In this document: positions 1 to 64,000 of the stretch, in pieces | Numbering within the stretch: the first letter of the stretch is position 1 | How the letters are laid out: every line of letters begins with the position of its first letter | Assembly: GCF_043584775.1 (NCBI RefSeq) | Contig: NZ_CP121327.1 | Coordinates: 1,394,400-1,458,399 of the forward strand | Reading direction: 5' to 3' | DNA length: 64,000 bases | Source of the DNA: Hyphobacterium sp. | Lineage (GTDB): Bacteria > Pseudomonadota > Alphaproteobacteria > Caulobacterales > Maricaulaceae | Translations under genes and position numbers: made by a program | The notes under the pieces: generated by a model | What the model was told of the DNA's origin: nothing | Database searches by the model: none | Seen by the model: the letters and a program-made list of their open reading frames with translations, nothing else

Positions 1-228
1 ATTGACTTCCACGGCGACGCCCTTGCCACCGACCACCGCGATGCTGACCAGACCTTCGGCCGCAACACGATCGGCTTTCTTGGCGGCTTTGGACAGGCCC
101 TTGGTGCGCAGCCAGTCGACTGCGGCGTCCATGTCGCCGTCATTTTCCGTCAATGCCTTCTTGGCATCCATCATGCCTGCGCCCGTCATGTCGCGCAGTT
201 CCTTGACGAGGGCTGCTGTAATAGCCAT
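1..228 (-). CDS. tsf: Elongation factor Ts, N-terminal 76 codons (gene runs off the left window edge)
   Basis: Reverse-strand ATG at 228-226. The translation [51 protein letters not shown]...[20 protein letters not shown] is the canonical EF-Ts N-terminus. It lies directly downstream of rpsB, as in the conserved rpsB-tsf operon. Confidence 0.9.
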
Positions 229-268
229 CGATAATGCTCCTGATTTTCGTTCGACGTGAAAGCCGGGA

Positions 269-1141
269 TCAGCCTTCGGTCTTTTCTTCTTTTGCTTCGG
301 TAGCGGATTCGTCTGACGTTTCCGCGACAGTTTCAGCTGCCGGAGTGGCCTCGGCTTCCGGAGCCGCGGCTTCGTCCGCCGTTTCCGTCAGAACCGGTTC
401 GACAATCGGATTTTCCGCTGCGCCAAGGTCCACACCCAGATTGGACTGACCCTGCGTCATGCCATCGAGCGCTGCATCGGCAATCAGCTCGCAATAGAGC
501 GTGATGGCACGGGCCGCGTCATCATTGGCCGGGATCGGGAAATCGATCGGGTCCGGGTCGCAATTGCTGTCGACGATACCGATCACCGGAATGCCGAGTT
601 TCTTGGCTTCCAGAATGGCGATCGCTTCCTTGTTCGTGTCGACCACGAACATCAGGTCCGGCGTGCCACCCATTTCCTTGATGCCGCCGAGCGACAATTC
701 CAGCTTGTCGCGCTCGCGCGTCAGATTCAGAAGCTCTTTCTTGGTAAAGCCGGCCGATGCCTGCTCATCATCCAGAAGACCTTCCAGTTCGCGGAGACGT
801 GCGATTGAATTGGAAATCGTTGCCCAGTTGGTCAGCGTGCCGCCAAGCCAGCGATTATTCATGTAGTATTGCGCGCAACGCTGAGCGTTCTGCGCAATGA
901 TTTCAGACGCCTGACGCTTGGTACCGACAAACAGGATCCGGCCGCCTTTGGCCGCAACGTCGCGGACCTGAACCAGCGCCTGGTGCAGCAGCGGAACGGT
1001 CTGCGACAGGTCGATGATGTGGATGTTGGCGCGTTCGCCGAAGATGTAATCTTTCATCTTCGGGTTCCAGCGGTGGGTCTGGTGTCCAAAGTGTGCGCCA
1101 GCTTCAAGCAATTGACGCATGGAGAATTCAGGCAGTGCCAT
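269..1141 (-). CDS. rpsB: 30S ribosomal protein S2 with an acidic Ala/Glu/Thr-rich C-terminal tail
   Basis: 290-aa ORF starting [45 protein letters not shown], the S2 signature N-terminus. About the last 45 residues are low-complexity acidic sequence ([33 protein letters not shown]). Confidence 0.97.
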
Positions 1142-1320
1142 TGATCATTTTCCTTTTCCGGTTGGCCTCCACGGAACGGAGTCACGATCAGCACCTTGCC
1201 AATCGCAACACCGGAGCGACGTCCCCAACTCGGTTCAGCCGAAGTCCCGTGTGCGTGATCAGGCGCGCATATAGGCGGGAAAGGCGCGTGGCGCAAGCCC
1301 GGCAGGGCAGATGATGCGTG

Positions 1321-4300
1321 CTAGATCAGCTCGACGCTTTCCACGCCCTTGACCCCGCGCAGCGCGGCCTGAACCGGAGGCGTGGTCGGCACCCGGCCCG
1401 GCAAGCGCAATTCCGCCTCACTGCCATCGGAAACCGAGAGAATAAGGTGGATCACCCCCTCGCCCTTGGCGCTGTCAGCCGCGCGATCCAGGCGGGCTTT
1501 CACGCTTTCCAGCGCGTCGACATTGAGGCGGACCTTCAAGCCTGCGGCAGCGGGCGCATCCTCAAGCGCTTCGATACTGTCGGCAAAAAAGCGCAATTGC
1601 TCTTCCTTGTCGTCAATACTGGCACTGATCATGACGGATGCACCGACTTCCAGCGCGTCGCGCGATGATTGCAACATGTCCGGATTGACCAGAACCTCGA
1701 ATTCGCCCGACGGATCGGAAAGCGTCAGCCAGGCAAAGCGTTTGCCGGTGCGTTGCGAGACCCGCTCCTGACGCCGGCGGACCACGCCGGCCATGCGAAT
1801 CGCAGACGCGCCATCGGCAACACTGTCGGGCGCATCGGCCACGAAGACCACGCCGCGGCGGGCGAGCATGTCGGCCTGATCATCCAGCGGGTGACCGGAC
1901 AGATAATAGCCAATTGCCGCCAATTCCTCGTCGAGCCGCTGCGTCGCCGTCCAGGGCGGCACATCCGGCAATTTCGGGCGGGCCAGCCCACCCGCATCCG
2001 GATCGGCCCCGCCAAAGAGGCTGACCTGAGCGGTATCACGTTCCTCCTGCGCCTTGTTGGCCATGGCGCACAGGGTTTCCGCCGCTGCAAAGGCGCGGGC
2101 ACGATCCGGTTCGATACTGTCGAACGCGCCGGCGCGGGCCAGATTTTCCAACGTCCGCTTGTTCAGGAGCTTGGGATCCACGCGTTCGGCAAAATCAAAC
2201 AAATCCTTGAACGGGCCGTTGGCCTTGCGTTCCTCTGCGAGGGCCTCCATCGCAGACAGGCTGACATTGCGGACCGCGCCGAGCGCATAGACGACCGCGC
2301 CATCTTTCACCGAGAAATCGGCCTCGGACAGGTTGATGTCCGGCGGCAGAATGGGCGTATCCATCCGGCGCGCTTCCTGAAAGAAGACGGCCAGTTTCTC
2401 GACATTGCTGCGATCGAGGCTCATCAAAGCTGCGAGGAATTCAACCGGGTGATTGGCCTTCAGATAGCCGGTCCGGTAGGCGATGGCGGCATAGGCCGCG
2501 ACCCATGGCCCGGCGCAACAGATCCGCTTCGCCAAGGGAATAACCAGACAATTCCTGCGCAATCTGCATCACCTGTTCCTGATAGATGATGACGCCATAG
2601 GTCTCATCCAGAACGGTCTTCAAATCCGGGTGAAGATAATCGACTTCGGCCCGGCCGAACTTCCGGTCGACATAGACATCGATATTCTTCATCGGCCCCG
2701 GACGATAAAGCGAGATCAGGGCGATCAGATCCTCGATCTTGTCCGGCTTCATCTTGGCGAGCGTGTCGCGCATGCCGGAGGATTCCATCTGGAAGACGCC
2801 GATCCCTGCCCCCGTCGACAAAAGCTCATAGACTTTCGGATCATCGAAGGAGGCATTTTCCAGATCGGGAATCTCGCCGCCCGCCTTTTCGATATAACCA
2901 AGCGCGCGCGCAATCACGGTCAGGGTTTTCAGGCCGAGAAAGTCGAATTTCACAAGGCCCGCCGGCTCTACCCATTTCATGTTGAACTGGGTCGCCGGAA
3001 TGTCGGACCGCGGATCGCGATAGAGCGGCACCAGCTCATCCAGGGGACGATCGCCGATCACGACACCAGCGGCGTGGGTGGAGGCATTGCGGTAAAGCCC
3101 TTCGAGCTTCAGCGCGATTTCCAGCAGGCGATCCACACCCGGCTCTTCCTCGCCAAAGGCGCGCAGGCGCGGTTCGATCTCGATGGCTTCGGCCAGGGTT
3201 ACCGGATTTGCGGGATTGGCCGGAACCAGTTTGGCAATCTTGTCGACCAGGCCGAGCGGCAATTGCAGCACCCGCCCGACATCGCGCACGACCGCGCGGG
3301 CCTGAAGCGTTCCGAAGGTGATGATCTGGGCGACGTGATCGGCGCCATAATGCTCCTGCACATAGCGGATGACTTCGCCGCGCCGCTCCTGACAGAAATC
3401 GACGTCGAAATCGGGCATGGAGACGCGTTCGGGGTTCAGAAACCGCTCGAACAGCAGACCAAAGCGCAAGGGATCAAGGTCGGTAATGGTCAGCGCCCAG
3501 GCCACGAGCGAGCCGGCCCCCGACCCCCGGCCCGGCCCTACCGGAATATCATGGTTCTTGGCCCATTTGATGAAATCGGACACGATCAGGAAGTAGCCGG
3601 GAAACCCCATGGAGCCGATGATTTCAAGCTCCAGCTTGAGCCGCGCCTCATAGTCCTCAACCGGAGCCGCCGGATCGACAACGTCCAGACGCGCCTTCAG
3701 GCCGGCCTCTGCCTGCGCCCGCAATTCCTCCAGCTCATCGCGCCCGGCTTCGGTCGGGAAGCTCGGCAGAATGGGATCATGGGTGCGCGGCCGGTAGGAA
3801 CAGCGCCGCGCAATCTCGATCGTGTTGGCAATGGCTTCGGGCAGATCCGAAAACCGGGCCCGCATTTCCTCGCCGGAGGCAAAGAAATGGTCCGGCGTCA
3901 CCCGGCGGCGATCCTCGACGGTGAGATACTGGCTTTCGGCAATGCATAGCAATGCATCGTGCGCGGAATGCATGTCCCGGTCCGGGAAGAAGCACTCATT
4001 GGTCGCCACGAGTGGCAAATCGCGGTCATAGGCCTGCTCCACCAGCCAGTTTTCCGCAATCAGCTCCTCGCGGCGGCCATGCCGCTGAAGCTCGACATAG
4101 AGGCGGTCGCCATAAGCCTCCTGCAATCGCAATAGCCATTTGCCGGCTTCGTCCCTGTGATCGTCCACGACCAGCCGATTGAGCACGCTGTCCGGCCCGC
4201 CGGTCAGCGCGATCAGGCCCTCTGTATGGGTAAACAGTTTTTCTGCGGTGATATGCGCCGGTTCGGTGGGACCAACTTCAAGGAAGGCCGCGCTCGTCAG

Positions 4301-4636
4301 TTTGAGGAGGTTGCGATACCCGGCCTCATTCGCCACGAGCAGCGCAATCGTGCCATCCGGCCGCGCGGCATCTCCGGGACGCGGCTCACCGAGGCGGATC
4401 GAAAGCGTGCAACCGGTAATGGGCTGAATGCCCGCCCCAGAGAGCACTTCTGAAAACTCGAGGGCGCCAAAAAGATTGTTGGTATCGGTGAGACCGATGG
4501 CGGGCATGTTGCCCGCCCCGGCCAGCGCCACCATTTTCTTGATCGGGATGGCGCCTTCAAGCACCGAATAGGGTGAGCGATTGCGGAGATGGACAAAGCC
4601 CTGCCCGGTGTCTCCTGATACGTCGCTCATGCTCAT
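1321..4636 (-). pseudogene. dnaE: DNA polymerase III alpha subunit, split into two overlapping reading frames by an internal deletion plus frameshift near 2497-2500
   Basis: The N-terminal ORF 4636->2441 has the PHP domain start [17 protein letters not shown] and reaches ...[28 protein letters not shown]. The C-terminal ORF 2562->1321 carries ...[29 protein letters not shown]... and the OB-fold region. The two conserved blocks abut in different frames, and the conserved segment normally between them (GYGFNKSH region) is absent. Confidence 0.85.
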
Positions 4637-4683
4637 TGCTCCTTCGGTCCCGACTCACTCCTAGCAGAGCCTGCCCGAAAAGG

Positions 4684-4776
4684 TCAGGCGAGGAGAATGG
4701 ATGTCCACATCAAAATCATCCAGCCAAAGCCCAGAATGGCAGCAGCAGAAGTTGCGTCAGCAAGAAGTCGTCTCAT
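4684..4776 (-). CDS. Candidate 30-aa hydrophobic small protein (not in ORF track)
   Basis: ATG at 4776 is preceded by GGAG with 6-nt spacing (reverse strand ...acGGAGctggttATG). Translation is MRRLLADATSAAAILGFGWMILMWTSILLA followed by a stop, giving one predicted TM helix. It lies in the lolD-dnaE intergenic region. No homology evidence is available to me. Confidence 0.25.
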   Translation of the reverse strand: MRRLLADATSAAAILGFGWMILMWTSILLA

Positions 4777-4866
4777 AACCAGCTCCGTTTCGTTCGTTCT
4801 GGTTATGTTCTTTCATGTTTTGTTCTCATTGCCAAGAAGTTTTTAGTTAACGTCGAAAAGCCGTGA

Positions 4867-5559
4867 CTAAACAGGCACCTGAAAGGAAACGAGCTTGCCG
4901 TTTTCGAGGGTCAGCACGCGGTCCATGCGTTCTGAAAGGCCGATATTGTGGGTGGCCACCAGCGCCGCTACGCCCTCGTCCCGCGCCGCCGACCGGAAGC
5001 TCTCGAACACGGCATCCGAGGTTTTCGGATCGAGATTGCCGGTGGGCTCGTCGGCCAGGATCAGCTTGGGATTATTGGCGAAAGCCCGCGCAATCGCGAC
5101 ACGCTGTTGTTCGCCACCGGAGAGTTCTGCCGGCCGGTGCGTCAGCCGTTCGCCGAGGCCTAGCGCGGTCAAAAGGCGCCGGGCTTCCGGCATGGCCTTA
5201 TGCCGTAATTCGCCATGGATCAGCCGCGGCAAGGCGACGTTCTCGAGCGCATCGAATTCCGGCAGCAGATGATGGAATTGATAAACGAAGCCCACATAAT
5301 TGCGGCGCAGACCCGTGCGGACATCATCATTGGCATTGACGGCATCCACGCCGGACAGGGTGACACTGCCCGCATCCGGTGGCTCCAGCAGACCCGCAAT
5401 GTGAAGCAGAGTGGATTTGCCCGAGCCTGACGGTCCGATCAGGCCGACAATCTCGCCCGGCTTGAGATCAAGATTGACCCCGCGCAGGACCTTCAGATCC
5501 TCGCCGCCCGACTGATAGGTGCGCTCGACATTGCGCAGGGAGAGCACGGCATCACTCAT
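4867..5559 (-). CDS. lolD: Lipoprotein-releasing system ATP-binding protein LolD (ABC ATPase)
   Basis: The start is taken at [53 protein letters not shown] (Walker A). LSGGEQQRVAIARA (ABC signature) and LILADEPTGNLD (Walker B) are present. The ATG at 5559 overlaps the stop of the upstream permease gene by 8 nt. Confidence 0.9.
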   Translation of the reverse strand: MSDAVLSLRNVERTYQSGGEDLKVLRGVNLDLKPGEIVGLIGPSGSGKSTLLHIAGLLEPPDAGSVTLSGVDAVNANDDVRTGLRRNYVGFVYQFHHLLPEFDALENVALPRLIHGELRHKAMPEARRLLTALGLGERLTHRPAELSGGEQQRVAIARAFANNPKLILADEPTGNLDPKTSDAVFESFRSAARDEGVAALVATHNIGLSERMDRVLTLENGKLVSFQVPV

Positions 5560-6859
5560 AGCGCAATGCCTCCACCGGATCGAGACGCGCGGCGCGCCAG
5601 GCCGGCGGGAAGGCCGCCAGCAAAGCCGAAAGCAGACCGAACAGGACCGCAAAGCTCACCTCACCCGGATCAATCCGAGCCGGCAGGCGCGTCAGGAAGT
5701 AGACTTCCGGGTTGAATGGATCGACACCGGTGACGAGCTGAATGAAGTTCTGGATATGCTCGATATTCAAAACGAACAGGAATCCCATCGCGGCGCCGGA
5801 TAAAGCGCCGACGGCACCGATCATCAGTCCGATGATCAGAAATACGCGCATCACGGAGCCGCGCGTTGCGCCCATGGTGCGCAGGATCGCAATGTCCCGT
5901 CCCTTATTCTTCACCAGCATGATCAGTCCGGTGATAATATTCAGCGCCGCGATCAGGATGACGACCGACAGGATCAGGCGCATGGCAAAACGTTCAACCT
6001 GAAGCGCCTGATAGAAGGCCAGGCTTTGATCGCGCCAGTCAAAGATCGATACGCCATTGCCGACCGCCTGACGCACGCGCACCATGGTGTCATTGATCTC
6101 GACCGGGTCTTCCACCCTCGCCTCGATGGTCAGCGGGCCGTCCTGGGCAAAGAACAAAAGGGCCTGCTCCAGCGGCATGAAGGTCACGACCTGATCGAAT
6201 TGATGAACGCCGACGGTGAAGACACCCGCCACCGTGTAGGCTTTGCGCCGGGGCACGGTTCCGAACGGTCCCGATGACCCATTCGGTGCCAGCAGCGTAA
6301 TCTCGTCACCCGGAACGACGCCCATGCGCGAGGCCAGTGCCCGTCCGATCAGGATATTGTCGCCGCCATTATTGCCCACGCCGAACGTATCGAAACGCCC
6401 GTCAATCAGGCCATAGCGTTGCTCTCCGCTGGGCGGGGAAGAAATCCGGGGGATATTGGCGATGTCGGACGGTTCAACGCCAACGACTTGTGCGCCTACG
6501 GTTTCACCATTGGCGGTAAACAGCGCCTGCCCTTCATAGCGCGGCCCGACATTCAAAATACCGGGAATGCGCTCCAGATCGCGCTGGATTTCGTCAATTT
6601 CCGGCTCGGTCAATCCGCGCACATCAACATAGACATGGCTCTGGGCCCCCAGGAGCTGGCTCAAGAGCTCGTAGCGAAAGCCATTCATGATGGAGAGCAC
6701 GATGATCAACGCCGCCACGCCCAGCATGATGCCGAGGAAGGAGATGATCGCGATCAGGGCGATTCCGCCCTCCTTGCGCCGGGCGCGCAGATAGCGCATG
6801 GCGATGACAAATTCGAACGGCGCAAAGGGCCGCGCGCCACCCAGCCGGGTCTCAGCCAT
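5552..6859 (-). CDS. LolC/LolE-family lipoprotein-release ABC permease (MacB-like FtsX fold)
   Basis: The N-terminus ...[41 protein letters not shown] is typical of LolC/E. There is a large periplasmic domain and a C-terminal FtsX-type 3-TM bundle ending [14 protein letters not shown]. The start is chosen at MAETRLGG (6859); an upstream ATG at 6895 is possible. Confidence 0.88.
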
Positions 6860-8189
6860 TCGTGAATGATCCTTCCGCAAGCCGGTTGATGGCATCGTCC
6901 AGAGAGAGCTCGTGCTTTTCTCCGGTCCGACGCACCTTCACTTCTATCTTGCCCTCTTTCAGCCCCCGGGGGCCAATGACCAATTGGTAAGGCAGGCCGA
7001 TCAGATCCATGCGCGCAAACTTGGTCCCTGCCCGGTCCGCCGTATCGTCCAGCAGCGGTTCCCGGCCGGCTTTGGTCAGCGCGGCATAGGCCGTCTCACA
7101 CGCGGCGTTGATGTCGTCATCATCGGCCCGCATATTGATAATGCCGACGCCATAGGGTGCCACGCTGTCCGGCCAGATAATGCCGTCATCGTCATGGCTG
7201 GCCTCGATAATGCCGCCCATCAGACGCGACACCCCCACGCCATAGCTGCCCATATGCACCGGGCGTTCCTTGCCATCGGGATGTGCCACCACGGCTTTCA
7301 TCGGCTCGGAATACTTGGTGCCGAAATTGAAGATATGCCCCACTTCGATCCCGCGTGCCGAGAGGCGCTTGTCTGCCGGCACGTCGGCCTCGAAGCGCGC
7401 CGCGTCATGCATTTCCTCGGTCGCGGCATAAAGCGCGGTGCGCTGATCGACCAGCGGCTGGAGGTCGCCGTCGAAATCCACGTCCAGGCCCGGCGCACCC
7501 ATCTCGACGAGGTCGGCGTGACAGAAAACCTCGCTCTCGCCGGTTTCGGCCAGAATGATGAATTCATGGGAGAGATCACCGCCAATGGGGCCGGTATCGG
7601 CGCGCATCGGCACGGCCTTCAATCCCAGACGGGAGAAGGTGTTGAGATAGGCCACGAACATGCGGTTATAGGCCTTGCGGGCGCTGTCTTCGTCCAGATC
7701 GAAGGAATAGGCATCCTTCATCAGGAATTCGCGGCCGCGCATCACGCCGAAACGCGGGCGGATCTCGTCGCGGAACTTCCACTGGATATGATAGAGCAGC
7801 TTCGGCACGTCCTTGTAGGAGCGGCAATAGGCGCGGAAGATCTCGGTGATCATTTCCTCATTGGTCGGACCGTAAAGCAGATCGCGCTCATGGCGGTCGA
7901 CAATGCGCAACATTTCCTGGCCATAATCGTCATAGCGGCCGCTCTCGCGCCACAAATCAGCGGGCTGCAAGGTCGGCATCAGCATCTCGGCCGCCCCTGC
8001 CCGGTCCTGCTCCTCGCGGACAATCTGCTCGATCTTGCGCAAAACGCGATGACCCAGCGGCAGCCAGGCATAAATGCCGGCAGCCTCCTGACGGATCAGG
8101 CCCGCGCGCAGCATCAGCCGGTGGGAAACAATCTGGGCGTCCGAAGGCGTTTCCTTCAGAACGGGGATGAAATAACGGGAAAGGCGCAT
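6852..8189 (-). CDS. proS: Proline--tRNA ligase (short alphaproteobacterial type)
   Basis: The start is taken at [46 protein letters not shown]. Class II aaRS motifs are present ([25 protein letters not shown]). Length is about 445 aa. Confidence 0.95.
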
Positions 8190-8331
8190 GGGTGGAGTTC
8201 CGCAAAGGTCTGAATTTCGACTCTGACGCTTAACCGGGCTTGGCGGACGGAGCAAGGCGGTTGCGCGTCATTGCAGGTAGCCGGGTGTTGCTTGAGCGCA
8301 AATTCTGGCATGCCATGCCAGAGGGGAAGAA

Positions 8332-9126
8332 ATGTCCGAATTTCCGCGCAATGATCTTGAAACGGCGATGCTGCAGGCGGCAGATGACCCTGTTGCCCGG
8401 CCTGATTTCTATGCGGCGCTGTTGCAAGCCAAAATCTACGTCATCGGGGATGTGAGCACGGACCTTCCCGAAGGCGAATTCCGGATATCCGAAGGCGATA
8501 CGATATCGCTCGCCAATTTCGAATTCGAGGATGGCCAGCCCTACATCCCCTTCTTCACGTCGCTTGATGCGCTGAATGAAGCCGTGTCCGGCGAGACGCC
8601 CTATCTGTCGATTGGCACGCGCGAATTGCTCGACTCCACGCGCGGCAATTTTCTGGTGCTCAATCCCGGTCAGGATATCGCCAAGGAATTCACGCCAGAG
8701 GAGATTACCCATCTTCTTGATGGCACGCCCATTTCCGGAACGGGTGAATACCGGCTGGACGATGATACCGAAGTCCAGATCGGCCAGCCGGCGGATGAGC
8801 CCGTTGAGTTGATTGATGCACTGACACGGCTTTTTGCGCGCCATGGAGCCGTCAAGCGCGCCTTTTATGCGCAAATGCTGGTCGAGACCCAGGACAAGCC
8901 GCTCAGCCTTGTCGTGGCTCTGGATGCCGACGGCAATATGGACCGGCTGATCCGCGAAATGCAGATGGTGATCCCCGATACCGCGCCGGAGGGCCTGCCG
9001 GTCGACGTTGTTCTGATGGGGCAAGCCGACAGCCTGGTGGATGAATACTTCCGGTCAGCCGAGATTGCGCCCTTCTATGAACGCAGCTGGGGCCAGCGCC
9101 TGCGAGGTTTTTTCGTACGCGGTTAG
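8332..9126 (+). CDS. SseB-family protein (function unknown)
   Basis: 264-aa ORF. The N-terminal pattern NDLETAMLQAADDPVARPDFYAALLQAKIYVIGD resembles the SseB N-terminal domain as I recall it. It is the only plus-strand gene in this core stretch. Good coding appearance. Confidence 0.55.
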   Translation: MSEFPRNDLETAMLQAADDPVARPDFYAALLQAKIYVIGDVSTDLPEGEFRISEGDTISLANFEFEDGQPYIPFFTSLDALNEAVSGETPYLSIGTRELLDSTRGNFLVLNPGQDIAKEFTPEEITHLLDGTPISGTGEYRLDDDTEVQIGQPADEPVELIDALTRLFARHGAVKRAFYAQMLVETQDKPLSLVVALDADGNMDRLIREMQMVIPDTAPEGLPVDVVLMGQADSLVDEYFRSAEIAPFYERSWGQRLRGFFVRG

Positions 9127-9488
9127 GCGTCCCAGGCGTGTTCGTCGGGAATGAAGGGGATGTCGTTCAGCGAGATCAGCTGGAATTCCAGAACCACAAA
9201 CAGCACCAGCCATATGATGGCGGCCGTGACGGTCGTGATCCACGCCTTGCTTTTGAAATTGGCCGCAACCGGCGCGCCGGCCTCGGTGCCGTCAATGATC
9301 TCGCCACTCTCGGCCTGTCCGGTGATACCGAATGGCAAGACGGCAAACAGCGCGATCCACCAGACAATGAGATAGACGACCAGACCAGTCACAAAATCCA
9401 TTCCCTCGCCCGGACGGATCAACTGAAACAGCCAGGCCAGAGCCGCAATGGCGACGACCGCAATCTGGGCCATTTTCAACGGTTTCAT
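9123..9488 (-). CDS. DUF1467-family small membrane protein
   Basis: The hydrophobic core VVYLIVWWIALFAVLPFG matches the DUF1467 pattern I recall. The position next to mce near the nuo operon is typical for alphaproteobacteria. The ATG at 9488 overlaps the mce stop (ATGA). An internal start at 9401 (MDFVTGL...) would give the more usual length of about 92 aa. Confidence 0.6.
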   Translation of the reverse strand: MKPLKMAQIAVVAIAALAWLFQLIRPGEGMDFVTGLVVYLIVWWIALFAVLPFGITGQAESGEIIDGTEAGAPVAANFKSKAWITTVTAAIIWLVLFVVLEFQLISLNDIPFIPDEHAWDA

Positions 9489-9901
9489 CGGGGCTCCTGC
9501 ATCAACTCAACCAGTACACCATGCGTATCCCTGGGGTGAACAAACACCACTGGCACACCATGAGCGCCGATATAGGGCTCTCCGGTGCCCAGAATAGTCG
9601 CGCCGCTGGCCTGCATGGCATCGCGGGCCGCGACGATGTCCGCCACTTCAAAACAAAGGTGATGCTGGCCGCCCTTCGGATTCTTTTCGAGGAATTTGTT
9701 GACCGGGCTTTCCGGACCAAGCGGCTCCAGCAATTCAAGCTCGGTATTGCCGGTATTCACAAAGCAGACCTTCACTCCCAATTGCGGGAAATCCTTGATG
9801 TCGGTCACATTGTCCAGCCCGTAGAGCGCGCCATAGGTGTCGCGTGTCGCGGTAATGTCCGGTGTCGCGATTCCGATGTGATTGAGACGTCCGACTTTCA
9901 T
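9485..9901 (-). CDS. mce: Methylmalonyl-CoA epimerase (VOC/glyoxalase fold)
   Basis: 138-aa ORF MKVGRLNHIGIATPDI...VCFVNTGNTELELLEPLG...GGQHHLCFEV...VVFVHPRDTHGVLVELMQ, the typical epimerase pattern. Confidence 0.85.
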   Translation of the reverse strand: MKVGRLNHIGIATPDITATRDTYGALYGLDNVTDIKDFPQLGVKVCFVNTGNTELELLEPLGPESPVNKFLEKNPKGGQHHLCFEVADIVAARDAMQASGATILGTGEPYIGAHGVPVVFVHPRDTHGVLVELMQEPR

Positions 9902-9912
9902 TTCATCTCTCC

Positions 9913-11583
9913 TCAGGCGGTGAGTACCATAATATCGACCTGGGGCTTTTTACCCCAAAGATAGTTGAGTTCGCGGCGGACACCCCGGCGCACCATTTCC
10001 TCGACTTCCGCTTCATCACAGCGATCACGCCGCTTCATGCGGTCAAAAGCGGCTTCTGCTGTTTCGCCAATCAGATCCAGCCATTGTTCTTCGGATCGCT
10101 CACGGGTTTCCGGAAGGCCCATAGCACGCACATCGGGACCGGAGATCAAGCCGCCCTGCCCGTCAATCACCATGGCAACGGTAATATGCCCGGCATAAGC
10201 CATGGAACGGCGCTCGCGAATGGCCGGGTTTTCAGCCTCGGTCAGCAGATTCCCGTCGACATACAGGCGGCCGGATTTGACCTCGTCCACCACAGAGGCG
10301 CCGTCCTTTGTAATGCGGATCATGTCACCATTACGGCCCGGCAGGGCGTGCGGCACCTGCAGGGATTTCGCGAATTCGGCATGTTCCACCAGATGCCGCC
10401 GCTCGCCATGGACCGGAATGGCAATACGCGGCTTCACCCAGGCATACATCTGGCGCAGCTCGTCGCGGCACGGATGGCCGGAGACATGAACATGCCGGTC
10501 GCGCTCTGTGATTATGTCGACGCCGCGTTCGGCCAGCTGGTTCTGCAGCTCGAAAATGCCGGCCTCATTGCCCGGAATGACCCGCGAGGAGAAAATCACG
10601 GTATCGCCCGTCGTCAAATTGATGGAGCGGTGATCGCCGCGAGCCACGCGGGACAAGGCGGCGCGGGGCTCGCCCTGGCTGCCGGTACAGAGATAGAGAA
10701 TCTTCTCGGCCGGAAAGTGGGCCGCGTCATCCTCATCCACGAAAGGTTTGGCATTCTTCAACATGCCGACGGCCTTGGCCGCTGCTGCCATGCGATGCAT
10801 GGACCGGCCTGCCAGACAGACCCGGCGGTCATTGGCTTCAGCGGCTACGATCGCCGATTCCATGCGCGCGACATTGGAAGCAAAGGAGGCAATCGCGACG
10901 CGGCCTTTCAGCTCGCCAACCAGTTCGATCAGATTTTTGCGAACACCGGCTTCGGACCCGGATTCCCCTTCGGTGAAGACGTTTGTACTGTCGCAGACCA
11001 TCGCCAGCACGCCCTCTTCGGCAAGAGCGGTCAGCGCATTGATGTCGGTGGCTTCCCCGATCTGGGGTTCGGGATCAATCTTCCAGTCACCCGTATGCAG
11101 GATCAGGCCTTCCGGTGTCCGGATGGCGAGGCCATTGGGTTCCGGAATGGAATGGGTCAGCGTGACAAAGCTGATATCGAAGGGATCCAGATTGATGTGT
11201 CCGCCCATCGGCACGACATTGACGATGGCTTCCTTGTGCAGGCCCTTTTCCTTCAACCGGTCGACCATCAGCCATGCGGTAAACGGCGTGGCGTAGATCG
11301 GGCAGCGGAAGCGTTCCCACAGATGGGCGACGGCACCCATATGGTCTTCGTGTGCATGTGTTAGAATGATGGCCAGCAGATCGTGCGCGCGTTCCTCGAT
11401 GAAATCGGGATCCGGCATGATGATATCGACGCCCGGCGTGGTCAGGTCCCCGAAGGTGACGCCGCAATCGACCATAATCCATTTGCGGTTCTCTTCCGGC
11501 CCATAGCCGTAGAGATTGAGGTTCATGCCAATTTCGCCAGACCCGCCGAGCGGCAGGAAGTAAAGCCCGTTATCGTTTGCCAT
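9913..11583 (-). CDS. rnj: Ribonuclease J (metallo-beta-lactamase / beta-CASP family)
   Basis: 556-aa ORF with the HAHEDHMGAV (HxHxDH) motif. The beta-CASP region and length fit RNase J. Confidence 0.9.
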   Translation of the reverse strand: MANDNGLYFLPLGGSGEIGMNLNLYGYGPEENRKWIMVDCGVTFGDLTTPGVDIIMPDPDFIEERAHDLLAIILTHAHEDHMGAVAHLWERFRCPIYATPFTAWLMVDRLKEKGLHKEAIVNVVPMGGHINLDPFDISFVTLTHSIPEPNGLAIRTPEGLILHTGDWKIDPEPQIGEATDINALTALAEEGVLAMVCDSTNVFTEGESGSEAGVRKNLIELVGELKGRVAIASFASNVARMESAIVAAEANDRRVCLAGRSMHRMAAAAKAVGMLKNAKPFVDEDDAAHFPAEKILYLCTGSQGEPRAALSRVARGDHRSINLTTGDTVIFSSRVIPGNEAGIFELQNQLAERGVDIITERDRHVHVSGHPCRDELRQMYAWVKPRIAIPVHGERRHLVEHAEFAKSLQVPHALPGRNGDMIRITKDGASVVDEVKSGRLYVDGNLLTEAENPAIRERRSMAYAGHITVAMVIDGQGGLISGPDVRAMGLPETRERSEEQWLDLIGETAEAAFDRMKRRDRCDEAEVEEMVRRGVRRELNYLWGKKPQVDIMVLTA

Positions 11584-12362
11584 TATCGGGCCCCACCGCC
11601 ATTCAGACGCCAGACCTCGAGCAGGCCGCGAATGGTCATATCGGAATCAAAATGATCAATTGACCGGGCCGCGCCTTCAAAGAGCGAGGCAACCCCGCCG
11701 GTCGCGATGACCGTCAATTCCTCAGGATATTCCTCGCGCGTGCGGCGCACGAGGCCGTCAATCAGCTCCACATAGCCCCAGAAGACACCCGATTGCATGG
11801 CGGATACCGTATCCTTACCAATGATGTGTTCCGGTTGACGGATTTCGATGCGTGGCAGGCGCGCTGCGGCCTCGTGAAGGGCTTTCATCGACAGGTTCAC
11901 GCCCGGCGCAATAATGCCGCCCTCGAACGCACCGTCGCTGGACACAACATCAAATGTGGTCGCCGTGCCGGAATCGATGAGCAGCAGCGCACCCTCATAT
12001 TTTGACCGGGCACCGAGCGCGTTCACGAGGCGGTCCGCGCCGGCTTCCTGCGGCTTGGGCAAGCGCACCTGAACGCCGAGTTCGACATTGGGCTCGCCGA
12101 TGATCAGGGGCTCCGCCCCGAGATAACGGCGCGAGAGATTACGCAGATTGAACAGGGCTTGCGGCACGACGGTTGAAATGACACAGGCACCGATATCGGC
12201 AAAGGTCAGGCCATTCATTTCCATGATCTGGCTGAGCCAGACAGCGTACTCATCCGCCGTGCGCGTGGAATGGGTCGCGGTGCGCCATTGCGCCCGCCAA
12301 TCGTCGCCGTCATGCACGGCGAACAGCGTGTTGGTGTTGCCGCAATCGATTGCAAGAAACAT
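11583..12362 (-). CDS. coaX: Type III pantothenate kinase
   Basis: 259-aa ORF with [20 protein letters not shown] (the DxGNT phosphate-1 motif), [13 protein letters not shown] and VIATGGVA. Confidence 0.9.
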
Positions 12363-12372
12363 GAGGAGTGGT

Positions 12373-13116
12373 CTAGCCCAAAGCCCCAGGGAAAAATACG
12401 TCTCCCGCTGAAATAAGGCGCGACTGGCCGCCGGCGAGCTCGAGCTTCAGCGATCCATCCGCCGCAAGGTCCGTGAACACGCCTTCCAGCGTCTCGTTTT
12501 CCAGACGCACAAGACAACGCTGCCCGACACCATGCGCGCGCGCCAGCCATGCCTCCCGTATCGGCGTGAAGCCTTCCCTCGCCCAAACGGACCGCCAGTG
12601 TTCAAACCGCTCGACCAGAAATTCAAGCGCGGTGGCCGGATTGATAGATGCTCCCAGGCTGGCAAGGCTCACCGCAGGGCGCTCGGGAATGTCCGGCGCC
12701 GCCATGATATTGATGCCGATCCCGACAACCAGCTGCACGACCTGACCGGGCGCATCGGCGGATTCCAAAAGAATGCCGCAGACCTTTTGACCGTCGATCA
12801 GGACATCATTCGGCCATTTCACCTTTGGGGTATGATCTGCAAGCGCCGACTGACAGACTTCGGCCGCAGCCAATGCGGCGGCGAAGGACAATTGCGCCGC
12901 CTCCCCCGGCATGCACTTGAGCGAATACAGTCCCGAGCAATAGAGATTCCGGCTGAGGTCCGCCCATGCACGGCCGCGGCGCCCACGACCGGCGGTTTGC
13001 CGACGCGCGGCGATCCAGAGGGGCCCGATCTCACCAGCCCTGAACCGGCGGCGGGATTCCTCGTTTGTGGAGTCAATTTCGTCCAGCCATTCGATCCGGA
13101 CGCCCGATGCTGTCAT
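12373..13116 (-). CDS. birA: Biotin--[acetyl-CoA-carboxylase] ligase (no N-terminal HTH)
   Basis: 247-aa ORF with [12 protein letters not shown] (GRGRxGR motif) and [19 protein letters not shown]. Confidence 0.85.
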
Positions 13117-14568
13117 CTAGAGCAGTCCGAAACCGGCACCCTGCGCGAGTTGGTATAGCAGAGGCACAATGACGATCAGCACCAGGGTTGCGATACCGGC
13201 GATATTGGTGATCCAGGCGGTTGTCGCGGGCGACCCGACGAATTTCACGATCGGATCGGAGAACCACATCACCCGCACAATGCGCAGATAGTAATAGGCC
13301 GCTACGACCGAAAAGAGCACCAGAGCAATCGGCAGAAGAACCAGACCGGCCTGCAGCGCGGCATAGAGAATGAACAGCTTTCCGAAGAAGCCGACGAGGA
13401 ATGGCAAACCGCCGATGGAGAACATGGCGCCGGTCATGGTCCAGGCGAGCCCCGGATGGGATTGGGCCAGGCCTGCGAGGTCCTCGACCTGCTCGACCAT
13501 GCCTTCACTCGTGCGCATGGACAGGATCACGCCGAACGCCGCGATCAGGCCGATCACATAGAGGATCATGAAAGCGAGAAGCGCCCACAAACCAATCTGT
13601 GTGCCGGCGGCAATGGCGACAAGCGCATAGCCCATATTGCCGATGGAGGAGTAGCCCATCAGGCGTTTGATATTGTTCTGGGTGAGCGCGCCGAATGCCC
13701 CCACGGCCATGGACAGGATCGCAATCGCGGTAATGACCTGCTGCCATTGTTCCGTCATCGCGCCAAACGGTTCCATCAGGATGCGGGCCAGCAGGATGAT
13801 GGCAGCAAATTTGGGGGCCGTCGCAAAGAAGGCCGTCACCGGCGTGGGCGAGCCCTCGTAAACGTCGGGCGTCCACATGTGGAAGGGCGCGGCTGAAACC
13901 TTGAAGGCCAGACCGCAAATGATGAACACCAGTCCGAAGAGGAGGCCGATGGAGACCTCGCCAGAGGCGGCAGCGACCGCAATTTCGTTGAAGCCGGTCG
14001 CGCCGGTAAACCCGTAAACCAGCGAGGCGCCATAAAGGAGCAATCCGGAAGAAAGCGCGCCCAGCACGAAATATTTGAGACCCGCTTCCGAGGCCCGGAG
14101 GCTGTCGCGGTTGAAGGCGGCCAGCACATAGAGCGCCAGCGACTGCAGCTCGACCCCCATATACATGGAGATCAGATCGTTCGCCGACACCATCATCGAC
14201 ATGCCCAGTGCGGCCAGCGCGATCAGGACGAAATATTCAAACTTGGCAAGCCGCTCGGCCTTCAGATACGGCACCGCAAACAGCAATGCGACCGCAGCCG
14301 ATCCGAAGATCGCGACCTTTGAGAACAGGGCCAGAGGATCGAACACAAAGGCGCCTGCAAAGGCCTGTCCGCCTTCAGACGGCACAAAGAAGGCAGCAAC
14401 CAGTCCGGCAACGACCAGCAGGCCGGCCGTCAACGGCGCGACAAAACCGGCCGCCTTGTCGTGATCCTTGACGAAAACGCCAAGCATCAGAAGCGCCATC
14501 GCCCCGATGGCCAGAACCAGCTCCGGAGCGAAGAGTGAGTATTCAGCGGTGAGCGTTGAAAGGTTCAT
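13117..14568 (-). CDS. nuoN: NADH-quinone oxidoreductase subunit N
   Basis: Polytopic antiporter-like subunit. The start is taken at MNLSTLTAEYSLFAPELVLA (ATG 14568, 12 nt after the nuoM stop). It is the last gene of the nuo operon. Confidence 0.93.
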   Translation of the reverse strand: MNLSTLTAEYSLFAPELVLAIGAMALLMLGVFVKDHDKAAGFVAPLTAGLLVVAGLVAAFFVPSEGGQAFAGAFVFDPLALFSKVAIFGSAAVALLFAVPYLKAERLAKFEYFVLIALAALGMSMMVSANDLISMYMGVELQSLALYVLAAFNRDSLRASEAGLKYFVLGALSSGLLLYGASLVYGFTGATGFNEIAVAAASGEVSIGLLFGLVFIICGLAFKVSAAPFHMWTPDVYEGSPTPVTAFFATAPKFAAIILLARILMEPFGAMTEQWQQVITAIAILSMAVGAFGALTQNNIKRLMGYSSIGNMGYALVAIAAGTQIGLWALLAFMILYVIGLIAAFGVILSMRTSEGMVEQVEDLAGLAQSHPGLAWTMTGAMFSIGGLPFLVGFFGKLFILYAALQAGLVLLPIALVLFSVVAAYYYLRIVRVMWFSDPIVKFVGSPATTAWITNIAGIATLVLIVIVPLLYQLAQGAGFGLL

Positions 14569-14579
14569 CGCTTCGGTCC

Positions 14580-16073
14580 CTACTGTGCGCCGGCGGCAAG
14601 GGCCGCCTGATAATTGGAAATCAGCTGCTCTACCGAGGCCGCGGTAACATCCGTGATCAGGGTCGAGAAGAAGCCGAGGACGATAGTCGCGATGATGAGC
14701 GGCATGAAGATCGCCCATTCGCGGACATTCATGTCATTGATCTCGGCCAGCTTCGGATTGGTCAGGTCACCGAGCACCAGATTGCGATAGGCCGTCAGCA
14801 TGTAGACCGCTGACAGGATCACGCCGACCGCGGCGCCTGCGGCTGCCCAGGTCGAAACCTGGAATGTACCGATCATGGCCATGATTTCGCCAACGAATCC
14901 GGATGTGCCCGGCAGGCCGACATTGGCCATGGTGAACAGCGCCAGCACGGCCGCATAGACCGGCATACGATGTACGAGGCCGCCATAGAAGGCGATTTCG
15001 CGCGTATGCATCCGGTCATAGATCACGCCGACCGCAAGGAAGAGCGCGCCGGAGATGACCCCGTGCGATAGCATCTGGAAGATTGCCCCCTGCACGCCCA
15101 GTTCGGTCATGGCGAACAGGCCCATCGTCACCAGCCCCATGTGAGCGACAGAGGAATAGGCGATCAGCTTCTTGATATCGGTCTGCCGGAAGGCCACCAG
15201 CGACGTGTAGATGATCGCAATAACCGACAGAACGAAAACAAGCGGTGTGAAATAGGCCGTCGCATCCGGGAACATCGGGATGGAGAAACGCAGGAATCCA
15301 TATCCGCCCATTTTCAAAAGGACACCGGCCAGAATGACCGATCCCGCCGTCGGCGCTTCCACGTGAGCGTCCGGCAGCCAGGTGTGAACAGGCCACATGG
15401 GCATTTTCACAGCGAAACTGGCGAAGAAGGCCAGCCACAACCAGGTCTGCACTTCCGCGGCGAACGGCGTGGTCAGCAAGACCTCGATATTCGTCGTTCC
15501 GGCCTGCAGATACATATAGACCATGGCGATCAGCATCAGCACTGAGCCAAGCAAAGTGTAGAGGAAGAATTTGAACGACGCATAGACCCTGCGAGCGCCA
15601 CCCCATACGCCGATGATCAGGAACATCGGGATAAGGCCGGCTTCGAAGAAGATGTAGAACAGCACCAGATCCAGCGCGCAGAACACGCCGATCATGAGCG
15701 TTTCCAGGATGAGGAAAGCGATCATGTAGTCGGCGACGCGCTTCTCGATCTTCCAGCTTGCCAGAATGGCGATCGGCATCAGGAAGGCGGTCAGCAGGAC
15801 AAACAGGACGGACAGGCCGTCCACGCCCATGCGATAGCCCATGCCGAGTTCGGTGAACCATGGCACGTATTCGACCAACTGGAAGCCGGCGACCTCCGGA
15901 TCGAACTGGAACATCATCACAATCGACAAGGCGAAGGTGACGAGCGTCGTCAGCAAGGCCACGCCGCGCGCATTCTTCTCGATGAAGGCGGAGTCCTCGG
16001 CACGCGAGAACATCTTGAACAGCGTGATAACGAGGGCGCCAGCCAGGGGCGCAAAGGTTACGGCAGAGAGCAT
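14580..16073 (-). CDS. nuoM: NADH-quinone oxidoreductase subunit M
   Basis: 497-aa antiporter-like subunit with the motif [28 protein letters not shown]. Confidence 0.95.
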
Positions 16074-18242
16074 CTATTCGCCTCCCGCGCCGGTCATGGC
16101 CCAGATGGTGAGTGCCACCACCCCGATCAGCATGACAAATGCGTAGTGATAAAGGAATCCGGACTGGGCTTTCGACAGGCGCCGGGCGGCGGCCATGGCC
16201 GAAGCGGCAAAGCCATTGGGACCAAAACCGTCAATGATGCGGCGATCGCCCACTTTCCAGAACAAATCGCCAAGCGCGGCGGCCCCGCGAACAAAGACGA
16301 AATTGTAAAGCTCGTCGAAATACCACTTGTTCAGGAGGAAGCTGTGCAGCGGACCTTTCCGCGCGGCCAGCTGCGCTCCGAAACCGGCATGGCGCACATA
16401 GAGGAACCCGGCCAGCACAAAGCCGAAAGCCGTCACAAAGAGCGGCGTCCAGAGCACCCAGGTCGGCGGATGGTGGCCGCCATGGTGCTCGCCCTCTTCA
16501 CCGTGATCGCCTTCTCCGGCGTGAGCCGCGTCGTTACCGTGGGCTGCGTCGGCGCCATGATCGGCTGCCGATTGCGACGGCGCATGGGCATCGCCCTCAC
16601 CCACTGCCGCATCCAGCGAATCTGCTTCCAGTTCGGAATGGCCGGCCATGACTTCGTCGGCGAGCGAGGCGCGGTATTCATCACCGTAATTGCCTTCGGC
16701 ATATGGGCCGGCCGGCAGGGAATCTTCCCAGAAAGTGAACGCATTCTGGCCCACAAACTGGTTCTTGAAGGCAACGCCGGCAAACAGTGCGCCAACGGCG
16801 AGCAGGACCAGCGGGATCATCATCACAGGCGGGCTTTCATGCGCGTGATCAATGACTTCTTTCTCACCACGGAACTTGCCGTGGAAGGTCATGAAGATCA
16901 GACGCCAGGAATAGAAGCTGGTCAGGCCTGCCGCGATGACGCCGATCCAGAAGGCGAACATGCCGAAGGCGACGCCGTCCTGGCCCATCATGAAGGCTTC
17001 TTCGATGATCATGTCCTTGGAGTAGAACCCGGCGAAGCCGATCGGCGTGCCCGGAATACCGACACCGGTCAGCGCCAGCGTGCCGATGATCATCAGGAGA
17101 TAGGTTGCGGGCAGCACCTTGAACGTGCCGCCCATTTTCCGCATGTCCTGCTCGTGATGCAGGCCATGAATGACCGATCCGGCGCCGAGGAAAAGCAGGG
17201 CCTTGAAGAAGGCGTGCGTGAACAGATGGAACATCGCCGCGGAGTAGAGCCCGAGGCCTGCCGCAAAGAACATGTAGCCGAGCTGTGAACAGGTCGAATA
17301 GGCGATGATGCGCTTGATGTCGTTCTGCACGAGGCCGACGGTGGCCGCATAGAGCGCCGTTGTCGCGCCGATCACCGTCATGAAGGCCGAGGCCATGGGC
17401 GCGGCTTCAAACAGCGGGTAACAGCGGCAGACAAGAAAGACGCCAGCCGTCACCATGGTGGCAGCGTGGATGAGTGCGGAGACCGGCGTCGGGCCCTCCA
17501 TCGCGTCCGGCAGCCAGACATGCAGGAAGAATTGCGCGGATTTGCCCATCGCACCGATGAAGAGCAGGAAGGCGACCAGTTCGATCGCATTGTATTCCAT
17601 GCCCAGGAAGCTCCATGTCAGCGCAGACATGCCCTCCACATCGCTGAAGACGCTGTCGAAGCTGATGGATCCGAAGATCGCAAACACCGCCATGATGCCG
17701 AGCGCGAGGCCGAAATCGCCCACGCGGTTGGTCACGAACGCCTTGATGGCGGCATTGTTGGCGGATTTCTTCTTGTACCAGAAGCCGATCAGCAAATAGG
17801 AGGCCAGCCCCACGCCTTCCCAGCCGAAGAAGAGCTGGAGGAAATCGTCGGCCGTCACCAGCATCAGCATGGCGAAGGTGAAGAGGGAGAGATAGCTGAA
17901 GAAACGTGCCCGATGCGGGTCGTCGCTCATATAGCCCCAGGAATAGACGTGGACGAGCGAAGAAACGCTCGTCACCACGACCAGCATGACCGCCGAGAGC
18001 GTATCGAGGCGCAGCGACCAGGTCGCCTGGAAGTCGCCAATGCTCATCCAGGTAGCGAGCGGGATGGTGCGGACGTTTTCGGCGAAGATGACGTCGTAGA
18101 AGACCCAGGCCGACAGGACGGCGGAAAGGATCAGCAGGCCGGTGGTGATTACCTGAGCGGCGCGATCGCCGATGAAGCGCTGGAAGAGTCCGGAGACCAG
18201 AGCGCCGACCAGCGGGCCGAAGACGATGAGGATCGGTGCCAT
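16074..18242 (-). CDS. nuoL: NADH-quinone oxidoreductase subunit L, with a His/Asp/Gly/Ala-rich insertion
   Basis: 722-aa ORF with WLPDAMEGPTPVSALIHAATMVTAGV. It contains an unusual low-complexity block of about 80 aa (...DAHAPSQSAADHGADAAHGNDAAHAGEGDHGEEGEHHGGHHPP) encoded at roughly 16460-16720. Confidence 0.95.
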   Translation of the reverse strand: MAPILIVFGPLVGALVSGLFQRFIGDRAAQVITTGLLILSAVLSAWVFYDVIFAENVRTIPLATWMSIGDFQATWSLRLDTLSAVMLVVVTSVSSLVHVYSWGYMSDDPHRARFFSYLSLFTFAMLMLVTADDFLQLFFGWEGVGLASYLLIGFWYKKKSANNAAIKAFVTNRVGDFGLALGIMAVFAIFGSISFDSVFSDVEGMSALTWSFLGMEYNAIELVAFLLFIGAMGKSAQFFLHVWLPDAMEGPTPVSALIHAATMVTAGVFLVCRCYPLFEAAPMASAFMTVIGATTALYAATVGLVQNDIKRIIAYSTCSQLGYMFFAAGLGLYSAAMFHLFTHAFFKALLFLGAGSVIHGLHHEQDMRKMGGTFKVLPATYLLMIIGTLALTGVGIPGTPIGFAGFYSKDMIIEEAFMMGQDGVAFGMFAFWIGVIAAGLTSFYSWRLIFMTFHGKFRGEKEVIDHAHESPPVMMIPLVLLAVGALFAGVAFKNQFVGQNAFTFWEDSLPAGPYAEGNYGDEYRASLADEVMAGHSELEADSLDAAVGEGDAHAPSQSAADHGADAAHGNDAAHAGEGDHGEEGEHHGGHHPPTWVLWTPLFVTAFGFVLAGFLYVRHAGFGAQLAARKGPLHSFLLNKWYFDELYNFVFVRGAAALGDLFWKVGDRRIIDGFGPNGFAASAMAAARRLSKAQSGFLYHYAFVMLIGVVALTIWAMTGAGGE

Positions 18243-18246
18243 GCCT

Positions 18247-18558
18247 CTAGCCCTTCATCAGGTTCACGTCTTCGACCGAAATGTTTCCACGATTCCGGAA
18301 GTAGACGACAAGGATTGCAAGACCCACCGCGGCTTCAGCCGCCGCGACGGTGAGAACGAACATGGCGAAGACCTGTCCGGCGAGATCGCCGAGGAAGGAG
18401 GAAAACGCCACGAGATTGATGTTGACCGCGAGCAGCAAGAGCTCGACCGACATCAGAAGGATGATGACATTCTTGCGATTCACGAAAATGCCGAACACCC
18501 CGATGGTGAACAGGATCGCGGCAACCGCGAGATAGTGTGACAGTCCGATCTCGGTCAT
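18247..18558 (-). CDS. nuoK: NADH-quinone oxidoreductase subunit K
   Basis: 103-aa 3-TM protein: [53 protein letters not shown]. Confidence 0.95.
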
Positions 18559-19166
18559 TCGCCCAATCCCTCTCCGGATTTCACATCCTGCATGGTGACC
18601 GCCGTCTTGCGATCGCGGCCCACCTGTTCGGCAATATTCTGACGTTTCACATGCGGCTTGTGGCGCAGGGTCAGGACGATCGCGCCAATCATGGCGACCA
18701 GCAGGACCAGACCTGCGGCCTGGAAGAAATAGGCATAATCGTCATAGAGCAGCATGCCGAGCGCCTCGACATTGGAGACGCCTTCCGGCGTCGTGCTGGC
18801 ACCTGCGGGGGCCACGACATTCGCCTGCGTCCAGGACTGACCGACAATGATCAATTCCGCGACCAGCACGATCGCGACCAGCGCGCCGAACGGCAGATAG
18901 CTGAGGAAGCCCTGCTTAAGCTCGGTGAAATCAACATCGAGCATCATCACGACGAAGAGGAAGAGCACCGCGACCGCGCCGACATAGACCACGATCAGAA
19001 GCATGGCGAGGAATTCCGCGCCCAGGAGGACGAACAGGCCCGCCGCCGAGAAGAAGGCGAGGATCAGCCACAGAACGGACCTCACCGGGTTTCGCGCGGC
19101 CACGACGAAGAAAGCGGACAGGACTGTCACGCTCGCCAATATCCAGAATGCTATTACCTGCAGCAT
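18555..19166 (-). CDS. nuoJ: NADH-quinone oxidoreductase subunit J
   Basis: The start is taken at [34 protein letters not shown] (ATG 19166, 28 nt after the nuoI stop). It overlaps the nuoK start by 4 nt. Confidence 0.92.
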
Positions 19167-19194
19167 CAGCCGCCCCGTTCCGTTTGCGCCCGCC

Positions 19195-19683
19195 CTAGCG
19201 GTAAGGCGCGTCCAATTCCAGATTGCGCGCGATCTCGCGTTCCCACCGATCGCCATTCGCAAGCAGTTTTTCCTTGTCGTAGTAGAGCTCTTCGCGGGTT
19301 TCCGCGGCGAACTCGAAATTCGGCCCTTCGACGATGGCGTCTACCGGACAGGCTTCCTCGCAGAAGCCGCAATAGATGCACTTCACCATGTCGATGTCAT
19401 AGCGCGTGGTGCGGCGTGAGCCGTCCTCGCGCGGTTCGGCTTCAATGGTGATCGCCTGCGCCGGGCAAACCGCTTCACACAGCTTGCAGGCGATGCAGCG
19501 CTCTTCGCCATTGGCGTAGCGGCGCAAAGCGTGCTGACCGCGGAAGCGCGGGCTGATCGGCCCTTTCTCGAAGGGATAATTGATGGTCGCTTTCGGCTGC
19601 GCCATGTAGCGGAGGCCCATGACGAACGCGCCCCAGAAATCCATCAGCAAGGCGCCGCGAATGGTTTGGGCGATACGGCTCAT
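19195..19683 (-). CDS. nuoI: NADH-quinone oxidoreductase subunit I (2x[4Fe-4S] ferredoxin)
   Basis: 162-aa ORF with [12 protein letters not shown] and [12 protein letters not shown] cluster motifs. Confidence 0.96.
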
Positions 19684-20744
19684 GAGGCAGCTCCCGAATA
19701 GGCAACGTAAGCGCCAACCAGTACGACAGCACCGAGTGAGGTCGGCAGGAAGATTTTCCAGCCCAGACGCATCAGCTGGTCATAGCGATAGCGTGGCACC
19801 AGCGCCTTCACCATGGCGAACATGAAGAAGAAGAAGACCACTTTCGCGGCGAACCAGAAGAAAGGCGGCAGGAAGGACAGGAATTCGAACGGTGCATGCC
19901 ATCCGCCGAAGAAGAGAATGGTCGTCATGGCGCACATCAGAACGATGTTGAGATATTCGCCGATCATGAACAGCAGATACGGGGTGGAGGAGTATTCCAC
20001 CTGATAACCGGCCACCAGTTCGGATTCCGCTTCGGGAAGGTCAAACGGCGGACGGTTGGTTTCCGCCAGCGCCGAGATGAAGAAAATGCCCGTCATCGGG
20101 ATCATCACCAGGAACATCGGCACTGGCAGGGTGTGCAGCGCCAGAAGATTCCAGTTCCAGAAGCCGCCGGCCTGTTGGTCGACAATGACCGACAGGTTCA
20201 TGGATCCCGCAAACAGCAGGACGGTGACAATGATGAAGCCGATGGAGACTTCATAGGACACCATTTGCGCCGCAGACCGCAGCGCGCCGAGGAAGGGATA
20301 TTTCGAGTTGGAGGCCCAGCCGCCAATGATGATGCCGTAAACGCCGAGCGATGAAATCGCGAACAGATACATGATGCCGACATTGAGATCGGCAATCACC
20401 CAGCCCGGTGCGACCGGCACAACGGCCCAGCCGATGAAGGCGAGGATGAAGGTAATCAGGGGTGCGATCAGGAAGAGCGTACGGTCCGCGCCCGCGGGCA
20501 CGACGATTTCCTTGAACACGAATTTCAGGAAGTCGGCAAAGGACTGCAGCAAACCAAAAGCGCCGACCACGTTGGGGCCCTTGCGCATCTGGACGGAGGC
20601 CCAGACCTTGCGGTCCAGAAGCAGCAGGAAGGCAAGCGAGATCAGAAGTACGATCATGAAGGCCAGAATCTGACCGACCGCAACAAGCGTCCACTCGACG
20701 GAGACCGGCAAGTTCCAGAAAGAGATCGGGTCCATCGTCTCCAT
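19680..20744 (-). CDS. nuoH: NADH-quinone oxidoreductase subunit H
   Basis: The start is taken at [12 protein letters not shown] (ATG 20744). Motifs [26 protein letters not shown] and [21 protein letters not shown] are present. Confidence 0.94.
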
Positions 20745-20749
20745 CTCCC

Positions 20750-22840
20750 CTACTCCGCCGCTTGCGCGTGAGGCGCTGATTTGAGTGCCGAACATTCCGC
20801 CATGGTTTTCGAGGCCCGTGCGATTGCGTTCGTGAGGTAGAAGTCAGCGATTGCCGACCGGAAAGGCTCGGCGCCCATATCGCCCGCTTCGCCAATCGAT
20901 GCCACATCAAATTCAGCAGCCGAGGCATGGCCCGGCGCGTGATCAATGCCGCCGAAGACCGGATGATCGGCAATCAGCTTCTCACGCAATTCTTCCAGCG
21001 AATTGTATGGCAACGTCTTGTTGAGGCGCTCTGACAGGGCCCGGAAAATCGCCCAGTCCTCTTTCGCGTCGCCCTTCGGGAAGACGGCCCGCGCATTGAA
21101 TTGCACGCGGCCTTCCATATTGGCCCACATGCCCTTTTTCTCGGTATAGGCCGCGCCGGGCAGGATCAGGTCCGCGCGATGCGCACCGCGATCGCCGTGG
21201 TGGCCGACATAGATGACGAAGGCATCGCCGAAATCGGCCTCGATCTCGTCTGCGCCCATCAGGACGATGGTGTCCATGCCACCGGCCTGCATTTCGGCGA
21301 CCGACTTACCGCCCTTGCCCGGCACAAAGCCGAGATCCAGAGCACCAACGCGCGAAGCAGCGGTGTGCAGCACGTTGAAGCCGTTCCAGCCATCCTTGAC
21401 GGCCCCGACCTTCGCCGCGACCTCGCCGGCTGCGCGCAGCACCTGAGCGCCGTCTTCGCGGGCCAGGGCGGACGCGCCAACGATGATCATCGGTTTTTCG
21501 GCGTCTTTCAGGACTTTGGTAAAGCCCGAGCGTTTGCCGCCAAAGCCCTTGAGGTCTTTGGGGCCATCGCCCACTTGCTCGAACGGATAGGTCAGATCAC
21601 CGGTCGCGCCGATGACGCCGACTTTCACGTCCCGCTCCAGCCAGGCGCGGCGAATGCGGGCATTGAGCACCGGCGCTTCAAGGCGCGGATCGGTGCCAAC
21701 CAGCAAAATCGCGTCGGCCTCGTCAATCCCGGCAATGGTGGAGTTGAAGAGCCAGCTTTCGCGCGGCCCCTCACCCAATTTTTCGCCGGCCTGACGGCCA
21801 TCCATGGAGGTGACGCCAAGCGCGTCGAACAGGTCTTTTGCCGCTTTCAGCTCTTCAATCGAATTGAGATCGCCGGAAATGACGCCAATTTTCGAGGCAT
21901 CGCCGGACAGCTTGTCGGCGGCCATGCCGAGCGCAATATCCCAGCTGACCGGTGCCAGCTTGCCTTCGACACGAGCATAGGGCTTGTCGAGGCGCTGACG
22001 CTGCAGGCCGTCCCAGATGAAGCGGGTTTTATCCGAAATCCATTCCTCATTAATCTCGTCATTGACGCGCGGCATGATGCGCAGAACGCCCGGCCCGCGG
22101 CTGTCGACGCGGATCCAGGAGCCCATTGCGTCCATCACGTCGATGGTCTCGGTCTTCTTCAGCTCCCAGGGCCGCGCATTATAGGCATACGGCTTGGAGG
22201 TGAGCGCGCCAACGGGGCAGAGATCGATCACATTGCCGGACAGTTCCGACTGGATATTGCTTTCCAGATAGGTCGTGATTTCAGCATCTTCGCCACGGTT
22301 CAGCATGCCGATTTCCGGCGAGCCGGCGACTTCGGTCACGAAGCGCACACAGCGCGTACACTGGATGCAGCGGGTCATGATCGTCTTGACCAGCGGGCCC
22401 ATATTCTTGTCTTCGACGGCGCGCTTGTTCTCGGTGTAGCGCGTGCCGGAACGGCCATAGGCCATGGCCTGGTCCTGCAAATCGCACTCGCCGCCCTGAT
22501 CGCAGATCGGGCAATCGAGCGGGTGGTTGATCAGCAGGAATTCCATCACGCCTTCGCGCGCCTTCTTCACCATCGGCGAAGCGGTATTCATCGCAGGCGG
22601 TTCGCCATTCGGCCCGCCGCGCATGTCCGACACATTCATGGCGCAGGACGCGGCCGGTTTCGGCGCGCCGACCAGCTCGACCAGACACATGCGGCAATTG
22701 CCGGCCACGGACAGGCGCTCATGATAGCAGAAACGCGGGATTTCCTTGCCCGCCGCCTCGGCTGCCTGCAGCAGCGTGTAGTGGTTCGGGACGTCGATTT
22801 CCTCGCCGTCGATGATGATGGTGCGGAGATTATCACTCAT
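20750..22840 (-). CDS. nuoG: NADH-quinone oxidoreductase subunit G (75-kDa Fe-S subunit)
   Basis: 696-aa ORF with the N-terminal 2Fe-2S fold ([18 protein letters not shown]) and [18 protein letters not shown]. Confidence 0.96.
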
Positions 22841-23310
22841 GCCGCAGCTTCCATTGTTTGAGTAGCTTTAGGCTCACGGAGCCAGAAGATGGTGCCCCAG
22901 ATCGCGCCGGGGATCGCAGCCAGGGGCAGCAACATCAACCCGGGGATAAGGGCGAAGAGCCCGAATTGAATTTCAGTTCGATGCTCAGCGGGCCGCATCG
23001 TTTGAACGTGCGCGGCATATTCTGGCCCGAAAAGCGGAACGGTAAGCAACAGGGAAAAACCAGCAAAAACAGCACTGGACCTGACAATCGTCCACCAGGT
23101 GCGATGTCCCCAGTTGAGGAAATAGCGAGCGCCCGAGGCAACAACGAACCAGATCAATGAACCGGCGACAGCCCAAGTTCCAAACCAGAGCAGCGCAAGG
23201 CCGGGCAGACGTTCAATCTGCCACGCTTCGGGACTCAGCCCGGTCAGCATGCCGACCGTCACGGCCGCTGTGGCCAGCGCCGCCAGAACGTATGTAAGGA
23301 AAGTTGTCAT
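22837..23310 (-). CDS. Hypothetical 4-TM membrane protein embedded in the nuo operon (paralog of 23307-24020)
   Basis: 157-aa hydrophobic ORF. Its start overlaps the upstream ORF stop and its stop overlaps the nuoG start (4-nt ATGA-type overlaps). It shares the N-terminus M-TFLTYVLAA and the C-terminus IWGT-FWLR-PK with its neighbour. Confidence 0.7.
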   Translation of the reverse strand: MTTFLTYVLAALATAAVTVGMLTGLSPEAWQIERLPGLALLWFGTWAVAGSLIWFVVASGARYFLNWGHRTWWTIVRSSAVFAGFSLLLTVPLFGPEYAAHVQTMRPAEHRTEIQFGLFALIPGLMLLPLAAIPGAIWGTIFWLREPKATQTMEAAA

Positions 23311-24020
23311 GCGAACACCTCCTTCGTATCAGCCCGCTTTGGCTGGCGGAGCCAGAAGACCGTGCCCCAGATTGACCCTTCAATGATGCTGAGGAGCAGA
23401 AACCCTGCGGCCCTTGATACATCAATGAGGCTCGTCAATAGGAAAGCAATCATCAGAATTGCTCTGGCTGAAACGGCTGTGGCAATTCCGGCGGCAATGT
23501 GGCTTTCAGTCGGGCGGCGCGGATACTTTTTTCGAAGCACGGCATTACCGAACCACGCGACTAACCCGTACGATACCGCAATCAGCGCAAGATTGCCGAA
23601 TGAGGCTATCGTCAGTTCGAATAGGCCGCCAGCCAGAATATTGGGCGTGAACTCGAACATTCTGGTCTGAGAATACAGCTTTAATCCCAATGTTACCGCA
23701 AGCGGTATGGAGGCAACAGTTGCAGCAAGGCAGATTGTTTTCAGCATGTCGCCCTGCTCTGCTGACCCTTGCGAGGATCTTCGCGAGACAAACCAGGCGA
23801 AGCCCGCCAAGGCCAAGCCAACAAATATCGCAGTCATACCTACGAGAGAGGATGACGCCCATGAAAACAGATTCGGAAATAGGAGGCGTTCCACCAAGTC
23901 TGCAGTCGCAGGATCGAATCTATAGCTTCGAGCAATGATCGCGACCGCAGCATTCTGCGTCGCAAACCAGCCCAGAGCCAAAGCGCCAGCCGCCAGAACG
24001 TATGTGAGGAAGGTTCTCAC
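23307..24020 (-). CDS. Hypothetical polytopic membrane protein embedded in the nuo operon (paralog of 22837-23310)
   Basis: 237-aa hydrophobic ORF starting 6 nt after the nuoF stop. It has MRTFLTYVLAAGALALG at the N-terminus and GSIWGTVFWLRQPKRADTKEVFA at the C-terminus. It looks somewhat more AT-rich than the flanking nuo genes (by eye). Confidence 0.7.
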   Translation of the reverse strand: MRTFLTYVLAAGALALGWFATQNAAVAIIARSYRFDPATADLVERLLFPNLFSWASSSLVGMTAIFVGLALAGFAWFVSRRSSQGSAEQGDMLKTICLAATVASIPLAVTLGLKLYSQTRMFEFTPNILAGGLFELTIASFGNLALIAVSYGLVAWFGNAVLRKKYPRRPTESHIAAGIATAVSARAILMIAFLLTSLIDVSRAAGFLLLSIIEGSIWGTVFWLRQPKRADTKEVFA

Positions 24021-24028
24021 TGCGTCAT

Positions 24029-25339
24029 CTACTCCGCGGCCATCTGTGACACCGCGACGGGCTTACCCGCGCGGTAGGCGTTGATGCGGTCTTCAATCTC
24101 GTGGCGGAAATGGCGGATCAGGCCCTGTACCGGCCAGGCCGCGGCATCCCCGAGCGCGCAGATCGTGTGGCCTTCCACCTGGCTGGCGACATCGAGCAGC
24201 TTGTCGATCTCGTCGGTCGAGCTTTCGCCGCGCGCCATGCGTTCCAGCACGCGCCACATCCAGCCCGTACCTTCGCGGCACGGCGTGCACTGGCCGCAGC
24301 TTTCATGCTTGTAGAAATAGGATATCCGGGCAATCGCCTTCACGATGTCCGTGGACTTGTCCATGACAATCACCGCCGCCGTGCCGAGGCCGGATTTCAC
24401 ATCCTTCAGCGCATCGAAATCCATCAGGATATCGGTACAGGTATCGGCCGGAATACACGGAACGGACGAGCCGCCCGGAATGACCGCTTTGAGATTATCC
24501 CAGCCACCGCGAACGCCACCTGCATGGGTTTCGATCAGCGTTTTCAAGGGGATCGACATGACCTCTTCGACATTACACGGCGCGTTCACATGGCCCGAGA
24601 TCGAGAACACCTTGGTGCCGGCGTTGCCCTCGCGGCCAAAGCCTGCAAACCAGTCCGCGCCGCGGCGCAGAATGGTCGGCGCGACGGCGATGGATTCCAC
24701 GTTGTTCACAGTCGTCGGCGCGCCATACAGGCCGGCGTTCGCCGGGAAAGGCGGCTTCAGGCGCGGCTGGCCCTTCTTGCCTTCCAGGCTTTCGAGCAGC
24801 GCGGTTTCCTCGCCGCAGATATACGCGCCGGCGCCGTGGTGGATATAGAGATCGAAATCCCAGCCATGGACATTGTCCTTGCCGATCAGCTTGGCGTCAT
24901 ACGCCTCCTTGATGGCCTTTTCGAGCGCGATCCGCTCATCGACATATTCACCGCGGATATAGATGTAGCAGGCCTTGGCGCGCATGGCGAAAGAGGCGAT
25001 CAGGCAGCCCTCGATCAGGAGATGCGGATCATTGCGCATGATCTCGCGGTCCTTGCAGGTGCCCGGCTCGGATTCGTCCGCATTGACGACCAGATAATGC
25101 GGGCGTGCGCCGACTTCCTTGGGCATGAAGGACCATTTGAGACCGGTCGGAAACCCTGCTCCGCCGCGGCCGCGCAGACCGGACGCCTTGACCTGATCGA
25201 CTATCCATTCCGGACCCATATCGATCATGTCCTTGGTGGCATTCCATGCGCCACGCTTCTTTGCCGCGTCCAGACCCGGATCTTCCCGGCCAAACAGGTT
25301 CAGGAAGATGCGATCCTTATCGTCCAGGAGCTTTGTCAT
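24029..25339 (-). CDS. nuoF: NADH-quinone oxidoreductase subunit F (NADH/FMN-binding, 51 kDa)
   Basis: 436-aa ORF with [31 protein letters not shown] and [12 protein letters not shown]. Confidence 0.97.
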
Positions 25340-26112
25340 AGCTCACTCCCCTTGCCCTTTTTGCGCACGGCCTTGGGGGTATCCTTTGGCGGTGTCGTGT
25401 TGGTGTCCTTGGGCTTGGCCTTTTCCTTGGGCTTTGCCGGTTTTTCGCCGGTATCATTCGCGGCGTTGGGCAATTTGATCTTCTTGGCCAGCGAGCCGTC
25501 ATAGAGTGACCCGTCGGTCAGCGCGGTCGAGCCACCTTCGGCTTCCGAACAGGACCGCCCGATCTGCGATCCGGCTTTAGGCGTTTTGCCGGCCACCAGA
25601 TCATCAATGATCTGGCCCAGGGTTTCGCCCGTCAGGTCTTCATAATAATGATCGCCGGCCGTATTGGAGATTTGCACCATTGGCGCATTGGCGCACGCGC
25701 CGAGGCATTCCACTTCCATCCAGGACAGCTTGCCATCGGCCGAAACCTGTCCCTTGGGACCGATCTTGTCGGCGCAGACCTTCTTCAGATCATCCGCACC
25801 GCGCAGCCAGCAAGGCGTCGTGCCGCACAGCTGGATCAGGTGCTCGCCCGCCGGGGCCAGATTGAACATGGTGTAAAAGGTGGCCACCTCCATCACCCGG
25901 ATTTTCGGCATGCCCAGACGATCCGCGATCTCGCGCATGGCCGGTTCGGACACCCAGCCATCCTGCTTTTGTGCAATCCACAGCATGGGAATGACGGCGG
26001 AGGCTTTCTTGGCCTCCGGATACTTGTTCAACCAGAACTTTATTTCTTTCTCGGATTCCTTTGAAAACGAGAAGCTTTCGGGCTGGTCCAGAGCAATTTT
26101 GCGAGCGCTCAT
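25336..26112 (-). CDS. nuoE: NADH-quinone oxidoreductase subunit E (24 kDa) with a Lys/Pro-rich C-terminal tail
   Basis: 258-aa ORF with the thioredoxin-like 2Fe-2S motifs ([22 protein letters not shown]). About the last 50 aa are low complexity: [37 protein letters not shown]. Confidence 0.95.
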
Positions 26113-26555
26113 CGCGCGCCTCCTTCATACGTCTCGGCGACGGTGTCATTCTCGACATACCAGTCCGTAACACCCTGCCCGTCACACCATTCCCGGCCGG
26201 CCCGCAGGGCTTCGGCGACGCCTGCCGGCGTGCCATCATGTTGAATGCGTTCAATCCCATGCGCCCCGCCAAAGGAGACAAGGTCCATCCCCGCTTCGCC
26301 ATCGGTCCGGAAATTGTATTGCTGGATTTCAGCAAAAACCCGATTATCCAGATCGCCGGGATCATAAGCCGTCAGCACACAGCCCATGCATTCCGCCTCG
26401 GCGTCATTACCCAGACAGCGAATGATGCCGACTGCCGAATAGGGTGGCTCATTGCCGATCGATTCCGCGATCTGCGCATGCAGCGCGCTGTCATCACGTG
26501 GCGAGCACGCGGCGACAGTTATCAGCAAAGCCGGTATGACAGCAATCCGCAGCAT
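26109..26555 (-). CDS. Hypothetical lipoprotein embedded between nuoD and nuoE
   Basis: 148-aa ORF with a lipoprotein signal peptide and lipobox ([17 protein letters not shown]). Its start overlaps the nuoD stop (TAATG) and its stop overlaps the nuoE start (ATGA). Confidence 0.65.
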   Translation of the reverse strand: MLRIAVIPALLITVAACSPRDDSALHAQIAESIGNEPPYSAVGIIRCLGNDAEAECMGCVLTAYDPGDLDNRVFAEIQQYNFRTDGEAGMDLVSFGGAHGIERIQHDGTPAGVAEALRAGREWCDGQGVTDWYVENDTVAETYEGGAR

Positions 26556-27772
26556 TATCGGTCGATCTCTCCGAACACGATATCCAGCGAGCCCAGAATG
26601 GCCGACACGTCTGCCAGCTGGTGACCGCGATTGATATGATCCATGGCCGCAAGGTGGGCAAAGCCCGGCGCGCGGATTTTCACGCGATACGGCTTGTTGG
26701 TGCCATCGGCGACGAGGTAGACGCCAAACTCGCCCTTCGGCGCCTCGACGGCGACATAGGCTTCGCCTGCCGGGACATGGACGCCTTCAGTGTACAGCTT
26801 GAAGTGATGGATCAGCGCTTCCATCGACTGCTTCATCTCGGCGCGGCGCGGCGGTGCAAATTTGGAATTCGTCGGCAGGACTTCGCCGGCATTTTCCGCC
26901 CGCGACAGCCATTCGACGCATTGTTTCATGATCTTGACCGATTCCAGCATCTCCTCGATGCGGATCAGATAGCGGTCCCAGCAATCGCCGTTCTTGCCCA
27001 GCGGAATCTGGAATTCCAGCTCGTCATAGACCTCATAGGGCTGCGAGCGGCGCAGATCCCAGGCCATGCCCGAACCGCGCACCATGACGCCGGAGAAGCC
27101 CCATTCGAGTGCATCCTGCTTGGACACCACGCCGATATCGACATTGCGCTGTTTGAAAATCCGGTTTTCGGTCAGCAGGTTATCAATGTCCTTGAGCTTG
27201 GCCGGGAATTGCTCGCACCACTCACCGATATCCTCGATCAGCTTCAGTGGCAGGTCCTGGTGAACGCCACCGGGACGGAAATAGTGCGCGTGCATGCGCG
27301 AGCCGGAGGCACGCTCATAGAACACCATCAGCTTTTCGCGCTCTTCAAAGCCCCAGACCGGCGGGGTCAGAGCGCCGACGTCCAGCGCTTGTGTCGTGAC
27401 ATTCAGGATGTGCGACAGGATACGGCCGATCTCGCAATAGAGAACGCGGATATACTCACCCCGGCGCGGGACGGGAATGCCGGCGAGCTTCTCGATCGCC
27501 AGGCAGAAGGCGTGCTCCTGGTTCATCGGCGCCACATAGTCGAGGCGGTCGAAATAGCCGATGCCCTGAAGGTAGGTCTTGTGCTCCAGCAGCTTTTCCG
27601 TGCCGCGGTGCAGAAGGCCGATATGCGGATCCACGCGGTCGACGATCTCGCCATCGAGCTCCAGCACGAGGCGCAACACGCCGTGTGCCGCCGGGTGCTG
27701 CGGGCCGAAATTGATCGTGAACTTGCGGTCGTCGAGCTGTTCCATGTCTTCGGGGTTGATCAGATCGGACAT
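26555..27772 (-). CDS. nuoD: NADH-quinone oxidoreductase subunit D (49 kDa)
   Basis: 405-aa ORF with [21 protein letters not shown] and the C-terminal [13 protein letters not shown]. Confidence 0.97.
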
Positions 27773-28383
27773 TATGCGCCCTCCCCCTTGGCTTTCTCGT
27801 CACCCGGAATGACGTATTTCGCGCCTTCCCAGGGCGAGAGGAAATCGAAGTCGCGATATTCCTGAATCAGCTCGACCGGTTCGTAGACAACGCGCTTTTC
27901 TTCCTCATCCCACCGCACTTCGACATGGCCGGAGAGTGGGAAATCCTTGCGCAGCGGATGTCCGTTAAAGCCGTAATCGGTGAGGATACGGCGCAGATCG
28001 GGATGGCCGGAGAAGACAATGCCATACATATCAAAGGCTTCGCGTTCGAACCAGTTGGCAACCGGGAAAATGTCCGACAGCGAGGCCACCGGCGTTTCCT
28101 CGTCGGTCGAGGTCTTGATCCGGATGCGATGGTTCAACGGCATGGACAGCAGGTGATACACCACCTCGAAGCGTTCGGAGCGCTGCGGATAGTCGACGCC
28201 GCAAATATCGATCAGCGTCGTAAAGCGGCAGGCGCGGTCATCGCGCAAGAATTTGATCACTTCCACGACGCGGTCGCTGTGAATGGTGATGTTCAGCTCA
28301 CCGACATCCACCGACCAGTCGCGGATTGCCGAATCCAGCTGCGCCGAGATGTGTTCGCCAAGTTCCTTCAATCGTTCGCTCAT
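27772..28383 (-). CDS. nuoC: NADH-quinone oxidoreductase subunit C (30 kDa)
   Basis: 203-aa ORF with [31 protein letters not shown]. Confidence 0.95.
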
Positions 28384-28946
28384 CGTTCGATCGAGCCTTC
28401 GCGGCGAATTTTCTTCTGAAGCTGCAAGATGCCGTACACAAGAGCCTCAGCGGTCGGCGGGCAGCCCGGCACATAGATGTCGACCGGCACGATCCGGTCG
28501 CAGCCGCGCACCACGGCATAGCTGTAATGGTAATAGCCACCGCCATTGGCACAGGAGCCCATAGAAATCACATATCTCGGCTCGGGCATCTGATCGTAAA
28601 CCTTGCGCAACGCCGGTGCCATTTTGTTGGTCAGCGTGCCAGCCACAATCATCACATCCGACTGACGCGGAGAAGCGCGCGGCGCAAAACCGAATCGCTC
28701 GACGTCATAACGCGGCATGGCCGCCTGCATCATCTCGACCGCGCAGCAGGCCAGACCGAATGTCATCCACATCAGCGAGCCGGTGCGCGCCCAGGTGATG
28801 AGGTCATCGGCGGCGGCGACGACAAAACCCTTGTCGGCCAGCGCATCTGAAACACCGTCAAAAAACGGATCGTGCTTTTTCGGGTCATAATGCGGGGTGG
28901 CGGCGCGACCGGCAGAACCCGCAGGAATGATGGTGTTCTCAGCCAT
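28380..28946 (-). CDS. nuoB: NADH-quinone oxidoreductase subunit B (20 kDa, N2 cluster)
   Basis: 188-aa ORF with [26 protein letters not shown] and DIYVPGCPP. Confidence 0.97.
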
Positions 28947-28949
28947 GAT

Positions 28950-29315
28950 TTACTCCCACTCCAGCGCGCCTTTTTTCCACTCGTAGATGAAGCCCACGGT
29001 GAGCACACCAAGGAACACCATCATCGACCAGAAAGCGAAAAGACCGGTCTCGCCGAGCGTCACTGCCCACGGGAAGAGGAAGGCCACTTCCAGATCGAAG
29101 ATAATGAACAGAATCGCGACGAGATAAAAACGGACATCGAATTTCATCCGGGCATCGTCGAAGGCTTCAAATCCGCACTCATATGTCGAGACTTTTTCCG
29201 GATCCGGCTTGGACGGCGCCAATACCCAGGCGGCCAGCATGAAGCCAATGCCCATCGCAGACGCGATTCCCAGAAAAATGATAATCGGCAAGTATTCGAG
29301 CAGAAGCGCATTCAT
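28950..29315 (-). CDS. nuoA: NADH-quinone oxidoreductase subunit A
   Basis: 121-aa 3-TM protein with [39 protein letters not shown]. First gene of the operon. Confidence 0.95.
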
Positions 29316-29529
29316 GACGGATCGCCCCGAGTAGCTAATGTGAGGGGCCGGCCTACGCAGAATAGCGAGTCAGGCCTGACCAATAGCCCCCACACGGTCG
29401 GGCCGGAAGCTAGAGCGAGCCGACATCACTCGCAAGGCGAAAAGGCGGCTTTTTCTGTGCGAAATCCACGCGCAAGTGCTTGAAATACCGTCAGGTGAGA
29501 ATGGTTTGCAAGTTTGTCCCCGCGGAATC

Positions 29530-29556
29530 AAAAAAGCCGCCCCCGGAGGAGCGGCT
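29530..29556 (-). terminator. Rho-independent terminator downstream of the GST gene
   Basis: The reverse strand reads GAGCCGCTCCTCCGGGGGCGGCTTTTTT, a GC-rich hairpin plus T-run about 25 nt after the stop at 29580. Confidence 0.7.
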
Positions 29557-29579
29557 CTTTCAATCGATTCCGGGCCGGA

Positions 29580-30452
29580 TCAGGACGTCGCGACCTTGTC
29601 CTGCGTCTTTGTCTCGAAATCCGAAGCCTCATGGCGTTCCAGCAACTGGCTTGAGGGCTCGCCCCAGGCGCGGTTGACCATGCGGCCGCGTTTGACCGCG
29701 TCGCGGGCATATAGTTGGTCGGCCCAACGGATGACATTTTTGTATTCGTGGACCGACAGGAACTCGCCGGCATCATAGAGCAGGCCCTTGGCCATCGCGC
29801 CATACCAGGGGAAGATTGCCATGTCCGCGATCGTGTATTCATCGCCGATTACGTATTCGCGGTCGGCCAGATTACGGTCGAGCACATCCATCTGGCGTTT
29901 GACTTCCATGGCATAGCGGTCAATCGGGTATTGCCATTTCTCCGGCGCATAGGCGTAGAAATGCCCGAAACCGCCACCCAGCATCGGCGCGGAGCCCATC
30001 TGCCAGAACAGCCAGTTGAAGGTCTCGGCGCGTTTGCTCGGGTCGGTGGGCAGGAATTCACCAAACTTCTCCGCCAGATAAACCAGGATGGAACCGGATT
30101 CGAAGACGCGTTGTGGTGTTTGGGCGGAATGGTCGACCAGCACGGGGATTTTGGAATTCGGATTGGCCTCGACGAAGCCGGAAGAGAATTGATCGCCCTC
30201 ATTGATATTGATCAGCCAGGCGTCGTATTCCGCGCCCTCATGGCCCTTCGCCAGCAATTCTTCCAGCAATATCGTGGCCTTCACACCGTTCGGCGTTGCC
30301 AACGAATAAAGCTGAAGCGGGTGTTTGCCGACGGGCAGATCCTTATCGTGCGTCTTGCCCGCCGTCGGCCGGTTGATATTGGCAAAGCGACCGCCATTGC
30401 CCTTTTCCCAGGTCCAGACTTTCGGCGGTGTCCATGAATGCGTATCGGCCAT
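29580..30452 (-). CDS. yghU: YghU-like (Nu-class) glutathione S-transferase / GSH-dependent disulfide-bond oxidoreductase
   Basis: The start is taken at MADTHSWTPPKVWTWEKGNGGRFANINRPTAGKTHDKDLPVGKHPLQLYSLATPNGVKATILLEELL. This N-terminal pattern and the length of about 290 aa match E. coli YghU-type GSTs as I recall them. Confidence 0.75.
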   Translation of the reverse strand: MADTHSWTPPKVWTWEKGNGGRFANINRPTAGKTHDKDLPVGKHPLQLYSLATPNGVKATILLEELLAKGHEGAEYDAWLININEGDQFSSGFVEANPNSKIPVLVDHSAQTPQRVFESGSILVYLAEKFGEFLPTDPSKRAETFNWLFWQMGSAPMLGGGFGHFYAYAPEKWQYPIDRYAMEVKRQMDVLDRNLADREYVIGDEYTIADMAIFPWYGAMAKGLLYDAGEFLSVHEYKNVIRWADQLYARDAVKRGRMVNRAWGEPSSQLLERHEASDFETKTQDKVATS

Positions 30453-30566
30453 GATCGATCCTCGGCGTTTGGTTGGTTTCGAGCATATGGGGAGATGCGA
30501 CGATAAATAAACCACTCACCGGAAAACCCGAACGTAATTCGCTGGAATTATCGGCATCGATGGACA

Positions 30567-31478
30567 ATGTCGTTAATCGCAAGCATGCTGCATGACATGA
30601 GAGAATTACGTATTCCAATTGCCCTTTTCGTCTTATTTTCGTTTTGGCCAGCGATACCTGTTGGAGCCCTGCAATCAGCAGTTCGGCCCGAGATTGGATC
30701 ACAATTTCTCGTCGTGATGGAGACAGAAACACGCGGAACGGCTGACGGGTCGAGATCGAGTTCTTCCTCGCGGCAGACTTTGACCGAGCGTATTATCGAG
30801 CGAAGCCAAGACGGCATCCTCGTCGAATACGATTTCCATTCCGATGCGACAGACGAGGAGCGGGCGCGCGTTTGGCAATTGCCGGTGCATGTTTTTATCG
30901 ATTCCGCAGGAACGGTCTCAATTCAAAATCTTTCGGAGCTTGAAAGCCGGGTAGATCCTTGGCTCGAACACTGGGATTTTGACCGATCGATGTGCGGCCG
31001 ATGGCTTTTCACCTGGACCGCTTTCCAGATCGATTGCGATCCCGAATCTGCCGTGGGATATGTTCAGCCTTTGATCGTTCACCAATACCAGTTGTTTGAT
31101 GGCAGTCTGGTGGCTGAGCATGGAACACTTGAGCCAGCTCATCTTGATAGCCGCCAACGGGATTCAGGCGGTCTTAGCTATACTGCACAGTTCGATATCG
31201 ATCCCGATGTCATTCGCCGCGAACGCGCAATGGCTGATGTGATCATTGCCGAGATCTATGGTCGCCCCCCGCTAGATATCGAGGATTCAATGGAAGAGCG
31301 GAGAGACGAGCAAATCTCCGGGCAATTATCTCTGACTATCGAAACGGACACACTAGGCGATATCCTCCGAATCGAGAGGCTGAGCGAAACCGAAATCAGA
31401 CTGCCAGACGGAGCCAATGAAAATCAGTGGCGCAGTCAAGTTGTTACACGCCAACCATTGGCTAGCGGAACTGATTAG
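30567..31478 (+). CDS. Hypothetical exported protein (orphan, lower GC than neighbours)
   Basis: 303-aa ORF. A probable signal peptide begins at the internal MRELRIPIALFVLFSFWPAIPVGA (ATG 30597). No recognisable motif. The sequence is visibly AT-richer than its flanks. Confidence 0.6.
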   Translation: MSLIASMLHDMRELRIPIALFVLFSFWPAIPVGALQSAVRPEIGSQFLVVMETETRGTADGSRSSSSSRQTLTERIIERSQDGILVEYDFHSDATDEERARVWQLPVHVFIDSAGTVSIQNLSELESRVDPWLEHWDFDRSMCGRWLFTWTAFQIDCDPESAVGYVQPLIVHQYQLFDGSLVAEHGTLEPAHLDSRQRDSGGLSYTAQFDIDPDVIRRERAMADVIIAEIYGRPPLDIEDSMEERRDEQISGQLSLTIETDTLGDILRIERLSETEIRLPDGANENQWRSQVVTRQPLASGTD

Positions 31479-31512
31479 CCAATTGGCATTCAGAAAGGCT
31501 CTTTGAAACCTT

Positions 31513-32382
31513 TCAGGCGTTCATATCGGGGCGGAAGAGCAGAACCGGCACCGGGCAATCGCGGATCATCTGGGTGGTTGTGCTGCCAATGATCAGATTT
31601 CGCAGGCGCGAATGTCCATAGGCGCCCATGACCAGAAATTCGATCTCGCCGGCCTTTGATTTTTCGGTGAATACGGCGTCCGCTTCCCCCGACACGATTT
31701 CAAAGGCCGCCTCATACCCCGCCTCGCGCAATTTTGCGGTCGCGGCTTCCATGGCTTTCACGAGCGCCTCGCTCGAATCGCCGACGTGAAGCAGATGGAT
31801 GGCCATGCCTTTGAACAATTGCCCCTTGGCGATGTGATCAACGGCCTTGGCGACGCTGGGGCCGGTATCAAAGGCAATGGTCGCGCGCTTTGGCGTCTTG
31901 AAGGCGCGCGATGTGACCAGAACCGGGCGGTGCGCGACGCGAACCACGCGCTCCAGATTGGAGCCCAGATGACGCTTGGCGAAATCGGCATGTTCACCGC
32001 GTTTGCCGATGATGAGGACGCGGGCCTCGTCCTCGACATCCTGTACCGCTTCCAGCAAGTCGCCATTGCGCAGCCTGGTCTGCACGTCCTTGCAGCCCAG
32101 GGATTCCAGATGGGCCTTGGCCGCATCGACGATCAGCCGGCCGCGTTCGCGGGCCAGACGCGCGCCCTCTTCATCATGTTTCGTCAGCTTTTCCAGAAGC
32201 TCGGAGCGGGCCCCGAGCGTCAGGTTTCCGGAGAGATTGACAGGACCGGAGCGGCCCGGACGGTGATCAATGACATGCAGCAGATCAATGCCAAATCCGG
32301 TCTTTTCAGACACCCAGGCCGCATGATCGCACGCGCTGTCGGTATAGGCCGAGCCGTCTATCAGGGTGATGATACGATTCAT
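31513..32382 (-). CDS. Universal stress protein, tandem UspA domains
   Basis: The start is taken at MNRIITLIDGSAYTDSACDHAAWV (ATG 32382, 10 nt after the SulP stop). There are two USP repeats, each ending in a G-x2-G-x9-GS-type motif (IIGKRGEH...LGSNLERV; VMGAYGHSRLRNLIIGSTTTQMI). Confidence 0.85.
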   Translation of the reverse strand: MNRIITLIDGSAYTDSACDHAAWVSEKTGFGIDLLHVIDHRPGRSGPVNLSGNLTLGARSELLEKLTKHDEEGARLARERGRLIVDAAKAHLESLGCKDVQTRLRNGDLLEAVQDVEDEARVLIIGKRGEHADFAKRHLGSNLERVVRVAHRPVLVTSRAFKTPKRATIAFDTGPSVAKAVDHIAKGQLFKGMAIHLLHVGDSSEALVKAMEAATAKLREAGYEAAFEIVSGEADAVFTEKSKAGEIEFLVMGAYGHSRLRNLIIGSTTTQMIRDCPVPVLLFRPDMNA

Positions 32383-32392
32383 GTTGCGGCTC

Positions 32393-33898
32393 CTAATGGC
32401 CTGCGGCGCGGTCAATCGCACCCGGCTTGTCGTGCTCACCGAGGCGGTCAACGATGGTTTCACTGGCTTCATTCATGCCAACCAGATGGACCGTCATACC
32501 TTCGCGGCGGAATTTCAAGACGATGAGATCAATCGCCTGCACGCTGGAAATATCCCAGATATGCGCGGCGCTGAGATCAAGCGTCACCTCGTCGAGCGCT
32601 TCCTTGAAGTCGAAGGCGTTGGTGAAGGCTTCCGTGGACGCGAAGAAAAGCTGACCCTCAACGGCATAGGTCCGCGACCGTCCATCATCCGACAGGGTCG
32701 AGGAGATCCTGAAGATCCGCGAAATCTTCCAGGCAAAGAAAATGCCCGACAGGAAGACCCCGACCATCACGCCAATCGCCAGATTGTGCGTCAGGATCAC
32801 GCCGGCGACCGTCGCCAGCATGACAACGCTGGATGAAAGCGGGTGCGAGCGCAACGATTTCACCGATGACCATGAGAAGGTCCCGATGGAGACCATGATC
32901 ATGATGGCGACCAGCGCCGGCATCGGGATGGCCGCAATCCAGTCGCCCAGCACAAGGATCATGAAGAGCAGGAAGACGCCCGCCGAGAAGGTCGACAAGC
33001 GCCCTCGTCCGCCCGATTTCACATTGATCATGGACTGACCGATCATCGCACACCCGGCCATGCCGCCGAGAAAACCGGTGACGATATTGGCCGTGCCCTG
33101 CCCCACGCATTCGCGGTTCCGGTCGGATGGTGTGTCGGTCAGATCATCGACGATCTGCTGGGTCAGGAGTGATTCCAGCAAGCCCACGGCCGCCACAGCC
33201 GCTGAATATGGCAGGATGATCATCAGGGTCTCGAAGTTGAACGGAATGTCCGGGATCAGGAAGACCGGCAACGTATCGGGCAATTCGCCCATATCGCCGA
33301 CAGTGCGGACATCCCAACCGAAATACATGGTCAGGCCTGTCAGGACGAGAATGCAGACCAGCGGAGACGGCACGGCCTTGGTAAAGCGCGGCAGGATGTA
33401 GATGATGGCCAGACCGGCCGCGACCAGCACATAGGTGAGCCAGGTCACGCCGATCAGCTCGGGCAATTGCGCCATGAAGATGAGGATGGCCAGCGCATTG
33501 ACAAAACCCGTGAGAACGGAGCGCGAGACAAAGCGCATCAGATTGCCCAGCTTCAGCGCACCGGCTCCGATCTGCAGCACGCCGGCCAGCACTGTCGCGG
33601 CCAGCAGGTATTGCAGGCCGTGATCGCGGACCAGCGTCACCATCAGAACGGCGGTCGCCGCGGTCGCCGCCGAGATCATGCCCGGACGCCCGCCGACGAA
33701 GGCAATCAGCACGGCAATCGAAAACGACGCGTAAAGCCCGATCTTGGGGTCCACGCCGGCAATGATGGAAAAGGCAATCGCTTCGGGGATCAGCGCCAGG
33801 GCCACCACAAGCCCGGCCAGCAAATCCCCGCGGATATTGCCGAACCATTCCAGCCGGGTCCGTGTCCAGTCAAAAGCGTCGAGTCGAAGAAAATGCAT
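32393..33898 (-). CDS. SulP-family anion transporter with C-terminal STAS domain
   Basis: The N-terminal [26 protein letters not shown] is the SulP signature region. The C-terminal STAS-like domain reads [28 protein letters not shown]. The start is taken at MHFLRLD (33898); an upstream ATG at 33976 is possible. Confidence 0.88.
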
Positions 33899-34020
33899 AA
33901 CGTCCGGTCCGGAATAAGCGGGGCGATCATCGCCGCGTCGCAAAAGAGCGGCGCGTCTAACAGAGCTCGACGCCATTGGAAACCGGCGATCGTGGGCGGC
34001 GGCTATGCGTATTCAGGATG

Positions 34021-35244
34021 CTAGGCTTCGCCGCTTTCAGCGGGCATGCCCAGAAGGATCACCGCGAAGGCCAACACCGCTCCGCTCGCAAAAAGGGCCG
34101 CGCGGGCATATTGTGGCTTGTCCGCTCTCAGCGCGCTGATCACCGCAGTGACGCATTGCAGTAAATAATAGGCGGCGAAGGCTTTGGAGGCATAGACGAT
34201 GATCTGGTAGATATTTGCGCCCCAGGTCAGTGCTATGGCCGCGATGGCCGTGATTGCATAGTCATAACGCATCTGAATGCGTTTGCCGGAAATATCCTCC
34301 ACGAGGCCGCTTGATCCGTTCATGTCGGCCACCGCCGCAGAGAGCTGCGAAGCCAGAGCGACAATGATCAACATGGGCGCCACAACAAAGGCCATCGGTC
34401 GCAAAAGGTCGATCACCGCGGTTTCGCCTCCGACCGGCGGCAGCGGCCCCGCAAACCACGGCGTGGCGAGACCAATGAAGGCCACATAGATGACGGTCGC
34501 AATGATTTGCGCATAGCGCATTGTATTGATGCGCATATCCGCCTTGTAGGCGCTGCCGAGATAGCGCGAGGTTTCGAAGCCCTGTACCAGAATGACAAGT
34601 CCGAGAAGGATGCGCACCTGATCGCCAGTGGATGGCAATTCATGCGAGGCTACTTCCGGTGGCGCGCCGCCCCATCCAAAGACCAGCGACATGGCAAGAC
34701 CGATGATAAGGGCCGCGATAACGCCCAGCTTCAGCCCGACGGCGGCGACTTCCACATGCTCCAGCCATTTTAATCCGCGTATGACGCCCAGTATCGCCAA
34801 CCCGGCCAGCACTGCCGTGGTCAGGGCGTCGATCCAGAACTGGTCCATGATTCCAAAACCGCGGAGCGCAAAAGCGGCGAAGAGATTGAGGTAATACGCG
34901 ACGGATACCCAGTAGGCGAAAGCCAGCACAAGCGCTGATGCCTGATCAAGACGTCGAAAGACAACCTGTTTGCGATTTTCCAGCACGCCTTCGACGTTCG
35001 CGATATTATGGCGGATGGCCGATCCGAACAGCCAGCCCGCCGCACAAAGCGCGGCGATACCGAAAGCAGCAAAGTCGCCAACCGCGTGCGCAAGTATCGG
35101 TGCCGCAACGAGAAAGCCGGACCCGATAATCGAGGCCAGCGGAGTAACGGTGGCTCGCCAGCTTTTGTTGCCCGTTACAGCCGGCAGCAGCAATGCACCC
35201 GATGCCGCAATCAGGACAATGACGAGAAGGATATTCATGGCCAT
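34021..35244 (-). CDS. Polytopic inner-membrane protein, probable transporter (family not recognised)
   Basis: 407-aa ORF with about 11 hydrophobic segments. No motif I can name. It lies adjacent to, and in the same orientation as, the AlaDH/PNT-family gene. Confidence 0.6.
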   Translation of the reverse strand: MAMNILLVIVLIAASGALLLPAVTGNKSWRATVTPLASIIGSGFLVAAPILAHAVGDFAAFGIAALCAAGWLFGSAIRHNIANVEGVLENRKQVVFRRLDQASALVLAFAYWVSVAYYLNLFAAFALRGFGIMDQFWIDALTTAVLAGLAILGVIRGLKWLEHVEVAAVGLKLGVIAALIIGLAMSLVFGWGGAPPEVASHELPSTGDQVRILLGLVILVQGFETSRYLGSAYKADMRINTMRYAQIIATVIYVAFIGLATPWFAGPLPPVGGETAVIDLLRPMAFVVAPMLIIVALASQLSAAVADMNGSSGLVEDISGKRIQMRYDYAITAIAAIALTWGANIYQIIVYASKAFAAYYLLQCVTAVISALRADKPQYARAALFASGAVLAFAVILLGMPAESGEA

Positions 35245-35296
35245 ACCCCCTCATAGGTGAATCGCGCCGGGAAGTAACGGGCCCGGAAGGCGATGG

Positions 35297-36442
35297 CTAC
35301 TGGATAGCAGCGTGAGGATAGTCCGCCTGCCGGTTCTGGAAGGTCAGAATTCCCGGCTTCACGACAATGCCGTTCTCGATATTGATGGCGCGGCGGATGG
35401 TTTCATTGGCTTGCCAAGCGTCATGCCCATCGACAACGGAGGGCAAGTGCTGAACCAGCGCGGCCGAGATTGACCGCGTTGCGCTTTCCCAGAGATAGCT
35501 GGGCGTGTGATCAACGGCATAGTAGTCGACCTTGCCAACGCGGATCATGGGCTCCCTGAAGGTTGTCGGTACGGCAAAATAGAATCCCATGCCTTCATCA
35601 CAACTGACATCAATGATCAGGCAACCGGGCTTCAGGCAGTCCTTTTCTGCTTCGGTGACGAAATCAATCGGATGGTCGGGGTCCTGAAATGTGCCGTTCA
35701 CGATAATGTCGGACTGCCGGATCAGATCACAGAGGTCACTGGTGCCGCCGTCATGCTCGATCACCTGCATGCGTGCCTGCCCTTCGCCGCCCTCATGGAT
35801 GCGGACATAATGACAATCGAGCACCTCCTCGCGCACTTCGTGATCCGGGCGCTGGATGCAAATCGTGATGTCGCGGAAACCGTGCGCCTTTAGCGCATAA
35901 ATTGCGCCGCGACTCACCGCGCCAAAGCTGAAGATAATGACTTTGCGCTGATTGCCGTAATGCCCGTCTATGCCTTTCAGGCGAAGCGCGTGGAGCACGG
36001 CGCAATAGCCCGCCATTTCGTTATTCTTGTAAAAGGTGTGTCGACCCATTTGACCGGTTTTGCCCCAGACAAACATGTCTTCGAATGCAATCAGGGTCTG
36101 CCTGCGGTCTATTGCAACCTGGGTGATGGCGCGTTGCTGGGCGCAGTGCGGATAGCCCCATAGAATGCCGCCTTCGCGGAGCTCTTCCAAATCCGACAGA
36201 ACGGGTTTGGCGATAATGACATTGCCGAGTGTTGCCAGAAGCTCCTGACGGGACGCCATGCCGCCAACCTGTCTCTCAATTTCGGCATCCGGGACATCGA
36301 ATGGTGCGCCATAGCCTTCTTCGAAGATCAGTTGCTTGCGATAGACTTCGGGGAGTCGTCGCAGATGTTCCGGATGAATGGGAAGGCGTTGCTCGTCGGT
36401 CTTTTTAGAGGTCCCGATGACCCCTAAAGTGAGTTGACTCAT
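35297..36442 (-). CDS. AlaDH/PNT-family NAD(P)-dependent oxidoreductase, N5-(carboxyethyl)ornithine-synthase-like
   Basis: 381-aa ORF. A Rossmann-type segment KVIIFSFGAVSRGAIYALKAHGF and the overall layout resemble alanine dehydrogenase/PNT N- and C-domains. The specific CEOS-like call is from memory of similarly annotated proteins and is tentative. Confidence 0.5.
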   Translation of the reverse strand: MSQLTLGVIGTSKKTDEQRLPIHPEHLRRLPEVYRKQLIFEEGYGAPFDVPDAEIERQVGGMASRQELLATLGNVIIAKPVLSDLEELREGGILWGYPHCAQQRAITQVAIDRRQTLIAFEDMFVWGKTGQMGRHTFYKNNEMAGYCAVLHALRLKGIDGHYGNQRKVIIFSFGAVSRGAIYALKAHGFRDITICIQRPDHEVREEVLDCHYVRIHEGGEGQARMQVIEHDGGTSDLCDLIRQSDIIVNGTFQDPDHPIDFVTEAEKDCLKPGCLIIDVSCDEGMGFYFAVPTTFREPMIRVGKVDYYAVDHTPSYLWESATRSISAALVQHLPSVVDGHDAWQANETIRRAINIENGIVVKPGILTFQNRQADYPHAAIQ

Positions 36443-36551
36443 TGAATGTCCTTTGAGGATCCAGCGCGCCGATCGTATTCAGGGGGCTGCTCCAGCCCGG
36501 TCGGTGCGCCTTTTTCAGGCCAATAGCAATGGCACGCCGGAAATGAGCAAG

Positions 36552-36578
36552 AAAAAAGCCGCCCGGTCGGGGCGGCTT
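36552..36578 (-). terminator. Rho-independent terminator, the native tRNA-Asp terminator now stranded next to the partial tRNA copy
   Basis: The reverse strand reads AAGAAAGCCGCCCCGACCGGGCGGCTTTTTTC and begins about 12 nt after the truncated tRNA-Asp 3' end (36591). Confidence 0.75.
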
Positions 36579-36584
36579 TCTTGA

Positions 36585-36640
<56 letters not shown>

Positions 36641-36759
36641 TGAAACGTCAAAGATTTCAATACAGCGTTCCGACAAAATGGTCGGAAATCGGGGCTCTTT
36701 GCAGTTTCAGACAGGCTTGAGTCGGAACACGGAAAAACGTTTGAACGGCATCGTCCAAT

Positions 36760-37269
36760 CTATTGTTGCCAAGAAAGCCGCTCGTCGCTTCCCGGTGAAA
36801 TGGCCGCAACTTCTAACCGATATCGGATGCCCGGATTTGTGGATTCGATCTCATCCGACAATTCAATGACCCAATTGGTATTCTCCAAGCCCGCTTGTGC
36901 GGCGAAAACACTGAGAACTTGAATCGCCTCGGCCTCGTTCAATGCAACGATCCGTGCATCGACAAATTCACCTTGATCGACGCCAGACTGCATCATCGTT
37001 TCCAGCAATGTGCAGGCTGAAAGACGCGCCTGCATGATGATATCAGTTCCGTGCCCTGCCCATTGTTGGACGCCATAAATACTTGGTGCAAAACAGTTCG
37101 AGCCTTCGCTGCTTAAATAGACGATATCCGGCTCATACTCGGCAGCTGTATTGATCCCTTCTTGCCGAATGATATCGAGCCATCGCTCGTCATCAGCTGC
37201 TGCCTGTGACGGAAATACGACCACCATGCTGGCAACAAGGAACCAACCGACCTTTAAAACCAAACCCAT
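36760..37269 (-). CDS. Hypothetical exported protein
   Basis: The start is taken at MGLVLKVGWFLVASMVVVFPSQAAADD (signal peptide), with GGAG 8 nt upstream of ATG 37269. It lies downstream of the RHH-TM gene. No recognisable domain. Confidence 0.6.
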   Translation of the reverse strand: MGLVLKVGWFLVASMVVVFPSQAAADDERWLDIIRQEGINTAAEYEPDIVYLSSEGSNCFAPSIYGVQQWAGHGTDIIMQARLSACTLLETMMQSGVDQGEFVDARIVALNEAEAIQVLSVFAAQAGLENTNWVIELSDEIESTNPGIRYRLEVAAISPGSDERLSWQQ

Positions 37270-37297
37270 TGCGACGCTCCATTCTGCATCCGTCCGC

Positions 37298-37969
37298 TTA
37301 TTCCTCGGCCGCAACCAGCGCGGGCCTTAAACTAATAGAGATTAATCCCGCGTCTTCGCTGCCAGTGTCCAACCTCGACAATGACCCAATTCTTGCCCGC
37401 ATCACCTGATCGAAAATCACACGCCGTTCGCTGCTCTCTTCGTCAACCAAGATGAATTGAACTGTGTAGACGAGATGCTCTCCTTCGGGGGCTTCAATGG
37501 CCGACACTGTTACCCAAAGAGCGGCATCTTCCGTATATGAAGCATCAACAAGCCCCGTTCCGAAAACGGCTTCTAACGCTGGACGAAACCGAGTGAAGCG
37601 GATGCCATTCTGCTCACCGAAATCATGGCGAATACGAGCATCCATCATGGCGCGGTTTTGTGTATCAGAGACCGCGGCGACCATCACACTGATATCAGTT
37701 TCCAATTGGGTGGCGGAAGCCTGTTGTGTTGAGTTTGAGCCGAACGCCATGAACAGAAGGGCAATCCCGACTATCATGCCTAAACCGTAGAATGGGGCAC
37801 GAGAACGCTGACGTGCGTTAATGCTGGGAGAAAGATATCCATCAATCAGTTCTCGAACGACCGCACTGGTGGACTTTCCTTCGCGCGTTGCTGCCCGCGC
37901 CAATTCCGATTTCTTGCTGGGCGAGATGCGTATTTCAACGCCTTCTGTCTTCTTATCGTCTTCGCTCAT
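37298..37969 (-). CDS. Membrane-anchored ribbon-helix-helix (CopG/MobC-like) protein with a periplasmic C-terminal domain
   Basis: The start is taken at MSEDDKKTEGVEIRISPSKKSELARAATREGKSTSAVVRELIDGYL (beta-strand plus two helices, typical RHH). A TM helix APFYGLGMIVGIALLFMAFG follows, then an unassigned domain of about 140 aa. It has the same architecture as 50828-51490. Confidence 0.6.
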   Translation of the reverse strand: MSEDDKKTEGVEIRISPSKKSELARAATREGKSTSAVVRELIDGYLSPSINARQRSRAPFYGLGMIVGIALLFMAFGSNSTQQASATQLETDISVMVAAVSDTQNRAMMDARIRHDFGEQNGIRFTRFRPALEAVFGTGLVDASYTEDAALWVTVSAIEAPEGEHLVYTVQFILVDEESSERRVIFDQVMRARIGSLSRLDTGSEDAGLISISLRPALVAAEE

Positions 37970-38194
37970 GGCCGCCCCTAAGGAATCAAAATCAGTGACT
38001 GATTGAAAACTCGTGGAAGATATCGACCTCATGCAAGGAAAACCGTGTCCCGACATTACAGGTCTGAACTAAATGCGGCCTTTAGCCGTGCCGCCAGCTA
38101 AGCCTCAGTCTCATGACTTCCGTGAATAATTCGAGGACAAGCTCAAGGAAGCCATGCGGACAGCTGACGCGAGATTGTTGAATGGATGATCGTG

Positions 38195-39118
38195 CTAGTT
38201 GACCGATTTGATCGGCATTCTTGACGAGACATTGTCTATCGCGGCATTCGCTATAGCATCTTGTAGACACTGGAATGCGGGTGCCTGCTGAAAAACGTGG
38301 TTTCTTCCAACGACGGCGACAATGGTCTCGCCGTCGGCAATCAAAGAAGATATTCGCCGGAACATGGCGACATTGCGGATATTGGACTCAACGCGGTTCG
38401 CTTCATTTATTAGGCGCCCGCCAGTTTGGCTGCCGTCCAGCATCGGATTGAACCAATCCCCCGGAATCTGACTGAATTCAAGGCCCGGCCAAACATCTTG
38501 GAAGTGTTCTTGATATTCGTCGAATGCCGCAATGGGCATAGGCCAACCCCACGCCTCGCCACGACTTTGCAGGCTTGAAATATACCGATCTGACCGTTCG
38601 GTCAGCTGTGTTCCATTAATTCTTTGTCGAACCCAACCGCGCACCCGTCGCGTGATCAAATACATCTGATAATCAAGGGCTGAAATCTTGTTCAATACCT
38701 CCGCCCAAAGATCGGGCTCGCTTGGTTCCAATGTTCCCGTCGGAATGCCGAGCGAACTTGCCAATGATTGAGTATAACCCGGCTCAAAATACCGCTGCAC
38801 GGCTTCTCTCAAGTTCGCGGTGTTCGGCCATGAATAGCCTTCGTGCAAAACGATATCTGGCTGGTCGTCTTCAATAGCGGATTGTATGGCGATCAATTGC
38901 GGGTCGTCAGGATCATTCGTATGTGCCGCACCAATGTAAATTAGTTCGGCGCCGTTGCTGAACGACAGGTTTAGCTCAGAATCTACAAAGTCGACTTCGT
39001 CTTCGCGCAATAATGCGACACGGTCTGCGCATGTTTCAATGATTGCGGCGATCTGTTGCGATTGAGATTCGAAGTCCGGCGGTGCGGCTAAAGCAAGTAA
39101 TGCCAGTGCAAAATTCAA
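38195..39118 (-). CDS. Exported protein, Tiki/TraB/GumN/ChaN-superfamily-like
   Basis: 307-aa ORF. It has two GxxH-type motifs (LIYIGAAHTND ... IVAVVGRNHV) with an intervening DIVLHEG, the pattern I associate with the TraB/Tiki/erythromycin-esterase superfamily. The N-terminus is short and hydrophobic. Confidence 0.4.
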   Translation of the reverse strand: MNFALALLALAAPPDFESQSQQIAAIIETCADRVALLREDEVDFVDSELNLSFSNGAELIYIGAAHTNDPDDPQLIAIQSAIEDDQPDIVLHEGYSWPNTANLREAVQRYFEPGYTQSLASSLGIPTGTLEPSEPDLWAEVLNKISALDYQMYLITRRVRGWVRQRINGTQLTERSDRYISSLQSRGEAWGWPMPIAAFDEYQEHFQDVWPGLEFSQIPGDWFNPMLDGSQTGGRLINEANRVESNIRNVAMFRRISSLIADGETIVAVVGRNHVFQQAPAFQCLQDAIANAAIDNVSSRMPIKSVN

Positions 39119-39190
39119 AGCATCCTCCGCTTGCCAAACAAAGCGCGGAAAGTCTCTATTGCTACCCCTTGGGACATGAAGCGCATATAA

Positions 39191-39925
39191 TTATGGCCTT
39201 TCCCAATCACACGAGCCCGCATCATCAACACCGCCACCGTGGACAAACTGGTTCCTTCTTCCGGTCGCCGCAAAGATGCGTTCTTCCCGTTCAGCTTCCC
39301 ATGGTGAGACCGGATCGTTTGCAGACCATTCTACAAACATGTCCCACTCATCGTCTGGAATGCGAACGCCGTGGGTGTCGTGCATGTAGAACCAAACGCG
39401 TGCGACATCGCCTCGATGGCACGGCGGCGGTTCAAACCTGCCTCGGTCGTCTTCAATCTGGCAGGAACCGTAATCGCTCGTTTCGTCTGGAAGGTCAGCG
39501 TAACGATCATTGCTGCGGTGTTGGTTCACCTGACCGATAGACGGAGCAAGATTATGAAGGTCGAAGATCATGGCCTGAGCGTTGGCATTCTCTTGTTCAC
39601 AACGACCGCGACTTCCATCCGGTCCGGCCCAGCACGCCCATTGCCTCGCCGGCATCAGTGAAGCTGGGACAATGTGCTCCCATTCAACTCGTTGAGCACG
39701 AGATGAAGCATTGTTTCCACTATCGTATCCGCAGGCATCAAGATCATCGATGGAACCTGATCCATCATTGTCTTCGTGGGATGTATATGAGCATCCGCAA
39801 TAGAACGTCGAACGATGTTCGGCCGTGTAGATGACATCGTCGGCTTCGTTCTTCGTGTCAGCCCAGTCTTGAGCAAACGCGCTGAATGGAAGCAGCAGAA
39901 GAAACAGAGCTAGGGACCGGATCAT
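39191..39925 (-). CDS. endA: Extracellular/periplasmic endonuclease I (EndA/Vvn family)
   Basis: Signal peptide MIRSLALFLLLLPFSAFAQD. Family motifs are present: TFYCGC, VEWEHIVPAS, DLHNLAPSIGQVNQHRSN, RGDVARVWFYM and REERIFAATGRRNQFV. Confidence 0.9.
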   Translation of the reverse strand: MIRSLALFLLLLPFSAFAQDWADTKNEADDVIYTAEHRSTFYCGCSYTSHEDNDGSGSIDDLDACGYDSGNNASSRAQRVEWEHIVPASLMPARQWACWAGPDGSRGRCEQENANAQAMIFDLHNLAPSIGQVNQHRSNDRYADLPDETSDYGSCQIEDDRGRFEPPPCHRGDVARVWFYMHDTHGVRIPDDEWDMFVEWSANDPVSPWEAEREERIFAATGRRNQFVHGGGVDDAGSCDWERP

Positions 39926-39977
39926 GAGCTCGTGATAACCGTGCCGATTGGGGAATATGGCAGTGTCATTGAAACCT

Positions 39978-41327
39978 TCACTCCGCAGACATCAGTATAT
40001 CAGGACGACGAATGAGCCGATCGGGAAGCTGAATGTCGACGCGATACCGGCCCGGCGGAAGAAGAAGCTGAACCTGATCCGCTGCTTCGCCTTCTTGTAA
40101 CGCATACTGGTCGGTCGCGATTGCGTTTACCACCATAGGCAAACGAAACGCTTGAACCACTGCCGGCCGATCCGAAACATCTGAAACATCAACCCAAGCC
40201 GATCGCCGATCTGGCAACTCCCACAACCATCGGGGTCGGCGATCATTTTCTCTAGCACCCTCGGTCGGGGTAAACACTACAAGGTCTGCCTGCCAACGGT
40301 CAGGCGGCGGCGCCAATGCTTGGTCATTTTGGTCTATCAGCACGCTTGGCTCGCTGAACTCGAAGCGATCTGAAATTAGTCTGGCGGACTGTGCAATACT
40401 GGTGGTCCCGATCCCGGCGCCGCTAACTTGATCTATCGTTAAAGGGTCATATCCAGTTAATTCCGAAAGCGCTGCCGCCATCCAGCCATTCTGATAACCA
40501 TCCGCAGATCGACCGGGCGTTTCGTCGAGGTGCGCAAGTCCTACATACAAGACAACACGCGCATCCGGATTTTGAGCAAAGACACGTTCAAAGATATTTT
40601 GGGCTTGGACGGTTTCGCGATGATTTATCCGAGCCTCGCGAGAGCAAGATTGAGTCGAACAGTCGAGTCTTTGATCGCTGCGCACCTCATATGGAAACCA
40701 CACAAATTGTTCGGCCACTGCGGTTTCGAGCAAATGGGCCATCATGGGGTCGCCAAAATAGAATCCCATTTCCCGAACAGGCACGCCGTTTTGATTCCAT
40801 GCCGTTTCGGAAATTTGCGAGAGTGCTTCCATGCCAAAATGCGTGAAGCCCTCGGCTCTAAGGATCGGCAGCAATTCTGCCATAAATGCTCGATGACGCC
40901 CCATTTGGTGGGATTCATTGACGATCACGACCTGCCTGCCTCGAACGGCTTCCTGAATGTATTCGATGGCGTTTGCTGCACGATAGCCTTCAAGCGCCTC
41001 TGGGGTGACCCATACTTCGTCGTCGGCTGAAATCTCCCGGTTTTCCGAAAACATTTCTGGGGCGATGATGAAATACGCCTCGTCATACCGGCCAGTGAAA
41101 TTCAAAAGCTGCGCTTCGCCATCTCTGAGAAATTGCTCTGCGAAATCGTCCGGCAATCCGTCGGGCAATACTTCTGACTGAATTGCAGCTGCGTATTCAC
41201 CTTGTGCAGCATAGCTCGTCCAAGGACGAGCAACGGCCTCTCCTTCATCTTGTGCTGACGTCAATCCGCCACCAAAGACGGTGAGCACAGCGACAAAAAT
41301 ATGCTTCATTGAAAACAATTGATGCAT
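39978..41327 (-). CDS. Exported protein with a ChaN-like (haem-binding/Tiki superfamily) domain
   Basis: A signal peptide is present (possible start at MKHIFVAVLTVFGGGLTSAQ, 41309). VVIVNESHQMGRHRAFMAELLPILRAEGFTHFGMEAL and VVLYVGLAHLDE match the ChaN/Cofac_haem_bdg pattern as I recall it. Confidence 0.45.
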   Translation of the reverse strand: MHQLFSMKHIFVAVLTVFGGGLTSAQDEGEAVARPWTSYAAQGEYAAAIQSEVLPDGLPDDFAEQFLRDGEAQLLNFTGRYDEAYFIIAPEMFSENREISADDEVWVTPEALEGYRAANAIEYIQEAVRGRQVVIVNESHQMGRHRAFMAELLPILRAEGFTHFGMEALSQISETAWNQNGVPVREMGFYFGDPMMAHLLETAVAEQFVWFPYEVRSDQRLDCSTQSCSREARINHRETVQAQNIFERVFAQNPDARVVLYVGLAHLDETPGRSADGYQNGWMAAALSELTGYDPLTIDQVSGAGIGTTSIAQSARLISDRFEFSEPSVLIDQNDQALAPPPDRWQADLVVFTPTEGARENDRRPRWLWELPDRRSAWVDVSDVSDRPAVVQAFRLPMVVNAIATDQYALQEGEAADQVQLLLPPGRYRVDIQLPDRLIRRPDILMSAE

Positions 41328-41477
41328 GGAACCCTCTCCCCATTCCGTCCAGCCTCGATTCTCTGCGGAGGTGAAATCGTCAGCTAGTAAACAACTACAG
41401 CCAAATTAACTGCGACCAAAGGTGGTGGGGATGTTAGAGTCGCCGATGGCAAAAATAAGGCGCCCAAATAGACCAAG

Positions 41478-41576
41478 CCCTATTGAGGCTTTGCAGGCGG
41501 TCTTAATCTGGCGTCACTAGAATTGCATCATCCCTATTGAAGCCTGTGCCGCACAATGTCCTGACCCTATTGAGGC
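41478..41576 (+). repeat. Three direct copies of the 12-mer CCCTATTGA(G/A)GC in the AT-rich intergenic region upstream of the DUF3644-like gene
   Basis: Copies lie at 41478-41489, 41532-41543 (one mismatch) and 41565-41576. The last copy ends 67 nt before the ATG at 41643. Confidence 0.8.
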
Positions 41577-41642
41577 CTACTCGCTGGCGTAAAATTCTAG
41601 AATCCTTACTATCGCCGAAGTTGATAGGCGAATGGGATTAAA

Positions 41643-42830
41643 ATGGCAAAGCCACGCGCGACCCTTGAACGAGCAGAAATTGCTATCGTGAAGGCGATGG
41701 TGAAAACCAAGAAGTATAATGATCAGCAAATTCTTGCGTTTTTCACCCGACCAACTCGCTCCATCAATCATCGCGTTATCGGTGAAATTCGCAGTAATAC
41801 GAAGTATGCCAATATCAAAGCTGCGTCAGAGTCACAGTTGGATCAGTTTCTTGATCGATGGCCGGACGTTGATCCAGAAACCGGATTAAGTAATAGCGGC
41901 GATGAACTGTTGATCAAAGCTCGTGAGGCGATGATAGCGGCTGTCCATATATTCAACGGTGCTGGGCTCACGTTCCGCTCAGAACTGTTCATCGTGACCG
42001 CAGTGATTGCATGGACCTACCTCTGCCATTCTTGGTTCAATAAGCACGGTATTGATTATCGCCATCGCGATACCAAAGGAAACGTCGTTAAGACCGCGGA
42101 AGGCGCCGAAAAGTACTGGGAGCTAAGCCAGTGTTTGAAACATGGTGACCTACCTATTTCCGAGGGCGGCAAGATAAATCTCCGGTTTCTGTTGGAACTT
42201 CGACATGAAATCGAACACCGTTCAACCTCGGCCATCGACGACAGCGTTGGAGCCCAATTGCAGGCTTGCTGCATCAATTTCAATAACTTCATCCGTGAAG
42301 AGTTTGGCAGACAATTCGGCTTGGAAAAGCGACTTCCCATCGCGCTCCAGTTCGTGACTTTTGATAACCGACAGCGTGCTGAACTGATATCGGCTGATCT
42401 ACCAGCCAATATATCGTCAATGTTGGAAACCTTTCGGAACAAGCTGACGCAGGAACAATTTGCTGATCTTGACTATGCCTACAGAGTGATTTTCGTACCC
42501 AAAATCGCCAACAGCAAAAGCAAAGCCGATGTTGCCGTTGAATTCGTTAAAGCGGACTCGCAAGAGGCAATCGATGCAAATGCTGTCTTCTTGAAAGAAA
42601 CCGACAAGAAGAGATATTTACCGTCAGCTGTTGTGAAACTGATGCAAGACGAAGGTTATTCGAAATTCAAAATGCATGACCACACCGAACTTTGGCAGTC
42701 GCTTGATGCAAGAAACCCGGCAAAAGCATTTGGAACACAAGGTGACTACAAAGGCTCTTGGGTTTGGTACGAGAATTGGGTTGAGCGGGTTCGTGCCCAT
42801 TGTGAAGAAAACGCCGAGCAATATCGATGA
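41643..42830 (+). CDS. DUF3644-like hypothetical protein (AT-rich orphan)
   Basis: 395-aa ORF. The segment ELLIKAREAMIAAVHIFNGAGLTFRSELFIVTAVIAWTYLCHSW resembles the DUF3644 core as I remember it. This is the most AT-rich gene in the island. Confidence 0.4.
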   Translation: MAKPRATLERAEIAIVKAMVKTKKYNDQQILAFFTRPTRSINHRVIGEIRSNTKYANIKAASESQLDQFLDRWPDVDPETGLSNSGDELLIKAREAMIAAVHIFNGAGLTFRSELFIVTAVIAWTYLCHSWFNKHGIDYRHRDTKGNVVKTAEGAEKYWELSQCLKHGDLPISEGGKINLRFLLELRHEIEHRSTSAIDDSVGAQLQACCINFNNFIREEFGRQFGLEKRLPIALQFVTFDNRQRAELISADLPANISSMLETFRNKLTQEQFADLDYAYRVIFVPKIANSKSKADVAVEFVKADSQEAIDANAVFLKETDKKRYLPSAVVKLMQDEGYSKFKMHDHTELWQSLDARNPAKAFGTQGDYKGSWVWYENWVERVRAHCEENAEQYR

Positions 42831-42897
42831 AAACGGATATCCTGCACCGCATTTAGTTGCAGAAATTCATTGGGCGCCCCATCTGCAATTTCCCAGC

Positions 42898-43534
42898 ATG
42901 ATGGAGCCCCACCATAATCATCGGATACGCACGAACATCGACATCTGACCAAACCGCAGGCCTCGAAGCCCAGATCACAGAACTGACCAAAGCTGGCGCC
43001 GATCGCATCTTTCAGGAACAGGTTTCCAGCGTCACCAAGCGGGACGAACTGGAAGCGGCCCTTGATTATCTTCGTGATGACGACGTGCTTATGGTCACCA
43101 AACTTGATCGTCTTGCCCGGTCTGTTTCTGACCTTATGAGGGTCATCGAACGTATCAAAAACCGAAACGCATCATTGCGTATTCTTGCCATGAATTTGGA
43201 TACTGAATCTGCCACCGGGAAGCTGATGATCTCGATCCTTGGATCAGTGGCTGAATTCGAAAGAGAGATCATGCTGGAACGTCAGCGTGAAGGCATTTCA
43301 AAAGCCAAGGCCGCCGGAAAATACAAAGGTCGTGCCCCAACCGCCCGACATAAGGCTGAACAGGTTTTGGGTTTGATTGGAAAGGGTTGGAAGCAGGCGG
43401 ATGTTGCAGTCGAATTGGGGATATCTCGGTCCAGCGTTCAGCGGATCGTCCGCAATGATATAGAAAACGGCCGTGAAGATGACCGCGGCGGTGGCCTCAC
43501 TCTTCCGGGAGTCGCGAACTATGGGAATAAATGA
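42898..43534 (+). pseudogene. Serine recombinase (resolvase/invertase family) with a frameshift at its extreme 5' end
   Basis: The frame open from 42902 encodes ..PTIIIGYARTSTSDQTAGLEAQITELTKAGADRIFQEQVSS...DVLMVTKLDRLARS...AEFEREIMLERQREGI and a C-terminal HTH (LGISRSSVQRIV). This frame has no start codon. ATGATG at 42898-42903 is in the adjacent frame, and removing one C from the C4 run at 42907-42910 would give MMEPTIIIGYARTSTSDQ. The ORF track starts only at the internal GTG 43085, which would lack the catalytic Ser. Confidence 0.75.
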
Positions 43535-44024
43535 TCATTCGGCGATCCGCTTCGATTTCTCTCACATACAGCGACACAACAAGTCGAAATACGTCTTCAT
43601 CTCCCGCAGGCGATAACCGGCTGCCGCCAATCTGTATGACCAGAATATATCCGCCTTCAAGATAGAGAGCCGATGGTGGGCTGAATTGGACGTCATACCT
43701 CCCGCCGCCTTCGCACAAGCTTTCGAACCAAGCTGTGTTTCCGCCTAGCTGCCTTGCACTGTCCGTCGGAAAGCCAACGATCCATGCGTCATTGTTGACC
43801 ACCTGTTCAAACAACACCGCATCACATTCGTTCAGTGCCAGTTGATACGTGTTCAGGAGACCCAAGGCTCCGGGAATATTCGATTCGATGAATGCGGCGG
43901 TCTGACTATCCGGGTCTGGGAGTGATTGAGAAAAAACAGGAGCCGAGACAACGGCATTGCCCAGCATGACCAATATCGTTGGCAAACTAAGCCTTAACAT
44001 CAATGCGGAGCTTAATTCGGACAT
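43497..44024 (-). CDS. Hypothetical exported protein (possible NTF2/SnoaL-like fold)
   Basis: 175-aa ORF with an N-terminal hydrophobic signal-like segment (LSLPTILVMLGNAVVSAPVFSQ). Its 3' end overlaps the recombinase 3' end convergently by 38 nt. The fold guess rests only on size and pattern. Confidence 0.5.
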   Translation of the reverse strand: MSELSSALMLRLSLPTILVMLGNAVVSAPVFSQSLPDPDSQTAAFIESNIPGALGLLNTYQLALNECDAVLFEQVVNNDAWIVGFPTDSARQLGGNTAWFESLCEGGGRYDVQFSPPSALYLEGGYILVIQIGGSRLSPAGDEDVFRLVVSLYVREIEADRRMIIYSHSSRLPEE

Positions 44025-44968
44025 TGGGGCGCATCAGGCCCTGTGTAGGCTTCGGCGATTGTGGCAAGTCCTACACTAATTCGCCGATCATCAATGTGAT
44101 CAGGGTCTTCGTATTCGAGGATATTGATCTCGCCGTCTTGGCATCGCCAATGTGTTCCATAGCGCTGAGGCTGATCATTGTTGAGCAAAATCCGGTCAAC
44201 CAATCGTGCCAACAATCTCGGCTGGGCCCGTCCTTCTGCGACTTCATTCTCCAACATGGGAAGAAATGCTTCTTGTCGTTCTAGACTTCCATGTTGAAGA
44301 ATTAGCCATGCCGCATCAATTGCTGCATTCGGAGCCTCATCCAAAGCCGGCCAACCGTGTTCTTCAACAAACGCGTCCAAATACACGCCATTGGATTCGT
44401 CTGCCTCACACCATCGAAACGCTACCGCTTGCCAAATGTATTGAAACAACTCCGGGTTCTCTTCGACGAATTGAGGCTGATCTTGGCGTCGAACTCGCCG
44501 CCACCATTGATCAGACTCCAACCGCATAACCAATTCCCGATAAATATTACTCTCGGCAATATCCGCAACGGCTTCTTCTTGTGCCTGTAACAAGCGAAGG
44601 TCTTGCTCCATCATCCAACCTCTGCCCTGTTCCAACAGCGGTCGATAGTCAGCTAGTTCCTGATTACGTGTCGCCAGTATTCCACCCGCCGAAAAGCCTC
44701 TTGCGATACACGGCAACACACCTGACGGGATGGGGTCTCCGGGTTGATATCCCGCCTCTCTCGCCGGCGCTCGAAAACTGGCCCAAAGTTCAGCACTCGA
44801 TGAAACAACCTCTGGGTTTTGCATGGCTAGAATGTATGGGGACCAATCTGCCAAGACGGGATCGATCTGTCTGGATTCAATCCCGTTCAATAGTGCCAAA
44901 GCATCTTCAACATTGTCGGCCCAAGCAGTGCCAGAAATAAAAAGAATCCAGATGATCAAAATACGCAT
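44012..44968 (-). CDS. Exported protein, member 1 of a three-member island paralog family (possibly DUF6624-like)
   Basis: Signal peptide MRILIIWILFISGTAWA. The C-terminal block HGWPALDEAPNAAIDAAWLILQHGSLERQEAFLPML...LVDRILLNNDQPQRYGTHWRC...IDDRRISVGLATIAEAY aligns with 47891-48556 and 49916-50689. Confidence 0.6.
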   Translation of the reverse strand: MRILIIWILFISGTAWADNVEDALALLNGIESRQIDPVLADWSPYILAMQNPEVVSSSAELWASFRAPAREAGYQPGDPIPSGVLPCIARGFSAGGILATRNQELADYRPLLEQGRGWMMEQDLRLLQAQEEAVADIAESNIYRELVMRLESDQWWRRVRRQDQPQFVEENPELFQYIWQAVAFRWCEADESNGVYLDAFVEEHGWPALDEAPNAAIDAAWLILQHGSLERQEAFLPMLENEVAEGRAQPRLLARLVDRILLNNDQPQRYGTHWRCQDGEINILEYEDPDHIDDRRISVGLATIAEAYTGPDAPQCPN

Positions 44969-45194
44969 CGCGTGCCCCTGAGATATTGGCTCTGCGCGTA
45001 TTCAAAACCCGCCGCCCCCATAATTCAACTCGAAATTTAATTGAGTTGGTTCCGATGCGGGTTGCAACGTGCAGGTGGTTTCAGCCACGTTGTTTTGCAT
45101 GAAAGGTCGATACGTTCGGCGCGCTGACCTGCGCCCATAGTGGCCTCGTATATATTGCGAATCTGACCAGTGAAGCTGCGGTGTTTTTGACTCT

Positions 45195-45647
45195 CTATCT
45201 AAGCGCAGAGAGATGGCTGTGCTGGATGAGCATTGTTCCGGTATCATCTGGCGCAATGATCAACGTTACGCGCAAATTGTTTGGTGTGAGTTGACCTTCT
45301 GTGGAGATCATGTCGCCTAAGAAAACAGCCGCAATCGTGTGAACTTGGTTAAACGCCCAATGACGGTTGATTGTGACTTCGAAATTGAATGTCGTGCCGT
45401 TCTCGCAGAACGAACGAAACTGATTGATTGCTCCGGCTTTGTCAGCGCTTAGTTGGCCATGAACTCCAAAGCCAGCCCACTCTTCTGACGTAATTTCATC
45501 TAGCAACTCAGCGCTACATTGCTCGAAAACCTGTTCAAACTGGGCAAGCCACTCAAGTGCGGATGATCTGTCGCTCGGCTCCTGTGCGCTGGCAGCAGAA
45601 GCAATGCTCAAACAAACCGCGAGTTTCAGCATCTGCATCCTAGGCAT
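45195..45647 (-). CDS. Hypothetical exported protein (possible NTF2/SnoaL-like fold)
   Basis: Signal peptide MPRMQMLKLAVCLSIASAASAQ. 150 aa. It overlaps the upstream small membrane ORF by 8 nt. Confidence 0.5.
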   Translation of the reverse strand: MPRMQMLKLAVCLSIASAASAQEPSDRSSALEWLAQFEQVFEQCSAELLDEITSEEWAGFGVHGQLSADKAGAINQFRSFCENGTTFNFEVTINRHWAFNQVHTIAAVFLGDMISTEGQLTPNNLRVTLIIAPDDTGTMLIQHSHLSALR

Positions 45648-45870
45648 TGCGATCCATCTTCGTTGTGCTTTCGGCGGCCTGCCAGATTGTCATGGCAGTA
45701 ATAACTAATGCCACAACCAGCATTGAAAACGCAGCAGCGGCCCAGCCTGCAACAATCTCCCCTGTAGCAAGCCAACTGAATGCGGTCATAGTCAAAAAAG
45801 CCAATGCAAGCATCCAAAAGATAATGGCAGAAAAACGCAATCCACCGATCATTTTTATGATAGCCCTCAT
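45640..45870 (-). CDS. Small 2-TM membrane protein
   Basis: 76-aa ORF MRAIIKMIGGLRFSAIIFWMLALAFLTMTAFSWLATGEIVAGWAAAAFSMLVVALVITAMTIW. It is translationally coupled to 45195-45647. Confidence 0.45.
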   Translation of the reverse strand: MRAIIKMIGGLRFSAIIFWMLALAFLTMTAFSWLATGEIVAGWAAAAFSMLVVALVITAMTIWQAAESTTKMDRNA

Positions 45871-46063
45871 GCATACTCCAATGCTGTCGTATGTGGCACC
45901 GACCTACACGAGTGACAGCTTAAGTTTGAAGCGCCCCACCCTGCAAGCAGTGGTGTGGTCATGATAGCTGCGCCTAGGCAATTTCCTTTTACCCCCTCTG
46001 CTCGATGGTGGGAGTTGATATTTACAATTCGGACAAGGTCGAATTCGGGAAGCCAAATTCCAA

Positions 46064-46609
46064 TTAGCTAATCGCTCGATATAACGTCGACCGGGACACC
46101 CCCAACTGATCCGCAATCGACTGCATCGAGTGACCACCAGAAGATTTCAACTTCTTGGCCATCTGAATCTGATTGTCGGTCAATGCAACGGGACGCCCCA
46201 ACCGTATTCCTTTTGCCTTCGCATTTGCCAGACCGGAACGAGTGCGTTCACCGATTAGTGCCCGCTCATATTCAGCCAGCGCCCCAAATACATGGAACAC
46301 CAACCTTCCCCCAGCAGTAGTCGTGTTGATATCTTCTGTGAGTGAAATGAAACCGACATTCTGATCACCCAGATGATCCACGGTTTCAATCAGTTGTCGG
46401 AGGGAGCGCGCAAGCCGGTCCATTTTCCAGACCACCAGCACATCACCTTCACGGAGGTATTTCAGGGCTTCTAGAAGCTTCGGCCGATCACGCTGGGCAC
46501 CTGATGCAGATTCTTCGAAGATCATCTGACAGCCTGCTTCTTTCAAAGCGGCAATCTGCATCTCGTTTGATTGATCTTCGGTGCTTACCCGGGCGTAACC
46601 GACCTTCAT
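46064..46609 (-). CDS. Small serine recombinase (resolvase / Hin-Gin-type DNA invertase family), apparently intact
   Basis: The start is taken at MKVGYARVSTEDQSNEMQIAALKEAGCQMIFEESASGAQRDRPKLLEALKYLREGDVLVVWKMDRLARS. It continues GALAEYERALIGERTRSGL and ends with the HTH IADQLGVSRSTLYRAIS. About 181 aa. Confidence 0.9.
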   Translation of the reverse strand: MKVGYARVSTEDQSNEMQIAALKEAGCQMIFEESASGAQRDRPKLLEALKYLREGDVLVVWKMDRLARSLRQLIETVDHLGDQNVGFISLTEDINTTTAGGRLVFHVFGALAEYERALIGERTRSGLANAKAKGIRLGRPVALTDNQIQMAKKLKSSGGHSMQSIADQLGVSRSTLYRAIS

Positions 46610-46617
46610 GAATTCTC

Positions 46618-46683
46618 CTGTGCCAAAAACGGCTTCTGCAAATGGTGACACAGTTTGGAATTTCAAGAGGGTTTTTGACACAG
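46618..46683. promoter_or_regulatory. Candidate recombinase-binding (res/hix-like) or operator region immediately upstream of the serine recombinase
   Basis: A 13-bp inverted repeat CTGTGCCAAAAAC (46618-46630) / GTTTTTGACACAG (46671-46683) matches at 12 of 13 positions and has a 40-bp spacer. An extra direct TGACACAG lies at 46646-46653. The region starts 9 nt from the recombinase ATG. The half-site resembles the Hin hix half-site TTATCAAAAACC as I recall it. Confidence 0.4.
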
Positions 46684-46897
46684 CGAATGGATTGATATCC
46701 GATCCCCCGGTGGTCACTAGATGGTCGTGTCAGTTACGGTCGTTTTTGGGCCGCCGGTTTTTTGTGTCCAAATGGATTTTCACATTCGAACTTGCCGCAA
46801 CTGATATTGATTCACATCAATTTTGTGAAAATGCTTCTCATTCTTTCAAGTATTTCCGTTTTTCGCCGATTTATTTGAAAAATCGCCCTGCTCTCGT

Positions 46898-46927
46898 TTG
46901 ACGCTCCTGTCTTTGCGGGCCTAACAT
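46898..46927 (+). promoter_or_regulatory. Possible sigma70-type promoter for the Tat-repeat peptide gene
   Basis: TTGACG (46898-46903), then 18 nt, then TAACAT (46922-46927), about 60 nt upstream of the ATG at 46989. Pattern match only. Confidence 0.3.
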
Positions 46928-46988
46928 CCGCTTGCGAGGTATTCGGCCTTCGGGCTGACAGGCAAAAAAATCAGGGAGGCCCACTCAC

Positions 46989-47327
46989 ATGGCCAAAAAA
47001 GGTAAACTCAGCCGTCGTTCTTTTCTAACTCGCGTTGCTGGAACGACGCTAGCGGCAGGCGCCGCAGCTAGCATTACAGGTGTTGCTCTCGCTCAGAACA
47101 GAACCGGACGGACCGATTCCGACACCGGCAACAGTGCCGACCGCGCTGGTTATGGTAGAACCGGCGTTACCGACAGCGATACCGGCGGCAATTCTGACCG
47201 TGCCGGCTATGGCCGGGGAAGTTCTGTGGATCGTACCGGCTCAGGGCGCAACTGCTCGGACAGCGACTCAGGCAGCTATGCTGACCGTGCCGGCTATGGC
47301 CGTCGCTGCAACGATTCCGATCGCTAA
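46989..47327 (+). CDS. Tat-signal small secreted protein with Asp/Ser/Gly repeats
   Basis: GGGAGG lies 9 nt upstream of the ATG. The twin-arginine signal is MAKKGKLSRRSFLTRVAGTTLAAGAAASITGVALA. The mature part of about 77 aa contains three copies of [TC]DSD[TS]G-x2-3-DRAGYGR plus a degenerate copy, and two Cys residues. Confidence 0.7.
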   Translation: MAKKGKLSRRSFLTRVAGTTLAAGAAASITGVALAQNRTGRTDSDTGNSADRAGYGRTGVTDSDTGGNSDRAGYGRGSSVDRTGSGRNCSDSDSGSYADRAGYGRRCNDSDR

Positions 47328-47397
47328 TTTTTCTGGTCTCGGCGGCTAGTCCTCCGAACCAATCTTGTAGAGAAACCGGTCGTTTTTGACCAAGTGA

Positions 47398-47829
47398 CTA
47401 TTCGCCTTGATCTTTTGACCGAGCAGGAGGATCGCCCTCTTTACGTACTCCCATCGCTATCAGACGTCGCCTTAGTCCAGTGGGGTGACCATGAGTGCGT
47501 TGATATTCGGCTTCACGCTGCCGTCTGCTTTCCGTTCGCGACGTAGACTCTAAGCCCATGAGTCTGACGCGGATCAAATTCTCTATCGGTTCAATCAGCA
47601 GGACTTGTCCGCCATCAGTGAAAAAAGCGCCCCCAAACAGGAGCGGAAGTAACAATGCCGTCACCCAAGGCAGGTCCATGTAAAGGCGCAGAAATGCAAT
47701 GACACAAAAACTAATAAGCGAGCCTAGAACGCAGGCTATGACAAACGCGAAGAATAATGCGGCGCTTGCTCGTTTTTGCCATTCAACGCCGTCTTTGGGC
47801 ACAGTACCCTTGTCCTCTTGATTGTGCAT
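47398..47829 (-). CDS. Hypothetical membrane protein with a basic C-terminal tail
   Basis: 143-aa ORF with two or three hydrophobic helices (AALFFAFVIACVLGSLISFCVIAFL; WVTALLLPLLFGGAFF), followed by an Arg/Glu-rich cytoplasmic tail. Confidence 0.5.
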   Translation of the reverse strand: MHNQEDKGTVPKDGVEWQKRASAALFFAFVIACVLGSLISFCVIAFLRLYMDLPWVTALLLPLLFGGAFFTDGGQVLLIEPIENLIRVRLMGLESTSRTESRRQREAEYQRTHGHPTGLRRRLIAMGVRKEGDPPARSKDQGE

Positions 47830-47890
47830 GATCAGCTCAACCCTCGGCCGGGCAAGGCCATGAATTCAAGACTGCCGGGAACCCGTAATT

Positions 47891-48556
47891 TTAGCGACAT
47901 CGGTTTTCTGTGATTCTAGTTGTATATTGACCTATCGACCCGAGGCCAATTTCGGCCCTCCGATTGTCTACATTGTCACGGTCGACAATCGGAAACGGGA
48001 CGAAAACACCTTCATCGCAACGACCTTGCGATCCATAGAGTTGTTCGCCTTGTGTCCGCCAATGCACGCGGTCAACAAAAAGGGCATACTGTTGAGGCGA
48101 TAACACGTTGGCCGAAAACAACCCGTCAATGACCTCCATGCCATTCTGAGCGAGCCATACCTGATTATGATGGTGTTGCATCAGCAGCCAAATGCCGACG
48201 CCAACATCACTCGAAATGTAACCCGCGTTGGGCGCAATCAAATCGCCGCAATTTTCAATAATCTGTTGAACCAGTTCGTCGTGGGCCATGCTGACGTGAT
48301 AAGCTGCGTTATCGGTATATAATGTCAGCCTCTCTCCAAGCGGGGGATTTCCGATTCCGGGTGACCAATTTCGCCTAAGCAATTGGTCAACTTCGGCAGC
48401 AGCAAGCACCTGTTCGAACCTATTTTCACAAAGGACTATCCGGTCTCGTTCAACTTCATCAGCCTTTTCTGGCGCCAGAGCTGTTTCAGCGACGGTCGCT
48501 TGCATGCTGGCCAACACGATAATCCAAACAATGCTTGGCATGTCCCATACTTTCAA
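47891..48556 (-). CDS. Exported protein, member 2 of the island paralog family (possibly DUF6624-like)
   Basis: Signal-like N-terminus MKVWDMPSIVWIIVLASMQATVA. The C-terminal block GIWLLMQHHHNQVWLAQNGMEVI...FVDRVHWRTQGEQLYGSQGRC...VDNRRAEIGLGSIGQY is shared with the other two members. Confidence 0.6.
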   Translation of the reverse strand: MKVWDMPSIVWIIVLASMQATVAETALAPEKADEVERDRIVLCENRFEQVLAAAEVDQLLRRNWSPGIGNPPLGERLTLYTDNAAYHVSMAHDELVQQIIENCGDLIAPNAGYISSDVGVGIWLLMQHHHNQVWLAQNGMEVIDGLFSANVLSPQQYALFVDRVHWRTQGEQLYGSQGRCDEGVFVPFPIVDRDNVDNRRAEIGLGSIGQYTTRITENRCR

Positions 48557-48742
48557 TCTGCTCGTAAACTAAAAACCGACCTAACGCGCTTCCGGTTACA
48601 TCAGGCGCAAGACCGGACCTTTTGCGTTGAACGAAGGCAATTCACACCACCACCCTTATAGTTGAGTTGCTCCCAAAACTTCGCAATAGTTGCAAGCTAT
48701 TTTGAACACAACGGCCGTATCCACATAACCGCAGGGGCAATA

Positions 48743-49885
48743 ATGATTGAAAATGCGTTGATCGCTATCGGTTTCGTGATGGCATTGGATGGCGCCGTCG
48801 AATGTCCGGAATCGGAGTCCTATTGCATTCTCGACACCGAAATCCCGGCGGAAGTCCTCGCGGAGCAACTCCAAGGGTTGGATGAAACCTATTGGGTAGA
48901 AGGCAACACACTATTTGCGGCTGCTAGGCGGGAAAGTGAAAGTGTATTTTTTTGCTGTGCGGTTCAAACGTCTATGCGGCGGGCCGGCGATAGCGATTAT
49001 TGGTATGTAGCAGTCGAAGTGCCACGGATCAGCGAAGCCATTCTTGATATTTTTCCAATACCGTTTGATTTGCCCGGGCGCCGCCAGCCATTCCAACCAT
49101 TAGAATACTGGGGGCCTGATGCACCCCCGCGTGTAGATCGAAATCCGGTTACAGAAATCCACGTCACCGACCAAGCGATAGATAGCGAATCTCTAAACGC
49201 GATCCGTCAAATTTCAATCTACGAACCGCCTGAACTTGCTGGTTCTGAAAATCATCCGGTAGTTTTTTTGGCTGATGGGCAAGGCACAGGCGTTTTTGCA
49301 GCAATTGCCCAGTCCCTTATAGAGGCTTGCCGAATTGAACCGGTCCTTCTCGTCGGCCTCTGGCATGGGAATGTTGAAGGCGAACATTATCCCGGAAATG
49401 CTTCTGACCCAAGAAGTCATGACTATCTCTGGGGTGTCGATGGCGGTCATTTCGAACAATACGAGGCTTTCTTCTTGAACGACGTAATGCCGCTAGTCGA
49501 ACGACGGTATAATGCCAGCGATGAGCCCAGTCGTAGGGCGCTGTTTGGCAATTCAAGTGGCGGGGCATGGGCATTATCCACCGGCCTCAGAAATCCTGAA
49601 ACATTTGGCACAATTGCAGCAGCATCAACGGTATGGCGGCGATCTATCAATGCAGCACCCCCGACCGAAGGCCCACGCTACATTTTCACGACCGGGCTCC
49701 TTGACCAACGTGCACAAACTGCGTTGGACGATATTATGACCGGCTTTGCCGAGACCGGAGCTGACCATGAATCCCGCACATTGGTTGCTGGCCATTCTCC
49801 ACTCGTTGCGTATCGAGCCTTCGCTGATTTGCTTTTGAGTGAGTTTCCTGCCGCCGAGGATGCTGGTTGCGGGCCCGATGAATGA
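48743..49885 (+). CDS. Alpha/beta-hydrolase esterase, enterochelin-esterase (Fes/IroE)-like
   Basis: The start is taken at ATG 48743 (AGGGG 7 nt upstream). The nucleophile elbow is LFGNSSGGAWAL (GxSxG). The N-terminal beta-rich domain (YWYVAVEVPRISEAILDIFPIPF) and the overall layout resemble the putative-esterase/enterochelin-esterase family. Confidence 0.55.
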   Translation: MIENALIAIGFVMALDGAVECPESESYCILDTEIPAEVLAEQLQGLDETYWVEGNTLFAAARRESESVFFCCAVQTSMRRAGDSDYWYVAVEVPRISEAILDIFPIPFDLPGRRQPFQPLEYWGPDAPPRVDRNPVTEIHVTDQAIDSESLNAIRQISIYEPPELAGSENHPVVFLADGQGTGVFAAIAQSLIEACRIEPVLLVGLWHGNVEGEHYPGNASDPRSHDYLWGVDGGHFEQYEAFFLNDVMPLVERRYNASDEPSRRALFGNSSGGAWALSTGLRNPETFGTIAAASTVWRRSINAAPPTEGPRYIFTTGLLDQRAQTALDDIMTGFAETGADHESRTLVAGHSPLVAYRAFADLLLSEFPAAEDAGCGPDE

Positions 49886-49915
49886 AGTCCTCCCCTTAAC
49901 GCATTCGAGCAATCA

Positions 49916-50689
49916 TTGATGATAATCTCGTTTCTAATCGCGGCATTCACCGCTTCGTCTGATTGCCCTCTCGAAATACCGAGCATCTCGGCTGTTCAAA
50001 CCGATGAAAGCCATCAAGATTTGGTAGAGGCCTATCATGAGGACTTAGTCGAACGGCTAAGGCATCTTGAATCTCCAACGGAAGAGCCGACGAATGCGTG
50101 GGAGTATTTCCTATCGGCCGACCAAACAACCGCGGACGAGCGAGCCAGTTGCCTTTTGAACCTTGTTTCGCACGACATGTATATCCGATTGGAATTGGGG
50201 CGACTTGGACAGGAAGCGGCACCAGAAGACGAACGTCGCCAGTACATGATCAGCGCCTCACGCACGATGGCAGCGATAGATCAACGAAACCGGGAGTGGC
50301 TGCGTGGCCAAGTCGAAAATCATGGTTGGTTTTCCATCAGCGGGTTTGGTGAAGACGCTGACCAAGCCGCTTTTCTGATCGTTCAACACGCGGACGGTGA
50401 CATCGCATTCCAACAAGAGATGCTCGATTTGCTATTGCCGCTGGCGGCGTCAGGCGAGACAAGTGTCATCGGCTTCTCCTACTTGATGGACCGCGTGGCC
50501 GTGAATACCGGCGAGCGACAACTTTATGGGACACAAGGTTGGTGTACTGGTCCCAATAGTTGGGAGCCACGCGAGTACGAAGGATCGAGGCAAGATGTTG
50601 ATGGACGACGACAGGCTATCGGTCTTCAACCGCTAGAAAACTACATCTCTCACATTGCCCAAAATTGCACTACTGATCAGCGATACTGA
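49916..50689 (+). CDS. Exported protein, member 3 of the island paralog family (possibly DUF6624-like)
   Basis: The N-terminus is hydrophobic (MMIISFLIAAFTASSDC, possibly a lipobox). The block HGWFSISGFGEDADQAAFLIVQHADGDIAFQQEML...LMDRVAVNTGERQLYGTQGWC...VDGRRQAIGLQPLENY is shared with the other two members. Confidence 0.6.
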   Translation: MMIISFLIAAFTASSDCPLEIPSISAVQTDESHQDLVEAYHEDLVERLRHLESPTEEPTNAWEYFLSADQTTADERASCLLNLVSHDMYIRLELGRLGQEAAPEDERRQYMISASRTMAAIDQRNREWLRGQVENHGWFSISGFGEDADQAAFLIVQHADGDIAFQQEMLDLLLPLAASGETSVIGFSYLMDRVAVNTGERQLYGTQGWCTGPNSWEPREYEGSRQDVDGRRQAIGLQPLENYISHIAQNCTTDQRY

Positions 50690-50827
50690 GCAGCCAGAAT
50701 CATCGTTGATGGCTCTCGCATGGATCAAAATTCCAGTGCCCGGACACGATTCTTCTTGGCCCTGACATGGTTTTAGTGGCGCCATGTTCAGAACAGGCGA
50801 GCCTCGATTCGATTGGCGAGTTACCTA

Positions 50828-51490
50828 ATGAAAGAAAAGCCAAAGCCGGAAAAGAAATCGGAGTCCTTGGAGATCAGGGTAGCACCACATGAAAAGGCTG
50901 CCTTTCTACAAGCATGCCGAAATTTGGGCCTCACAGCTAGCAACGTTCTTCGTCAATCAATGCGGGCATTTGTCCTGCGCCAAACCAACCTTCTTCCTCG
51001 AAAAGGGATAGCGATGATCACAACAGCTTTGATCGGAGTCTTCGGATGGGTAATGCTTGGCTCGTATCAGGCGGGCGCAGCCCCAATTAATACGGATGTC
51101 GATTTACAATTTCATTACGTCGATGAAAGCGGAACTCTATCTCGCCGCCGAATGTCGGCGCAATTGGATATGGAGTTGGGGGAAACCGTTTCGATGTATG
51201 TGAACGATGACGGCCCTTTATCGATTGCCAGTTTTTTTGATGCGCCAGAATCTATGGAGGGCTCACGTATCCGTATCGATCTCACCGCAAGGGCCGCATC
51301 TGTCGATGATCAAGTGACTTATAATGCGATCCTTCGTCTGATAGGCGCCGATGGAGAATTTGTTGGTGAACCTATCGAACCTGAGCTGACAGTAAAATAT
51401 GGGTCACAAGCCGAAATTGTCATCGGGTTTGAAGTCTTTGGCGCATCTGATGAGATGTTGGAAATCAGCCTCCAGCCGAATGTCAGATAA
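50828..51490 (+). CDS. Membrane-anchored ribbon-helix-helix protein, second copy of the architecture
   Basis: MKEKPKPEKKSESLEIRVAPHEKAAFLQACRNLGLTASNVLRQSMRAFV forms the RHH. It is followed by the TM helix IAMITTALIGVFGWVMLGSY and a periplasmic domain of about 145 aa ending LEISLQPNVR (compare LISISLRPAL in 37298-37969). Confidence 0.6.
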   Translation: MKEKPKPEKKSESLEIRVAPHEKAAFLQACRNLGLTASNVLRQSMRAFVLRQTNLLPRKGIAMITTALIGVFGWVMLGSYQAGAAPINTDVDLQFHYVDESGTLSRRRMSAQLDMELGETVSMYVNDDGPLSIASFFDAPESMEGSRIRIDLTARAASVDDQVTYNAILRLIGADGEFVGEPIEPELTVKYGSQAEIVIGFEVFGASDEMLEISLQPNVR

Positions 51491-51557
51491 ATCCCTCGAG
51501 GCGAACATTTAACTCTGCCGGTCATTGATCAAAACATCAGCCGAGGCGGCGCTTTTA

Positions 51558-51974
51558 TCAATTCGACAGCCCATCCGACGACGCCACGACGATTGACGCA
51601 TTGTCCCTCAACCGGGATCGAAACACATGCTGATCATTCACCGACTTGATGTGCTCCAAGATCGCTTGAAAGTCAGATCGACAATTCGTGCCAATTTTAA
51701 ACAAGGTCGACGAAGTAACATTGGCACCATCTGAGGCGGCCTCATCTGGCAGCACTAATTCCTCAGCAAATACGGGTTCGATGCAATTGATAGAAATGAA
51801 CTCGCCATTCTTCTTTAGCTCGACAATGGGCTGGTCGTTGTAGAGGTATCGATCCCCGCGTAATTTCACGTGTCCGGCGTGGAAAATCAGCAGATTGCTT
51901 TGCTTTAAAAGGGTGAGTTCAAAGCAGTCCTGCACCCGCATTTTTTGTTGATCTCGTATATTGAATAATTTCAC
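51558..51974 (-). CDS. Hypothetical cytoplasmic protein
   Basis: About 138 aa. A strong RBS GGAAGGAG precedes the GTG/TTG start (51974/51977). No recognisable motif. Confidence 0.5.
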   Translation of the reverse strand: MKLFNIRDQQKMRVQDCFELTLLKQSNLLIFHAGHVKLRGDRYLYNDQPIVELKKNGEFISINCIEPVFAEELVLPDEAASDGANVTSSTLFKIGTNCRSDFQAILEHIKSVNDQHVFRSRLRDNASIVVASSDGLSN

Positions 51975-52181
51975 CAAAATTCTCCTTCCCTCTATTTAGG
52001 GCCGGTCGCCATTTGAGTGTTCCCGAGGCCTCTAGAATGCCTCTGAGTGGCCAATTCTCTCGGTTAATCGGGGGAAGTATGAACGCCTCGATGCGGAAAA
52101 TCGTACAAAGCTAGTAGAGCCAAAGTGCAAAAAAATGGGCCGGAACTTTCATTCCGACCCTCTAGATATTGATGGGAGCCA

Positions 52182-52289
52182 TCAAAGAAAATCTGAAAAG
52201 AACTTGGAACCTAGTTTTTGCTTCTTGTCGGCCTTCTCTTCGAATATGCCCGCAGCCCATGCCTCTATCTCCGAGGGTTTCCAGACCTT
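52182..52289 (-). pseudogene. Possible C-terminal remnant of an AlpA/excisionase-type HTH protein, truncated by the IS element
   Basis: The reverse frame abutting the IS left end reads KVWKPSEIEAWAAGIFEEKADKKQKLGSKFFSDFL then a stop. W-x2-SEIEAW is the typical C-terminal motif of AlpA/Xis-like DNA-binding domains. Only 35 codons remain, so the call is weak. Confidence 0.35.
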
Positions 52290-52319
52290 GTGACCCAGCC
52301 CCCTGATCCGGGCTGATCG

Positions 52320-53243
52320 TTAGTAGAGTCTGTTCGCCTTTCTTTCTGGTTTTGGTTCAAGGTTCAAGGCCCGGTGAGCGGAGCCCATGCGTAGCTCAGG
52401 CGAACCGGGCCGGTGTTTGCGGGTTTGCTGGGCGTAGATGACCGGGGCCAGCCCTCCCAGCGAGGTGTGGGGCCGGCAGGTATTGTAGTCGATCCGCCAA
52501 GCCTCGATCAGGGTTCGCGCTTCGGAGAGTGACGAGAACAGGTGCTCGTTCAGGCACTCGTCCCGCAGGCGGCCATTGAAGCTCTCCACGAAGCCATTCT
52601 GCTGGGGCTTTCCCGGGGCGATGTAATGCCATTCGACACCGCGCTCTTTCTGCCAGCGTAGGATGGCGTGGCTTGTCAGCTCCGTGCCATTGTCCGAGAC
52701 GATCATGGCCGGCTTGCCGCGCCGGGCGATGATCCGGTCCAGTTCCCGGCCCACGCGCACGCCCGAGAGCGAGGTGTCGACCGTGATCGCCAGTGCTTCA
52801 CGGGTGAAGTCGTCCACCACGCACAGGGTGCGGAAGCGACGCCCGTCGGTAAGCGCATCCGCCACGAAGTCCAGGCTCCAGCGCTGGTTGGCGCCGCTCG
52901 GCAGCAGCATGGGACGGCGCGTTCCCGTGGCCCGCTTGCGGCCCCGGCGTCGGCGTACCGCCAGACCTTCCTCGCGGTAGATACGGTAAAGCTTCTTGTG
53001 GTTCGCATTCAGCCCCTCCCGGGCCAGAAGAATGCCCAGACGGCGATAGCCGAAGCGGCGACGTTCGCCAGCCAGGTCGCGCAACCGCTCACGTAGACGC
53101 TCATCGCCCGCATCGCGCTTGCGATACTGGAAGGTCGAGCGGTCCAGCCGGACCAACCGGCACGCCCGACGCTCGCTCAGCCCGTGCGCCTCCACCAGGT
53201 GACGCGCGACCCGCCGCTTCACATCGGGCGTTAGAAGTTTTTT
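52320..53243 (-). CDS. IS3-family transposase OrfB (DDE/RNase-H catalytic domain), expressed as an OrfAB fusion by -1 frameshifting
   Basis: After a -1 slip at AAAAAAC the frame reads [31 protein letters not shown]...NQRWSLDFV...[11 protein letters not shown]...[23 protein letters not shown] (D, D, E region). The part of the 402-aa track ORF upstream of the slip site is not expected to be translated. Confidence 0.9.
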
Positions 53244-53497
53244 GAGGCGAGATCCTTCAGCGCCGCATTGTCCAGCATCTGCTCGGCCAGTAACCGCTTC
53301 AGCTTGGCATTCTCTGCTTCCAGCGTCCGTAGACGCTGAGCATCCGACACCGTCATGCCGCCGAACTTGGCCTTGTACTTGTAAAAGGTCGCGTCCGAGA
53401 TGCCGTACTTGCGGCATAGCTCCTTCGTCGTGACACCCGCTTCGTGCTCGCGGAGCATCCCGATAATCTGTTCTTCCGAATAACGGCTCTTGCGCAT
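53231..53497 (-). CDS. IS3-family transposase OrfA (HTH)
   Basis: 88-aa [91 protein letters not shown], with a leucine zipper. The slippery heptamer A-AAA-AAC lies at 53243-53237. Confidence 0.92.
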
Positions 53498-53558
53498 CGT
53501 CCATCCTCTTCTCGATGGACTCTACCATCCCGTGGCCGGAATTCAGGGGGCTGGGTCA

Positions 53559-53906
53559 ACAGCTGATGAGCCCATCATCCGGATGCGATCTGGTACACCA
53601 TATAAAAACAAAGACACTTTCGCGAAAGACTTCCGAAAAGTTCGAAACCTTGCATTCAAAGCCGACGTTCGGACCTTCAAGGACATACGCCGATCAGGCA
53701 ATCTCGAGGCAGACTTGGGCGATGCATCAGCGGAAGATCGAGCGGAGATTCTTGCTAACACCCTTCATAAGAGCGGGTATCTTGAAGCCACTTATACACC
53801 GGCCACTGTAGCCCGCGGAAAAAAGATTCGGGACAACCGGGCTGCCGGCCGCGCCCTGCTCGAGGCCGAAAAAAAAGCCAAGAGTCGGAACGATGATGAG
53901 AAATAG
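53559..53906 (+). pseudogene. Tyrosine integrase, C-terminal ~115 codons only (5' part removed at the IS junction)
   Basis: Beginning exactly at the IS right end the frame reads TADEPIIRMRSGTPYKNKDTFAKDFRKVRNLAFKADVRTFKDIRRSGNLEADLGDASAEDRAEILANTLHKSGYLEATYTPATVARGKK.... The FKDIRRSG (HxLRR-box position) and ATY (catalytic Tyr region) layout fits the C-terminal catalytic domain. The position next to the tRNA att site is typical. Confidence 0.65.
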
Positions 53907-53963
53907 AGTCGGAACGAGTCGGAATGGAGCGCGCCACTTCCTGCATATTATTGATTTTATTGC

Positions 53964-54046
<83 letters not shown>

Positions 54047-54078
54047 GTGGCCATTCCATCCCTTTCGGGAAGGCGCGT

Positions 54079-54107
54079 TGTCTACGCAAGGCCGCGCCCG
54101 TGGTCAA
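54079..54107 (-). promoter_or_regulatory. Possible sigma70-type promoter for tRNA-Asp
   Basis: The reverse strand carries TTGACC (54107-54102), then 17 nt, then TAGACA (54084-54079), about 32 nt upstream of the tRNA 5' end. Pattern match only. Confidence 0.35.
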
Positions 54108-54260
54108 GCGCGTTTCGCGGCATAGTGCAGGCCCAATGTGCAGTTTGTCCCATCGCGCCGCGACACGCTCCGCCGCGCGCAAATCCGGCCGTGCGGGTAC
54201 AGCCTGAAAATCGGTCAAAAAGTGTGTTGCCGGTAAGCTTTCGCTCTTGCTCCTGGCTTG

Positions 54261-54346
54261 CCAAGCCGAAGCTCGCGCCAGCGAGCGAAGGCCCCTGCCG
54301 GGGCCATCCGCGCCTAAATTTGATCCACCGGATCAAATTTTCTGCC
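54261..54346. repeat. REP/MITE-like palindromic intergenic repeat, copy A (between tRNA-Val and tRNA-Asp)
   Basis: CCAAGCCGAAGCTCGCGCCAGCGAGCGAAGGCCCCTGCCGGGGCCATCCGCGCCTAAATTTGATCCACCGGATCAAATTTTCTGCC closely matches 63306-63389. It contains two hairpins (GGCCCC-TGCC-GGGGCC and TTGATCC-ACC-GGATCAA). Confidence 0.8.
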
Positions 54347-54365
54347 ACGGCAGACCGTCTTGGAA

Positions 54366-54441
54366 TGGTGGGCGGTGAGGGGTTCGAACCCCCGACCCTC
54401 TCGGTGTAAACGAGATGCTCTCCCAGCTGAGCTAACCGCCC
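54366..54441 (-). tRNA. tRNA-Val (anticodon TAC)
   Basis: The reverse strand reads GGGCGGTTAGCTCAGCTGGGAGAGCATCTCGTTTACACCGAGAGGGTCGGGGGTTCGAACCCCTCACCGCCCACCA. Anticodon loop is TTTACAC, the T-loop is GGTTCGAACCC, and CCA is encoded. Confidence 0.92.
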
Positions 54442-54463
54442 GGTTGATCGCTAGATAGACTCT

Positions 54464-55624
54464 TTATTCGCGTTCGTGAAGTACCGATGACGGTGCGAGC
54501 CGATCTGCCCCGTAACAGCCGAGGATTCGCAGCCGGGTGGTGCAGTTTTCCAGCTCCGTCAGTGCGCGTTTGCACTCCGGTGCGTTCATATTAGACTCGA
54601 TATCGAGGAAGAACATCTCCTCCCACGGCGCGCCGGGGACCGGACGGCTTTCCAGCCGCGCCAGATTGATTCCCCCGTCCCGGAAGGCGGCCAGCCCATC
54701 GACGAGCGCGCCGGGCGTATGCTTGGTGGCAAACACAATGGTCGTCTTGCACGGCAGGCCGGGCGCCGGCGGCTTGGGCGATTTCGCGAGGGAGACGAAG
54801 CGTGTGTAATTCTCTCCGGCATCGCTGGCCTGATCATCAATCACATTCAGGCCGAACAGGCGGGCTGCATCCGCGCCGGCAATCGCCGCAGTCTGTCCGC
54901 CCTCCTCCATTGCATGTTCCAATGCCCGCGTCGACGAACTGGCGAAACGCTGGGTGATACCGTCCAGCCCCGACAGGAAGCGCCGGCATTGGGCCAGGGC
55001 CTGCGGATGGCCGTAAATCGTGGAAATGCCGCTCAGCGACTTGCCCCTCCCCACGACGCAATGGCGAACGCGGTAGTGATGCTCTCCAGCGATCTCGAGC
55101 TGGGTATCCAACAGCAGGTCATAAACTTCGTTGATGCTGCCGGTCGTGGTGTTTTCAATCGGCAGGAAGGCGTAATCGGCCTCGCCCTCCTCGACCGCCC
55201 GAACGATGGAGGAAAAATCGCGGCGCACGACCGGCGCCATCGCCGAATGCCGACCGGCAAAGTGCGCCAGGGCAGCAAAATGCGAATAACTGCCGGGACC
55301 ACCGAGATAGGCCACGCGCGCCTCGCCTTCTGCCTCCATCGCGCGGGCATCCAGTTCGGCGCGTTGACCGCTGAGGGAAAGCTCGATCAGCGTCTGGTAA
55401 AGGCGCTCGACGGCGGACGGGTCGAGCCCGAGTGCGGCGCCATTCTCGATGGCCGCCCGGAGCACGTCCCGCTCCCGGGCCGTGTCTCGCACCGCGGCAC
55501 CGCTCTGCGCCTTGGCGCGGGCGACCTGAATGCCAAGCGAGGCCCGCTTTGCACACAGACGTAAAATATCGCGATCCGTGTCGTCGATCTCGGCGCGCAA
55601 ATTTTCCAGCGTATTCTTCGGCAT
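54464..55624 (-). CDS. pheA: Bifunctional chorismate mutase / prephenate dehydratase (P-protein)
   Basis: The start is taken at [38 protein letters not shown] (CM type 2 domain). It is followed by [15 protein letters not shown] (PDT domain), TRFVSLA and a C-terminal ACT domain (ESRP motif). Confidence 0.9.
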
Positions 55625-55701
55625 GTCCGGTCCATCCTGCTTCTGCGTGATCGTTAGCAGGTGCAGCAAAAATGGAAAGCCCGTGCAGTCATGCGGACAA
55701 G

Positions 55702-55731
55702 AAAAACGCCGCCCCGATAACGGGACGGCGC
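55702..55731 (-). terminator. Rho-independent terminator downstream of lon
   Basis: The reverse strand reads AGCGCCGTCCCGTTATCGGGGCGGCGTTTTTC, about 25 nt after the lon stop. Confidence 0.7.
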
Positions 55732-55756
55732 TTCTTACTCAGCATTTGTATTCAGA

Positions 55757-58165
55757 TCAGTGCGCGATCGGGCTGCCGGCTGCCGTGCCGCCGGATGGTG
55801 ACGTCGACAGCGCCGCCAAGGCTGCGTCATCGGCTTCCGTCCATTCGGCCGGAACGATCGGGCTCACCAGTGCATTCTCCAGCACTTCCTCGATTGTGGA
55901 GACCGGGATGATCGTCAGACCGGCTTTCACATTATCGGGAATCTCGGCGAGATCCTTTTCATTCTCGGACGGGATCAGCACCGTCTTCACGCCGCCACGC
56001 AGCGCCGCGAGCAGCTTTTCCTTCAATCCGCCAATGGGCAGCACTCGGCCGCGCAATGTGATTTCGCCTGTCATGGCGACGTCCTTGCGCACCGGGATCT
56101 GATTGAGCACCGAGACAATGGCGGTCATCATGCCGATACCGGCGGACGGGCCATCTTTCGGCGTTGCGCCTTCCGGCACATGGACGTGGATGTCCGTCGC
56201 CCGGAAGACGGTGGGCTTCACGCCCAGCTTGGGCGCCCTCGCCTGCACGAAGGAATTGGCCGCCGAAATCGACTCCTTCATCACATCGCGCAGATTGCCC
56301 GTGACGGTCATCTTGCCCCGGCCCGCCATCTTGACGGCCTCGATGGTGAGGAGATCGCCACCGACCTCGGTCCAGGCCAGACCGGTGACCACACCGATCT
56401 TGTCCTCGCCCTCGGTTTCGCCAAAGCGATGTTTGCGGACACCGGCAAAGTCGCCGAGATTGTCCGACGTGATGGTGACAGACTTCGTTTCACCGCCTTC
56501 AATCCGGCGCACGGACTTCCGGGCCAGATTGGCGAGTTCACGTTCCAGGCTGCGGACACCCGCTTCGCGCGTGTAATAGCGGATCAGATCGCGAATGGCG
56601 CTTTCCTCGACCGAAAACTCTTCCGGTTTGAGGGCATGGTTCTTGATCTGCTTGGGCAGCAGGTGACGGGTCGCAATCTCGACCTTCTCGTCCTCGGTGT
56701 AACCCGCGATCCGGATAATCTCCATCCGGTCGAGAAGCGGTTGCGGCATGTTCAGCGAGTTCGCCGTCGTCACAAACATGATGTCCGACAGATCATAGTC
56801 CACTTCCAGATAGTGATCTGCGAAGGTGGAATTCTGTTCCGGATCAAGCACTTCCAGCAGGGCCGCCGACGGATCGCCGCGATAGTCCGCGCCGAGCTTG
56901 TCGATCTCGTCCAGCAGGAAGAGCGGATTGGTCGACTTTTTCTTCTTCAGCGACTGGATGATGCGCCCCGGCATGGAGCCGATATAGGTGCGGCGGTGAC
57001 CGCGAATCTCGGCTTCATCTCTCACACCACCCAAAGACATGCGAACAAACTCACGGCCCGTTGATTTGGCAATGGATTTGCCCAGCGAGGTCTTGCCAAC
57101 GCCGGGAGGCCCCACAAGACAAAGGATCGGACCTTTCAGTTTCTTGGCGCGGGCCTGAACAGCGAGATGCTCCAGGATGCGTTCCTTGACCTTGTCGAGG
57201 CCATAATGATCCGCATTGAGCGTGTCCTCGGCCTTCTTCAGGTCGTGCTTGAGGCGCTTGCGCTTGCCCCAGGGCAGTGACGTCATCCAGTCGAGATAAT
57301 TGCGCACAACCGTCGCTTCGGCTGACATCGGGCTCATCTGCTTGAGCTTGCGGAATTCTGCATCCGCCTTCTCGCGGGCTTCCTTCGAGAGCTTGGTCTT
57401 CTCGATCTTGGCCTCGATCTCGGCCATCTCCTCACGGCTATCATCAGGCTCACCCAGCTCGCGCTGGATCGCCTTCATCTGCTCGTTGAGATAATATTCG
57501 CGCTGCGTCTTCTCCATCTGGCGTTTGACGCGGCTACGGATTTTCTTTTCGACCTGAAGGACGGAAATCTCGCCTTCCATGAGGCCCATCACCTGCTCCA
57601 GACGACGCGCAACATCACGCTGTTCCAGAAGGTTCTGTTTTTCAGCAATCTTGACGGCCAGGTGCGCGGAAATCGCATCGGCCAGCTTTGCCGGATCCGT
57701 AACTTCCTTGATGGTGGCAAGCGCGTCCGGCGGCACTTTCTTGTTCAGCTTGACATAGTCATCAAACTTCACGGCCGCAGCGCGCATCAGCGCCTCCATC
57801 TCGGAGGCATCGCCGATTTCCTCGCTCAGAATGGTCGCTTCGGCCTCGAAATAGGCGGCATTGTCGAGATAGCGCTCGATTTCAATGCGGGCCCCGCCCT
57901 CGACCAGCACCTTGACGGTGCCATCGGGCAGCTTCAGCAATTGCAGGACGGACGCGATGACGCCGGTCGTGTGAATATTCGCGGGCGACGGGTCGTCGTC
58001 TCCGGCATTTTTCTGGGTGGCGAGCAAAATCTGCTTGTCGGCCCGCATCACCTCTTCCAGCGCGGCGACGGATTTCTCGCGGCCAACGAAGAGCGGCACG
58101 ATCATGTGTGGAAACACAACAATGTCGCGCAGGGGCAAGAGCGGAAGGATTTTGGTCTCGGTCAT
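55757..58165 (-). CDS. lon: ATP-dependent protease Lon (LonA)
   Basis: 802-aa ORF with the N-terminal [26 protein letters not shown], Walker [16 protein letters not shown] and the protease motif [17 protein letters not shown]. Confidence 0.97.
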
Positions 58166-58325
58166 ATGCGTCTAAACTCCTGACAAATAGGCCGCTGGCG
58201 CACCATGCTGATGCGATTCGCAGCCTCGCAAGCGCGGTGATGACGCGGCTTGCACAGCTTTCCCAGCTTGAAACTCAAATGGTTGTCGCAGGTCCCGAAT
58301 TCAACCGGTTGCCTGCGCGAAACCG

Positions 58326-59612
58326 TCAGGACGCGGTCGGCCGCTTGTCTTTTTTCTCTGACGCTTCGTTTTCAACGTAGATGAAGAGCGGCTTCGCACC
58401 ACCATTGACCACATCCCCATTGACGACGACTTCGTCAACGCCTTCCAGGCCCGGAAGGTCAAACATGGTTTCCAGCAGAATGCCTTCCATGATCGAGCGC
58501 AGACCGCGCGCGCCGGTTTTGCGCGTGATGGCCTTCTTGGCGATCGCGGCATAGGCATCGTCGGTGAAGGTCAGCGTTGCGCCTTCCATCTCGAACAGGC
58601 GCTGATACTGCTTGACCAAGGCGTTCTTCGGCTCGGTCAGGATCTGGATCAGGGCGTCTTCATCAAGGTCTTCGAGTGTGGCGATCACCGGCAGACGGCC
58701 GACAAATTCCGGGATCAGACCGAAACGCTGCAGATCATCCGGCTCGCATTCGCGCAGGATATCGCCCGTGCGGCGGTCATCGGCATCCTTCACGTCGGCC
58801 CCAAAGCCGATGGAAGAACCTTTGCCGCGTTGCGAAATCACCTTCTCAAGGCCGGCGAAGGCGCCGCCCACGATGAACAGGATGTTGGTCGTATCGACTT
58901 GCAGGAATTCCTGCTGTGGATGCTTGCGGCCACCTTGTGGCGGCACACTTGCAACAGTGCCTTCCATAATCTTCAGCAATGCCTGTTGGACGCCCTCGCC
59001 CGATACGTCTCGCGTAATCGAAGGGTTATCAGACTTGCGGGTGATCTTGTCGACCTCATCAATATAGACGATGCCGCGCTGCGCGCGCTCCACATTATAA
59101 TCGGCTGACTGAAGCAGCTTCAGAACGATATTTTCGACGTCCTCACCGACATAACCGGCTTCGGTCAGCGTCGTGGCATCGGCCATTGTGAACGGCACAT
59201 CGATGATCCGCGCGAGCGTTTGAGCCAGCAGCGTTTTACCGCAACCGGTCGGCCCGATCAGCAGGATGTTCGACTTGGACAGCTCGACATCCTGGTTTTG
59301 CGTGGCGTGATTGAGACGCTTGTAATGGTTATGGACCGCGACCGAGAGGACGCGCTTGGCCCAGTCCTGACCGATGACATAATCGTTCAGGACCTTGTAA
59401 ATCTCTGTCGGTGTCGGAACGCCTTCCTTGCCCTTGACCAGCGAGGTTTTGTTTTCCTCGCGGATGATGTCCATGCAAAGCTCGACACATTCGTCGCATA
59501 TGAAGACGGTCGGCCCCGCAATAAGTTTGCGCACCTCGTGTTGGCTTTTGCCGCAAAACGAGCAGTAAAGCGTATTCTTGGCTTCGCCGCCGTTATTTGA
59601 TGACTTGCTCAT
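58326..59612 (-). CDS. clpX: ATP-dependent Clp protease ATP-binding subunit ClpX
   Basis: 428-aa ORF with the zinc-binding N-terminus [27 protein letters not shown], Walker [16 protein letters not shown] and the IGFG ClpP-docking loop. Confidence 0.97.
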
Positions 59613-59771
59613 TTCCCCACCTGTTCGTCACTCCGACACGTCGCACAATCGCTTCGCGCTTTCCGTTCGACCCCCGCAAGATCGGTGCCGAACGTTAGCG
59701 AAACGTAATCACACACCCAAATCGCTCCACTGCCAACCCGTGAGAACAGACTTAGATCAGTGGCTAAGGCC

Positions 59772-60401
59772 TCAGCCTTCGCCGCCTGCCGCGTCCTCGC
59801 GGGTGGCATAAACGTGGTCGATCAGCCCCCAATCCCGCGCCTCTTCCGAGGACATGAAGGTGTCGCGATCCAGTTTCGCCTCGACCTCATCATAGGTCTG
59901 ACCGGTGTGTTTTACGTAAATTTCGTTCAACCGCTTCTTCGTCTTGATGATATCTTCCGCATGGCGCTGGATATCCGAAGCCTGACCGCGGAAGCCGCCC
60001 GATGGCTGGTGCACCATGATGCGCGAATTCGGTGTGGCCGAGCGCATGTCGGGATGTCCGCCGCACAGCAGCAGCGAGCCCATGGACGCGGCCATGCCCA
60101 TGCAGGCGGTCGCGACGGGGCTGCGGATGTATTGCATCGTGTCGTAGATCGCCATGCCGGAAGTCACCACGCCGCCCGGCGAGTTGATGTACATGGCGAT
60201 TTCCTTTTTCGGATTTTCCGATTCCAGGAACAGCAATTGCGCGACAATCAGGCTGGCCATGTTATCTTCGACCGGGCCCGTCACGAAAATGATGCGCTCC
60301 TTAAGCAGCCGCGAATAGATATCGTAGGCGCGTTCACCGCGGCTGGATTGCTCCACGACCATGGGAACAAGGTTCATCATCACTTCTTGAGGATCTTTCA
60401 T
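59772..60401 (-). CDS. clpP: ATP-dependent Clp protease proteolytic subunit
   Basis: 209-aa ORF with [29 protein letters not shown], the catalytic Ser in [11 protein letters not shown] and the His in MVHQPSGG. Confidence 0.97.
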
Positions 60402-60481
60402 CGCGCGCTCCAGCAGGCTTGCGGTCCGGGCAGGACGCCCGTCCGATTCGGCTATTCAGACTGGAGATAACTATCGCGACG

Positions 60482-60509
60482 CAAAACGCCCCGCGCAAGG
60501 CGGGGCGTC
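60482..60509 (-). terminator. Rho-independent terminator downstream of tig
   Basis: The reverse strand reads AGACGCCCCGCCTTGCGCGGGGCGTTTTGC, about 30 nt after the tig stop. Confidence 0.65.
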
Positions 60510-60538
60510 TTATCGATGTCAGCAAAGGTTAACGAGCG

Positions 60539-62080
60539 TTACTTTTTCTTGGCCGCTGTTTTCTTTGCCGGTGCCTTCTTGGCGGCTGGCTTTTTGGCTG
60601 CAGCCTTCTTGGCAGGGGCCTTCTTGGCCGCCGGCTTTTCTTCAGCCTTTGCAGCGGCTTTCTTGGCCGGTTCCTTCTTTGCCGGGGCTTTCTTGGCAGC
60701 CGCCTTCTTCTTGGCCGGCGCTCTCTTCGCACCGGACAGAATGTCGTCCTCGTCCGAGAACAGAGCTTCGCGGCTGACCGGCGTGTCGGTTACCTTGGCC
60801 AGTTCCAGCACATAATCGACGACTTTTTCCTCGTAGATCGGCGCGCGGACCTGAGCGACGGCGTTCGGGTTCTTGGTGTAGAACTCGACGACCTGCTGTT
60901 CCTGACCCGGATAACGCTGGGCTTCCTGGTTGATGGCGCGGGCGATTTCTTCCTGCGTGACTTCCACGCCGGATTTCTGACCGATTTTCGCCAGAACCAG
61001 ACCCAGACGCACGCGGCGCTCGGCGATCGTGCGGTATTCGGCTTTCAGCTCGTCTTCGGACTTGTCCTTGTCTTCATCATCCAGCTGGCCCTGCTCCATG
61101 GCATGGCTGACTTCGCGCCAGATGTTTTCAAACTCGGCATCCACCATCGATGCCGGCAGATCGAATTCCTTGTCCGTATCCAGAGAATCCAGCAGCGAAC
61201 GCTTGGCCCGCATGCGGGACTGAGCGGCGTGTTCGCGTTCGAAACGCTGCTTCAGGGCGTCCTTCAGGGATTCCAGCGATTCCAGACCGAGGCGCTTGGC
61301 CAGTTCATCGTCGATCTTGGATTCAGCCGGGGCCTCGACCGCCTTGACGGTGGTTTCGAATACAGCCTCTTTGCCGGCCAGATGCTGGGCCTGATACTCT
61401 TTCGGGAAGGTGACTTTCAGCTCGATTTCGTCGCCCTTCTTGGCGCCTTTGAGCTGTTCTTCAAATCCCGGAATGAAAGCGCCATCGCCAATGACGACAC
61501 GGGCATCCTGCGCGGAGCCACCTTCGAAGACTTCACCGTCCATCTTGCCGACAAAGTCGACCAGAACCGCATCGCCGTCTTCAGCCTTGGCCGCCTTGCC
61601 CTTTTTCTCTTCAAAGGCACGGCTTTCTTTCGCCAGCTCGGCCAGCGCCTCATCGATCTGCGCATCCTCGACCTCGGCCACGGGGCGCGTGATCTTCAGC
61701 GATTTCGGATCCGGCGCCTCGAAGGACGGCATGATGTCGAGCTCGATCTTGAACTCGAAATCAGATCCGGAAATCAGCGCTTTCGGATCGCTCTTGATCT
61801 CGATCTTCGGCTGGGAGGCCGGCTCGATGGAACGCTCTTTCAGCGTGGAATCGATGGATTGCGGCAGCAATTCGTCGTTCAGAAGATCGCCGAGGATGGA
61901 CTCACCAAAAACCTTCTTGATGTGCGCGGCCGGCACCTTGCCCGGGCGGAAGCCCTTCAGGCGCACTTGCGGGCGGATTTCCATGATTTTGGCGTCGAGG
62001 CGAGCCTGCAGATCCTTGGACGGGATCACAATCTCGAAAGTGCGGCTCAAGCCTTCGGCGGCTTTTTCTGTAACTTGCAT
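60539..62080 (-). CDS. tig: Trigger factor with a Lys/Ala/Pro-rich (histone-H1-like) C-terminal extension of about 60 aa
   Basis: 513-aa ORF with the N-terminal MQVTEKAAEGLSRTFEIVIP...RLKGFRPGKVPAAHIKKVFG (ribosome-binding signature GFRxGxxP) and a PPIase domain. The C-terminal tail reads KRAPAKKKAAAKKAPAKKEPAKKAAAKAEEKPAAKKAPAKKAAAKKPAAKKAPAKKTAAKKK. Confidence 0.95.
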   Translation of the reverse strand: MQVTEKAAEGLSRTFEIVIPSKDLQARLDAKIMEIRPQVRLKGFRPGKVPAAHIKKVFGESILGDLLNDELLPQSIDSTLKERSIEPASQPKIEIKSDPKALISGSDFEFKIELDIMPSFEAPDPKSLKITRPVAEVEDAQIDEALAELAKESRAFEEKKGKAAKAEDGDAVLVDFVGKMDGEVFEGGSAQDARVVIGDGAFIPGFEEQLKGAKKGDEIELKVTFPKEYQAQHLAGKEAVFETTVKAVEAPAESKIDDELAKRLGLESLESLKDALKQRFEREHAAQSRMRAKRSLLDSLDTDKEFDLPASMVDAEFENIWREVSHAMEQGQLDDEDKDKSEDELKAEYRTIAERRVRLGLVLAKIGQKSGVEVTQEEIARAINQEAQRYPGQEQQVVEFYTKNPNAVAQVRAPIYEEKVVDYVLELAKVTDTPVSREALFSDEDDILSGAKRAPAKKKAAAKKAPAKKEPAKKAAAKAEEKPAAKKAPAKKAAAKKPAAKKAPAKKTAAKKK

Positions 62081-62188
62081 TTAAACGGTCCTGGCAAGGT
62101 TGGCGATCAGCGGGGCAATGCGACTCCGCCGCGTTGAAGGCGCGGGTTATGTCATGGTGCCCTTTGCTATGCAACGGCAATGCGGCAG

Positions 62189-62767
62189 CTAATGCATCAG
62201 TCGCTTCAATCTGGTTGAATCGCCAAAGGTAGCCAGCCAGATCAGCGCATTGGTTATTCCTTTAATGACGCCGGTATAACTAGACGCGGCCATGCATTCG
62301 GGATCATAGCCCGCCTGCCCGGCCTTCTTGTGTTCGATTTCCTCGACACGGATTTCGCGGATCAGATTTGCCAGCGCGTCATCGCGGCCTTCCAGATAGG
62401 AAATTTGTTCGTTGAGGTGTCCATGGACGGCCTCCTCAATGGCGGCCGTGCACGCCATCACGCCGCGATTGCCTCCCGCCAAACTGACAAGACCAAGCAA
62501 GAAGCCCCCGCAAACCCAGATAAATGTCGCCGGGCAGACCGCTACCCGTCTTTCCAGCATGGCCTTGCGAAATTTTGTTGCATGCTCGCGCTCATGACCC
62601 ACGGCGTGCTCCAGAAAAGCCGCCGTCTCGTTGGCCAGAATGCCTTTAAACATGAGCTGCGCGGAGTAAATTGCTATCGCGCCGCGTTCGCCAGCATAAT
62701 TCACGCGGAGAATTCGCGCCCGGGTTCGTTCCAGTGGCAGTGAGATATCCGGCTTGATTGCGATCAC
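62189..62767 (-). CDS. coq7: Demethoxyubiquinone hydroxylase (Coq7 family di-iron carboxylate protein)
   Basis: 192-aa ORF with ILRVNYAGERGAIAIYSAQ, EREH and EEIEH motifs (ExxH pairs). Confidence 0.85.
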   Translation of the reverse strand: MIAIKPDISLPLERTRARILRVNYAGERGAIAIYSAQLMFKGILANETAAFLEHAVGHEREHATKFRKAMLERRVAVCPATFIWVCGGFLLGLVSLAGGNRGVMACTAAIEEAVHGHLNEQISYLEGRDDALANLIREIRVEEIEHKKAGQAGYDPECMAASSYTGVIKGITNALIWLATFGDSTRLKRLMH

Positions 62768-62846
62768 TATTCTACCCTTCAGATCGGCGCTATTGCCTGA
62801 TTGTTATTAAAAAGGCGCAATCCCTGGACAATTGAAAGGTGGCAAC

Positions 62847-63200
62847 ATGACCCACAGAGTTTACAGGATGAGTTTTGCCAGCGTTTACCCCCTTTACGTC
62901 GCAAAGGCGGAGAGGAAGGGCCGGACGAAAGCTGAAGTGGACGAGATCATTTTCTGGCTGACCGGATATGACGGCAAGGTTCTGGCTGAAGCCCTGAACG
63001 ACAAGCGCGACATCGAAGCCTTCATCGCGAGTGCGCCCCGCCTTAATCCGGACCGCGCGCTCATAAAGGGCGTGGTGTGCGGTGTACGGGTCGAGGAGGT
63101 CGAAGAGGACCTGATGCGTGAGATCCGCTATCTCGACAAGCTGATCGACGAGCTTGCGCGCGGCAAGGCGATGGAGAAGATTTTGCGGACGCCGGTATAG
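62847..63200 (+). CDS. DUF2200-family protein
   Basis: The start is taken at ATG 62847, with AAGGTGG upstream. [41 protein letters not shown] matches the DUF2200 pattern as I recall it. Confidence 0.65.
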
Positions 63201-63202
63201 TC

Positions 63203-63254
63203 AGTGAGCGAAAGCCCCTGCCGGGGTATTCCGCGCCTGAATTTGAATCATCGG
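63203..63254. repeat. REP/MITE-like repeat, partial copy B
   Basis: AGTGAGCGAAAGCCCCTGCCGGGGTATTCCGCGCCTGAATTTGAATCATCGG matches the central part of copies A and C with a few mismatches. Confidence 0.7.
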
Positions 63255-63305
63255 CCCGCCTCCGCCAAGGCTACGGCGCGGCAGCCTTCGCGCTGGAATG
63301 GTTTA

Positions 63306-63389
63306 CCCAGCCGAAGCTCTCGAAGAGAGCGAAGGCCCCTGCCGGGGCATTCTCCGTTTAAATTGATCCACTGGATCAATTTTTTTGCC
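63306..63389. repeat. REP/MITE-like palindromic repeat, copy C (just 3' of tRNA-Leu)
   Basis: CCCAGCCGAAGCTCTCGAAGAGAGCGAAGGCCCCTGCCGGGGCATTCTCCGTTTAAATTGATCCACTGGATCAATTTTTTTGCC has the same two hairpins as copy A. Confidence 0.8.
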
Positions 63390-63409
63390 TCCGGCAGGCC
63401 AACTTCGAA

Positions 63410-63494
63410 TGGTGCGGATGAAAGGAATCGAACCTTCACGCCTTGCGGCACTGGAACCTAAATCCAGCGCGTCTACCAGTTCCGCCACATCCGC
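63410..63494 (-). tRNA. tRNA-Leu (anticodon TAG), long variable arm
   Basis: The reverse strand reads GCGGATGTGGCGGAACTGGTAGACGCGCTGGATTTAGGTTCCAGTGCCGCAAGGCGTGAAGGTTCGATTCCTTTCATCCGCACCA. Anticodon loop is TTTAGGT. It is a class II tRNA of 85 nt with CCA encoded. Confidence 0.92.
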
Positions 63495-63553
63495 ACGATA
63501 TCTGGTGGCGGGGTTCATAGTGCGAACCCGCCTCGCCGCGCAACCGCTTTTGC

Positions 63554-64000
63554 TCAGGGCGCCAGGAATGACCCGCTATTGTCGGGCTGGCCCCAGTATC
63601 GCAGGTAATGGATGTCGTGTTCCGGCACCGGGTGGGTATAGCCGCCGCAATCAATCGTGCGGAGGATATCGTGGATCACTGTCAGCCGGGCGGTGCGCTT
63701 GTCATCGGCTTTCACTACACGCCATGGCAGGGGCTGGCAGGTCTCGATCAGCATGCGGTTGCGGGCGGCTGAATAATCCGCCCATTTTTCCACGGCGACC
63801 GCGTCAATCGGGCTGATCTTCCAAGTTTTCAGCGGGTTTTGCCGGCGATCCTCCAGGCGCTCTATCTGCTCCGGTTTTGAGACGTCCAGATAGTATTTGA
63901 GCAGCATCAAGCCGTCATCGATCAGGATTTTTTCAAATGACCCGACATCGGACAGGAAGCTTTCATACTGGGCGTCCGTGCAATACCCCATGACTTTCTC
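63554..64000 (-). CDS. ppk2: Polyphosphate kinase 2 family protein, C-terminal part (gene runs off the right window edge)
   Basis: ...GYCTDAQYESFLSDVGSFEKILIDDGLMLLKYYLDVSKPEQIERLEDRRQNPLKTWKISPIDAVAVEKWADYSAARNRMLIETCQPLPWRVVKADDKRTARL parallels the PPK2 core (…MGFCT..EY..F…KFWL.IS..EQ..R…P.K.WK.SP.D…W..Y….APW.VV.ADDK..ARL). Confidence 0.85.
   Translation of the reverse strand, partial: EKVMGYCTDAQYESFLSDVGSFEKILIDDGLMLLKYYLDVSKPEQIERLEDRRQNPLKTWKISPIDAVAVEKWADYSAARNRMLIETCQPLPWRVVKADDKRTARLTVIHDILRTIDCGGYTHPVPEHDIHYLRYWGQPDNSGSFLAP

What the first reader, a model, noticed from the sequence alone, without database searches (positions are those of the whole stretch)
2441..2562. Essential dnaE is broken: conserved fingers segment missing and frame shifted
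On the reverse strand the sequence reads ...GAAGCGGATCTGTTGCGCCGGGCCATGGGTCGCGGCCTATGCCGCCATCGCCTACCGG.... That encodes [10 protein letters not shown] and then, in a different frame, [22 protein letters not shown]. In E. coli DnaE (from memory) about 45-50 residues lie between these blocks: ...[63 protein letters not shown].... Here that block is absent and the two halves are out of frame (ORFs 4636->2441 and 2562->1321). A truncated Pol III alpha should be lethal. This is therefore an assembly or consensus error, a recent lesion compensated by a second dnaE/dnaE2 elsewhere, or a deliberately or naturally deleted allele.
Basis: partly seen in the sequence, partly recalled or inferred. Interest (0 to 1): 0.7.

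Follow-up and report, generated by a model that had tools for sequence, protein, structure and literature searches.

The report
143-bp gap breaking dnaE in deposit
The gene for the main DNA-copying enzyme of this Hyphobacterium genome really is missing 143 bases and split in two in the public record, but the evidence points to an assembly defect or a very recent dead-end lesion, not new biology.

Summary
On the minus strand, dnaE is split into an N-terminal ORF (4636->2441) and a C-terminal ORF (2562->1321). Exactly 143 nt are absent at the 2501|2500 junction compared with every relative examined. That is 47 codons plus 2 nt: KKxK...GYGFNKSH, E. coli DnaE residues 714-760.

The lesion was not planted. 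RefSeq proteins of the source genome (Hyphobacterium sp., a 2,955,266-bp contig) are exactly these two fragments: WP_394694684.1 (729 aa) and WP_394694683.1 (404 aa).

The missing piece has a constant length in 143 of 143 homologues. It includes the histidine that lines the nascent-base-pair pocket.

Both halves show strong purifying selection (dN/dS 0.02-0.04 at dS 0.4-0.55) and no decay. The lesion is therefore evolutionarily instantaneous.

A 4-nt block substitution sits about 50 nt from the junction, at sites invariant in the relatives. It turns a conserved I/V into E. The junction has no microhomology. All other genes checked in the window are intact. Two sister assemblies carry technical-looking breaks elsewhere in dnaE.

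The most likely cause is a local assembly or consensus error (about 0.65). A genuine recent deletion in the sequenced DNA is the main rival (about 0.27). A functional shortened or split polymerase is very unlikely. Interest is low.

The parts
2501..4636 (-). dnaE N-terminal homologous part: codons 1-712 of the 731-aa ORF, ending ...[10 protein letters not shown]. The RefSeq start is the ATG at 4630. Contains PHP, the NTPase/palm domain and most of the fingers domain.
2500..2501 (-). Deletion junction. 143 nt present in all relatives are absent here: codons for KKxKxEM...[11 protein letters not shown] plus the first 2 nt of the next Ala codon. There is no microhomology longer than about 1 nt.
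2441..2500 (-). Out-of-frame read-through tail of the N ORF ([19 protein letters not shown] plus the stop TGA at 2443-2441). It has no homology to DnaE or to any intein.
1321..2499 (-). dnaE C-terminal homologous part in the +1 frame ([21 protein letters not shown]...VELI plus stop). It holds the end of the fingers domain, HHH_6 and the OB fold. It is 98.7% identical in protein to the intact relative P0193.
2500..2562 (-). Fortuitously open upstream extension of the C frame: 21 non-homologous codons that overlap the end of the N part. RefSeq starts its 404-aa CDS at the TTG at 2535. The GenBank-type call starts at the ATG at 2424. No Shine-Dalgarno sequence sits at a usable distance.
2551..2554 (-). 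4-nt block substitution, GAAT where all 10 relatives read ATCC. It changes QILSGY to QELSGY. It is the only run of adjacent window-unique changes at otherwise invariant sites in the whole gene, and it lies 50-53 nt from the junction.

Best explanation
The window carries the single replicative-polymerase gene dnaE of a Hyphobacterium (Maricaulaceae, Alphaproteobacteria). The deposited sequence has a local defect: 143 nt were lost from the fingers-domain coding region, and a 4-nt garbled block sits about 50 nt upstream.

I judge this most likely to be an error made when the 2.96-Mb single-contig assembly was built or polished. Possible sources are a mis-trimmed contig-end or circularisation join, a mis-resolved low-coverage spot, or a bad polishing step. 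The living organism would then have an intact 1150-aa DnaE.

What is shown:
- the exact lesion;
- its presence in the public record;
- its uniqueness to that record;
- the absence of any evolutionary decay.

What is inferred:
- that the cause is technical;
- which technical step produced it.
For: 1. The lesion is in the deposit itself. RefSeq WP_394694684.1 (729 aa) ends with the same frameshifted tail. WP_394694683.1 (404 aa) is the C fragment. They sit between RpsB (..682) and LolD (..685) on a 2,955,266-bp contig.

2. The missing piece cannot be dispensable.
- 143 of 143 homologues have the same 41-residue spacing between RRAMG and GFNKSH, and 144 of 145 read GFNKSH-AAA-Y.
- The top 90 homologues are about 1093-1170 aa long; a few shorter fragments appear further down the list.
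- The histidine of GFNKSH equals M. tuberculosis DnaE1 His787 by gapless alignment. That residue is one of three that contact nargenicin in the nascent-base-pair site (PMC8922275).

3. There is no decay. Against CCMP332, dN/dS is 0.042, 0.025 and 0.018 for the two N segments and the C part, at dS 0.40-0.55. Only 23 substitutions occur in 1103 aligned residues compared with the intact relative P0193, and there are none between residues 338 and 692.

4. There is a local error signature. The only contiguous window-unique change at sites invariant in 10 relatives is ATCC->GAAT at 2554-2551, 50-53 nt from the junction. It gives I->E at a position that is I/V/T/L in 140 of 141 homologues. The junction has no microhomology.

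5. Everything else checked is clean.
- Comparison with CCMP332 over window 1-14.6 kb and 54-62 kb shows no net frameshift in any other gene.
- 8 of 10 other proteins tested are exact full-length RefSeq entries of normal length.

6. Sister deposits show that dnaE breaks of technical appearance are common.
- CP058669 has dnaE as 467 + 639 aa, caused by 17 small indels within about 165 nt. The same species' DnaE is intact in a JGI assembly (P0193).
- Another NCBI contig has 445-aa and 72-aa pieces.

7. No other assembly carries the junction. This holds for 80 genome loci, 3 metagenome contigs and the protein hits.
Against: - No reads, coverage or assembly method were available, so the technical origin is not demonstrated.
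- A clean 143-nt loss is not the usual long-read error, which is a 1-2-nt indel. The rest of the window shows no sign of low consensus quality.
- If the assembly was built from accurate long reads at good depth, a consensus deletion would normally reflect real molecules.
- The block substitution plus deletion could also be one real complex mutational event, for example error-prone break repair.
Confidence: 0.65

Rival explanations
1. The deletion is genuine and very recent, and is present in the DNA that was sequenced. It would be a null allele of dnaE, possibly arising as one complex event together with the 4-nt block. It could have been captured from a minority or non-viable subpopulation, or be carried in a cell that still has an intact copy (merodiploid or multi-copy chromosome, or a duplicated segment not resolved by the assembler).
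For: - The lesion is a clean single event in an otherwise good-looking assembly.
- Blunt, microhomology-free deletions with nearby mutations can arise from end-joining repair (inference from general knowledge).
- dN/dS shows only that the event is very recent. It does not show that the event is unreal.
Against: - dnaE is the sole replicative polymerase gene in bacteria that rely on DnaE alone (PMC8922275 states this for mycobacterial DnaE1). Extending it to alphaproteobacteria is general knowledge, not tested here. A null allele could not become the consensus of a growing population.
- No second close full-length DnaE from the 2,955,266-bp contig appears among the best hits or in the members of the five nearest 90% clusters.
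- No second copy and no displaced 143-nt segment exist in the window.
Confidence: 0.27
2. The shortened or split gene is functional. Either a +1 ribosomal frameshift in the 122-nt overlap fuses the halves into a 1103-aa enzyme lacking 47 residues, or the two polypeptides work together as a two-piece polymerase, as in cyanobacterial split DnaE.
For: - Both frames are open across 2441-2562, so a frameshift is formally possible.
- The break lies close to the place where cyanobacterial DnaE is naturally split (...FAEY|CFNKSH). This is from my own knowledge and was not tested here.
Against: - The overlap has no XXXYYYZ slippery heptamer and no homopolymer of 4 nt or more. No Shine-Dalgarno sequence sits at a usable distance from the C-fragment starts; the only AGGA ends 17 nt before the TTG at 2535.
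- Pfam finds no intein or Hint domain in either fragment. The N tail is 19 out-of-frame residues.
- Either product would lack an invariant, constant-length segment that includes the active-site His.
- No relative shares the arrangement.
Confidence: 0.03
3. This is an old pseudogene, with replication taken over by another polymerase encoded elsewhere in the genome.
For: None beyond the broken frame.
Against: - The C-terminal 392 codons downstream of the frameshift have dN/dS 0.018 and no stop codon.
- The N part is equally constrained.
- Synteny is fully conserved: rpsB-dnaE-(small ORF)-lolD-lolC-proS.
Confidence: 0.02

Closest known systems
Essential genes fragmented by sequence errors in deposited assemblies. 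The example found here is dnaE of Hyphobacterium sp. CCMP332, CP058669.1, annotated as WP_255466970.1 (467 aa) and WP_255466971.1 (639 aa).
   Same: - The same gene in a sister species is annotated as two separate proteins rather than as a pseudogene.
- The flanks are under strong constraint.
- An independent assembly of the same species (P0193) is intact.
   Different: In CCMP332 the break is a roughly 165-nt patch with 17 small indels and many mismatches. Here it is one clean 143-nt loss plus one 4-nt block substitution.
Bacterial DNA polymerase III alpha subunit (DnaE; C-family polymerase; structures 2HNH/5FKU, 2HPI/3E0D, 7PU7)
   Same: - All domains are present in the canonical order: PHP, palm/NTPase, fingers, HhH, OB.
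- Outside the gap the protein is 97-99% identical to an intact Hyphobacterium DnaE.
   Different: - It lacks the residues equal to E. coli 714-760, including GYGFNKSH.
- The reading frame is broken.
- It has I->E at a conserved hydrophobic site.
Naturally split DnaE of cyanobacteria (dnaE-n / dnaE-c joined by a split intein). Recalled from my own knowledge, not from a tool.
   Same: - There are two ORFs for one polymerase.
- The natural split point (AEY|CFNKSH) falls inside the segment that is missing here.
   Different: - The cyanobacterial halves are at distant loci, and each carries an intein half.
- No extein residue is lost in the cyanobacterial case.
- Here the halves abut and overlap, there is no intein, and 47 residues are gone.

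Membership tests
DnaE (Pol III alpha, replicative) | PHP, Pol III alpha NTPase/palm, HhH and OB-fold domains in canonical order, with top similarity to DnaE1-type proteins | tested here: met
   - Pfam: PF02811, PF07733 and PF17657 in the N ORF; PF14579 and PF01336 in the C ORF.
- PDB hits 2hnh/5fku at E about 1e-183.
- All best homologues are named DNA polymerase III subunit alpha.
DnaE (Pol III alpha, replicative) | Complete fingers domain including RRAMG-(41 aa)-GFNKSH | tested here: not met
   - The finger profile is matched only over positions 1-145 of 166.
- 47 residues are absent.
- The spacing is invariant in 143 of 143 homologues.
DnaE (Pol III alpha, replicative) | One continuous reading frame of about 1150 codons | tested here: not met
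   - The two ORFs are in different frames.
- RefSeq lists two proteins of 729 and 404 aa.
Assembly/consensus artefact | The lesion is absent from raw reads or from independent sequencing of the same organism | not testable with these tools
   - No reads are available.
- The source genome is not in the gene-position index.
- No same-species contig turned up in the metagenome scans.
Assembly/consensus artefact | No evolutionary footprint: both sides remain under purifying selection, and the lesion is private to one record | tested here: met
   - dN/dS is 0.018-0.042 on both sides.
- Every other assembly examined has the 143 nt.
Assembly/consensus artefact | Additional local sequence anomalies next to the breakpoint | tested here: met
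   A 4-nt block, ATCC->GAAT, lies 50-53 nt from the junction. It is the only contiguous unique change in 3.3 kb and produces I->E at a conserved site.
Split-intein DnaE | Intein N-half at the end of the N fragment and C-half at the start of the C fragment, with all extein residues retained | tested here: not met
   - There is no Hint or intein domain.
- The tail is 19 out-of-frame residues.
- 47 extein residues are missing.
Programmed ribosomal frameshift gene | Slippery site or stimulatory element in the overlap, conserved in relatives | tested here: not met
   - There is no XXXYYYZ heptamer and no homopolymer of 4 nt or more in 2441-2575.
- Relatives have a single frame.
Decayed pseudogene | Relaxed selection and accumulation of further stops or indels downstream of the first lesion | tested here: not met
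   The C part has 392 codons with no stop, dN/dS 0.018, and 98.7% protein identity to P0193.

The most novel reading that the evidence does not exclude
The 143-nt deletion is real and fixed in a living Hyphobacterium lineage. That lineage would replicate either with a second, divergent C-family polymerase encoded elsewhere in its 2.96-Mb chromosome, or by keeping intact and deleted dnaE alleles side by side on multiple chromosome copies. This would be a free-living alphaproteobacterium caught just after losing its canonical Pol III alpha.
Probability: 0.03. Interest if true: 0.75.

Novelty: not a real feature. Interest (0 to 1): 0.1.

Why it matters
The main value is quality control.
- A RefSeq 'complete' Hyphobacterium genome carries a broken essential gene. 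It is annotated as two ordinary proteins, one of them under a misleading name ('OB-fold nucleic acid binding domain-containing protein').
- These fragments have entered UniRef and cluster databases.
- The closest sister genome, CP058669, has a different break in the same gene.

If reads showed instead that the deletion is real in a growing population, it would challenge the assumption that DnaE is indispensable in alphaproteobacteria. Nothing found here supports that.

Tried and rejected
1. Looking up the source contig to read the public DNA. The exact-product look-ups for the 731-aa and 729-aa N fragments, RpsB and RNase J all returned 'not on record'. The source was identified through cluster membership instead.

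2. Searching for same-species contigs in metagenomes.
- A 35-mer shared with CCMP332 gave nothing.
- A 32-mer in the conserved small ORF upstream of dnaE gave three contigs.
- All three are only about 81% identical and all have the 143 nt. This gave no population information.

3. Looking for the missing segment displaced elsewhere in the window, or a second dnaE in the window. Only chance matches of 14 nt or less appeared, and no further DnaE-like hit.

4. Direct repeats or microhomology at the junction that could explain slippage or a repeat collapse. None were seen.

5. Treating the 4-nt block as a small inversion. This needs extra mismatches and was rejected by inspection.

6. Frameshift rescue. 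There is no slippery site.

7. Intein or split-gene reading. There is no intein domain.

8. A planted or in-silico edit of the window. This is rejected because the RefSeq proteins match both fragments exactly.

9. A genome-wide search for dnaE2/imuC or other polymerases in the source genome. This is not possible with the tools, because only the 64-kb window is available.

Full report
**What is in the sequence**

There are two long minus-strand ORFs: 4636->2441 (731 aa) and 2562->1321 (413 aa).
- The first ORF carries the PHP domain, the Pol III alpha NTPase/palm domain and positions 1-145 of the 166-position finger profile.
- The second carries the helix-hairpin-helix and OB-fold domains.

Against solved structures, the N ORF aligns to E. 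coli Pol III alpha residues 5-715 and the C ORF to residues 762-1157. The gene is therefore dnaE, cut inside the fingers domain.

**Size and position of the lesion**

I compared the DNA with eight Maricaulaceae orthologues. I also compared it with the closest sequenced genome, Hyphobacterium sp. CCMP332 (CP058669.1, about 90% nt identity). Both comparisons show one gap of exactly 143 nt in the window.
- tblastn with an intact relative (P0193, 1150 aa) places residues 1-711 on 4630->2498 and residues 759-1150 on 2499->1324.
- Codon by codon, the Gly of RRAMG is GGT at 2503-2501. The next base (2500) is the third base of the first Ala codon of AAAY.
- What is lost is 47 codons (KKxKxEMxxQ...[11 protein letters not shown]) plus 2 nt, which puts the downstream part in the +1 frame.
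- The breakpoints share no microhomology beyond about 1 nt.
- By a gapless alignment, the missing residues equal E. coli 714-760 and M. tuberculosis DnaE1 741-787.

**The lesion is in the public record**

Exact-sequence look-ups show that most window proteins are RefSeq entries of a 'Hyphobacterium sp.' (taxid 2004662, an unclassified-species bin) on a 2,955,266-bp contig. Four consecutive accessions cover the locus:

| Accession | Product |
|---|---|
| WP_394694682.1 | RpsB |
| WP_394694683.1 | 404-aa protein equal to window 2535->1321, named 'OB-fold nucleic acid binding domain-containing protein' |
| WP_394694684.1 | 729-aa 'DNA polymerase III subunit alpha' ending ...[24 protein letters not shown], the window's N ORF with its frameshifted tail |
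| WP_394694685.1 | LolD |

The window therefore reproduces the deposit, and the annotation treats the two halves as ordinary genes.

**Can the segment be dispensable?**

No.
- The top 90 homologues are about 1093-1170 aa long; a few shorter fragments appear further down the list of 120.
- In the 143 sequences in hand that contain both motifs, the spacing between RRAMG and GFNKSH is always 41 residues. GFNKSH-AAA-Y is found in 144 of 145.
- The His of GFNKSH is M. tuberculosis DnaE1 His787.
- In the cryo-EM structure 7PU7, that His is one of only three residues that contact nargenicin. [quoted passage not shown]

A product lacking this segment, whether made as two pieces or fused by a frameshift, would lack part of the active-site wall.

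**Age of the lesion**

Against CCMP332, synonymous divergence is 0.40-0.55. dN/dS is 0.042 (codons 13-460), 0.025 (the 196 codons before the junction) and 0.018 (the 392 codons after it).

Compared with the intact relative P0193 there are only 23 amino-acid differences in 1103 aligned positions, and none between residues 338 and 692. The part downstream of the frameshift is at least as constrained as the part upstream. The break has left no evolutionary trace, so it is either extremely recent or not biological.

**A second anomaly next to the break**

I looked for positions where all 10 relatives agree and only the window differs. There are 12 such positions in 3.3 kb.
- Eight are scattered single changes.
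- Four are adjacent: ATCC->GAAT at 2554-2551, 50-53 nt from the junction.

This block changes QILSGY to QELSGY. The position is I, V, T or L in 140 of 141 homologues, and E only in this genome's own entry. Four adjacent unique changes this close to the junction are very unlikely to be independent of it. The lesion is therefore either one complex event or a patch of locally bad sequence.

**Quality of the surrounding sequence**

- Over window 1-14.6 kb and 54-62 kb, alignment with CCMP332 shows only compensated or in-frame gaps in the other genes: rpsB, lolD, lolC, proS, RNase J, coaX, birA, nuoN, pheA, lon, clpX, clpP and tig.
- The 14-gene nuo operon reads through without breaks.
- Eight of ten other proteins tested are exact, normal-length RefSeq entries.
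- dnaE is therefore the only broken gene seen in the window.

**What sister assemblies show**

- CCMP332's dnaE is also annotated in two pieces (467 + 639 aa), but the break is about 600-760 nt upstream of this one. It is a roughly 165-nt patch with 17 small indels and many mismatches.
- A JGI assembly of the same species is intact (P0193).
- Another NCBI contig of that species has 445-aa and 72-aa pieces.

Technical breaks in this long gene are evidently common in deposited Hyphobacterium assemblies.

**Alternatives examined**

- Second copy: the window has no second dnaE and no displaced copy of the missing 143 nt.
- Second close copy in the source genome: no full-length DnaE from the 2,955,266-bp contig appears among the best hits or in the five neighbouring 90% clusters. 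This argues against a second close copy. A divergent paralogue cannot be excluded.
- Frameshift rescue: the overlap 2441-2562 contains no slippery heptamer and no homopolymer run. No Shine-Dalgarno sequence is usefully placed for the C fragment.
- Intein: there is no intein domain.
- Population data: metagenome scans found no contig of the same species. The three related contigs they did find are intact.

**Verdict**

The best explanation is a local assembly or consensus defect in an otherwise good single-contig genome (about 0.65). Candidates are a mis-trimmed contig end or circularisation join, or a mis-polished low-coverage spot. This is an inference; no reads could be examined.

The main rival is a real, very recent null deletion present in the sequenced DNA (about 0.27). 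A functional shortened or split polymerase (about 0.03) and an old pseudogene (about 0.02) are contradicted by conservation, motif content and the selection signature.

Biological interest is low. The practical point is that two mis-annotated DnaE fragments from this genome, and two more from CP058669, are circulating in protein databases.

Noticed in passing
window 4684-4776 (-), with box at 4796-4810 (-): A 30-aa hydrophobic ORF (MRRLLADATSAAAILGFGWMILMWTSILLA) lies between lolD and dnaE. It is preceded by GAACATAACCAGAAC, a GAAC-N7-GAAC box of the alphaproteobacterial LexA type (recalled from my own knowledge). The ORF and the box are conserved in position in CCMP332 and three other Maricaulaceae loci. 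The peptide exists as 'hypothetical protein' in several assemblies. It looks like a SidA-type SOS-induced division inhibitor; SidA is described as a 29-aa SOS-induced inner-membrane protein in PMC4211646. On its own, the box count in the window is no more than chance (2 found against 2.1 expected)..
   Followed up: partly
window about 36585-54046: A low-GC island (0.50-0.53 against 0.60) of about 17.4 kb sits at tRNA-Asp. Window 36585-36641 is a perfect direct repeat of the 3' part of tRNA-Asp (53970-54046, minus strand). The cargo comprises a serine recombinase/resolvase (46064-46717), Endonuclease I (39191-39925), DUF3644, three DUF6624 paralogues, an esterase, an IS3-type transposase (52320-53528) and several proteins with no family. 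CCMP332 has different cargo, including an IS240-type element, at the same site..
   Followed up: partly
L081 about 11330-11565 (CP058669.1 about 876.0-876.3 kb): The closest public genome, Hyphobacterium sp. CCMP332, has its own break in dnaE: a roughly 165-nt patch with 17 small indels (net +8 nt) and many mismatches. This splits the gene into WP_255466970.1 (467 aa) and WP_255466971.1 (639 aa). An intact version of the same protein (P0193) exists in a JGI assembly, so this is probably also a consensus error..
   Followed up: partly
window 1321-2535 (-): RefSeq names the C-terminal DnaE fragment 'OB-fold nucleic acid binding domain-containing protein', and UniRef names it 'helix-hairpin-helix domain-containing protein'. 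Neither fragment is flagged as a pseudogene. This mis-annotation has propagated to UniRef..
   Followed up: yes
protein hit P0064: A Maricaulaceae-type DnaE (71% identical to the query) is labelled 'Synechococcus moorigangaii CMS01' in NCBI. This probably reflects contamination of a cyanobacterial culture assembly by an associated heterotroph.
   Followed up: no

Follow-up and report, generated by a model that had tools for sequence, protein, structure and literature searches.

A tRNA-Asp-borne island of Hyphobacterium sp. with an export-rich cargo: a probable mosaic of exchangeable modules

DUF6624 proteins have been found with graspetide groups 18, 20, 23 and 42 (PMC13097080). The "cluster 23" family of Makarova et al. 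was called a predicted auxiliary extracellular enzyme, and graspetide loci were also reported with Tiki/TraB, erythromycin-esterase-like and alpha/beta hydrolases, for which a possible resistance role was suggested (PMC8939145). Single-pass transmembrane regulators are a known, widespread class (PMC10269533). Here, we analyzed a 64,000-nt window, i.e., the whole stretch of DNA under study, from the chromosome of a marine Hyphobacterium sp., whose cargo region (36641-53963, ~17.3 kb) encodes relatives of these proteins. An initial annotation had interpreted this cargo as a coherent functional module of internally duplicated, secreted proteins.

Borders and export signals of the island

The island is bordered by 56-bp direct repeats (a longer match, 64 nt at 97%, was also seen), the right copy of which is the 3′ half of tRNA-Asp (Table 1). 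The GC content is 0.48-0.54 in the island block vs ~0.60 in the flanks. An integrative island appears to have entered the 3′ end of tRNA-Asp; the later insertion of an IS3-family element, with perfect 16-bp terminal inverted repeats, would have cut its integrase and probably immobilised it. The presumed integrase remnant is held by an ORF at 53490-53906. The L001 homologue of g19 adjoins an HTH_17 (AlpA-type) gene, and g19 probably belongs to the island backbone. Promoter and terminator scans remained at chance level.

Table 1. Features of the island, in window coordinates.
Feature	Coordinates	Strand	Description	Basis
Left att repeat	36585..36640	.	56-bp copy of tRNA-Asp 3′ half	Exact 56-nt match to 53964-54019
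g01	36760..37314	-	Exported 184-aa protein	SP-like N-terminus; directly downstream of g02, overlapping it
g02	37298..37969	-	RHH, single TM, periplasmic domain	Sub-threshold RHH_1, NikA-like matches
g03	38195..39118	-	Divergent TraB/PrgY/GumN (Tiki superfamily) putative hydrolase	Homologue matches to PF01963
g04	39191..39925	-	Exported endonuclease I (EndoI)	PF04231 96 bits; NF011716 E 5e-43
g05	39978..41327	-	Exported Tiki/ChaN/EreA-fold putative hydrolase, C-terminal beta domain	Homologues; Foldseek
g06	41643..42830	+	Cytoplasmic DUF3644 protein, PADLOC candidate defence gene PDC-S19	PF12358 E 2e-51; PDC-S19 E 2e-113
g07	43085..43534	+	5′-truncated serine recombinase remnant	Resolvase model positions 66-145 only
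g08	43497..44024	-	Small exported protein, g10 paralogue	BLASTP E 2e-4 to g10
g09	44012..44968	-	Exported DUF6624 protein, 318 aa	PF20329 36.7 bits; signal peptide
g10	45195..45647	-	Small exported protein, g08 paralogue	BLASTP to g08; alignment
g11	45640..45870	-	76-aa two-TM protein	TM heuristic; travels with g10, g12
g12	46064..46717	-	Intact serine recombinase, resolvase/invertase type	PF00239 E 1e-44; HTH_7
g13	46989..47327	+	Tat-signal peptide, three ~19-aa D/S/T/G-rich repeats	SRRSFL; TIGR01409 at cut-off
g14	47398..47829	-	143-aa two-TM protein	TM heuristic; no family assigned in Pfam scans
g15	47891..48556	-	Exported DUF6624 protein, 221 aa	PF20329 36.9 bits; signal peptide
g16	48743..49885	+	Exported alpha/beta esterase, extra N-terminal domain	PF00756 65.6 bits
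g17	49916..50689	+	Exported DUF6624 protein, 256-257 aa	PF20329 61 bits
g18	50813..51490	+	Second RHH, single TM, periplasmic domain protein	RHH_9, RelB matches E 0.0065
g19	51558..51977	-	Cytoplasmic 139-aa protein	39% homologue in L001
IS3-family element	52291..53558	-	Insertion sequence truncating island integrase	rve/HTH_21 transposase
Integrase remnant	53559..53906	+	Presumed C-terminal remnant	Position (between IS and tRNA-Asp) and sequence reading only
tRNA-Asp	53964..54046	-	tRNA-Asp (53970-54046) with right att repeat	ARAGORN; repeat

The ORFs of the initial annotation were recovered at their positions, and its description of the island as rich in signal-peptide, Tat and TM segments was borne out. 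Using a crude, home-made hydrophobicity/cleavage heuristic rather than SignalP or another trained predictor, we called signal-peptide-like N-termini or a Tat motif in 11 of the 19 island ORFs vs 2 of the 45 ORFs outside the island (Fisher p ~6e-6). These are g01, g03 (weak), g04, g05, g08, g09, g10, g15, g16 (from Met28) and g17, with the Tat-bearing g13 counted as the eleventh. Four more ORFs encode membrane proteins, single-pass in g02 and g18 and two-pass in g11 and g14. No convincing lipobox, as had been claimed, was present among the island ORFs. Exported proteins are thus non-randomly enriched in the cargo, where the same families occur repeatedly.

Protein families of the cargo

The three-member family recognized from its shared motifs is real and corresponds to PF20329 (DUF6624), whose Pfam gathering score is exceeded by 3/3 copies. 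Internal duplication was the wrong description for it, as g09, g15 and g17 are only 28-32% identical to one another and each ranks 54th-90th of ~90 among the relatives of the other copies. Because homologues in other phyla are nearer to each copy than its two island neighbours are, the copies did not arise by duplication in situ; they were acquired independently. Across phyla, the polar residues Q157, H158, D192, Q202 and R232 are invariant. The AF2 model of g17, which has four conserved Cys, is all-alpha (pLDDT 92.5) and matched no PDB or BFVD fold. Orthologues of g09 and g17 occur in L097 (90%) and L001 (72%), respectively.

Two further proteins had been proposed as a duplicated Tiki/ChaN/TraB-like pair. 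The superfamily assignment stands, based on fold matches for g05 and homologue matches for g03, but the two are not detectably related (no BLAST similarity; hhalign probability only 5.7%) and represent two distinct families of one superfamily. The g03 sequence itself matches PF01963 only at E 0.057, while 15/51 of its homologues match this model (best 2.9e-6), and H65, E92, R247 and G270 are invariant. For g05, PF04187 is matched by 12/31 homologues, and the AF2 model (pLDDT 89.3) gave Foldseek matches to RRSP (3e-6), HopBA1, ChaN (2g5g) and EreC; its invariant residues are N136, E137, H139, R145, E166, H265 and E268. Homologues that share 64% and 57% identity with g05 stand alone as chromosomal genes. 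The assignment of g04 to endonuclease I was confirmed by PF04231; it has a clear signal peptide and 8 Cys, and it is 87-93% identical to its L001 and L100 counterparts.

PF00756 likewise upheld the esterase assignment of g16, but the Fes/IroE label was over-specific, the enterochelin-esterase model scoring 33 bits where its cut-off is 222. With its start set at Met28 of the long ORF, g16 carries the nucleophile motif GNSSG, and feruloyl esterases (E 1e-5) are closest to it among PDB sequences. In L001, its orthologue (81%) again has DUF6624 after it. The small exported proteins g08 and g10 are a related pair, sharing a conserved Cys pair and SHxS in a consistent five-sequence alignment; their proposed NTF2-like nature is only hinted at by sub-threshold matches to the NTF2-like families SnoaL_3 and Lumazine_bd_2. 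Orthologues were found for g08 in L001/L002 (42-47%) and for g10 in L001, L097 and L008 (76-86%); g11 has homologues in L001, L008 and L097, and g12 is 82-85% identical to its L001 and L097 counterparts. The Tat repeat peptide g13 was also verified; its DNA contains three copies of a 44-nt repeat, and it is identical in two ENA contigs, without a RefSeq accession.

The two RHH-TM proteins are supported as such and are paralogous (mutual BLASTP E 5e-7). The RefSeq start (from P0063) gives a g02 product of 223 aa, with the TM segment spanning long-ORF residues 87-105; that of g18 covers residues 65-83. Homologues of g02 form only 3 clusters among 5.8e9 proteins, and the L001 counterpart of g18 has the RHH in common (50%) and a different C-terminal domain. 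Both proteins adjoin exported partners, and g01, which has no match in Pfam or NCBIfam, is kept beside g02 in L001 (90%) and L100 (80%). We consider g02 a candidate transmembrane transcription regulator, like those of the ToxR/CadC type in its proposed mode of action: tethered to the membrane, it would probably sense in the periplasm and bind DNA at the membrane. No operator-like motif common to the module upstream regions was found.

Sibling islands and the mosaic reading

Part of the cargo is syntenic in metagenomic sibling islands, of which only ~5 were available, all of them from close relatives (L001/L002, L096/L097, L100 and L008). L001 has g01, g02, g04, g08, g10, g12, g16, g17 and g19 and lacks g03, g05, g06, g09 and g13-g15. 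The gene order is g05, EndoI fragment, fourth DUF6624 and g02 in L097, and g05, EndoI, S8 protease, duplicated EndoI 3′ end and g02-g01 in L100. In the present island, positions 38064-39189 form the g03 cassette of 1.1 kb, which only this island has in blastn comparisons with L001 and L100; it lies between the EndoI stop codon and a conserved stretch upstream of g02, and siblings have the S8 protease or the fourth DUF6624 at this site. Beside the resolvase, L001 has ApeA/HEPN in place of PDC-S19. Single-gene cassettes (TraB-like, S8 protease, DUF6624, and the defence genes PDC-S19 or ApeA) are exchanged among siblings, while small modules (g02-g01, EndoI, g12-g11-g10 and esterase-DUF6624-RHH/TM) are common to them, and divergence between blocks is uneven (42-99%).

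Within 10 kb on either side of 80 DUF6624 loci from many phyla, neither another island family (tblastn and family HMMs) nor a recurrent partner gene was found, and g05 homologue loci have none of the other island families alongside. This lack of co-occurrence, which the initial annotation had itself named as evidence that would refute its reading, argues at the family level against one coherent system; what remains of the "functional module" is the export bias, the partial synteny among siblings and the RHH-TM proteins beside exported partners.

We consider it probable (roughly 0.6) that the cargo is no single machine but a mosaic whose small modules were acquired apart and can be exchanged separately. 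It is best read as a mosaic flexible secretome, mostly of extracytoplasmic hydrolases with local membrane-tethered regulators. Its putative modules, which may correspond to operons, would be the three Sec-exported putative hydrolases g05-g04-g03; g12-g11-g10-(g09)-g08, in which DUF6624 and small proteins, exported or membrane-bound, accompany a serine recombinase; g13-g15; g16-g17-g18; g02-g01; and a slot for cytoplasmic defence genes. Since gene order is kept across sibling islands, some of these sub-modules, such as esterase-DUF6624-RHH/TM and g02-g01, may represent real functional units. As for the exported enzymes, they most likely work independently of one another, with DNA, esters and peptides as substrates, either extracellularly or in the periplasm, and the benefit would lie in nutrient scavenging or protection.

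Alternative functions

An unlikely alternative is an extracellular nutrient-harvesting module, activated through the two membrane-tethered RHH sensors, with which a surface-attached marine oligotroph would degrade surrounding DNA, esters and, through the sibling S8 protease, proteins. EndoI is an intact exported nuclease, the esterase retains its GxSxG motif, g03 and g05 retain superfamily-type invariant His/Glu/Arg, the regulators adjoin exported genes, and L100 places a 1147-aa S8 peptidase at the g03-cassette site. However, Pfam scans of the island revealed no TonB-dependent receptors and no siderophore/haem or peptide ABC transporters; the modules share no operator motif, the families never stand together outside this island family in the loci examined, and no degradative role is known for DUF6624 or g01/g08/g10.

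It is rather improbable that the island is a graspetide counter-measure or processing kit, in which exported DUF6624, Tiki/EreA-like and alpha/beta-hydrolases would cleave or neutralise competitors' ester- or isopeptide-linked peptides while protection from phage and foreign DNA would fall to EndoI and PDC-S19, making it a defence island with one arm outside the cytoplasm. Besides the reported graspetide associations of all three enzyme types, the "cluster 23" family has the same GW..QH..DR..Q.YGTQ..RR..GL motifs as DUF6624 (PMC8939145). The closest g17 relative outside the sibling islands (48%) lies in a graspetide gene cluster (L004), directly after the ATP-grasp maturase and with a GG-leader precursor and a C39 exporter, and defence genes occupy the variable slot of the island. 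Against this reading, neither the island nor the window contains an ATP-grasp, precursor or C39 exporter gene, an ATP-grasp gene neighbours only 3 of >80 DUF6624 loci, and DUF6624 loci never include g03- or g05-family genes. DUF6624 has no known biochemical activity, and the three associations come from separate published observations and do not amount to one tested pathway. The remaining lead is that each of the three enzyme types is reported as a graspetide-cluster accessory, yet the island has no synthetase.

A mobile element that has recombinases and several divergent versions of small exported proteins resembles an orphan-immunity array. An interbacterial effector/immunity island, with EndoI and the hydrolases as toxins and DUF6624, g01, g08 and g10 as orphan immunity proteins, would accommodate this likeness and the independent acquisition of copies. 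This proposal of the initial annotation is very improbable: Pfam scans found no T6SS or polymorphic-toxin marker (PAAR, VgrG, Rhs, LXG, CdiA) in any ORF, the invariant polar residues of DUF6624 seem to fit an active or ligand site better than a rapidly evolving immunity protein, and the EndoI signal peptide is ordinary Sec.

Hardly credible is the iron/haem-scavenging set it had also proposed, i.e., a ChaN-like haem-binding protein with a Fes/IroE-like siderophore esterase: g05 has the ChaN fold (TM 0.52 to 2g5g, normalised to target), those 12/31 homologues match the haem-binding ChaN Pfam model, and g16 weakly matches enterochelin esterase and a fungal siderophore-degrading esterase, but the best g05 fold matches are hydrolases (RRSP, HopBA1, EreC), its invariant Glu/His/Arg are enzyme-like, the g16 scores point elsewhere, g05 and g16 are unlinked in sibling islands, and the island Pfam scans yielded no Fur-type regulator in addition to no receptor or uptake gene.

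As a counterpoint to the mosaic, three DUF6624, two Tiki-superfamily, two g08/g10-type and two RHH/TM proteins among 19 ORFs are far from random; "independent modules" leave this family repetition unexplained, and it suggests selection for a common theme.

Anatomy and export signals of the tRNA-Asp island

The region is a 17.3-kb island of the classic tRNA-integrated type, enclosed by an exact direct repeat whose second copy belongs to a tRNA-Asp gene. The GC content of the island block is 0.48-0.54, compared with ~0.60 in the flanks. The features that define integrative islands were found here, namely, repeats derived from the 3′ end of a tRNA gene, an atypical composition and an integrase, the latter as a presumed fragment only. 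An IS3-family element presumably disrupts the integrase gene of the island, of which ~350 bp of the 3′ end are left beside tRNA-Asp; this C-terminal fragment was identified by its position, not by a family-library scan. If this reading is right, the island would be unable to excise by itself because only the C-terminal part of its integrase persists. We defined a set of 19 ORFs in the island, g01 to g19; its proteins in RefSeq (WP_394694715-24) are all named "hypothetical" or "DUF".

Coordinates of the main features in the window
Feature	Position	Description	Location
Direct repeat, first copy	36585-36640	56 bp, exact	
Direct repeat, second copy	53964-54019	56 bp, exact	3′ half of tRNA-Asp
g03 cassette	38064-39189		
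g06	41643-42830	DUF3644	
15-nt inverted pair GGTGGTCACTnGATG	46124-46138 and 46709-46723		flanking g12
g13	46989-47327	three TDSDxG..xDRAGYGR-like units	
IS3-family element	52291-53558	16-bp perfect terminal inverted repeats, two-ORF transposase	between cargo and tRNA
IS3 transposase orfA	53231-53497		
IS3 transposase orfB	52320-53528		

Based on a home-made hydrophobicity and cleavage heuristic, signal-peptide-like N-termini were located in g01, g03 (weak), g04, g05, g08, g09, g10, g15, g16 (from Met28) and g17, and internal TM helices in g02 and g18 (one each) and in g11 and g14 (two each). The export rule flagged 11 of the 19 island ORFs and 2 of the 45 outside the island, one of these a spurious ORF overlying tRNA genes (Fisher p ~6e-6). 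The export bias that the initial annotation had attributed to the cargo is real; no convincing lipobox, which it had also listed, occurs among g01-g19. Its Tat repeat peptide was corroborated in g13, where the twin-arginine sequence SRRSFL at residue 8 agrees with the Tat pattern (S/T-R-R-x-F-L plus a hydrophobic stretch) and the TIGR01409 score of 16.7 bits equals the cut-off. Identical copies of the g13 sequence exist in two ENA contigs; it has no RefSeq accession and is therefore apparently unannotated in RefSeq. The peptide could be placed in no family.

Around the serine recombinase gene g12, the inverted pair does not exceed chance at its mismatch level, with 20 of 100 shuffles reaching 2 matches. 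Phase variation by this recombinase was rejected, given the chance level of this pair and the lack of convincing inverted repeats around promoters. Promoter and terminator scans gave results at chance level.

Protein families of the cargo

The three-member exported family of the initial annotation corresponds to a single Pfam family, DUF6624 (PF20329), with g09, g15 and g17 scoring 36.7, 36.9 and 61.1 bits, respectively, above the gathering cut-off of 27. The GW / QH / DR / Q.YG.Q / RR..GL motifs are present in all three copies, and residues Q157, H158, D192, Q202, G205 and R232 are invariant in 23 aligned sequences that include them. The proposed local duplication was contradicted: mutual identity is 28-32%, and each copy ranks 54th-90th in the match lists of the others, among ~90 family members. 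Closer orthologues are found elsewhere, with g09 being 90% identical to a gene of the metagenome contig L097 and g17 72% identical to one of L001. The same obscure family was thus acquired repeatedly and independently, which is itself non-random. At least 48 of 68 DUF6624 members have a signal peptide by a crude rule. The predicted model of g17 (pLDDT 92.5) is all-alpha plus a small hairpin; no fold relatives were detected in PDB or BFVD, and no sequence relatives of the family in PDB.

The Tiki/ChaN/TraB-like assignment was upheld at the superfamily level for g05 and, tentatively, for g03. Among 41 homologues of g05, matches to PF04187 (ChaN) were obtained in 12 of the 31 aligned and scanned (E<=0.01), and g05 itself scores 13.1 bits, under the 27.7 cut-off. 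Foldseek matches of its AlphaFold model (pLDDT 89) include RRSP (3e-6), HopBA1 (3e-4), ChaN (6e-4; TM 0.52, target-normalised), EreC (2e-3) and also PMT. Its invariant residues (N136, E137, H139, R145, E166, H265 and E268) suggest a putative enzyme rather than a passive binder. For g03, which has 425 representative homologues, 15 of 51 match TraB/PrgY/GumN (PF01963; best 2.9e-6) and 1 matches erythromycin esterase; g03 itself scores 13.7 bits, under the 26.8 cut-off, with H65, E92, R247 and G270 invariant and H273 near-invariant. We thus placed g05, and provisionally g03, in the Tiki superfamily on the grounds of the fold match and homologue matches for g05, and the homologue matches and invariant residues for g03. 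Both resemble the Tiki/TraB-PrgY/ChaN/erythromycin-esterase/RRSP superfamily in their His/Glu/Arg invariant sets, although neither attains a Pfam threshold itself and the g05 model bears additional helices at its N-terminus and a beta domain at its C-terminus. The partner genes of ChaN (a receptor) and of PrgY (on a pheromone plasmid) are absent from the island. Paralogy was ruled out: no relationship between g03 and g05 is detectable, so they do not form the duplicated pair that had been suggested.

The endonuclease I identity of g04 was confirmed by PF04231 (96.3 bits vs a cut-off of 25) and a predicted signal peptide ending in FSAFA, with 148 bits against the NCBIfam endonuclease I equivalog, below its 372 cut-off. 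In PF04231 membership, signal peptide, eight Cys and readable catalytic EWEH and N..RSN motifs, g04 is like the periplasmic or extracellular enzymes EndA, Vvn and Dns; unlike them, it resides on a mobile island, and in sibling islands recombination is concentrated at its 3′ end. The esterase g16, initially described as Fes/IroE-like, stood as a generic PF00756 esterase (65.6 bits vs a cut-off of 22), with a GNSSG nucleophile that is kept in its L001 orthologue, but not as Fes/IroE, since it scores 33 bits against the enterochelin esterase NF007758 (cut-off 222), over residues 272-323 only. Its nearest solved sequences are feruloyl esterases, and metagenome scans with g16 returned no relatives.

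The two proteins described as RHH-TM, g02 and g18, are paralogous (E 5e-7), each with a single TM helix clear by hydropathy; their ribbon-helix-helix (RHH) matches are sub-threshold only (16.8 vs 23.4 bits; 14.1 vs 20.5 bits). Just 3 homologue clusters of g02 were found among 5.8e9 proteins. In common with regulators of the ToxR/CadC/TcpP type, both have a putative cytoplasmic DNA-binding domain, one TM helix and a periplasmic domain. They differ in that the DNA-binding domain would be an RHH, supported at sub-threshold level, instead of a winged helix, and their periplasmic domains are without known family. The ToxS gene comes after the ToxR gene, and g02 is likewise followed by an exported partner. 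Based on their sequences, g02 and g18 are candidate local transmembrane transcription regulators, compatible with this known class (ToxR, CadC, TcpP type), which has been surveyed (PMC10269533).

The small exported proteins g08 and g10 are distantly paralogous (E 2e-4), as supported by a five-sequence alignment that shows a conserved Cys pair and, at the C-terminus, SHxS. The NTF2-like fold proposed for them is only hinted at, by sub-threshold matches to Lumazine_bd_2 (0.014) and SnoaL_3 (0.038), each in 1 of 5 members; no PDB sequence match was found.

Sibling islands and gene neighbourhoods

Related islands on metagenome contigs share parts of this cargo. Contigs L001/L002 keep g01 (90%), g02 (94%), EndoI (87%), g10 (76%), g08 (42%), g12 (82%), the esterase (81%) and a DUF6624 (72%), together with g19 and an RHH/TM protein bearing a different sensor domain, and are without g03, g05, g06, g09 and g13-g15. 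The missing g06 matches the PADLOC model of PDC-S19, a candidate defence gene (E 2e-113 across residues 87-394), in place of which an ApeA/HEPN gene (L001, 6188-7708) adjoins the resolvase; the resolvase neighbourhood therefore seems to be a defence-gene slot. L096/L097 carry g09-g10-g11-g12 and, elsewhere, g05 and an N-terminal piece of EndoI, followed by a DUF6624 of a fourth type and then g02. L008 holds a decayed g12, one DUF6624 and g11-g10. At the DNA level, the g03 cassette of the window lies between the EndoI stop codon and conserved sequence upstream of g02. With identities of 42% to 99% from block to block, the islands are mosaics shaped by recombination; the small units that persist across them are g02-g01, g12-g11-g10 and esterase-DUF6624-RHH/TM. 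Thirteen homology breakpoints were compared for integron-like cassette sites, and no common motif was found.

Contig L100 has the order g05, EndoI, an 1147-aa S8 peptidase, a duplicated EndoI 3′ end and then g02-g01. There, at 1241-5846, the peptidase lies between a full EndoI, 95% identical to the window in its DNA, and a repeat of the final 223 bp of EndoI (83%); its flanks mark a recombination junction of two island lineages. At the left junction of L001 (1266-1295), a 30-bp remnant is identical to the tRNA-Asp att repeat, and the integrase of this contig adjoins a tRNA-Arg gene (19537-19613), which suggests a composite or relocated island.

Beyond these islands, we sampled 80 DUF6624 loci of many phyla from a genome-wide scan with a narrowed DUF6624 alignment. 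Within +-10 kb of them, no other island family was detected (tblastn; HMMs of g03, g05 and g08/g10), and neighbour clustering gave no recurrent partner. Two families turned up near several loci, histidine kinases (12) and beta-lactamase-like proteins (7), but were not read as partners because both are abundant and lie at varying distances. The g05 homologues (64% and 57% identity) are solitary among housekeeping genes. At the family level, conserved co-occurrence across genomes, the lack of which the initial annotation had named as refuting its proposal, is absent around both the DUF6624 loci and the g05 homologues.

Competing readings of the cargo

The best-supported reading, to which we give a probability of about 0.6, is that of a flexible secretome carried as a mosaic cargo. 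In it, modules of small size, mostly extracytoplasmic hydrolases and exported proteins of no assigned role, would have been exchanged among related islands, with two local membrane-tethered RHH proteins as putative regulators and a cytoplasmic defence-gene slot filled, in this island, by PDC-S19. The cargo is real, somewhat unusual and built from under-studied families, and the island can be grouped with an established type, tRNA islands that carry accessory and defence genes as a mosaic. With these it shares integration at a tRNA 3′ end, the direct repeat, low GC, an integrase beside the tRNA, IS-mediated decay, extra serine recombinases and a variable defence slot. Unlike the usual tRNA islands, its share of Sec/Tat-exported soluble proteins is unusually high (11/19), and the same obscure families have been captured repeatedly and independently (DUF6624 three times, the Tiki superfamily twice). 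On present evidence, it can be explained as flexible genome, if of an unusual sort: in marine bacteria of the Maricaulales type, a small integrative element repeatedly gathers secreted proteins of the same few uncharacterised families.

The proposal of one undescribed system retains the enrichment, the recurring families and partial synteny, but not the single system, as the families are unlinked outside this island family. A co-regulated nutrient-harvesting module we consider unlikely. A common regulon of the modules was rejected, since shared upstream 10-mers are no commoner than in shuffles, and no common operator-like motif was found.

A counter-graspetide or defence kit is more doubtful than the harvesting module. 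Carter et al. 2026 (PMC13097080) reported DUF6624 as frequent in graspetide groups 18, 20, 23 and 42. Makarova et al. 2022 (PMC8939145) described a secreted family, "cluster 23", predicted to consist of extracellular enzymes auxiliary to graspetide clusters, which we take as DUF6624 because their supplementary alignment has the same motifs (GW..QH..DR..Q.YGTQ..RR..GL). According to the same study, graspetide loci also hold Tiki/TraB, erythromycin-esterase-like and alpha/beta hydrolases, with suggested roles in maturation or resistance. A complete-looking graspetide-type cluster is located in L004 (5379-10765), on a conjugative element (ArdA, KlcB, T4SS coupling protein). Its components are a C39 ABC exporter, HlyD, a candidate precursor whose leader ends in ..VSGG (GG leader) and an ATP-grasp maturase (TIGR04187, E 9e-43), directly after which lies a DUF6624 gene 48% identical to g17. 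The island copies are like the graspetide-cluster DUF6624 and cluster 23 in Pfam family, motifs and signal peptides, and the g17 subfamily is represented within the L004 cluster. Unlike graspetide clusters, the island is without ATP-grasp maturase, precursor and C39 exporter, and it carries three divergent orphan DUF6624 copies, one of them esterase-paired. A tblastn search with the L004 maturase found no maturase in the window, no graspetide Pfam match was obtained in the island ORFs, and the sole ABC match of the window (4891-5544) is distant from the island. An ATP-grasp maturase is a neighbour in just 3 of >80 DUF6624 loci.

Lower still we rank the idea that the exported proteins make up a mobile kit, lacking a synthetase, that acts extracytoplasmically on ester- or isopeptide-cross-linked peptides, e.g., graspetides. 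The three DUF6624 proteins, the two Tiki/EreA-like hydrolases and the alpha/beta esterase would then degrade, process or neutralise the peptides of neighbours, with RHH/TM regulators that sense the periplasm in control. If true, DUF6624 would gain a first function and defence islands an extracytoplasmic arm, and if the graspetide link held, the island would point to enzymes able to counteract or reshape peptides of a large natural-product class. Of the roles that the initial annotation had considered, an effector/immunity set is highly improbable, as its defining partner genes are absent and no delivery, polymorphic-toxin or T6SS markers occur in any island ORF (Pfam, NCBIfam, PADLOC), and iron or haem scavenging, whose defining partner genes are also missing, is the least credible.

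The mosaic island is chiefly of value as a lead, providing natural material for the study of DUF6624 and of a possible link between this family and cross-linked peptides. DUF6624 proteins are widespread predicted extracellular enzymes with neither a solved structure nor a detectable fold relative, for which the island offers a compact natural test set of three paralogues, one with an esterase partner. A further DUF6624 of Hyphobacterium chromosomes, 42-43% identical to g17, was also observed in a flagellar cluster with flgF/G/A/H/I and fliX (L005, L006, L009 and L010, ~10001-10774).

Follow-up and report, generated by a model that had tools for sequence, protein, structure and literature searches.

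A small serine recombinase gene preceded by clustered short repeats can be part of an invertible switch, a resolution (res) site, or a set of operators. Which of these is present at this locus, and how a neighboring Tat-signal gene came to lie among the repeats, was examined in a 64-kb stretch of DNA, hereafter the window. A preliminary description had proposed a possible invertible or resolvable segment around the Tat-signal gene.

A small serine recombinase gene on a genomic island

The recombinase gene (46064–46609, minus strand) is intact, as initially reported. Its 181-aa product matches Pfam Resolvase over residues 3–134 (E value 7e-45) and HTH_7 over residues 138–178, and has the N-terminal catalytic domain, the serine near residue 10, and the C-terminal helix-turn-helix (HTH) of small serine recombinases. 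The ATG at 46609 is the true start and is preceded by AGGAG. Gene callers give 200–229 aa for the protein in relatives, and a 217-aa version with a GTG start was considered here and rejected. The extension is not coding, since conservation of the upstream DNA shows no codon pattern, a Shine-Dalgarno sequence lies ahead of the ATG, and all homologues begin MKVGYARVS. Relatives of the recombinase share 81–91% identity. Exact-protein look-ups with the 181-aa and 217-aa versions and with the Tat peptide returned zero matches, and near and distant DNA searches of plasmids returned solely remote matches to the recombinase gene.

By sequence the protein belongs to the invertase cluster. Gin invertase is its best PDB match and nearest solved relative (4e-44), and the phage "DNA invertase" family phrog_125 also matches (4e-71). 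The alignment with Gin runs end to end and scores 153 bits, compared with 98 bits for Tn3 resolvase. The YARVS motif and MDRLARS align with both Gin and Tn3 resolvase, and a GRP motif lies ahead of the HTH. Judged by the ISXc5 precedent, sequence affinity to invertases alone does not define function. As summarized in PMC12217951 and PMC7157771, an enzyme with an invertase-like sequence was found in 1998 to work on a three-subsite res. The system described here resembles ISXc5 in that description, except that ISXc5-type enzymes, by the same summaries, reside in Tn3-family transposons.

The gene is carried on a low-GC genomic island of ~17.4 kb (36577–54019). Direct repeats of 64 nt (36577–36640 and 53956–54019, 97% identical) delimit the island, and each matches the 3′ part of a tRNA-Asp at 53970–54046; the GC content of the island is ~9 points lower (~51% vs. 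~60%). Its largest ORF codes for 449 aa, and its sole transposase is of the IS3 type (rve; 52320–53528). PADLOC and PHROGs returned nothing for a 143-aa ORF or for most other island ORFs.

Short repeats upstream of the recombinase gene

All motif positions in the preliminary description were located again in the sequence. The octamer CGTTTTTG occurs at 46624 (minus strand), 46741, 47381, and 47771. CTGTGCCAAAAAC spans 46618–46630, GTTTTTGACACAG spans 46671–46683, and TGACACAG spans 46646–46653; the 12-mer CGGTCGTTTTTG occurs at 46737–46748 and again at 47377–47388. The octamer shows no enrichment over the window as a whole (5 observed vs. 2.76 expected), and all five copies fall in 46.6–49.3 kb. 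Four were observed within 1,155 bp, for which local Markov composition predicts 0.07–0.08, and the probability that four of five events in the 16-kb low-GC island fall inside such a stretch is 0.0065. The cluster is thus more than chance, as had been claimed.

Sequence comparisons indicate that these octamers are the inner A/T-tract part of recombinase half-sites. Three of the four exact octamers in the cluster are half-site cores, the exception being 47771. Octamers at 47771 and 49291 and a variant at 46857 were examined and rejected as sites; 47771 and 46857 fail scoring with a PWM built from other loci, with the window excluded. Half-site-like matches at 43150, 45888, and 63872 were also rejected. 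Two variants had been counted as members of the motif. The one at 46670 belongs to a strong half-site, and the one at 46857 was dropped and is conserved instead in upstream regions of the Tat-gene family. The inverted repeat previously drawn between 46618–46630 and 46671–46683 was mispaired: the real dyads are 46618–46653 and 46725–46754, and 46671–46683 is a separate half-site. An Rfam search of 45.5–48.5 kb found no RNA family.

Layout of the putative res site

The repeat region is likely to be the recombinase's res site, carried with the gene on the island in tRNA-Asp. Three subsites lie at fixed spacing upstream of the gene in a layout of the ~120-bp type, with site I distal and dyad P next to the start codon. 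This agrees with the fallback reading of the earlier work, in which the motifs were res subsites or operators. Site I, the putative crossover site, is a 28-bp palindrome at 46725–46754 (TCGTGTCAGTTACG GT CGTTTTTGGGCCGC on the plus strand) and is the subsite furthest from the gene. It has two inverted 13–14-bp half-sites around a 2-bp core at 46739–46740 (GT; AC in gene orientation), a 13+2+13 geometry, and an invariant CG-AC-CG center. Its outer half has a PWM score of 9.0 in the window, the lowest of all loci (at least 11.9 elsewhere). The middle subsite has one clear half-site, M (CTGTGTCAAAAACC; 46670–46683, minus strand), and a weak or unclear partner half. The gene-proximal accessory dyad P (46618–46653) corresponds to res site II/III and has halves at 46618–46631 (plus) and 46640–46653 (minus), with the pattern CTGTGYCA-N20-TGRCACAG and 12-bp halves separated by a 10-bp gap. 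Its arms, CTGTGCCA-N20-TGACACAG, span 36 bp and overlap the Shine-Dalgarno sequence. Among the 128,000 positions of the window scanned with the PWM, the P half at 46618–46631 ranked first (19.9) and M second (19.8).

A TCTTGAAAT block lies between M and P (46660–46668, minus strand) and may be the −35 element of the recombinase promoter. Within it, TCTTGAAA is invariant in ten clade-A res sequences and is also kept in plasmid relatives with different half-site specificity; it thus shows no covariation with the recombinase.

The recombinase would bind as dimers to half-sites with the consensus yTGTGTCAAAAACG. Together with the AC core, this provides a predicted binding code for invertase-like resolvases, a large uncharacterized group that occurs on islands and plasmids of alphaproteobacteria. 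Two res sites in direct repeat on a single molecule, as in island or plasmid multimers and cointegrates, would synapse via the accessory sites, and cutting and rejoining at the site I core would then resolve the multimer. Recombinase bound at the proximal subsites would also repress its own promoter. Multimer resolution and promoter repression are both proposed by analogy with Tn3/gamma-delta, ISXc5, and SGI1. No second res copy or multimer is visible in the single assembled 64-kb window.

Conservation of the layout

The same 150-bp upstream region occurs at fixed spacing in ten related loci. Measured from the ATG in these ten res sequences, the core lies at −131/−132 and site I at −145 to −118; M is fixed at −74 and P at −44 to −8 in nine loci. 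Majority-base identity, defined as the fraction of these ten sequences that have the commonest base, is 0.85–0.91 in the sites (0.91 in the P block); the spacer has 0.68, and the DNA outside site I has 0.45. The site I center AACGACCGT is invariant in the ten loci, and identity falls to background just beyond the site. Near-perfect site I palindromes were identified in three loci (L019, L043, and L066). A ~165-bp segment upstream of res in relatives was considered as a second recombination site and rejected; it is the 3′ end or a remnant of hsdR and has no half-sites.

The layout is also kept in loci L002, L033, and L043 (52–62% identity) and in plasmid copies from Salipiger, Marinibacterium, Sediminicoccus, and Sphingobium. 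Outer half-site bases in these loci and plasmids change jointly in all subsites (TGATWATC, CTCTCA, CTCC), and the P dyad is present in plasmid relatives with a different outer sequence. In plasmid relatives, ParDE adjoins site I on its outer side and is divergent to the resolvase gene.

Several breakpoints in homology map onto site I. From CAAAAACGACCG onward, loci L016 and L018 share 98.4% identity over 5.7 kb and are unrelated before it, and the similarity of the window to L001, L005, L015, and L021 begins at 46748–46754. These breakpoints argue, at the level of sequence, that the family recombines at site I.

A Tat-signal gene unit at site I

A 640-bp unit (46741–47380, plus strand) lies between two cores. 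It contains the right arm of a terminator (CCGGTTTTTT, 46755–46764), a promoter-like TTGACG-18-TAACAT (46898–46927), a gene for a repeat protein with a predicted Tat signal (46989–47327, plus strand), and the left arm of the terminator (AGAAACCGG, 47371–47379). The second core belongs to a hybrid, copy 2 (47365–47394; TTGTAGAGAAACCG GT CGTTTTTGACCAAG), which consists of a half-site (47381–47394) and a core (47379–47380) without a matching second half. Copy 2 lies 640 bp from site I in direct orientation. Its PWM score of 10.5 ranks ninth of 128,000 positions and is no better than some chance matches in the window; the outer half-sites at 46741–46754 and 47381–47394 are both weak.

The junctions of this complete gene unit coincide with the crossover dinucleotide, and each end carries one arm of the unit's own terminator. 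When 47325–47388 is joined to 46749–46991, the product is collinear with intergenic regions of tandem Tat-gene arrays in locus L022. The joined ends fold as an A-tract/hairpin/T-tract terminator of −14.6 kcal/mol, compared with −8.1 and −7.2 kcal/mol for the present junctions, and are moderately better than shuffled sequences (z = −1.73, 9/200). Joining the ends restores a terminator typical of the Tat-gene family, which suggests that the unit entered site I through recombination at the core.

We lean slightly toward entry through a single reciprocal exchange at the core, between the resident site I and a look-alike (CCG GT CGTTTTTG) in the loop of the Tat gene's own terminator; a circular or tandem copy of the unit would have carried this look-alike. 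Such an exchange would leave the hybrid half-site and core at 47365–47394, and the present site I would thereby carry a terminator-derived outer half. Microhomology-mediated or two-step events would yield the same product. Locus L021 has the same footprint, with GTGTGTCATAAACG AC located 624 bp upstream of site I and one opposite-strand gene between them. No empty site (…GTCAGTTACGGTCGTTTTTGACCAAG…) or donor locus was found. The locus offers a concrete route by which genes could be acquired at site I, namely resolvase-mediated integration via a pseudo-site.

It is somewhat unlikely that the terminator loop of the Tat gene resembles a half-site by chance and that the gene became a neighbor through unrelated rearrangements, with no capture. 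About 7–8 exact 12-mer pairs less than 1 kb apart are expected per 64-kb window (from window length and 4^12), but the repeat coincides with the invariant center of site I and is not an arbitrary 12-mer. The score of copy 2 is modest; set against this, a half-site of that score followed by AC occurs, true res subsites aside, at 1–2 of 526,018 positions (2–4 per million), with ~0.004 expected within 1 kb. The terminator of L022 (ACCGGTTGTTTTCGG) resembles the motif at a locus without a called recombinase gene, which also fits coincidence. Simple adjacency leaves unexplained why the two ends of the unit each have one terminator arm, and the pattern is repeated in L021 with a strong half-site (17.3).

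Deletion of the unit between the direct copies is geometrically possible. Deletion would give the junction GTCAGTTACG-GT-CGTTTTTGACCAAG, and the excised circle would carry AGAGAAACCG-GT-CGTTTTTGGGCCGCCGG. The idea of a resolvable segment survives to this extent: direct copies of a half-site and core flank the Tat unit, which is a weaker arrangement than the one first envisaged.

A broader and more doubtful proposal is that in this res family, which is widespread in alphaproteobacteria, site I is a recurrent point of gene capture, where the resolvase integrates small units. Three footprints are consistent with it: the Tat unit of the window, L021, and Salipiger plasmid pPABY8, in which site I and a second palindrome resembling it flank ParDE. 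Captured units would be small circular or tandem gene units with a half-site and core look-alike, and their integration by the resolvase would leave hybrid sites at both sides. If true, recurrent capture would be the serine-recombinase counterpart of cassette acquisition and would explain why toxin-antitoxin pairs, defense genes, and other small units so regularly adjoin res site I. Integrons use a tyrosine integrase (IntI), attI, and attC hairpin sites; an integron-like cassette platform was rejected here because no tyrosine recombinase was found in the island and the sites are serine-recombinase dyads, so that the likeness is limited to a cassette-like outcome.

A 2020 survey of the Tn3 family reported that gene pairs consistently neighbor res site I and that their acquisition route is unclear (PMC7157771). 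As with the toxin-antitoxin pairs in that survey, the unit described here is small, self-contained, divergent, and directly outside site I. It differs in that the cargo is a Tat-signal repeat protein and that the junctions suggest an entry route.

Operator and inversion readings

The motifs could instead be operators only, serving autoregulation and perhaps the divergent Tat gene, with recombination lost, for example, through a site I weakened by the insertion. We judge this improbable. The overlap of dyad P with the Shine-Dalgarno and promoter region is compatible with such a role, and so is recombination, since the two functions coexist in Tn3-type systems. The outer half of site I is weaker in the window than in any other locus, and in SGI1 disruption of res kills resolution while the gene is intact, and a half site is unbound (PMC12217951). 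Against a loss of recombination, the catalytic domain is full-length and conserved, the site I center is intact as well as invariant, and the breakpoints in relatives argue for recombination there.

Hin/Gin invertases act on two inverted 26-bp crossover sites and have a Fis-bound enhancer, usually in the 5′ part of the recombinase gene. The preliminary description proposed an inversion of this type for a ~760-bp segment (46624–47381), flipping the Tat gene and the recombinase promoter. The protein is closest to Gin and phrog_125, oppositely oriented octamers exist, and the hix-like character of the half-site was correctly recognized, with TCAAAAAC in the same register beside a 2-bp core. Inversion is nevertheless very improbable, because 46624 lies in the right half of the 36-bp accessory dyad, whose halves are 10 bp apart and not 12+2+12; the only two core-bearing copies (46739 and 47379) are direct repeats; PWM and palindrome scans found no inverted full site in 64 kb; relatives have no second site within 4–5 kb; and inversion would sever res from its gene, an arrangement that is constant in all ten related res sequences and across many metagenome contigs. 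Like Hin, Gin, Cin, and Pin with their hix/gix sites, the system has Gin as best match, the GRP motif, and a similar half-site beside the core. Unlike them, it has a single full crossover site per locus, no inverted partner or invertible segment, and conserved accessory sites M and P, which are typical of resolvases and not of invertases. The locus itself would be an ordinary resolution module, and recognizing it as such averts a false call of a phase-variable switch.

Comparison with known resolution systems

Tn3-family transposons carry a ~1000-aa DDE transposase (TnpA) and 38–40-bp terminal inverted repeats, and in gamma-delta the 12-bp halves of the 34-bp site II are separated by 10 bp. 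The probable res module shares with Tn3/gamma-delta a small serine recombinase with a C-terminal HTH and a ~140-bp upstream site with three subsites of inverted 12–14-bp half-sites. The 28-bp crossover site is likewise distal, an accessory site adjoins the start of the gene, and the halves of P have the spacing of gamma-delta site II. It differs in having a protein closer to invertases, an AC core instead of AT/TA, a gene-proximal long dyad, ~6.5 turns between site I and the next subsite, and a hix-like half-site (TGTGTCAAAAACG). The window also has no Tn3-type transposase or 38-bp terminal repeats. With no Tn3-type transposase in the island, the module is an orphan res/resolvase and not a Tn3 transposon. 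Tn3-type res sites are ~120 bp long with three subsites, box III by the gene and box I distal, and a I–II spacing of 4–7 turns (PMC12217951).

SGI1 has a three-subsite res/resolvase with an AC core that removes island multimers, and In104 entered its I–II spacer by transposition with 5-bp duplications (PMC12217951). As in SGI1, the module described here is borne on an integrative island, has an AC core in box I, has accumulated foreign DNA immediately upstream of the resolvase gene, and has multimer removal as its proposed role. The host of SGI1 is Salmonella, whereas a Maricaulis-like alphaproteobacterium is the host here, and the extra DNA lies at the site I core, flanked by half-site and core copies, instead of in the spacer. 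The module presumably serves either the island or an IS6-bracketed unit of the kind seen in relatives. Among the relatives, locus L011 adjoins a tRNA-Thr and an integrase remnant.

Organization of the putative res site

The locus is probably an ordinary res/resolvase module of the Tn3 type and falls in the invertase-like subfamily. Its recombinase gene, at 46064–46609 on the minus strand, is intact: the 181-aa product is a full serine recombinase that matches Pfam Resolvase (E 7e-45) and HTH_7. The nearest genome relative is found in Maricaulis salignorans (83% amino-acid identity), metagenome relatives reach 91%, and relatives are encoded on >5000 plasmids. A comparison with PDB entries places the protein nearer to the Gin invertase (153 bits, E 4e-44) than to the Tn3 and gamma-delta resolvases (98 and 95 bits), and an invertase-type GRP motif precedes the HTH. 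A 217-aa ORF starting with GTG and database gene calls of 200–229 aa were rejected as over-extensions, because the upstream conservation has no codon periodicity and a Shine-Dalgarno sequence precedes the ATG.

Ten distinct relatives of the locus were collected, and ten res sequences were compared. About 150 bp upstream of the recombinase ATG are conserved with fixed spacing in 10/10 sequences and contain three putative subsites. Site I, the putative crossover site, is a 28-bp dyad at 46725–46754 (nGTnnCAAAAACG-AC-CGTAWYTGACAC in gene orientation) with its core, GT on the plus strand, at 46739–46740 (−131/−132). A variable spacer of 41 bp separates it from half-site M (46670–46683, at −74; yTGTGTCAAAAMC). 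This is followed by a TCTTGAAA block, invariant in the ten sequences, and by dyad P (46618–46653, −44 to −8; CTGTGTCA-N20-TGRCACAG), which ends in an AGGAG ribosome-binding site. Majority-base identity, the fraction of the ten sequences with the commonest base, is 0.85–0.91 in the sites, 0.68 in the spacer, and 0.45 (background) directly outside site I. With a half-site position weight matrix (PWM) built without the window, the P and M half-sites of the window rank first and second among 128,000 positions. In 480 kb of collected sequence, the pattern [AT]AACG-NN-CGTT[AT] is confined to the site I positions of the loci, including the more distant ones described below, one site-I-like palindrome on Salipiger abyssi plasmid pPABY8, and window position 60530. 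In L011 (4686–5100) and five other loci (L012–L014, L028, L029), res is absent and the recombinase ATG is joined without a gap to a P4-type integrase gene, of which the 5' part is present; the fragment in L011 adjoins a tRNA-Thr.

A sequence check placed all motifs listed in the preliminary description at the coordinates it gives, and the clustering it reported for the octamer CGTTTTTG is real. Four copies occur in 1155 bp, against 0.07–0.08 expected from the local composition of the low-GC island (p = 0.0065 for four copies this close, given five events in a 16-kb island). Across the entire window there is no enrichment (5 found versus 2.76 expected), and the five copies are confined to 46.6–49.3 kb. 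A further half-site-like sequence, CGGTGCCACATACG followed by AC, is present at 45888–45901 (minus strand), a short way upstream of the 76-aa gene next to the recombinase on its downstream side; it has the orientation of site I and is moderately conserved in loci L015 and L066.

Comparison with known systems

The layout agrees with how Tn3-type res sites are generally described: three subsites within about 120 bp, of which box III adjoins the start of the gene and box I is the distal one, with 4–7 helical turns between I and II (PMC12217951). Unlike in the Tn3 family, no Tn3-type transposase is present with the module. As cited in PMC12217951 and PMC7157771, the ISXc5 resolvase (Liu et al. 1998) belongs to a subfamily close to invertases and uses a three-subsite res, a precedent for the combination found here. 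In the Res/res system of SGI1, which rids the island of multimers, the core of box I is AC, and a half box I is not bound (PMC12217951). The AC core of site I and the island location are common to both systems. Because the module lacks a Tn3-type transposase and sits on a genomic island, we regard SGI1 Res/res as its nearest functional analogue. By analogy with the family, recombinase dimers would bind the half-sites and two directly repeated res would synapse via the accessory sites. Both DNA strands would then be cut at the 2-bp core, and rotation by 180 degrees would resolve island or plasmid multimers; P and M would mediate autorepression.

Probable exchange of DNA at site I

Loci L016 and L018 share 98.4% identity over a stretch of 5.7 kb whose first base is precisely that of CAAAAACGACCG; before it they are unrelated, one having a type I restriction-modification system and the other a 671-aa gene of unknown kind. 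Similarity of the window to four other loci (L001, L005, L015, and L021) begins at 46748–46754, the outer edge of site I. DNA beyond site I varies by locus and often holds a defence system, BREX or type I restriction-modification. The position of these homology breakpoints is evidence that site I is a putative point of DNA exchange. Several loci share, upstream of res, a segment of ~165 bp that codes for the C terminus of the type I protein HsdR (…FDEGMG*; L001 5024–5197, L005 3700–3865, L015 1846–2017, L018 4004–4177, L019 4032–4198, and L021 1720–1812). A remnant of it, 53 aa long, is also found behind BrxL, suggesting that one defence system has taken the place of another at this position.

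A second half-site with core, copy 2 (47365–47394; TTGTAGAGAAACCG-GT-CGTTTTTGACCAAG on the plus strand), is found at a distance of 640 bp from the core of site I. It consists of the half-site, the core, and a further two bases of identity, but lacks a second half that matches. Its PWM score (10.5, rank 9 in the window) is by itself unremarkable. Half-sites scoring at least as high and followed by AC occur once or twice in 526,018 positions outside true res subsites, so that ~0.004 would be expected within 1 kb. The 640-bp segment between the two cores, the Tat unit, carries a gene (46989–47327) for a 112-aa protein with a Tat signal and four DSDxG..DRAGYGR repeats. The family is uncharacterised and has 277 homologues, in Maricaulis, Hyphobacterium, sphingomonads, caulobacters, and others. 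In locus L022, where the surroundings are ordinary chromosome, a homologue with 81% identity is part of a tandem array of four paralogues (L022 551–2993), of which at least two are followed by an A-tract/hairpin/T-tract terminator (e.g., GATACCGGTTGTTTTCGGACAGCCGGTATTTTTTT). In the window, the terminator arms are at opposite ends of the Tat unit: AGAAACCGG at 47371–47379, after the gene, and CCGGTTTTTT at 46755–46764, 230 bp upstream of it and directly against site I. When 47388 is joined to 46749, the result is AGAGAAACCGGTCGTTTTTGGGCCGCCGGTTTTTT, whose alignment with each of the two L022 intergenic regions is collinear across the join. Its folding energy is −14.6 kcal/mol, versus −8.1 and −7.2 for the junctions present in the window, but the hairpin is only moderately better than shuffles (z = −1.73).

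The simplest history would be a single reciprocal exchange at the GT core. One partner would be site I in its ancestral form (…GTCAGTTACG-GT-CGTTTTTGACCAAG…), and the other a Tat unit, circular or in tandem, with the exchange falling in its terminator loop (…AGAGAAACCG-GT-CGTTTTTGGGCC…); the products would be exactly the two observed junctions. The outer site I half of the window, GCGGCCCAAAAACG, is the weakest among all loci (PWM 9.0; others at least 11.9), consistent with such an exchange. L021 has the same footprint, with a strong half-site and AC (GTGTGTCATAAACG-AC, PWM 17.3) 624 bp outside site I and a single opposite-strand gene between them. On pPABY8 (L064 2995–3675), site I and another palindrome that resembles it, CTCTCAAAAACG-GT-CGTTTTTAAGG, enclose a ParD/ParE pair; their cores are not the same, site I having CT on this strand versus GT in the second palindrome. 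No empty site or donor locus for the Tat unit was found, and an event driven by homology, or one in two steps, would yield the same product as core exchange. We give recombinase-mediated capture of the Tat unit an even or slightly better chance. The locus thus carries an unusually legible footprint of a gene unit probably inserted at the crossover point, which bears on the unexplained tendency of small gene units to adjoin res site I (PMC7157771).

A Hin/Gin-type inversion between 46624 and 47381, proposed in the preliminary description, is very improbable: 46624 falls within the right half of dyad P, whose 12-bp halves are 10 bp apart in the geometry of an accessory site rather than of a 2-bp-core crossover site; half-site plus core was found in only two sequences, at 46739 and 47379, in direct orientation with GT on the plus strand in both; PWM and palindrome-pattern scans found no inverted full site in the 64-kb window; and inversion would part res from its gene, whereas the two keep the same arrangement in every relative and in the many contigs read for each. 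The locus is very probably not an invertible element.

Variation in site specificity

Loci L002, L033, and L043 (52%–62% identity) have the same layout: a 2-bp-core dyad is centred on about −134, and of two half-sites one is near −62 and the other adjoins the Shine-Dalgarno sequence; their outer half-site is TGATWATC in place of TGACACAG. Plasmid relatives (56%–57% identity; Salipiger, Marinibacterium, Sediminicoccus, and Sphingobium) keep the layout with outer bases CTCTCA or CTCC. The outer bases shift jointly in all subsites of a locus and the inner CAAAAACG-NN-CGTTTTTG is constant, as expected if the recombinase HTH reads the outer bases. The predicted specificity of this conserved three-block site covaries with the protein. 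TCTTGAAA is retained in most loci with altered outer bases, which argues that it has another role, possibly as a −35 element.

The genomic island and its surroundings

The island (~17.4 kb, ~51% GC versus ~60% around it) is bounded by 64-nt direct repeats (97%) of the 3' part of tRNA-Asp, at 36577–36640 and 53956–54019; the tRNA-Asp gene is at 53970–54046 (minus strand). No tyrosine integrase was detected inside the island. Just inside its tRNA-proximal end, where an integrase would be expected, is an IS3-family insertion sequence (52291–53558) with perfect 16-bp inverted repeats (52291–52306 and 53543–53558) and a 402-aa rve transposase.

TARA Oceans marine-metagenome contigs carry the block res-recombinase-76aa-150aa-DUF6624 with 84% identity to window 46716–43744. 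In six contigs (L066–L071; e.g., L068 108–4842), this block, extended by a 94-aa gene, lies between two same-strand IS6-family (DDE_Tnp_IS240) transposase genes and looks like a composite mobile unit. The window has three DUF6624 paralogues within 7 kb (44012–44968, minus; 47891–48556, minus; 49916–50689, plus) with a common C-terminal motif, …QxYGTQ..C…DxRR..xGL.

A second small serine recombinase (Resolvase and HTH) is encoded at 42902–43534 (plus strand). Its frame is open from 42902 and has no ATG, GTG, or TTG before codon 62 (start region ATA ATC ATC GGA TAC GCA), so the gene would be either a start-codon mutant or one with a rare ATA/ATC start. A half-site-like sequence, ACGTATCAAAAACC (PWM 15.1), lies inside it at 43150–43163. 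A DUF3644 protein at 41643–42830 (plus strand) matches the PADLOC candidate defence family PDC-S19 (E 2e-113), and an Endonuclease I gene is nearby at 39191–39925. At 12000–20000 in the window, AT skew is strongly positive (0.16–0.26) over several long minus-strand ORFs.
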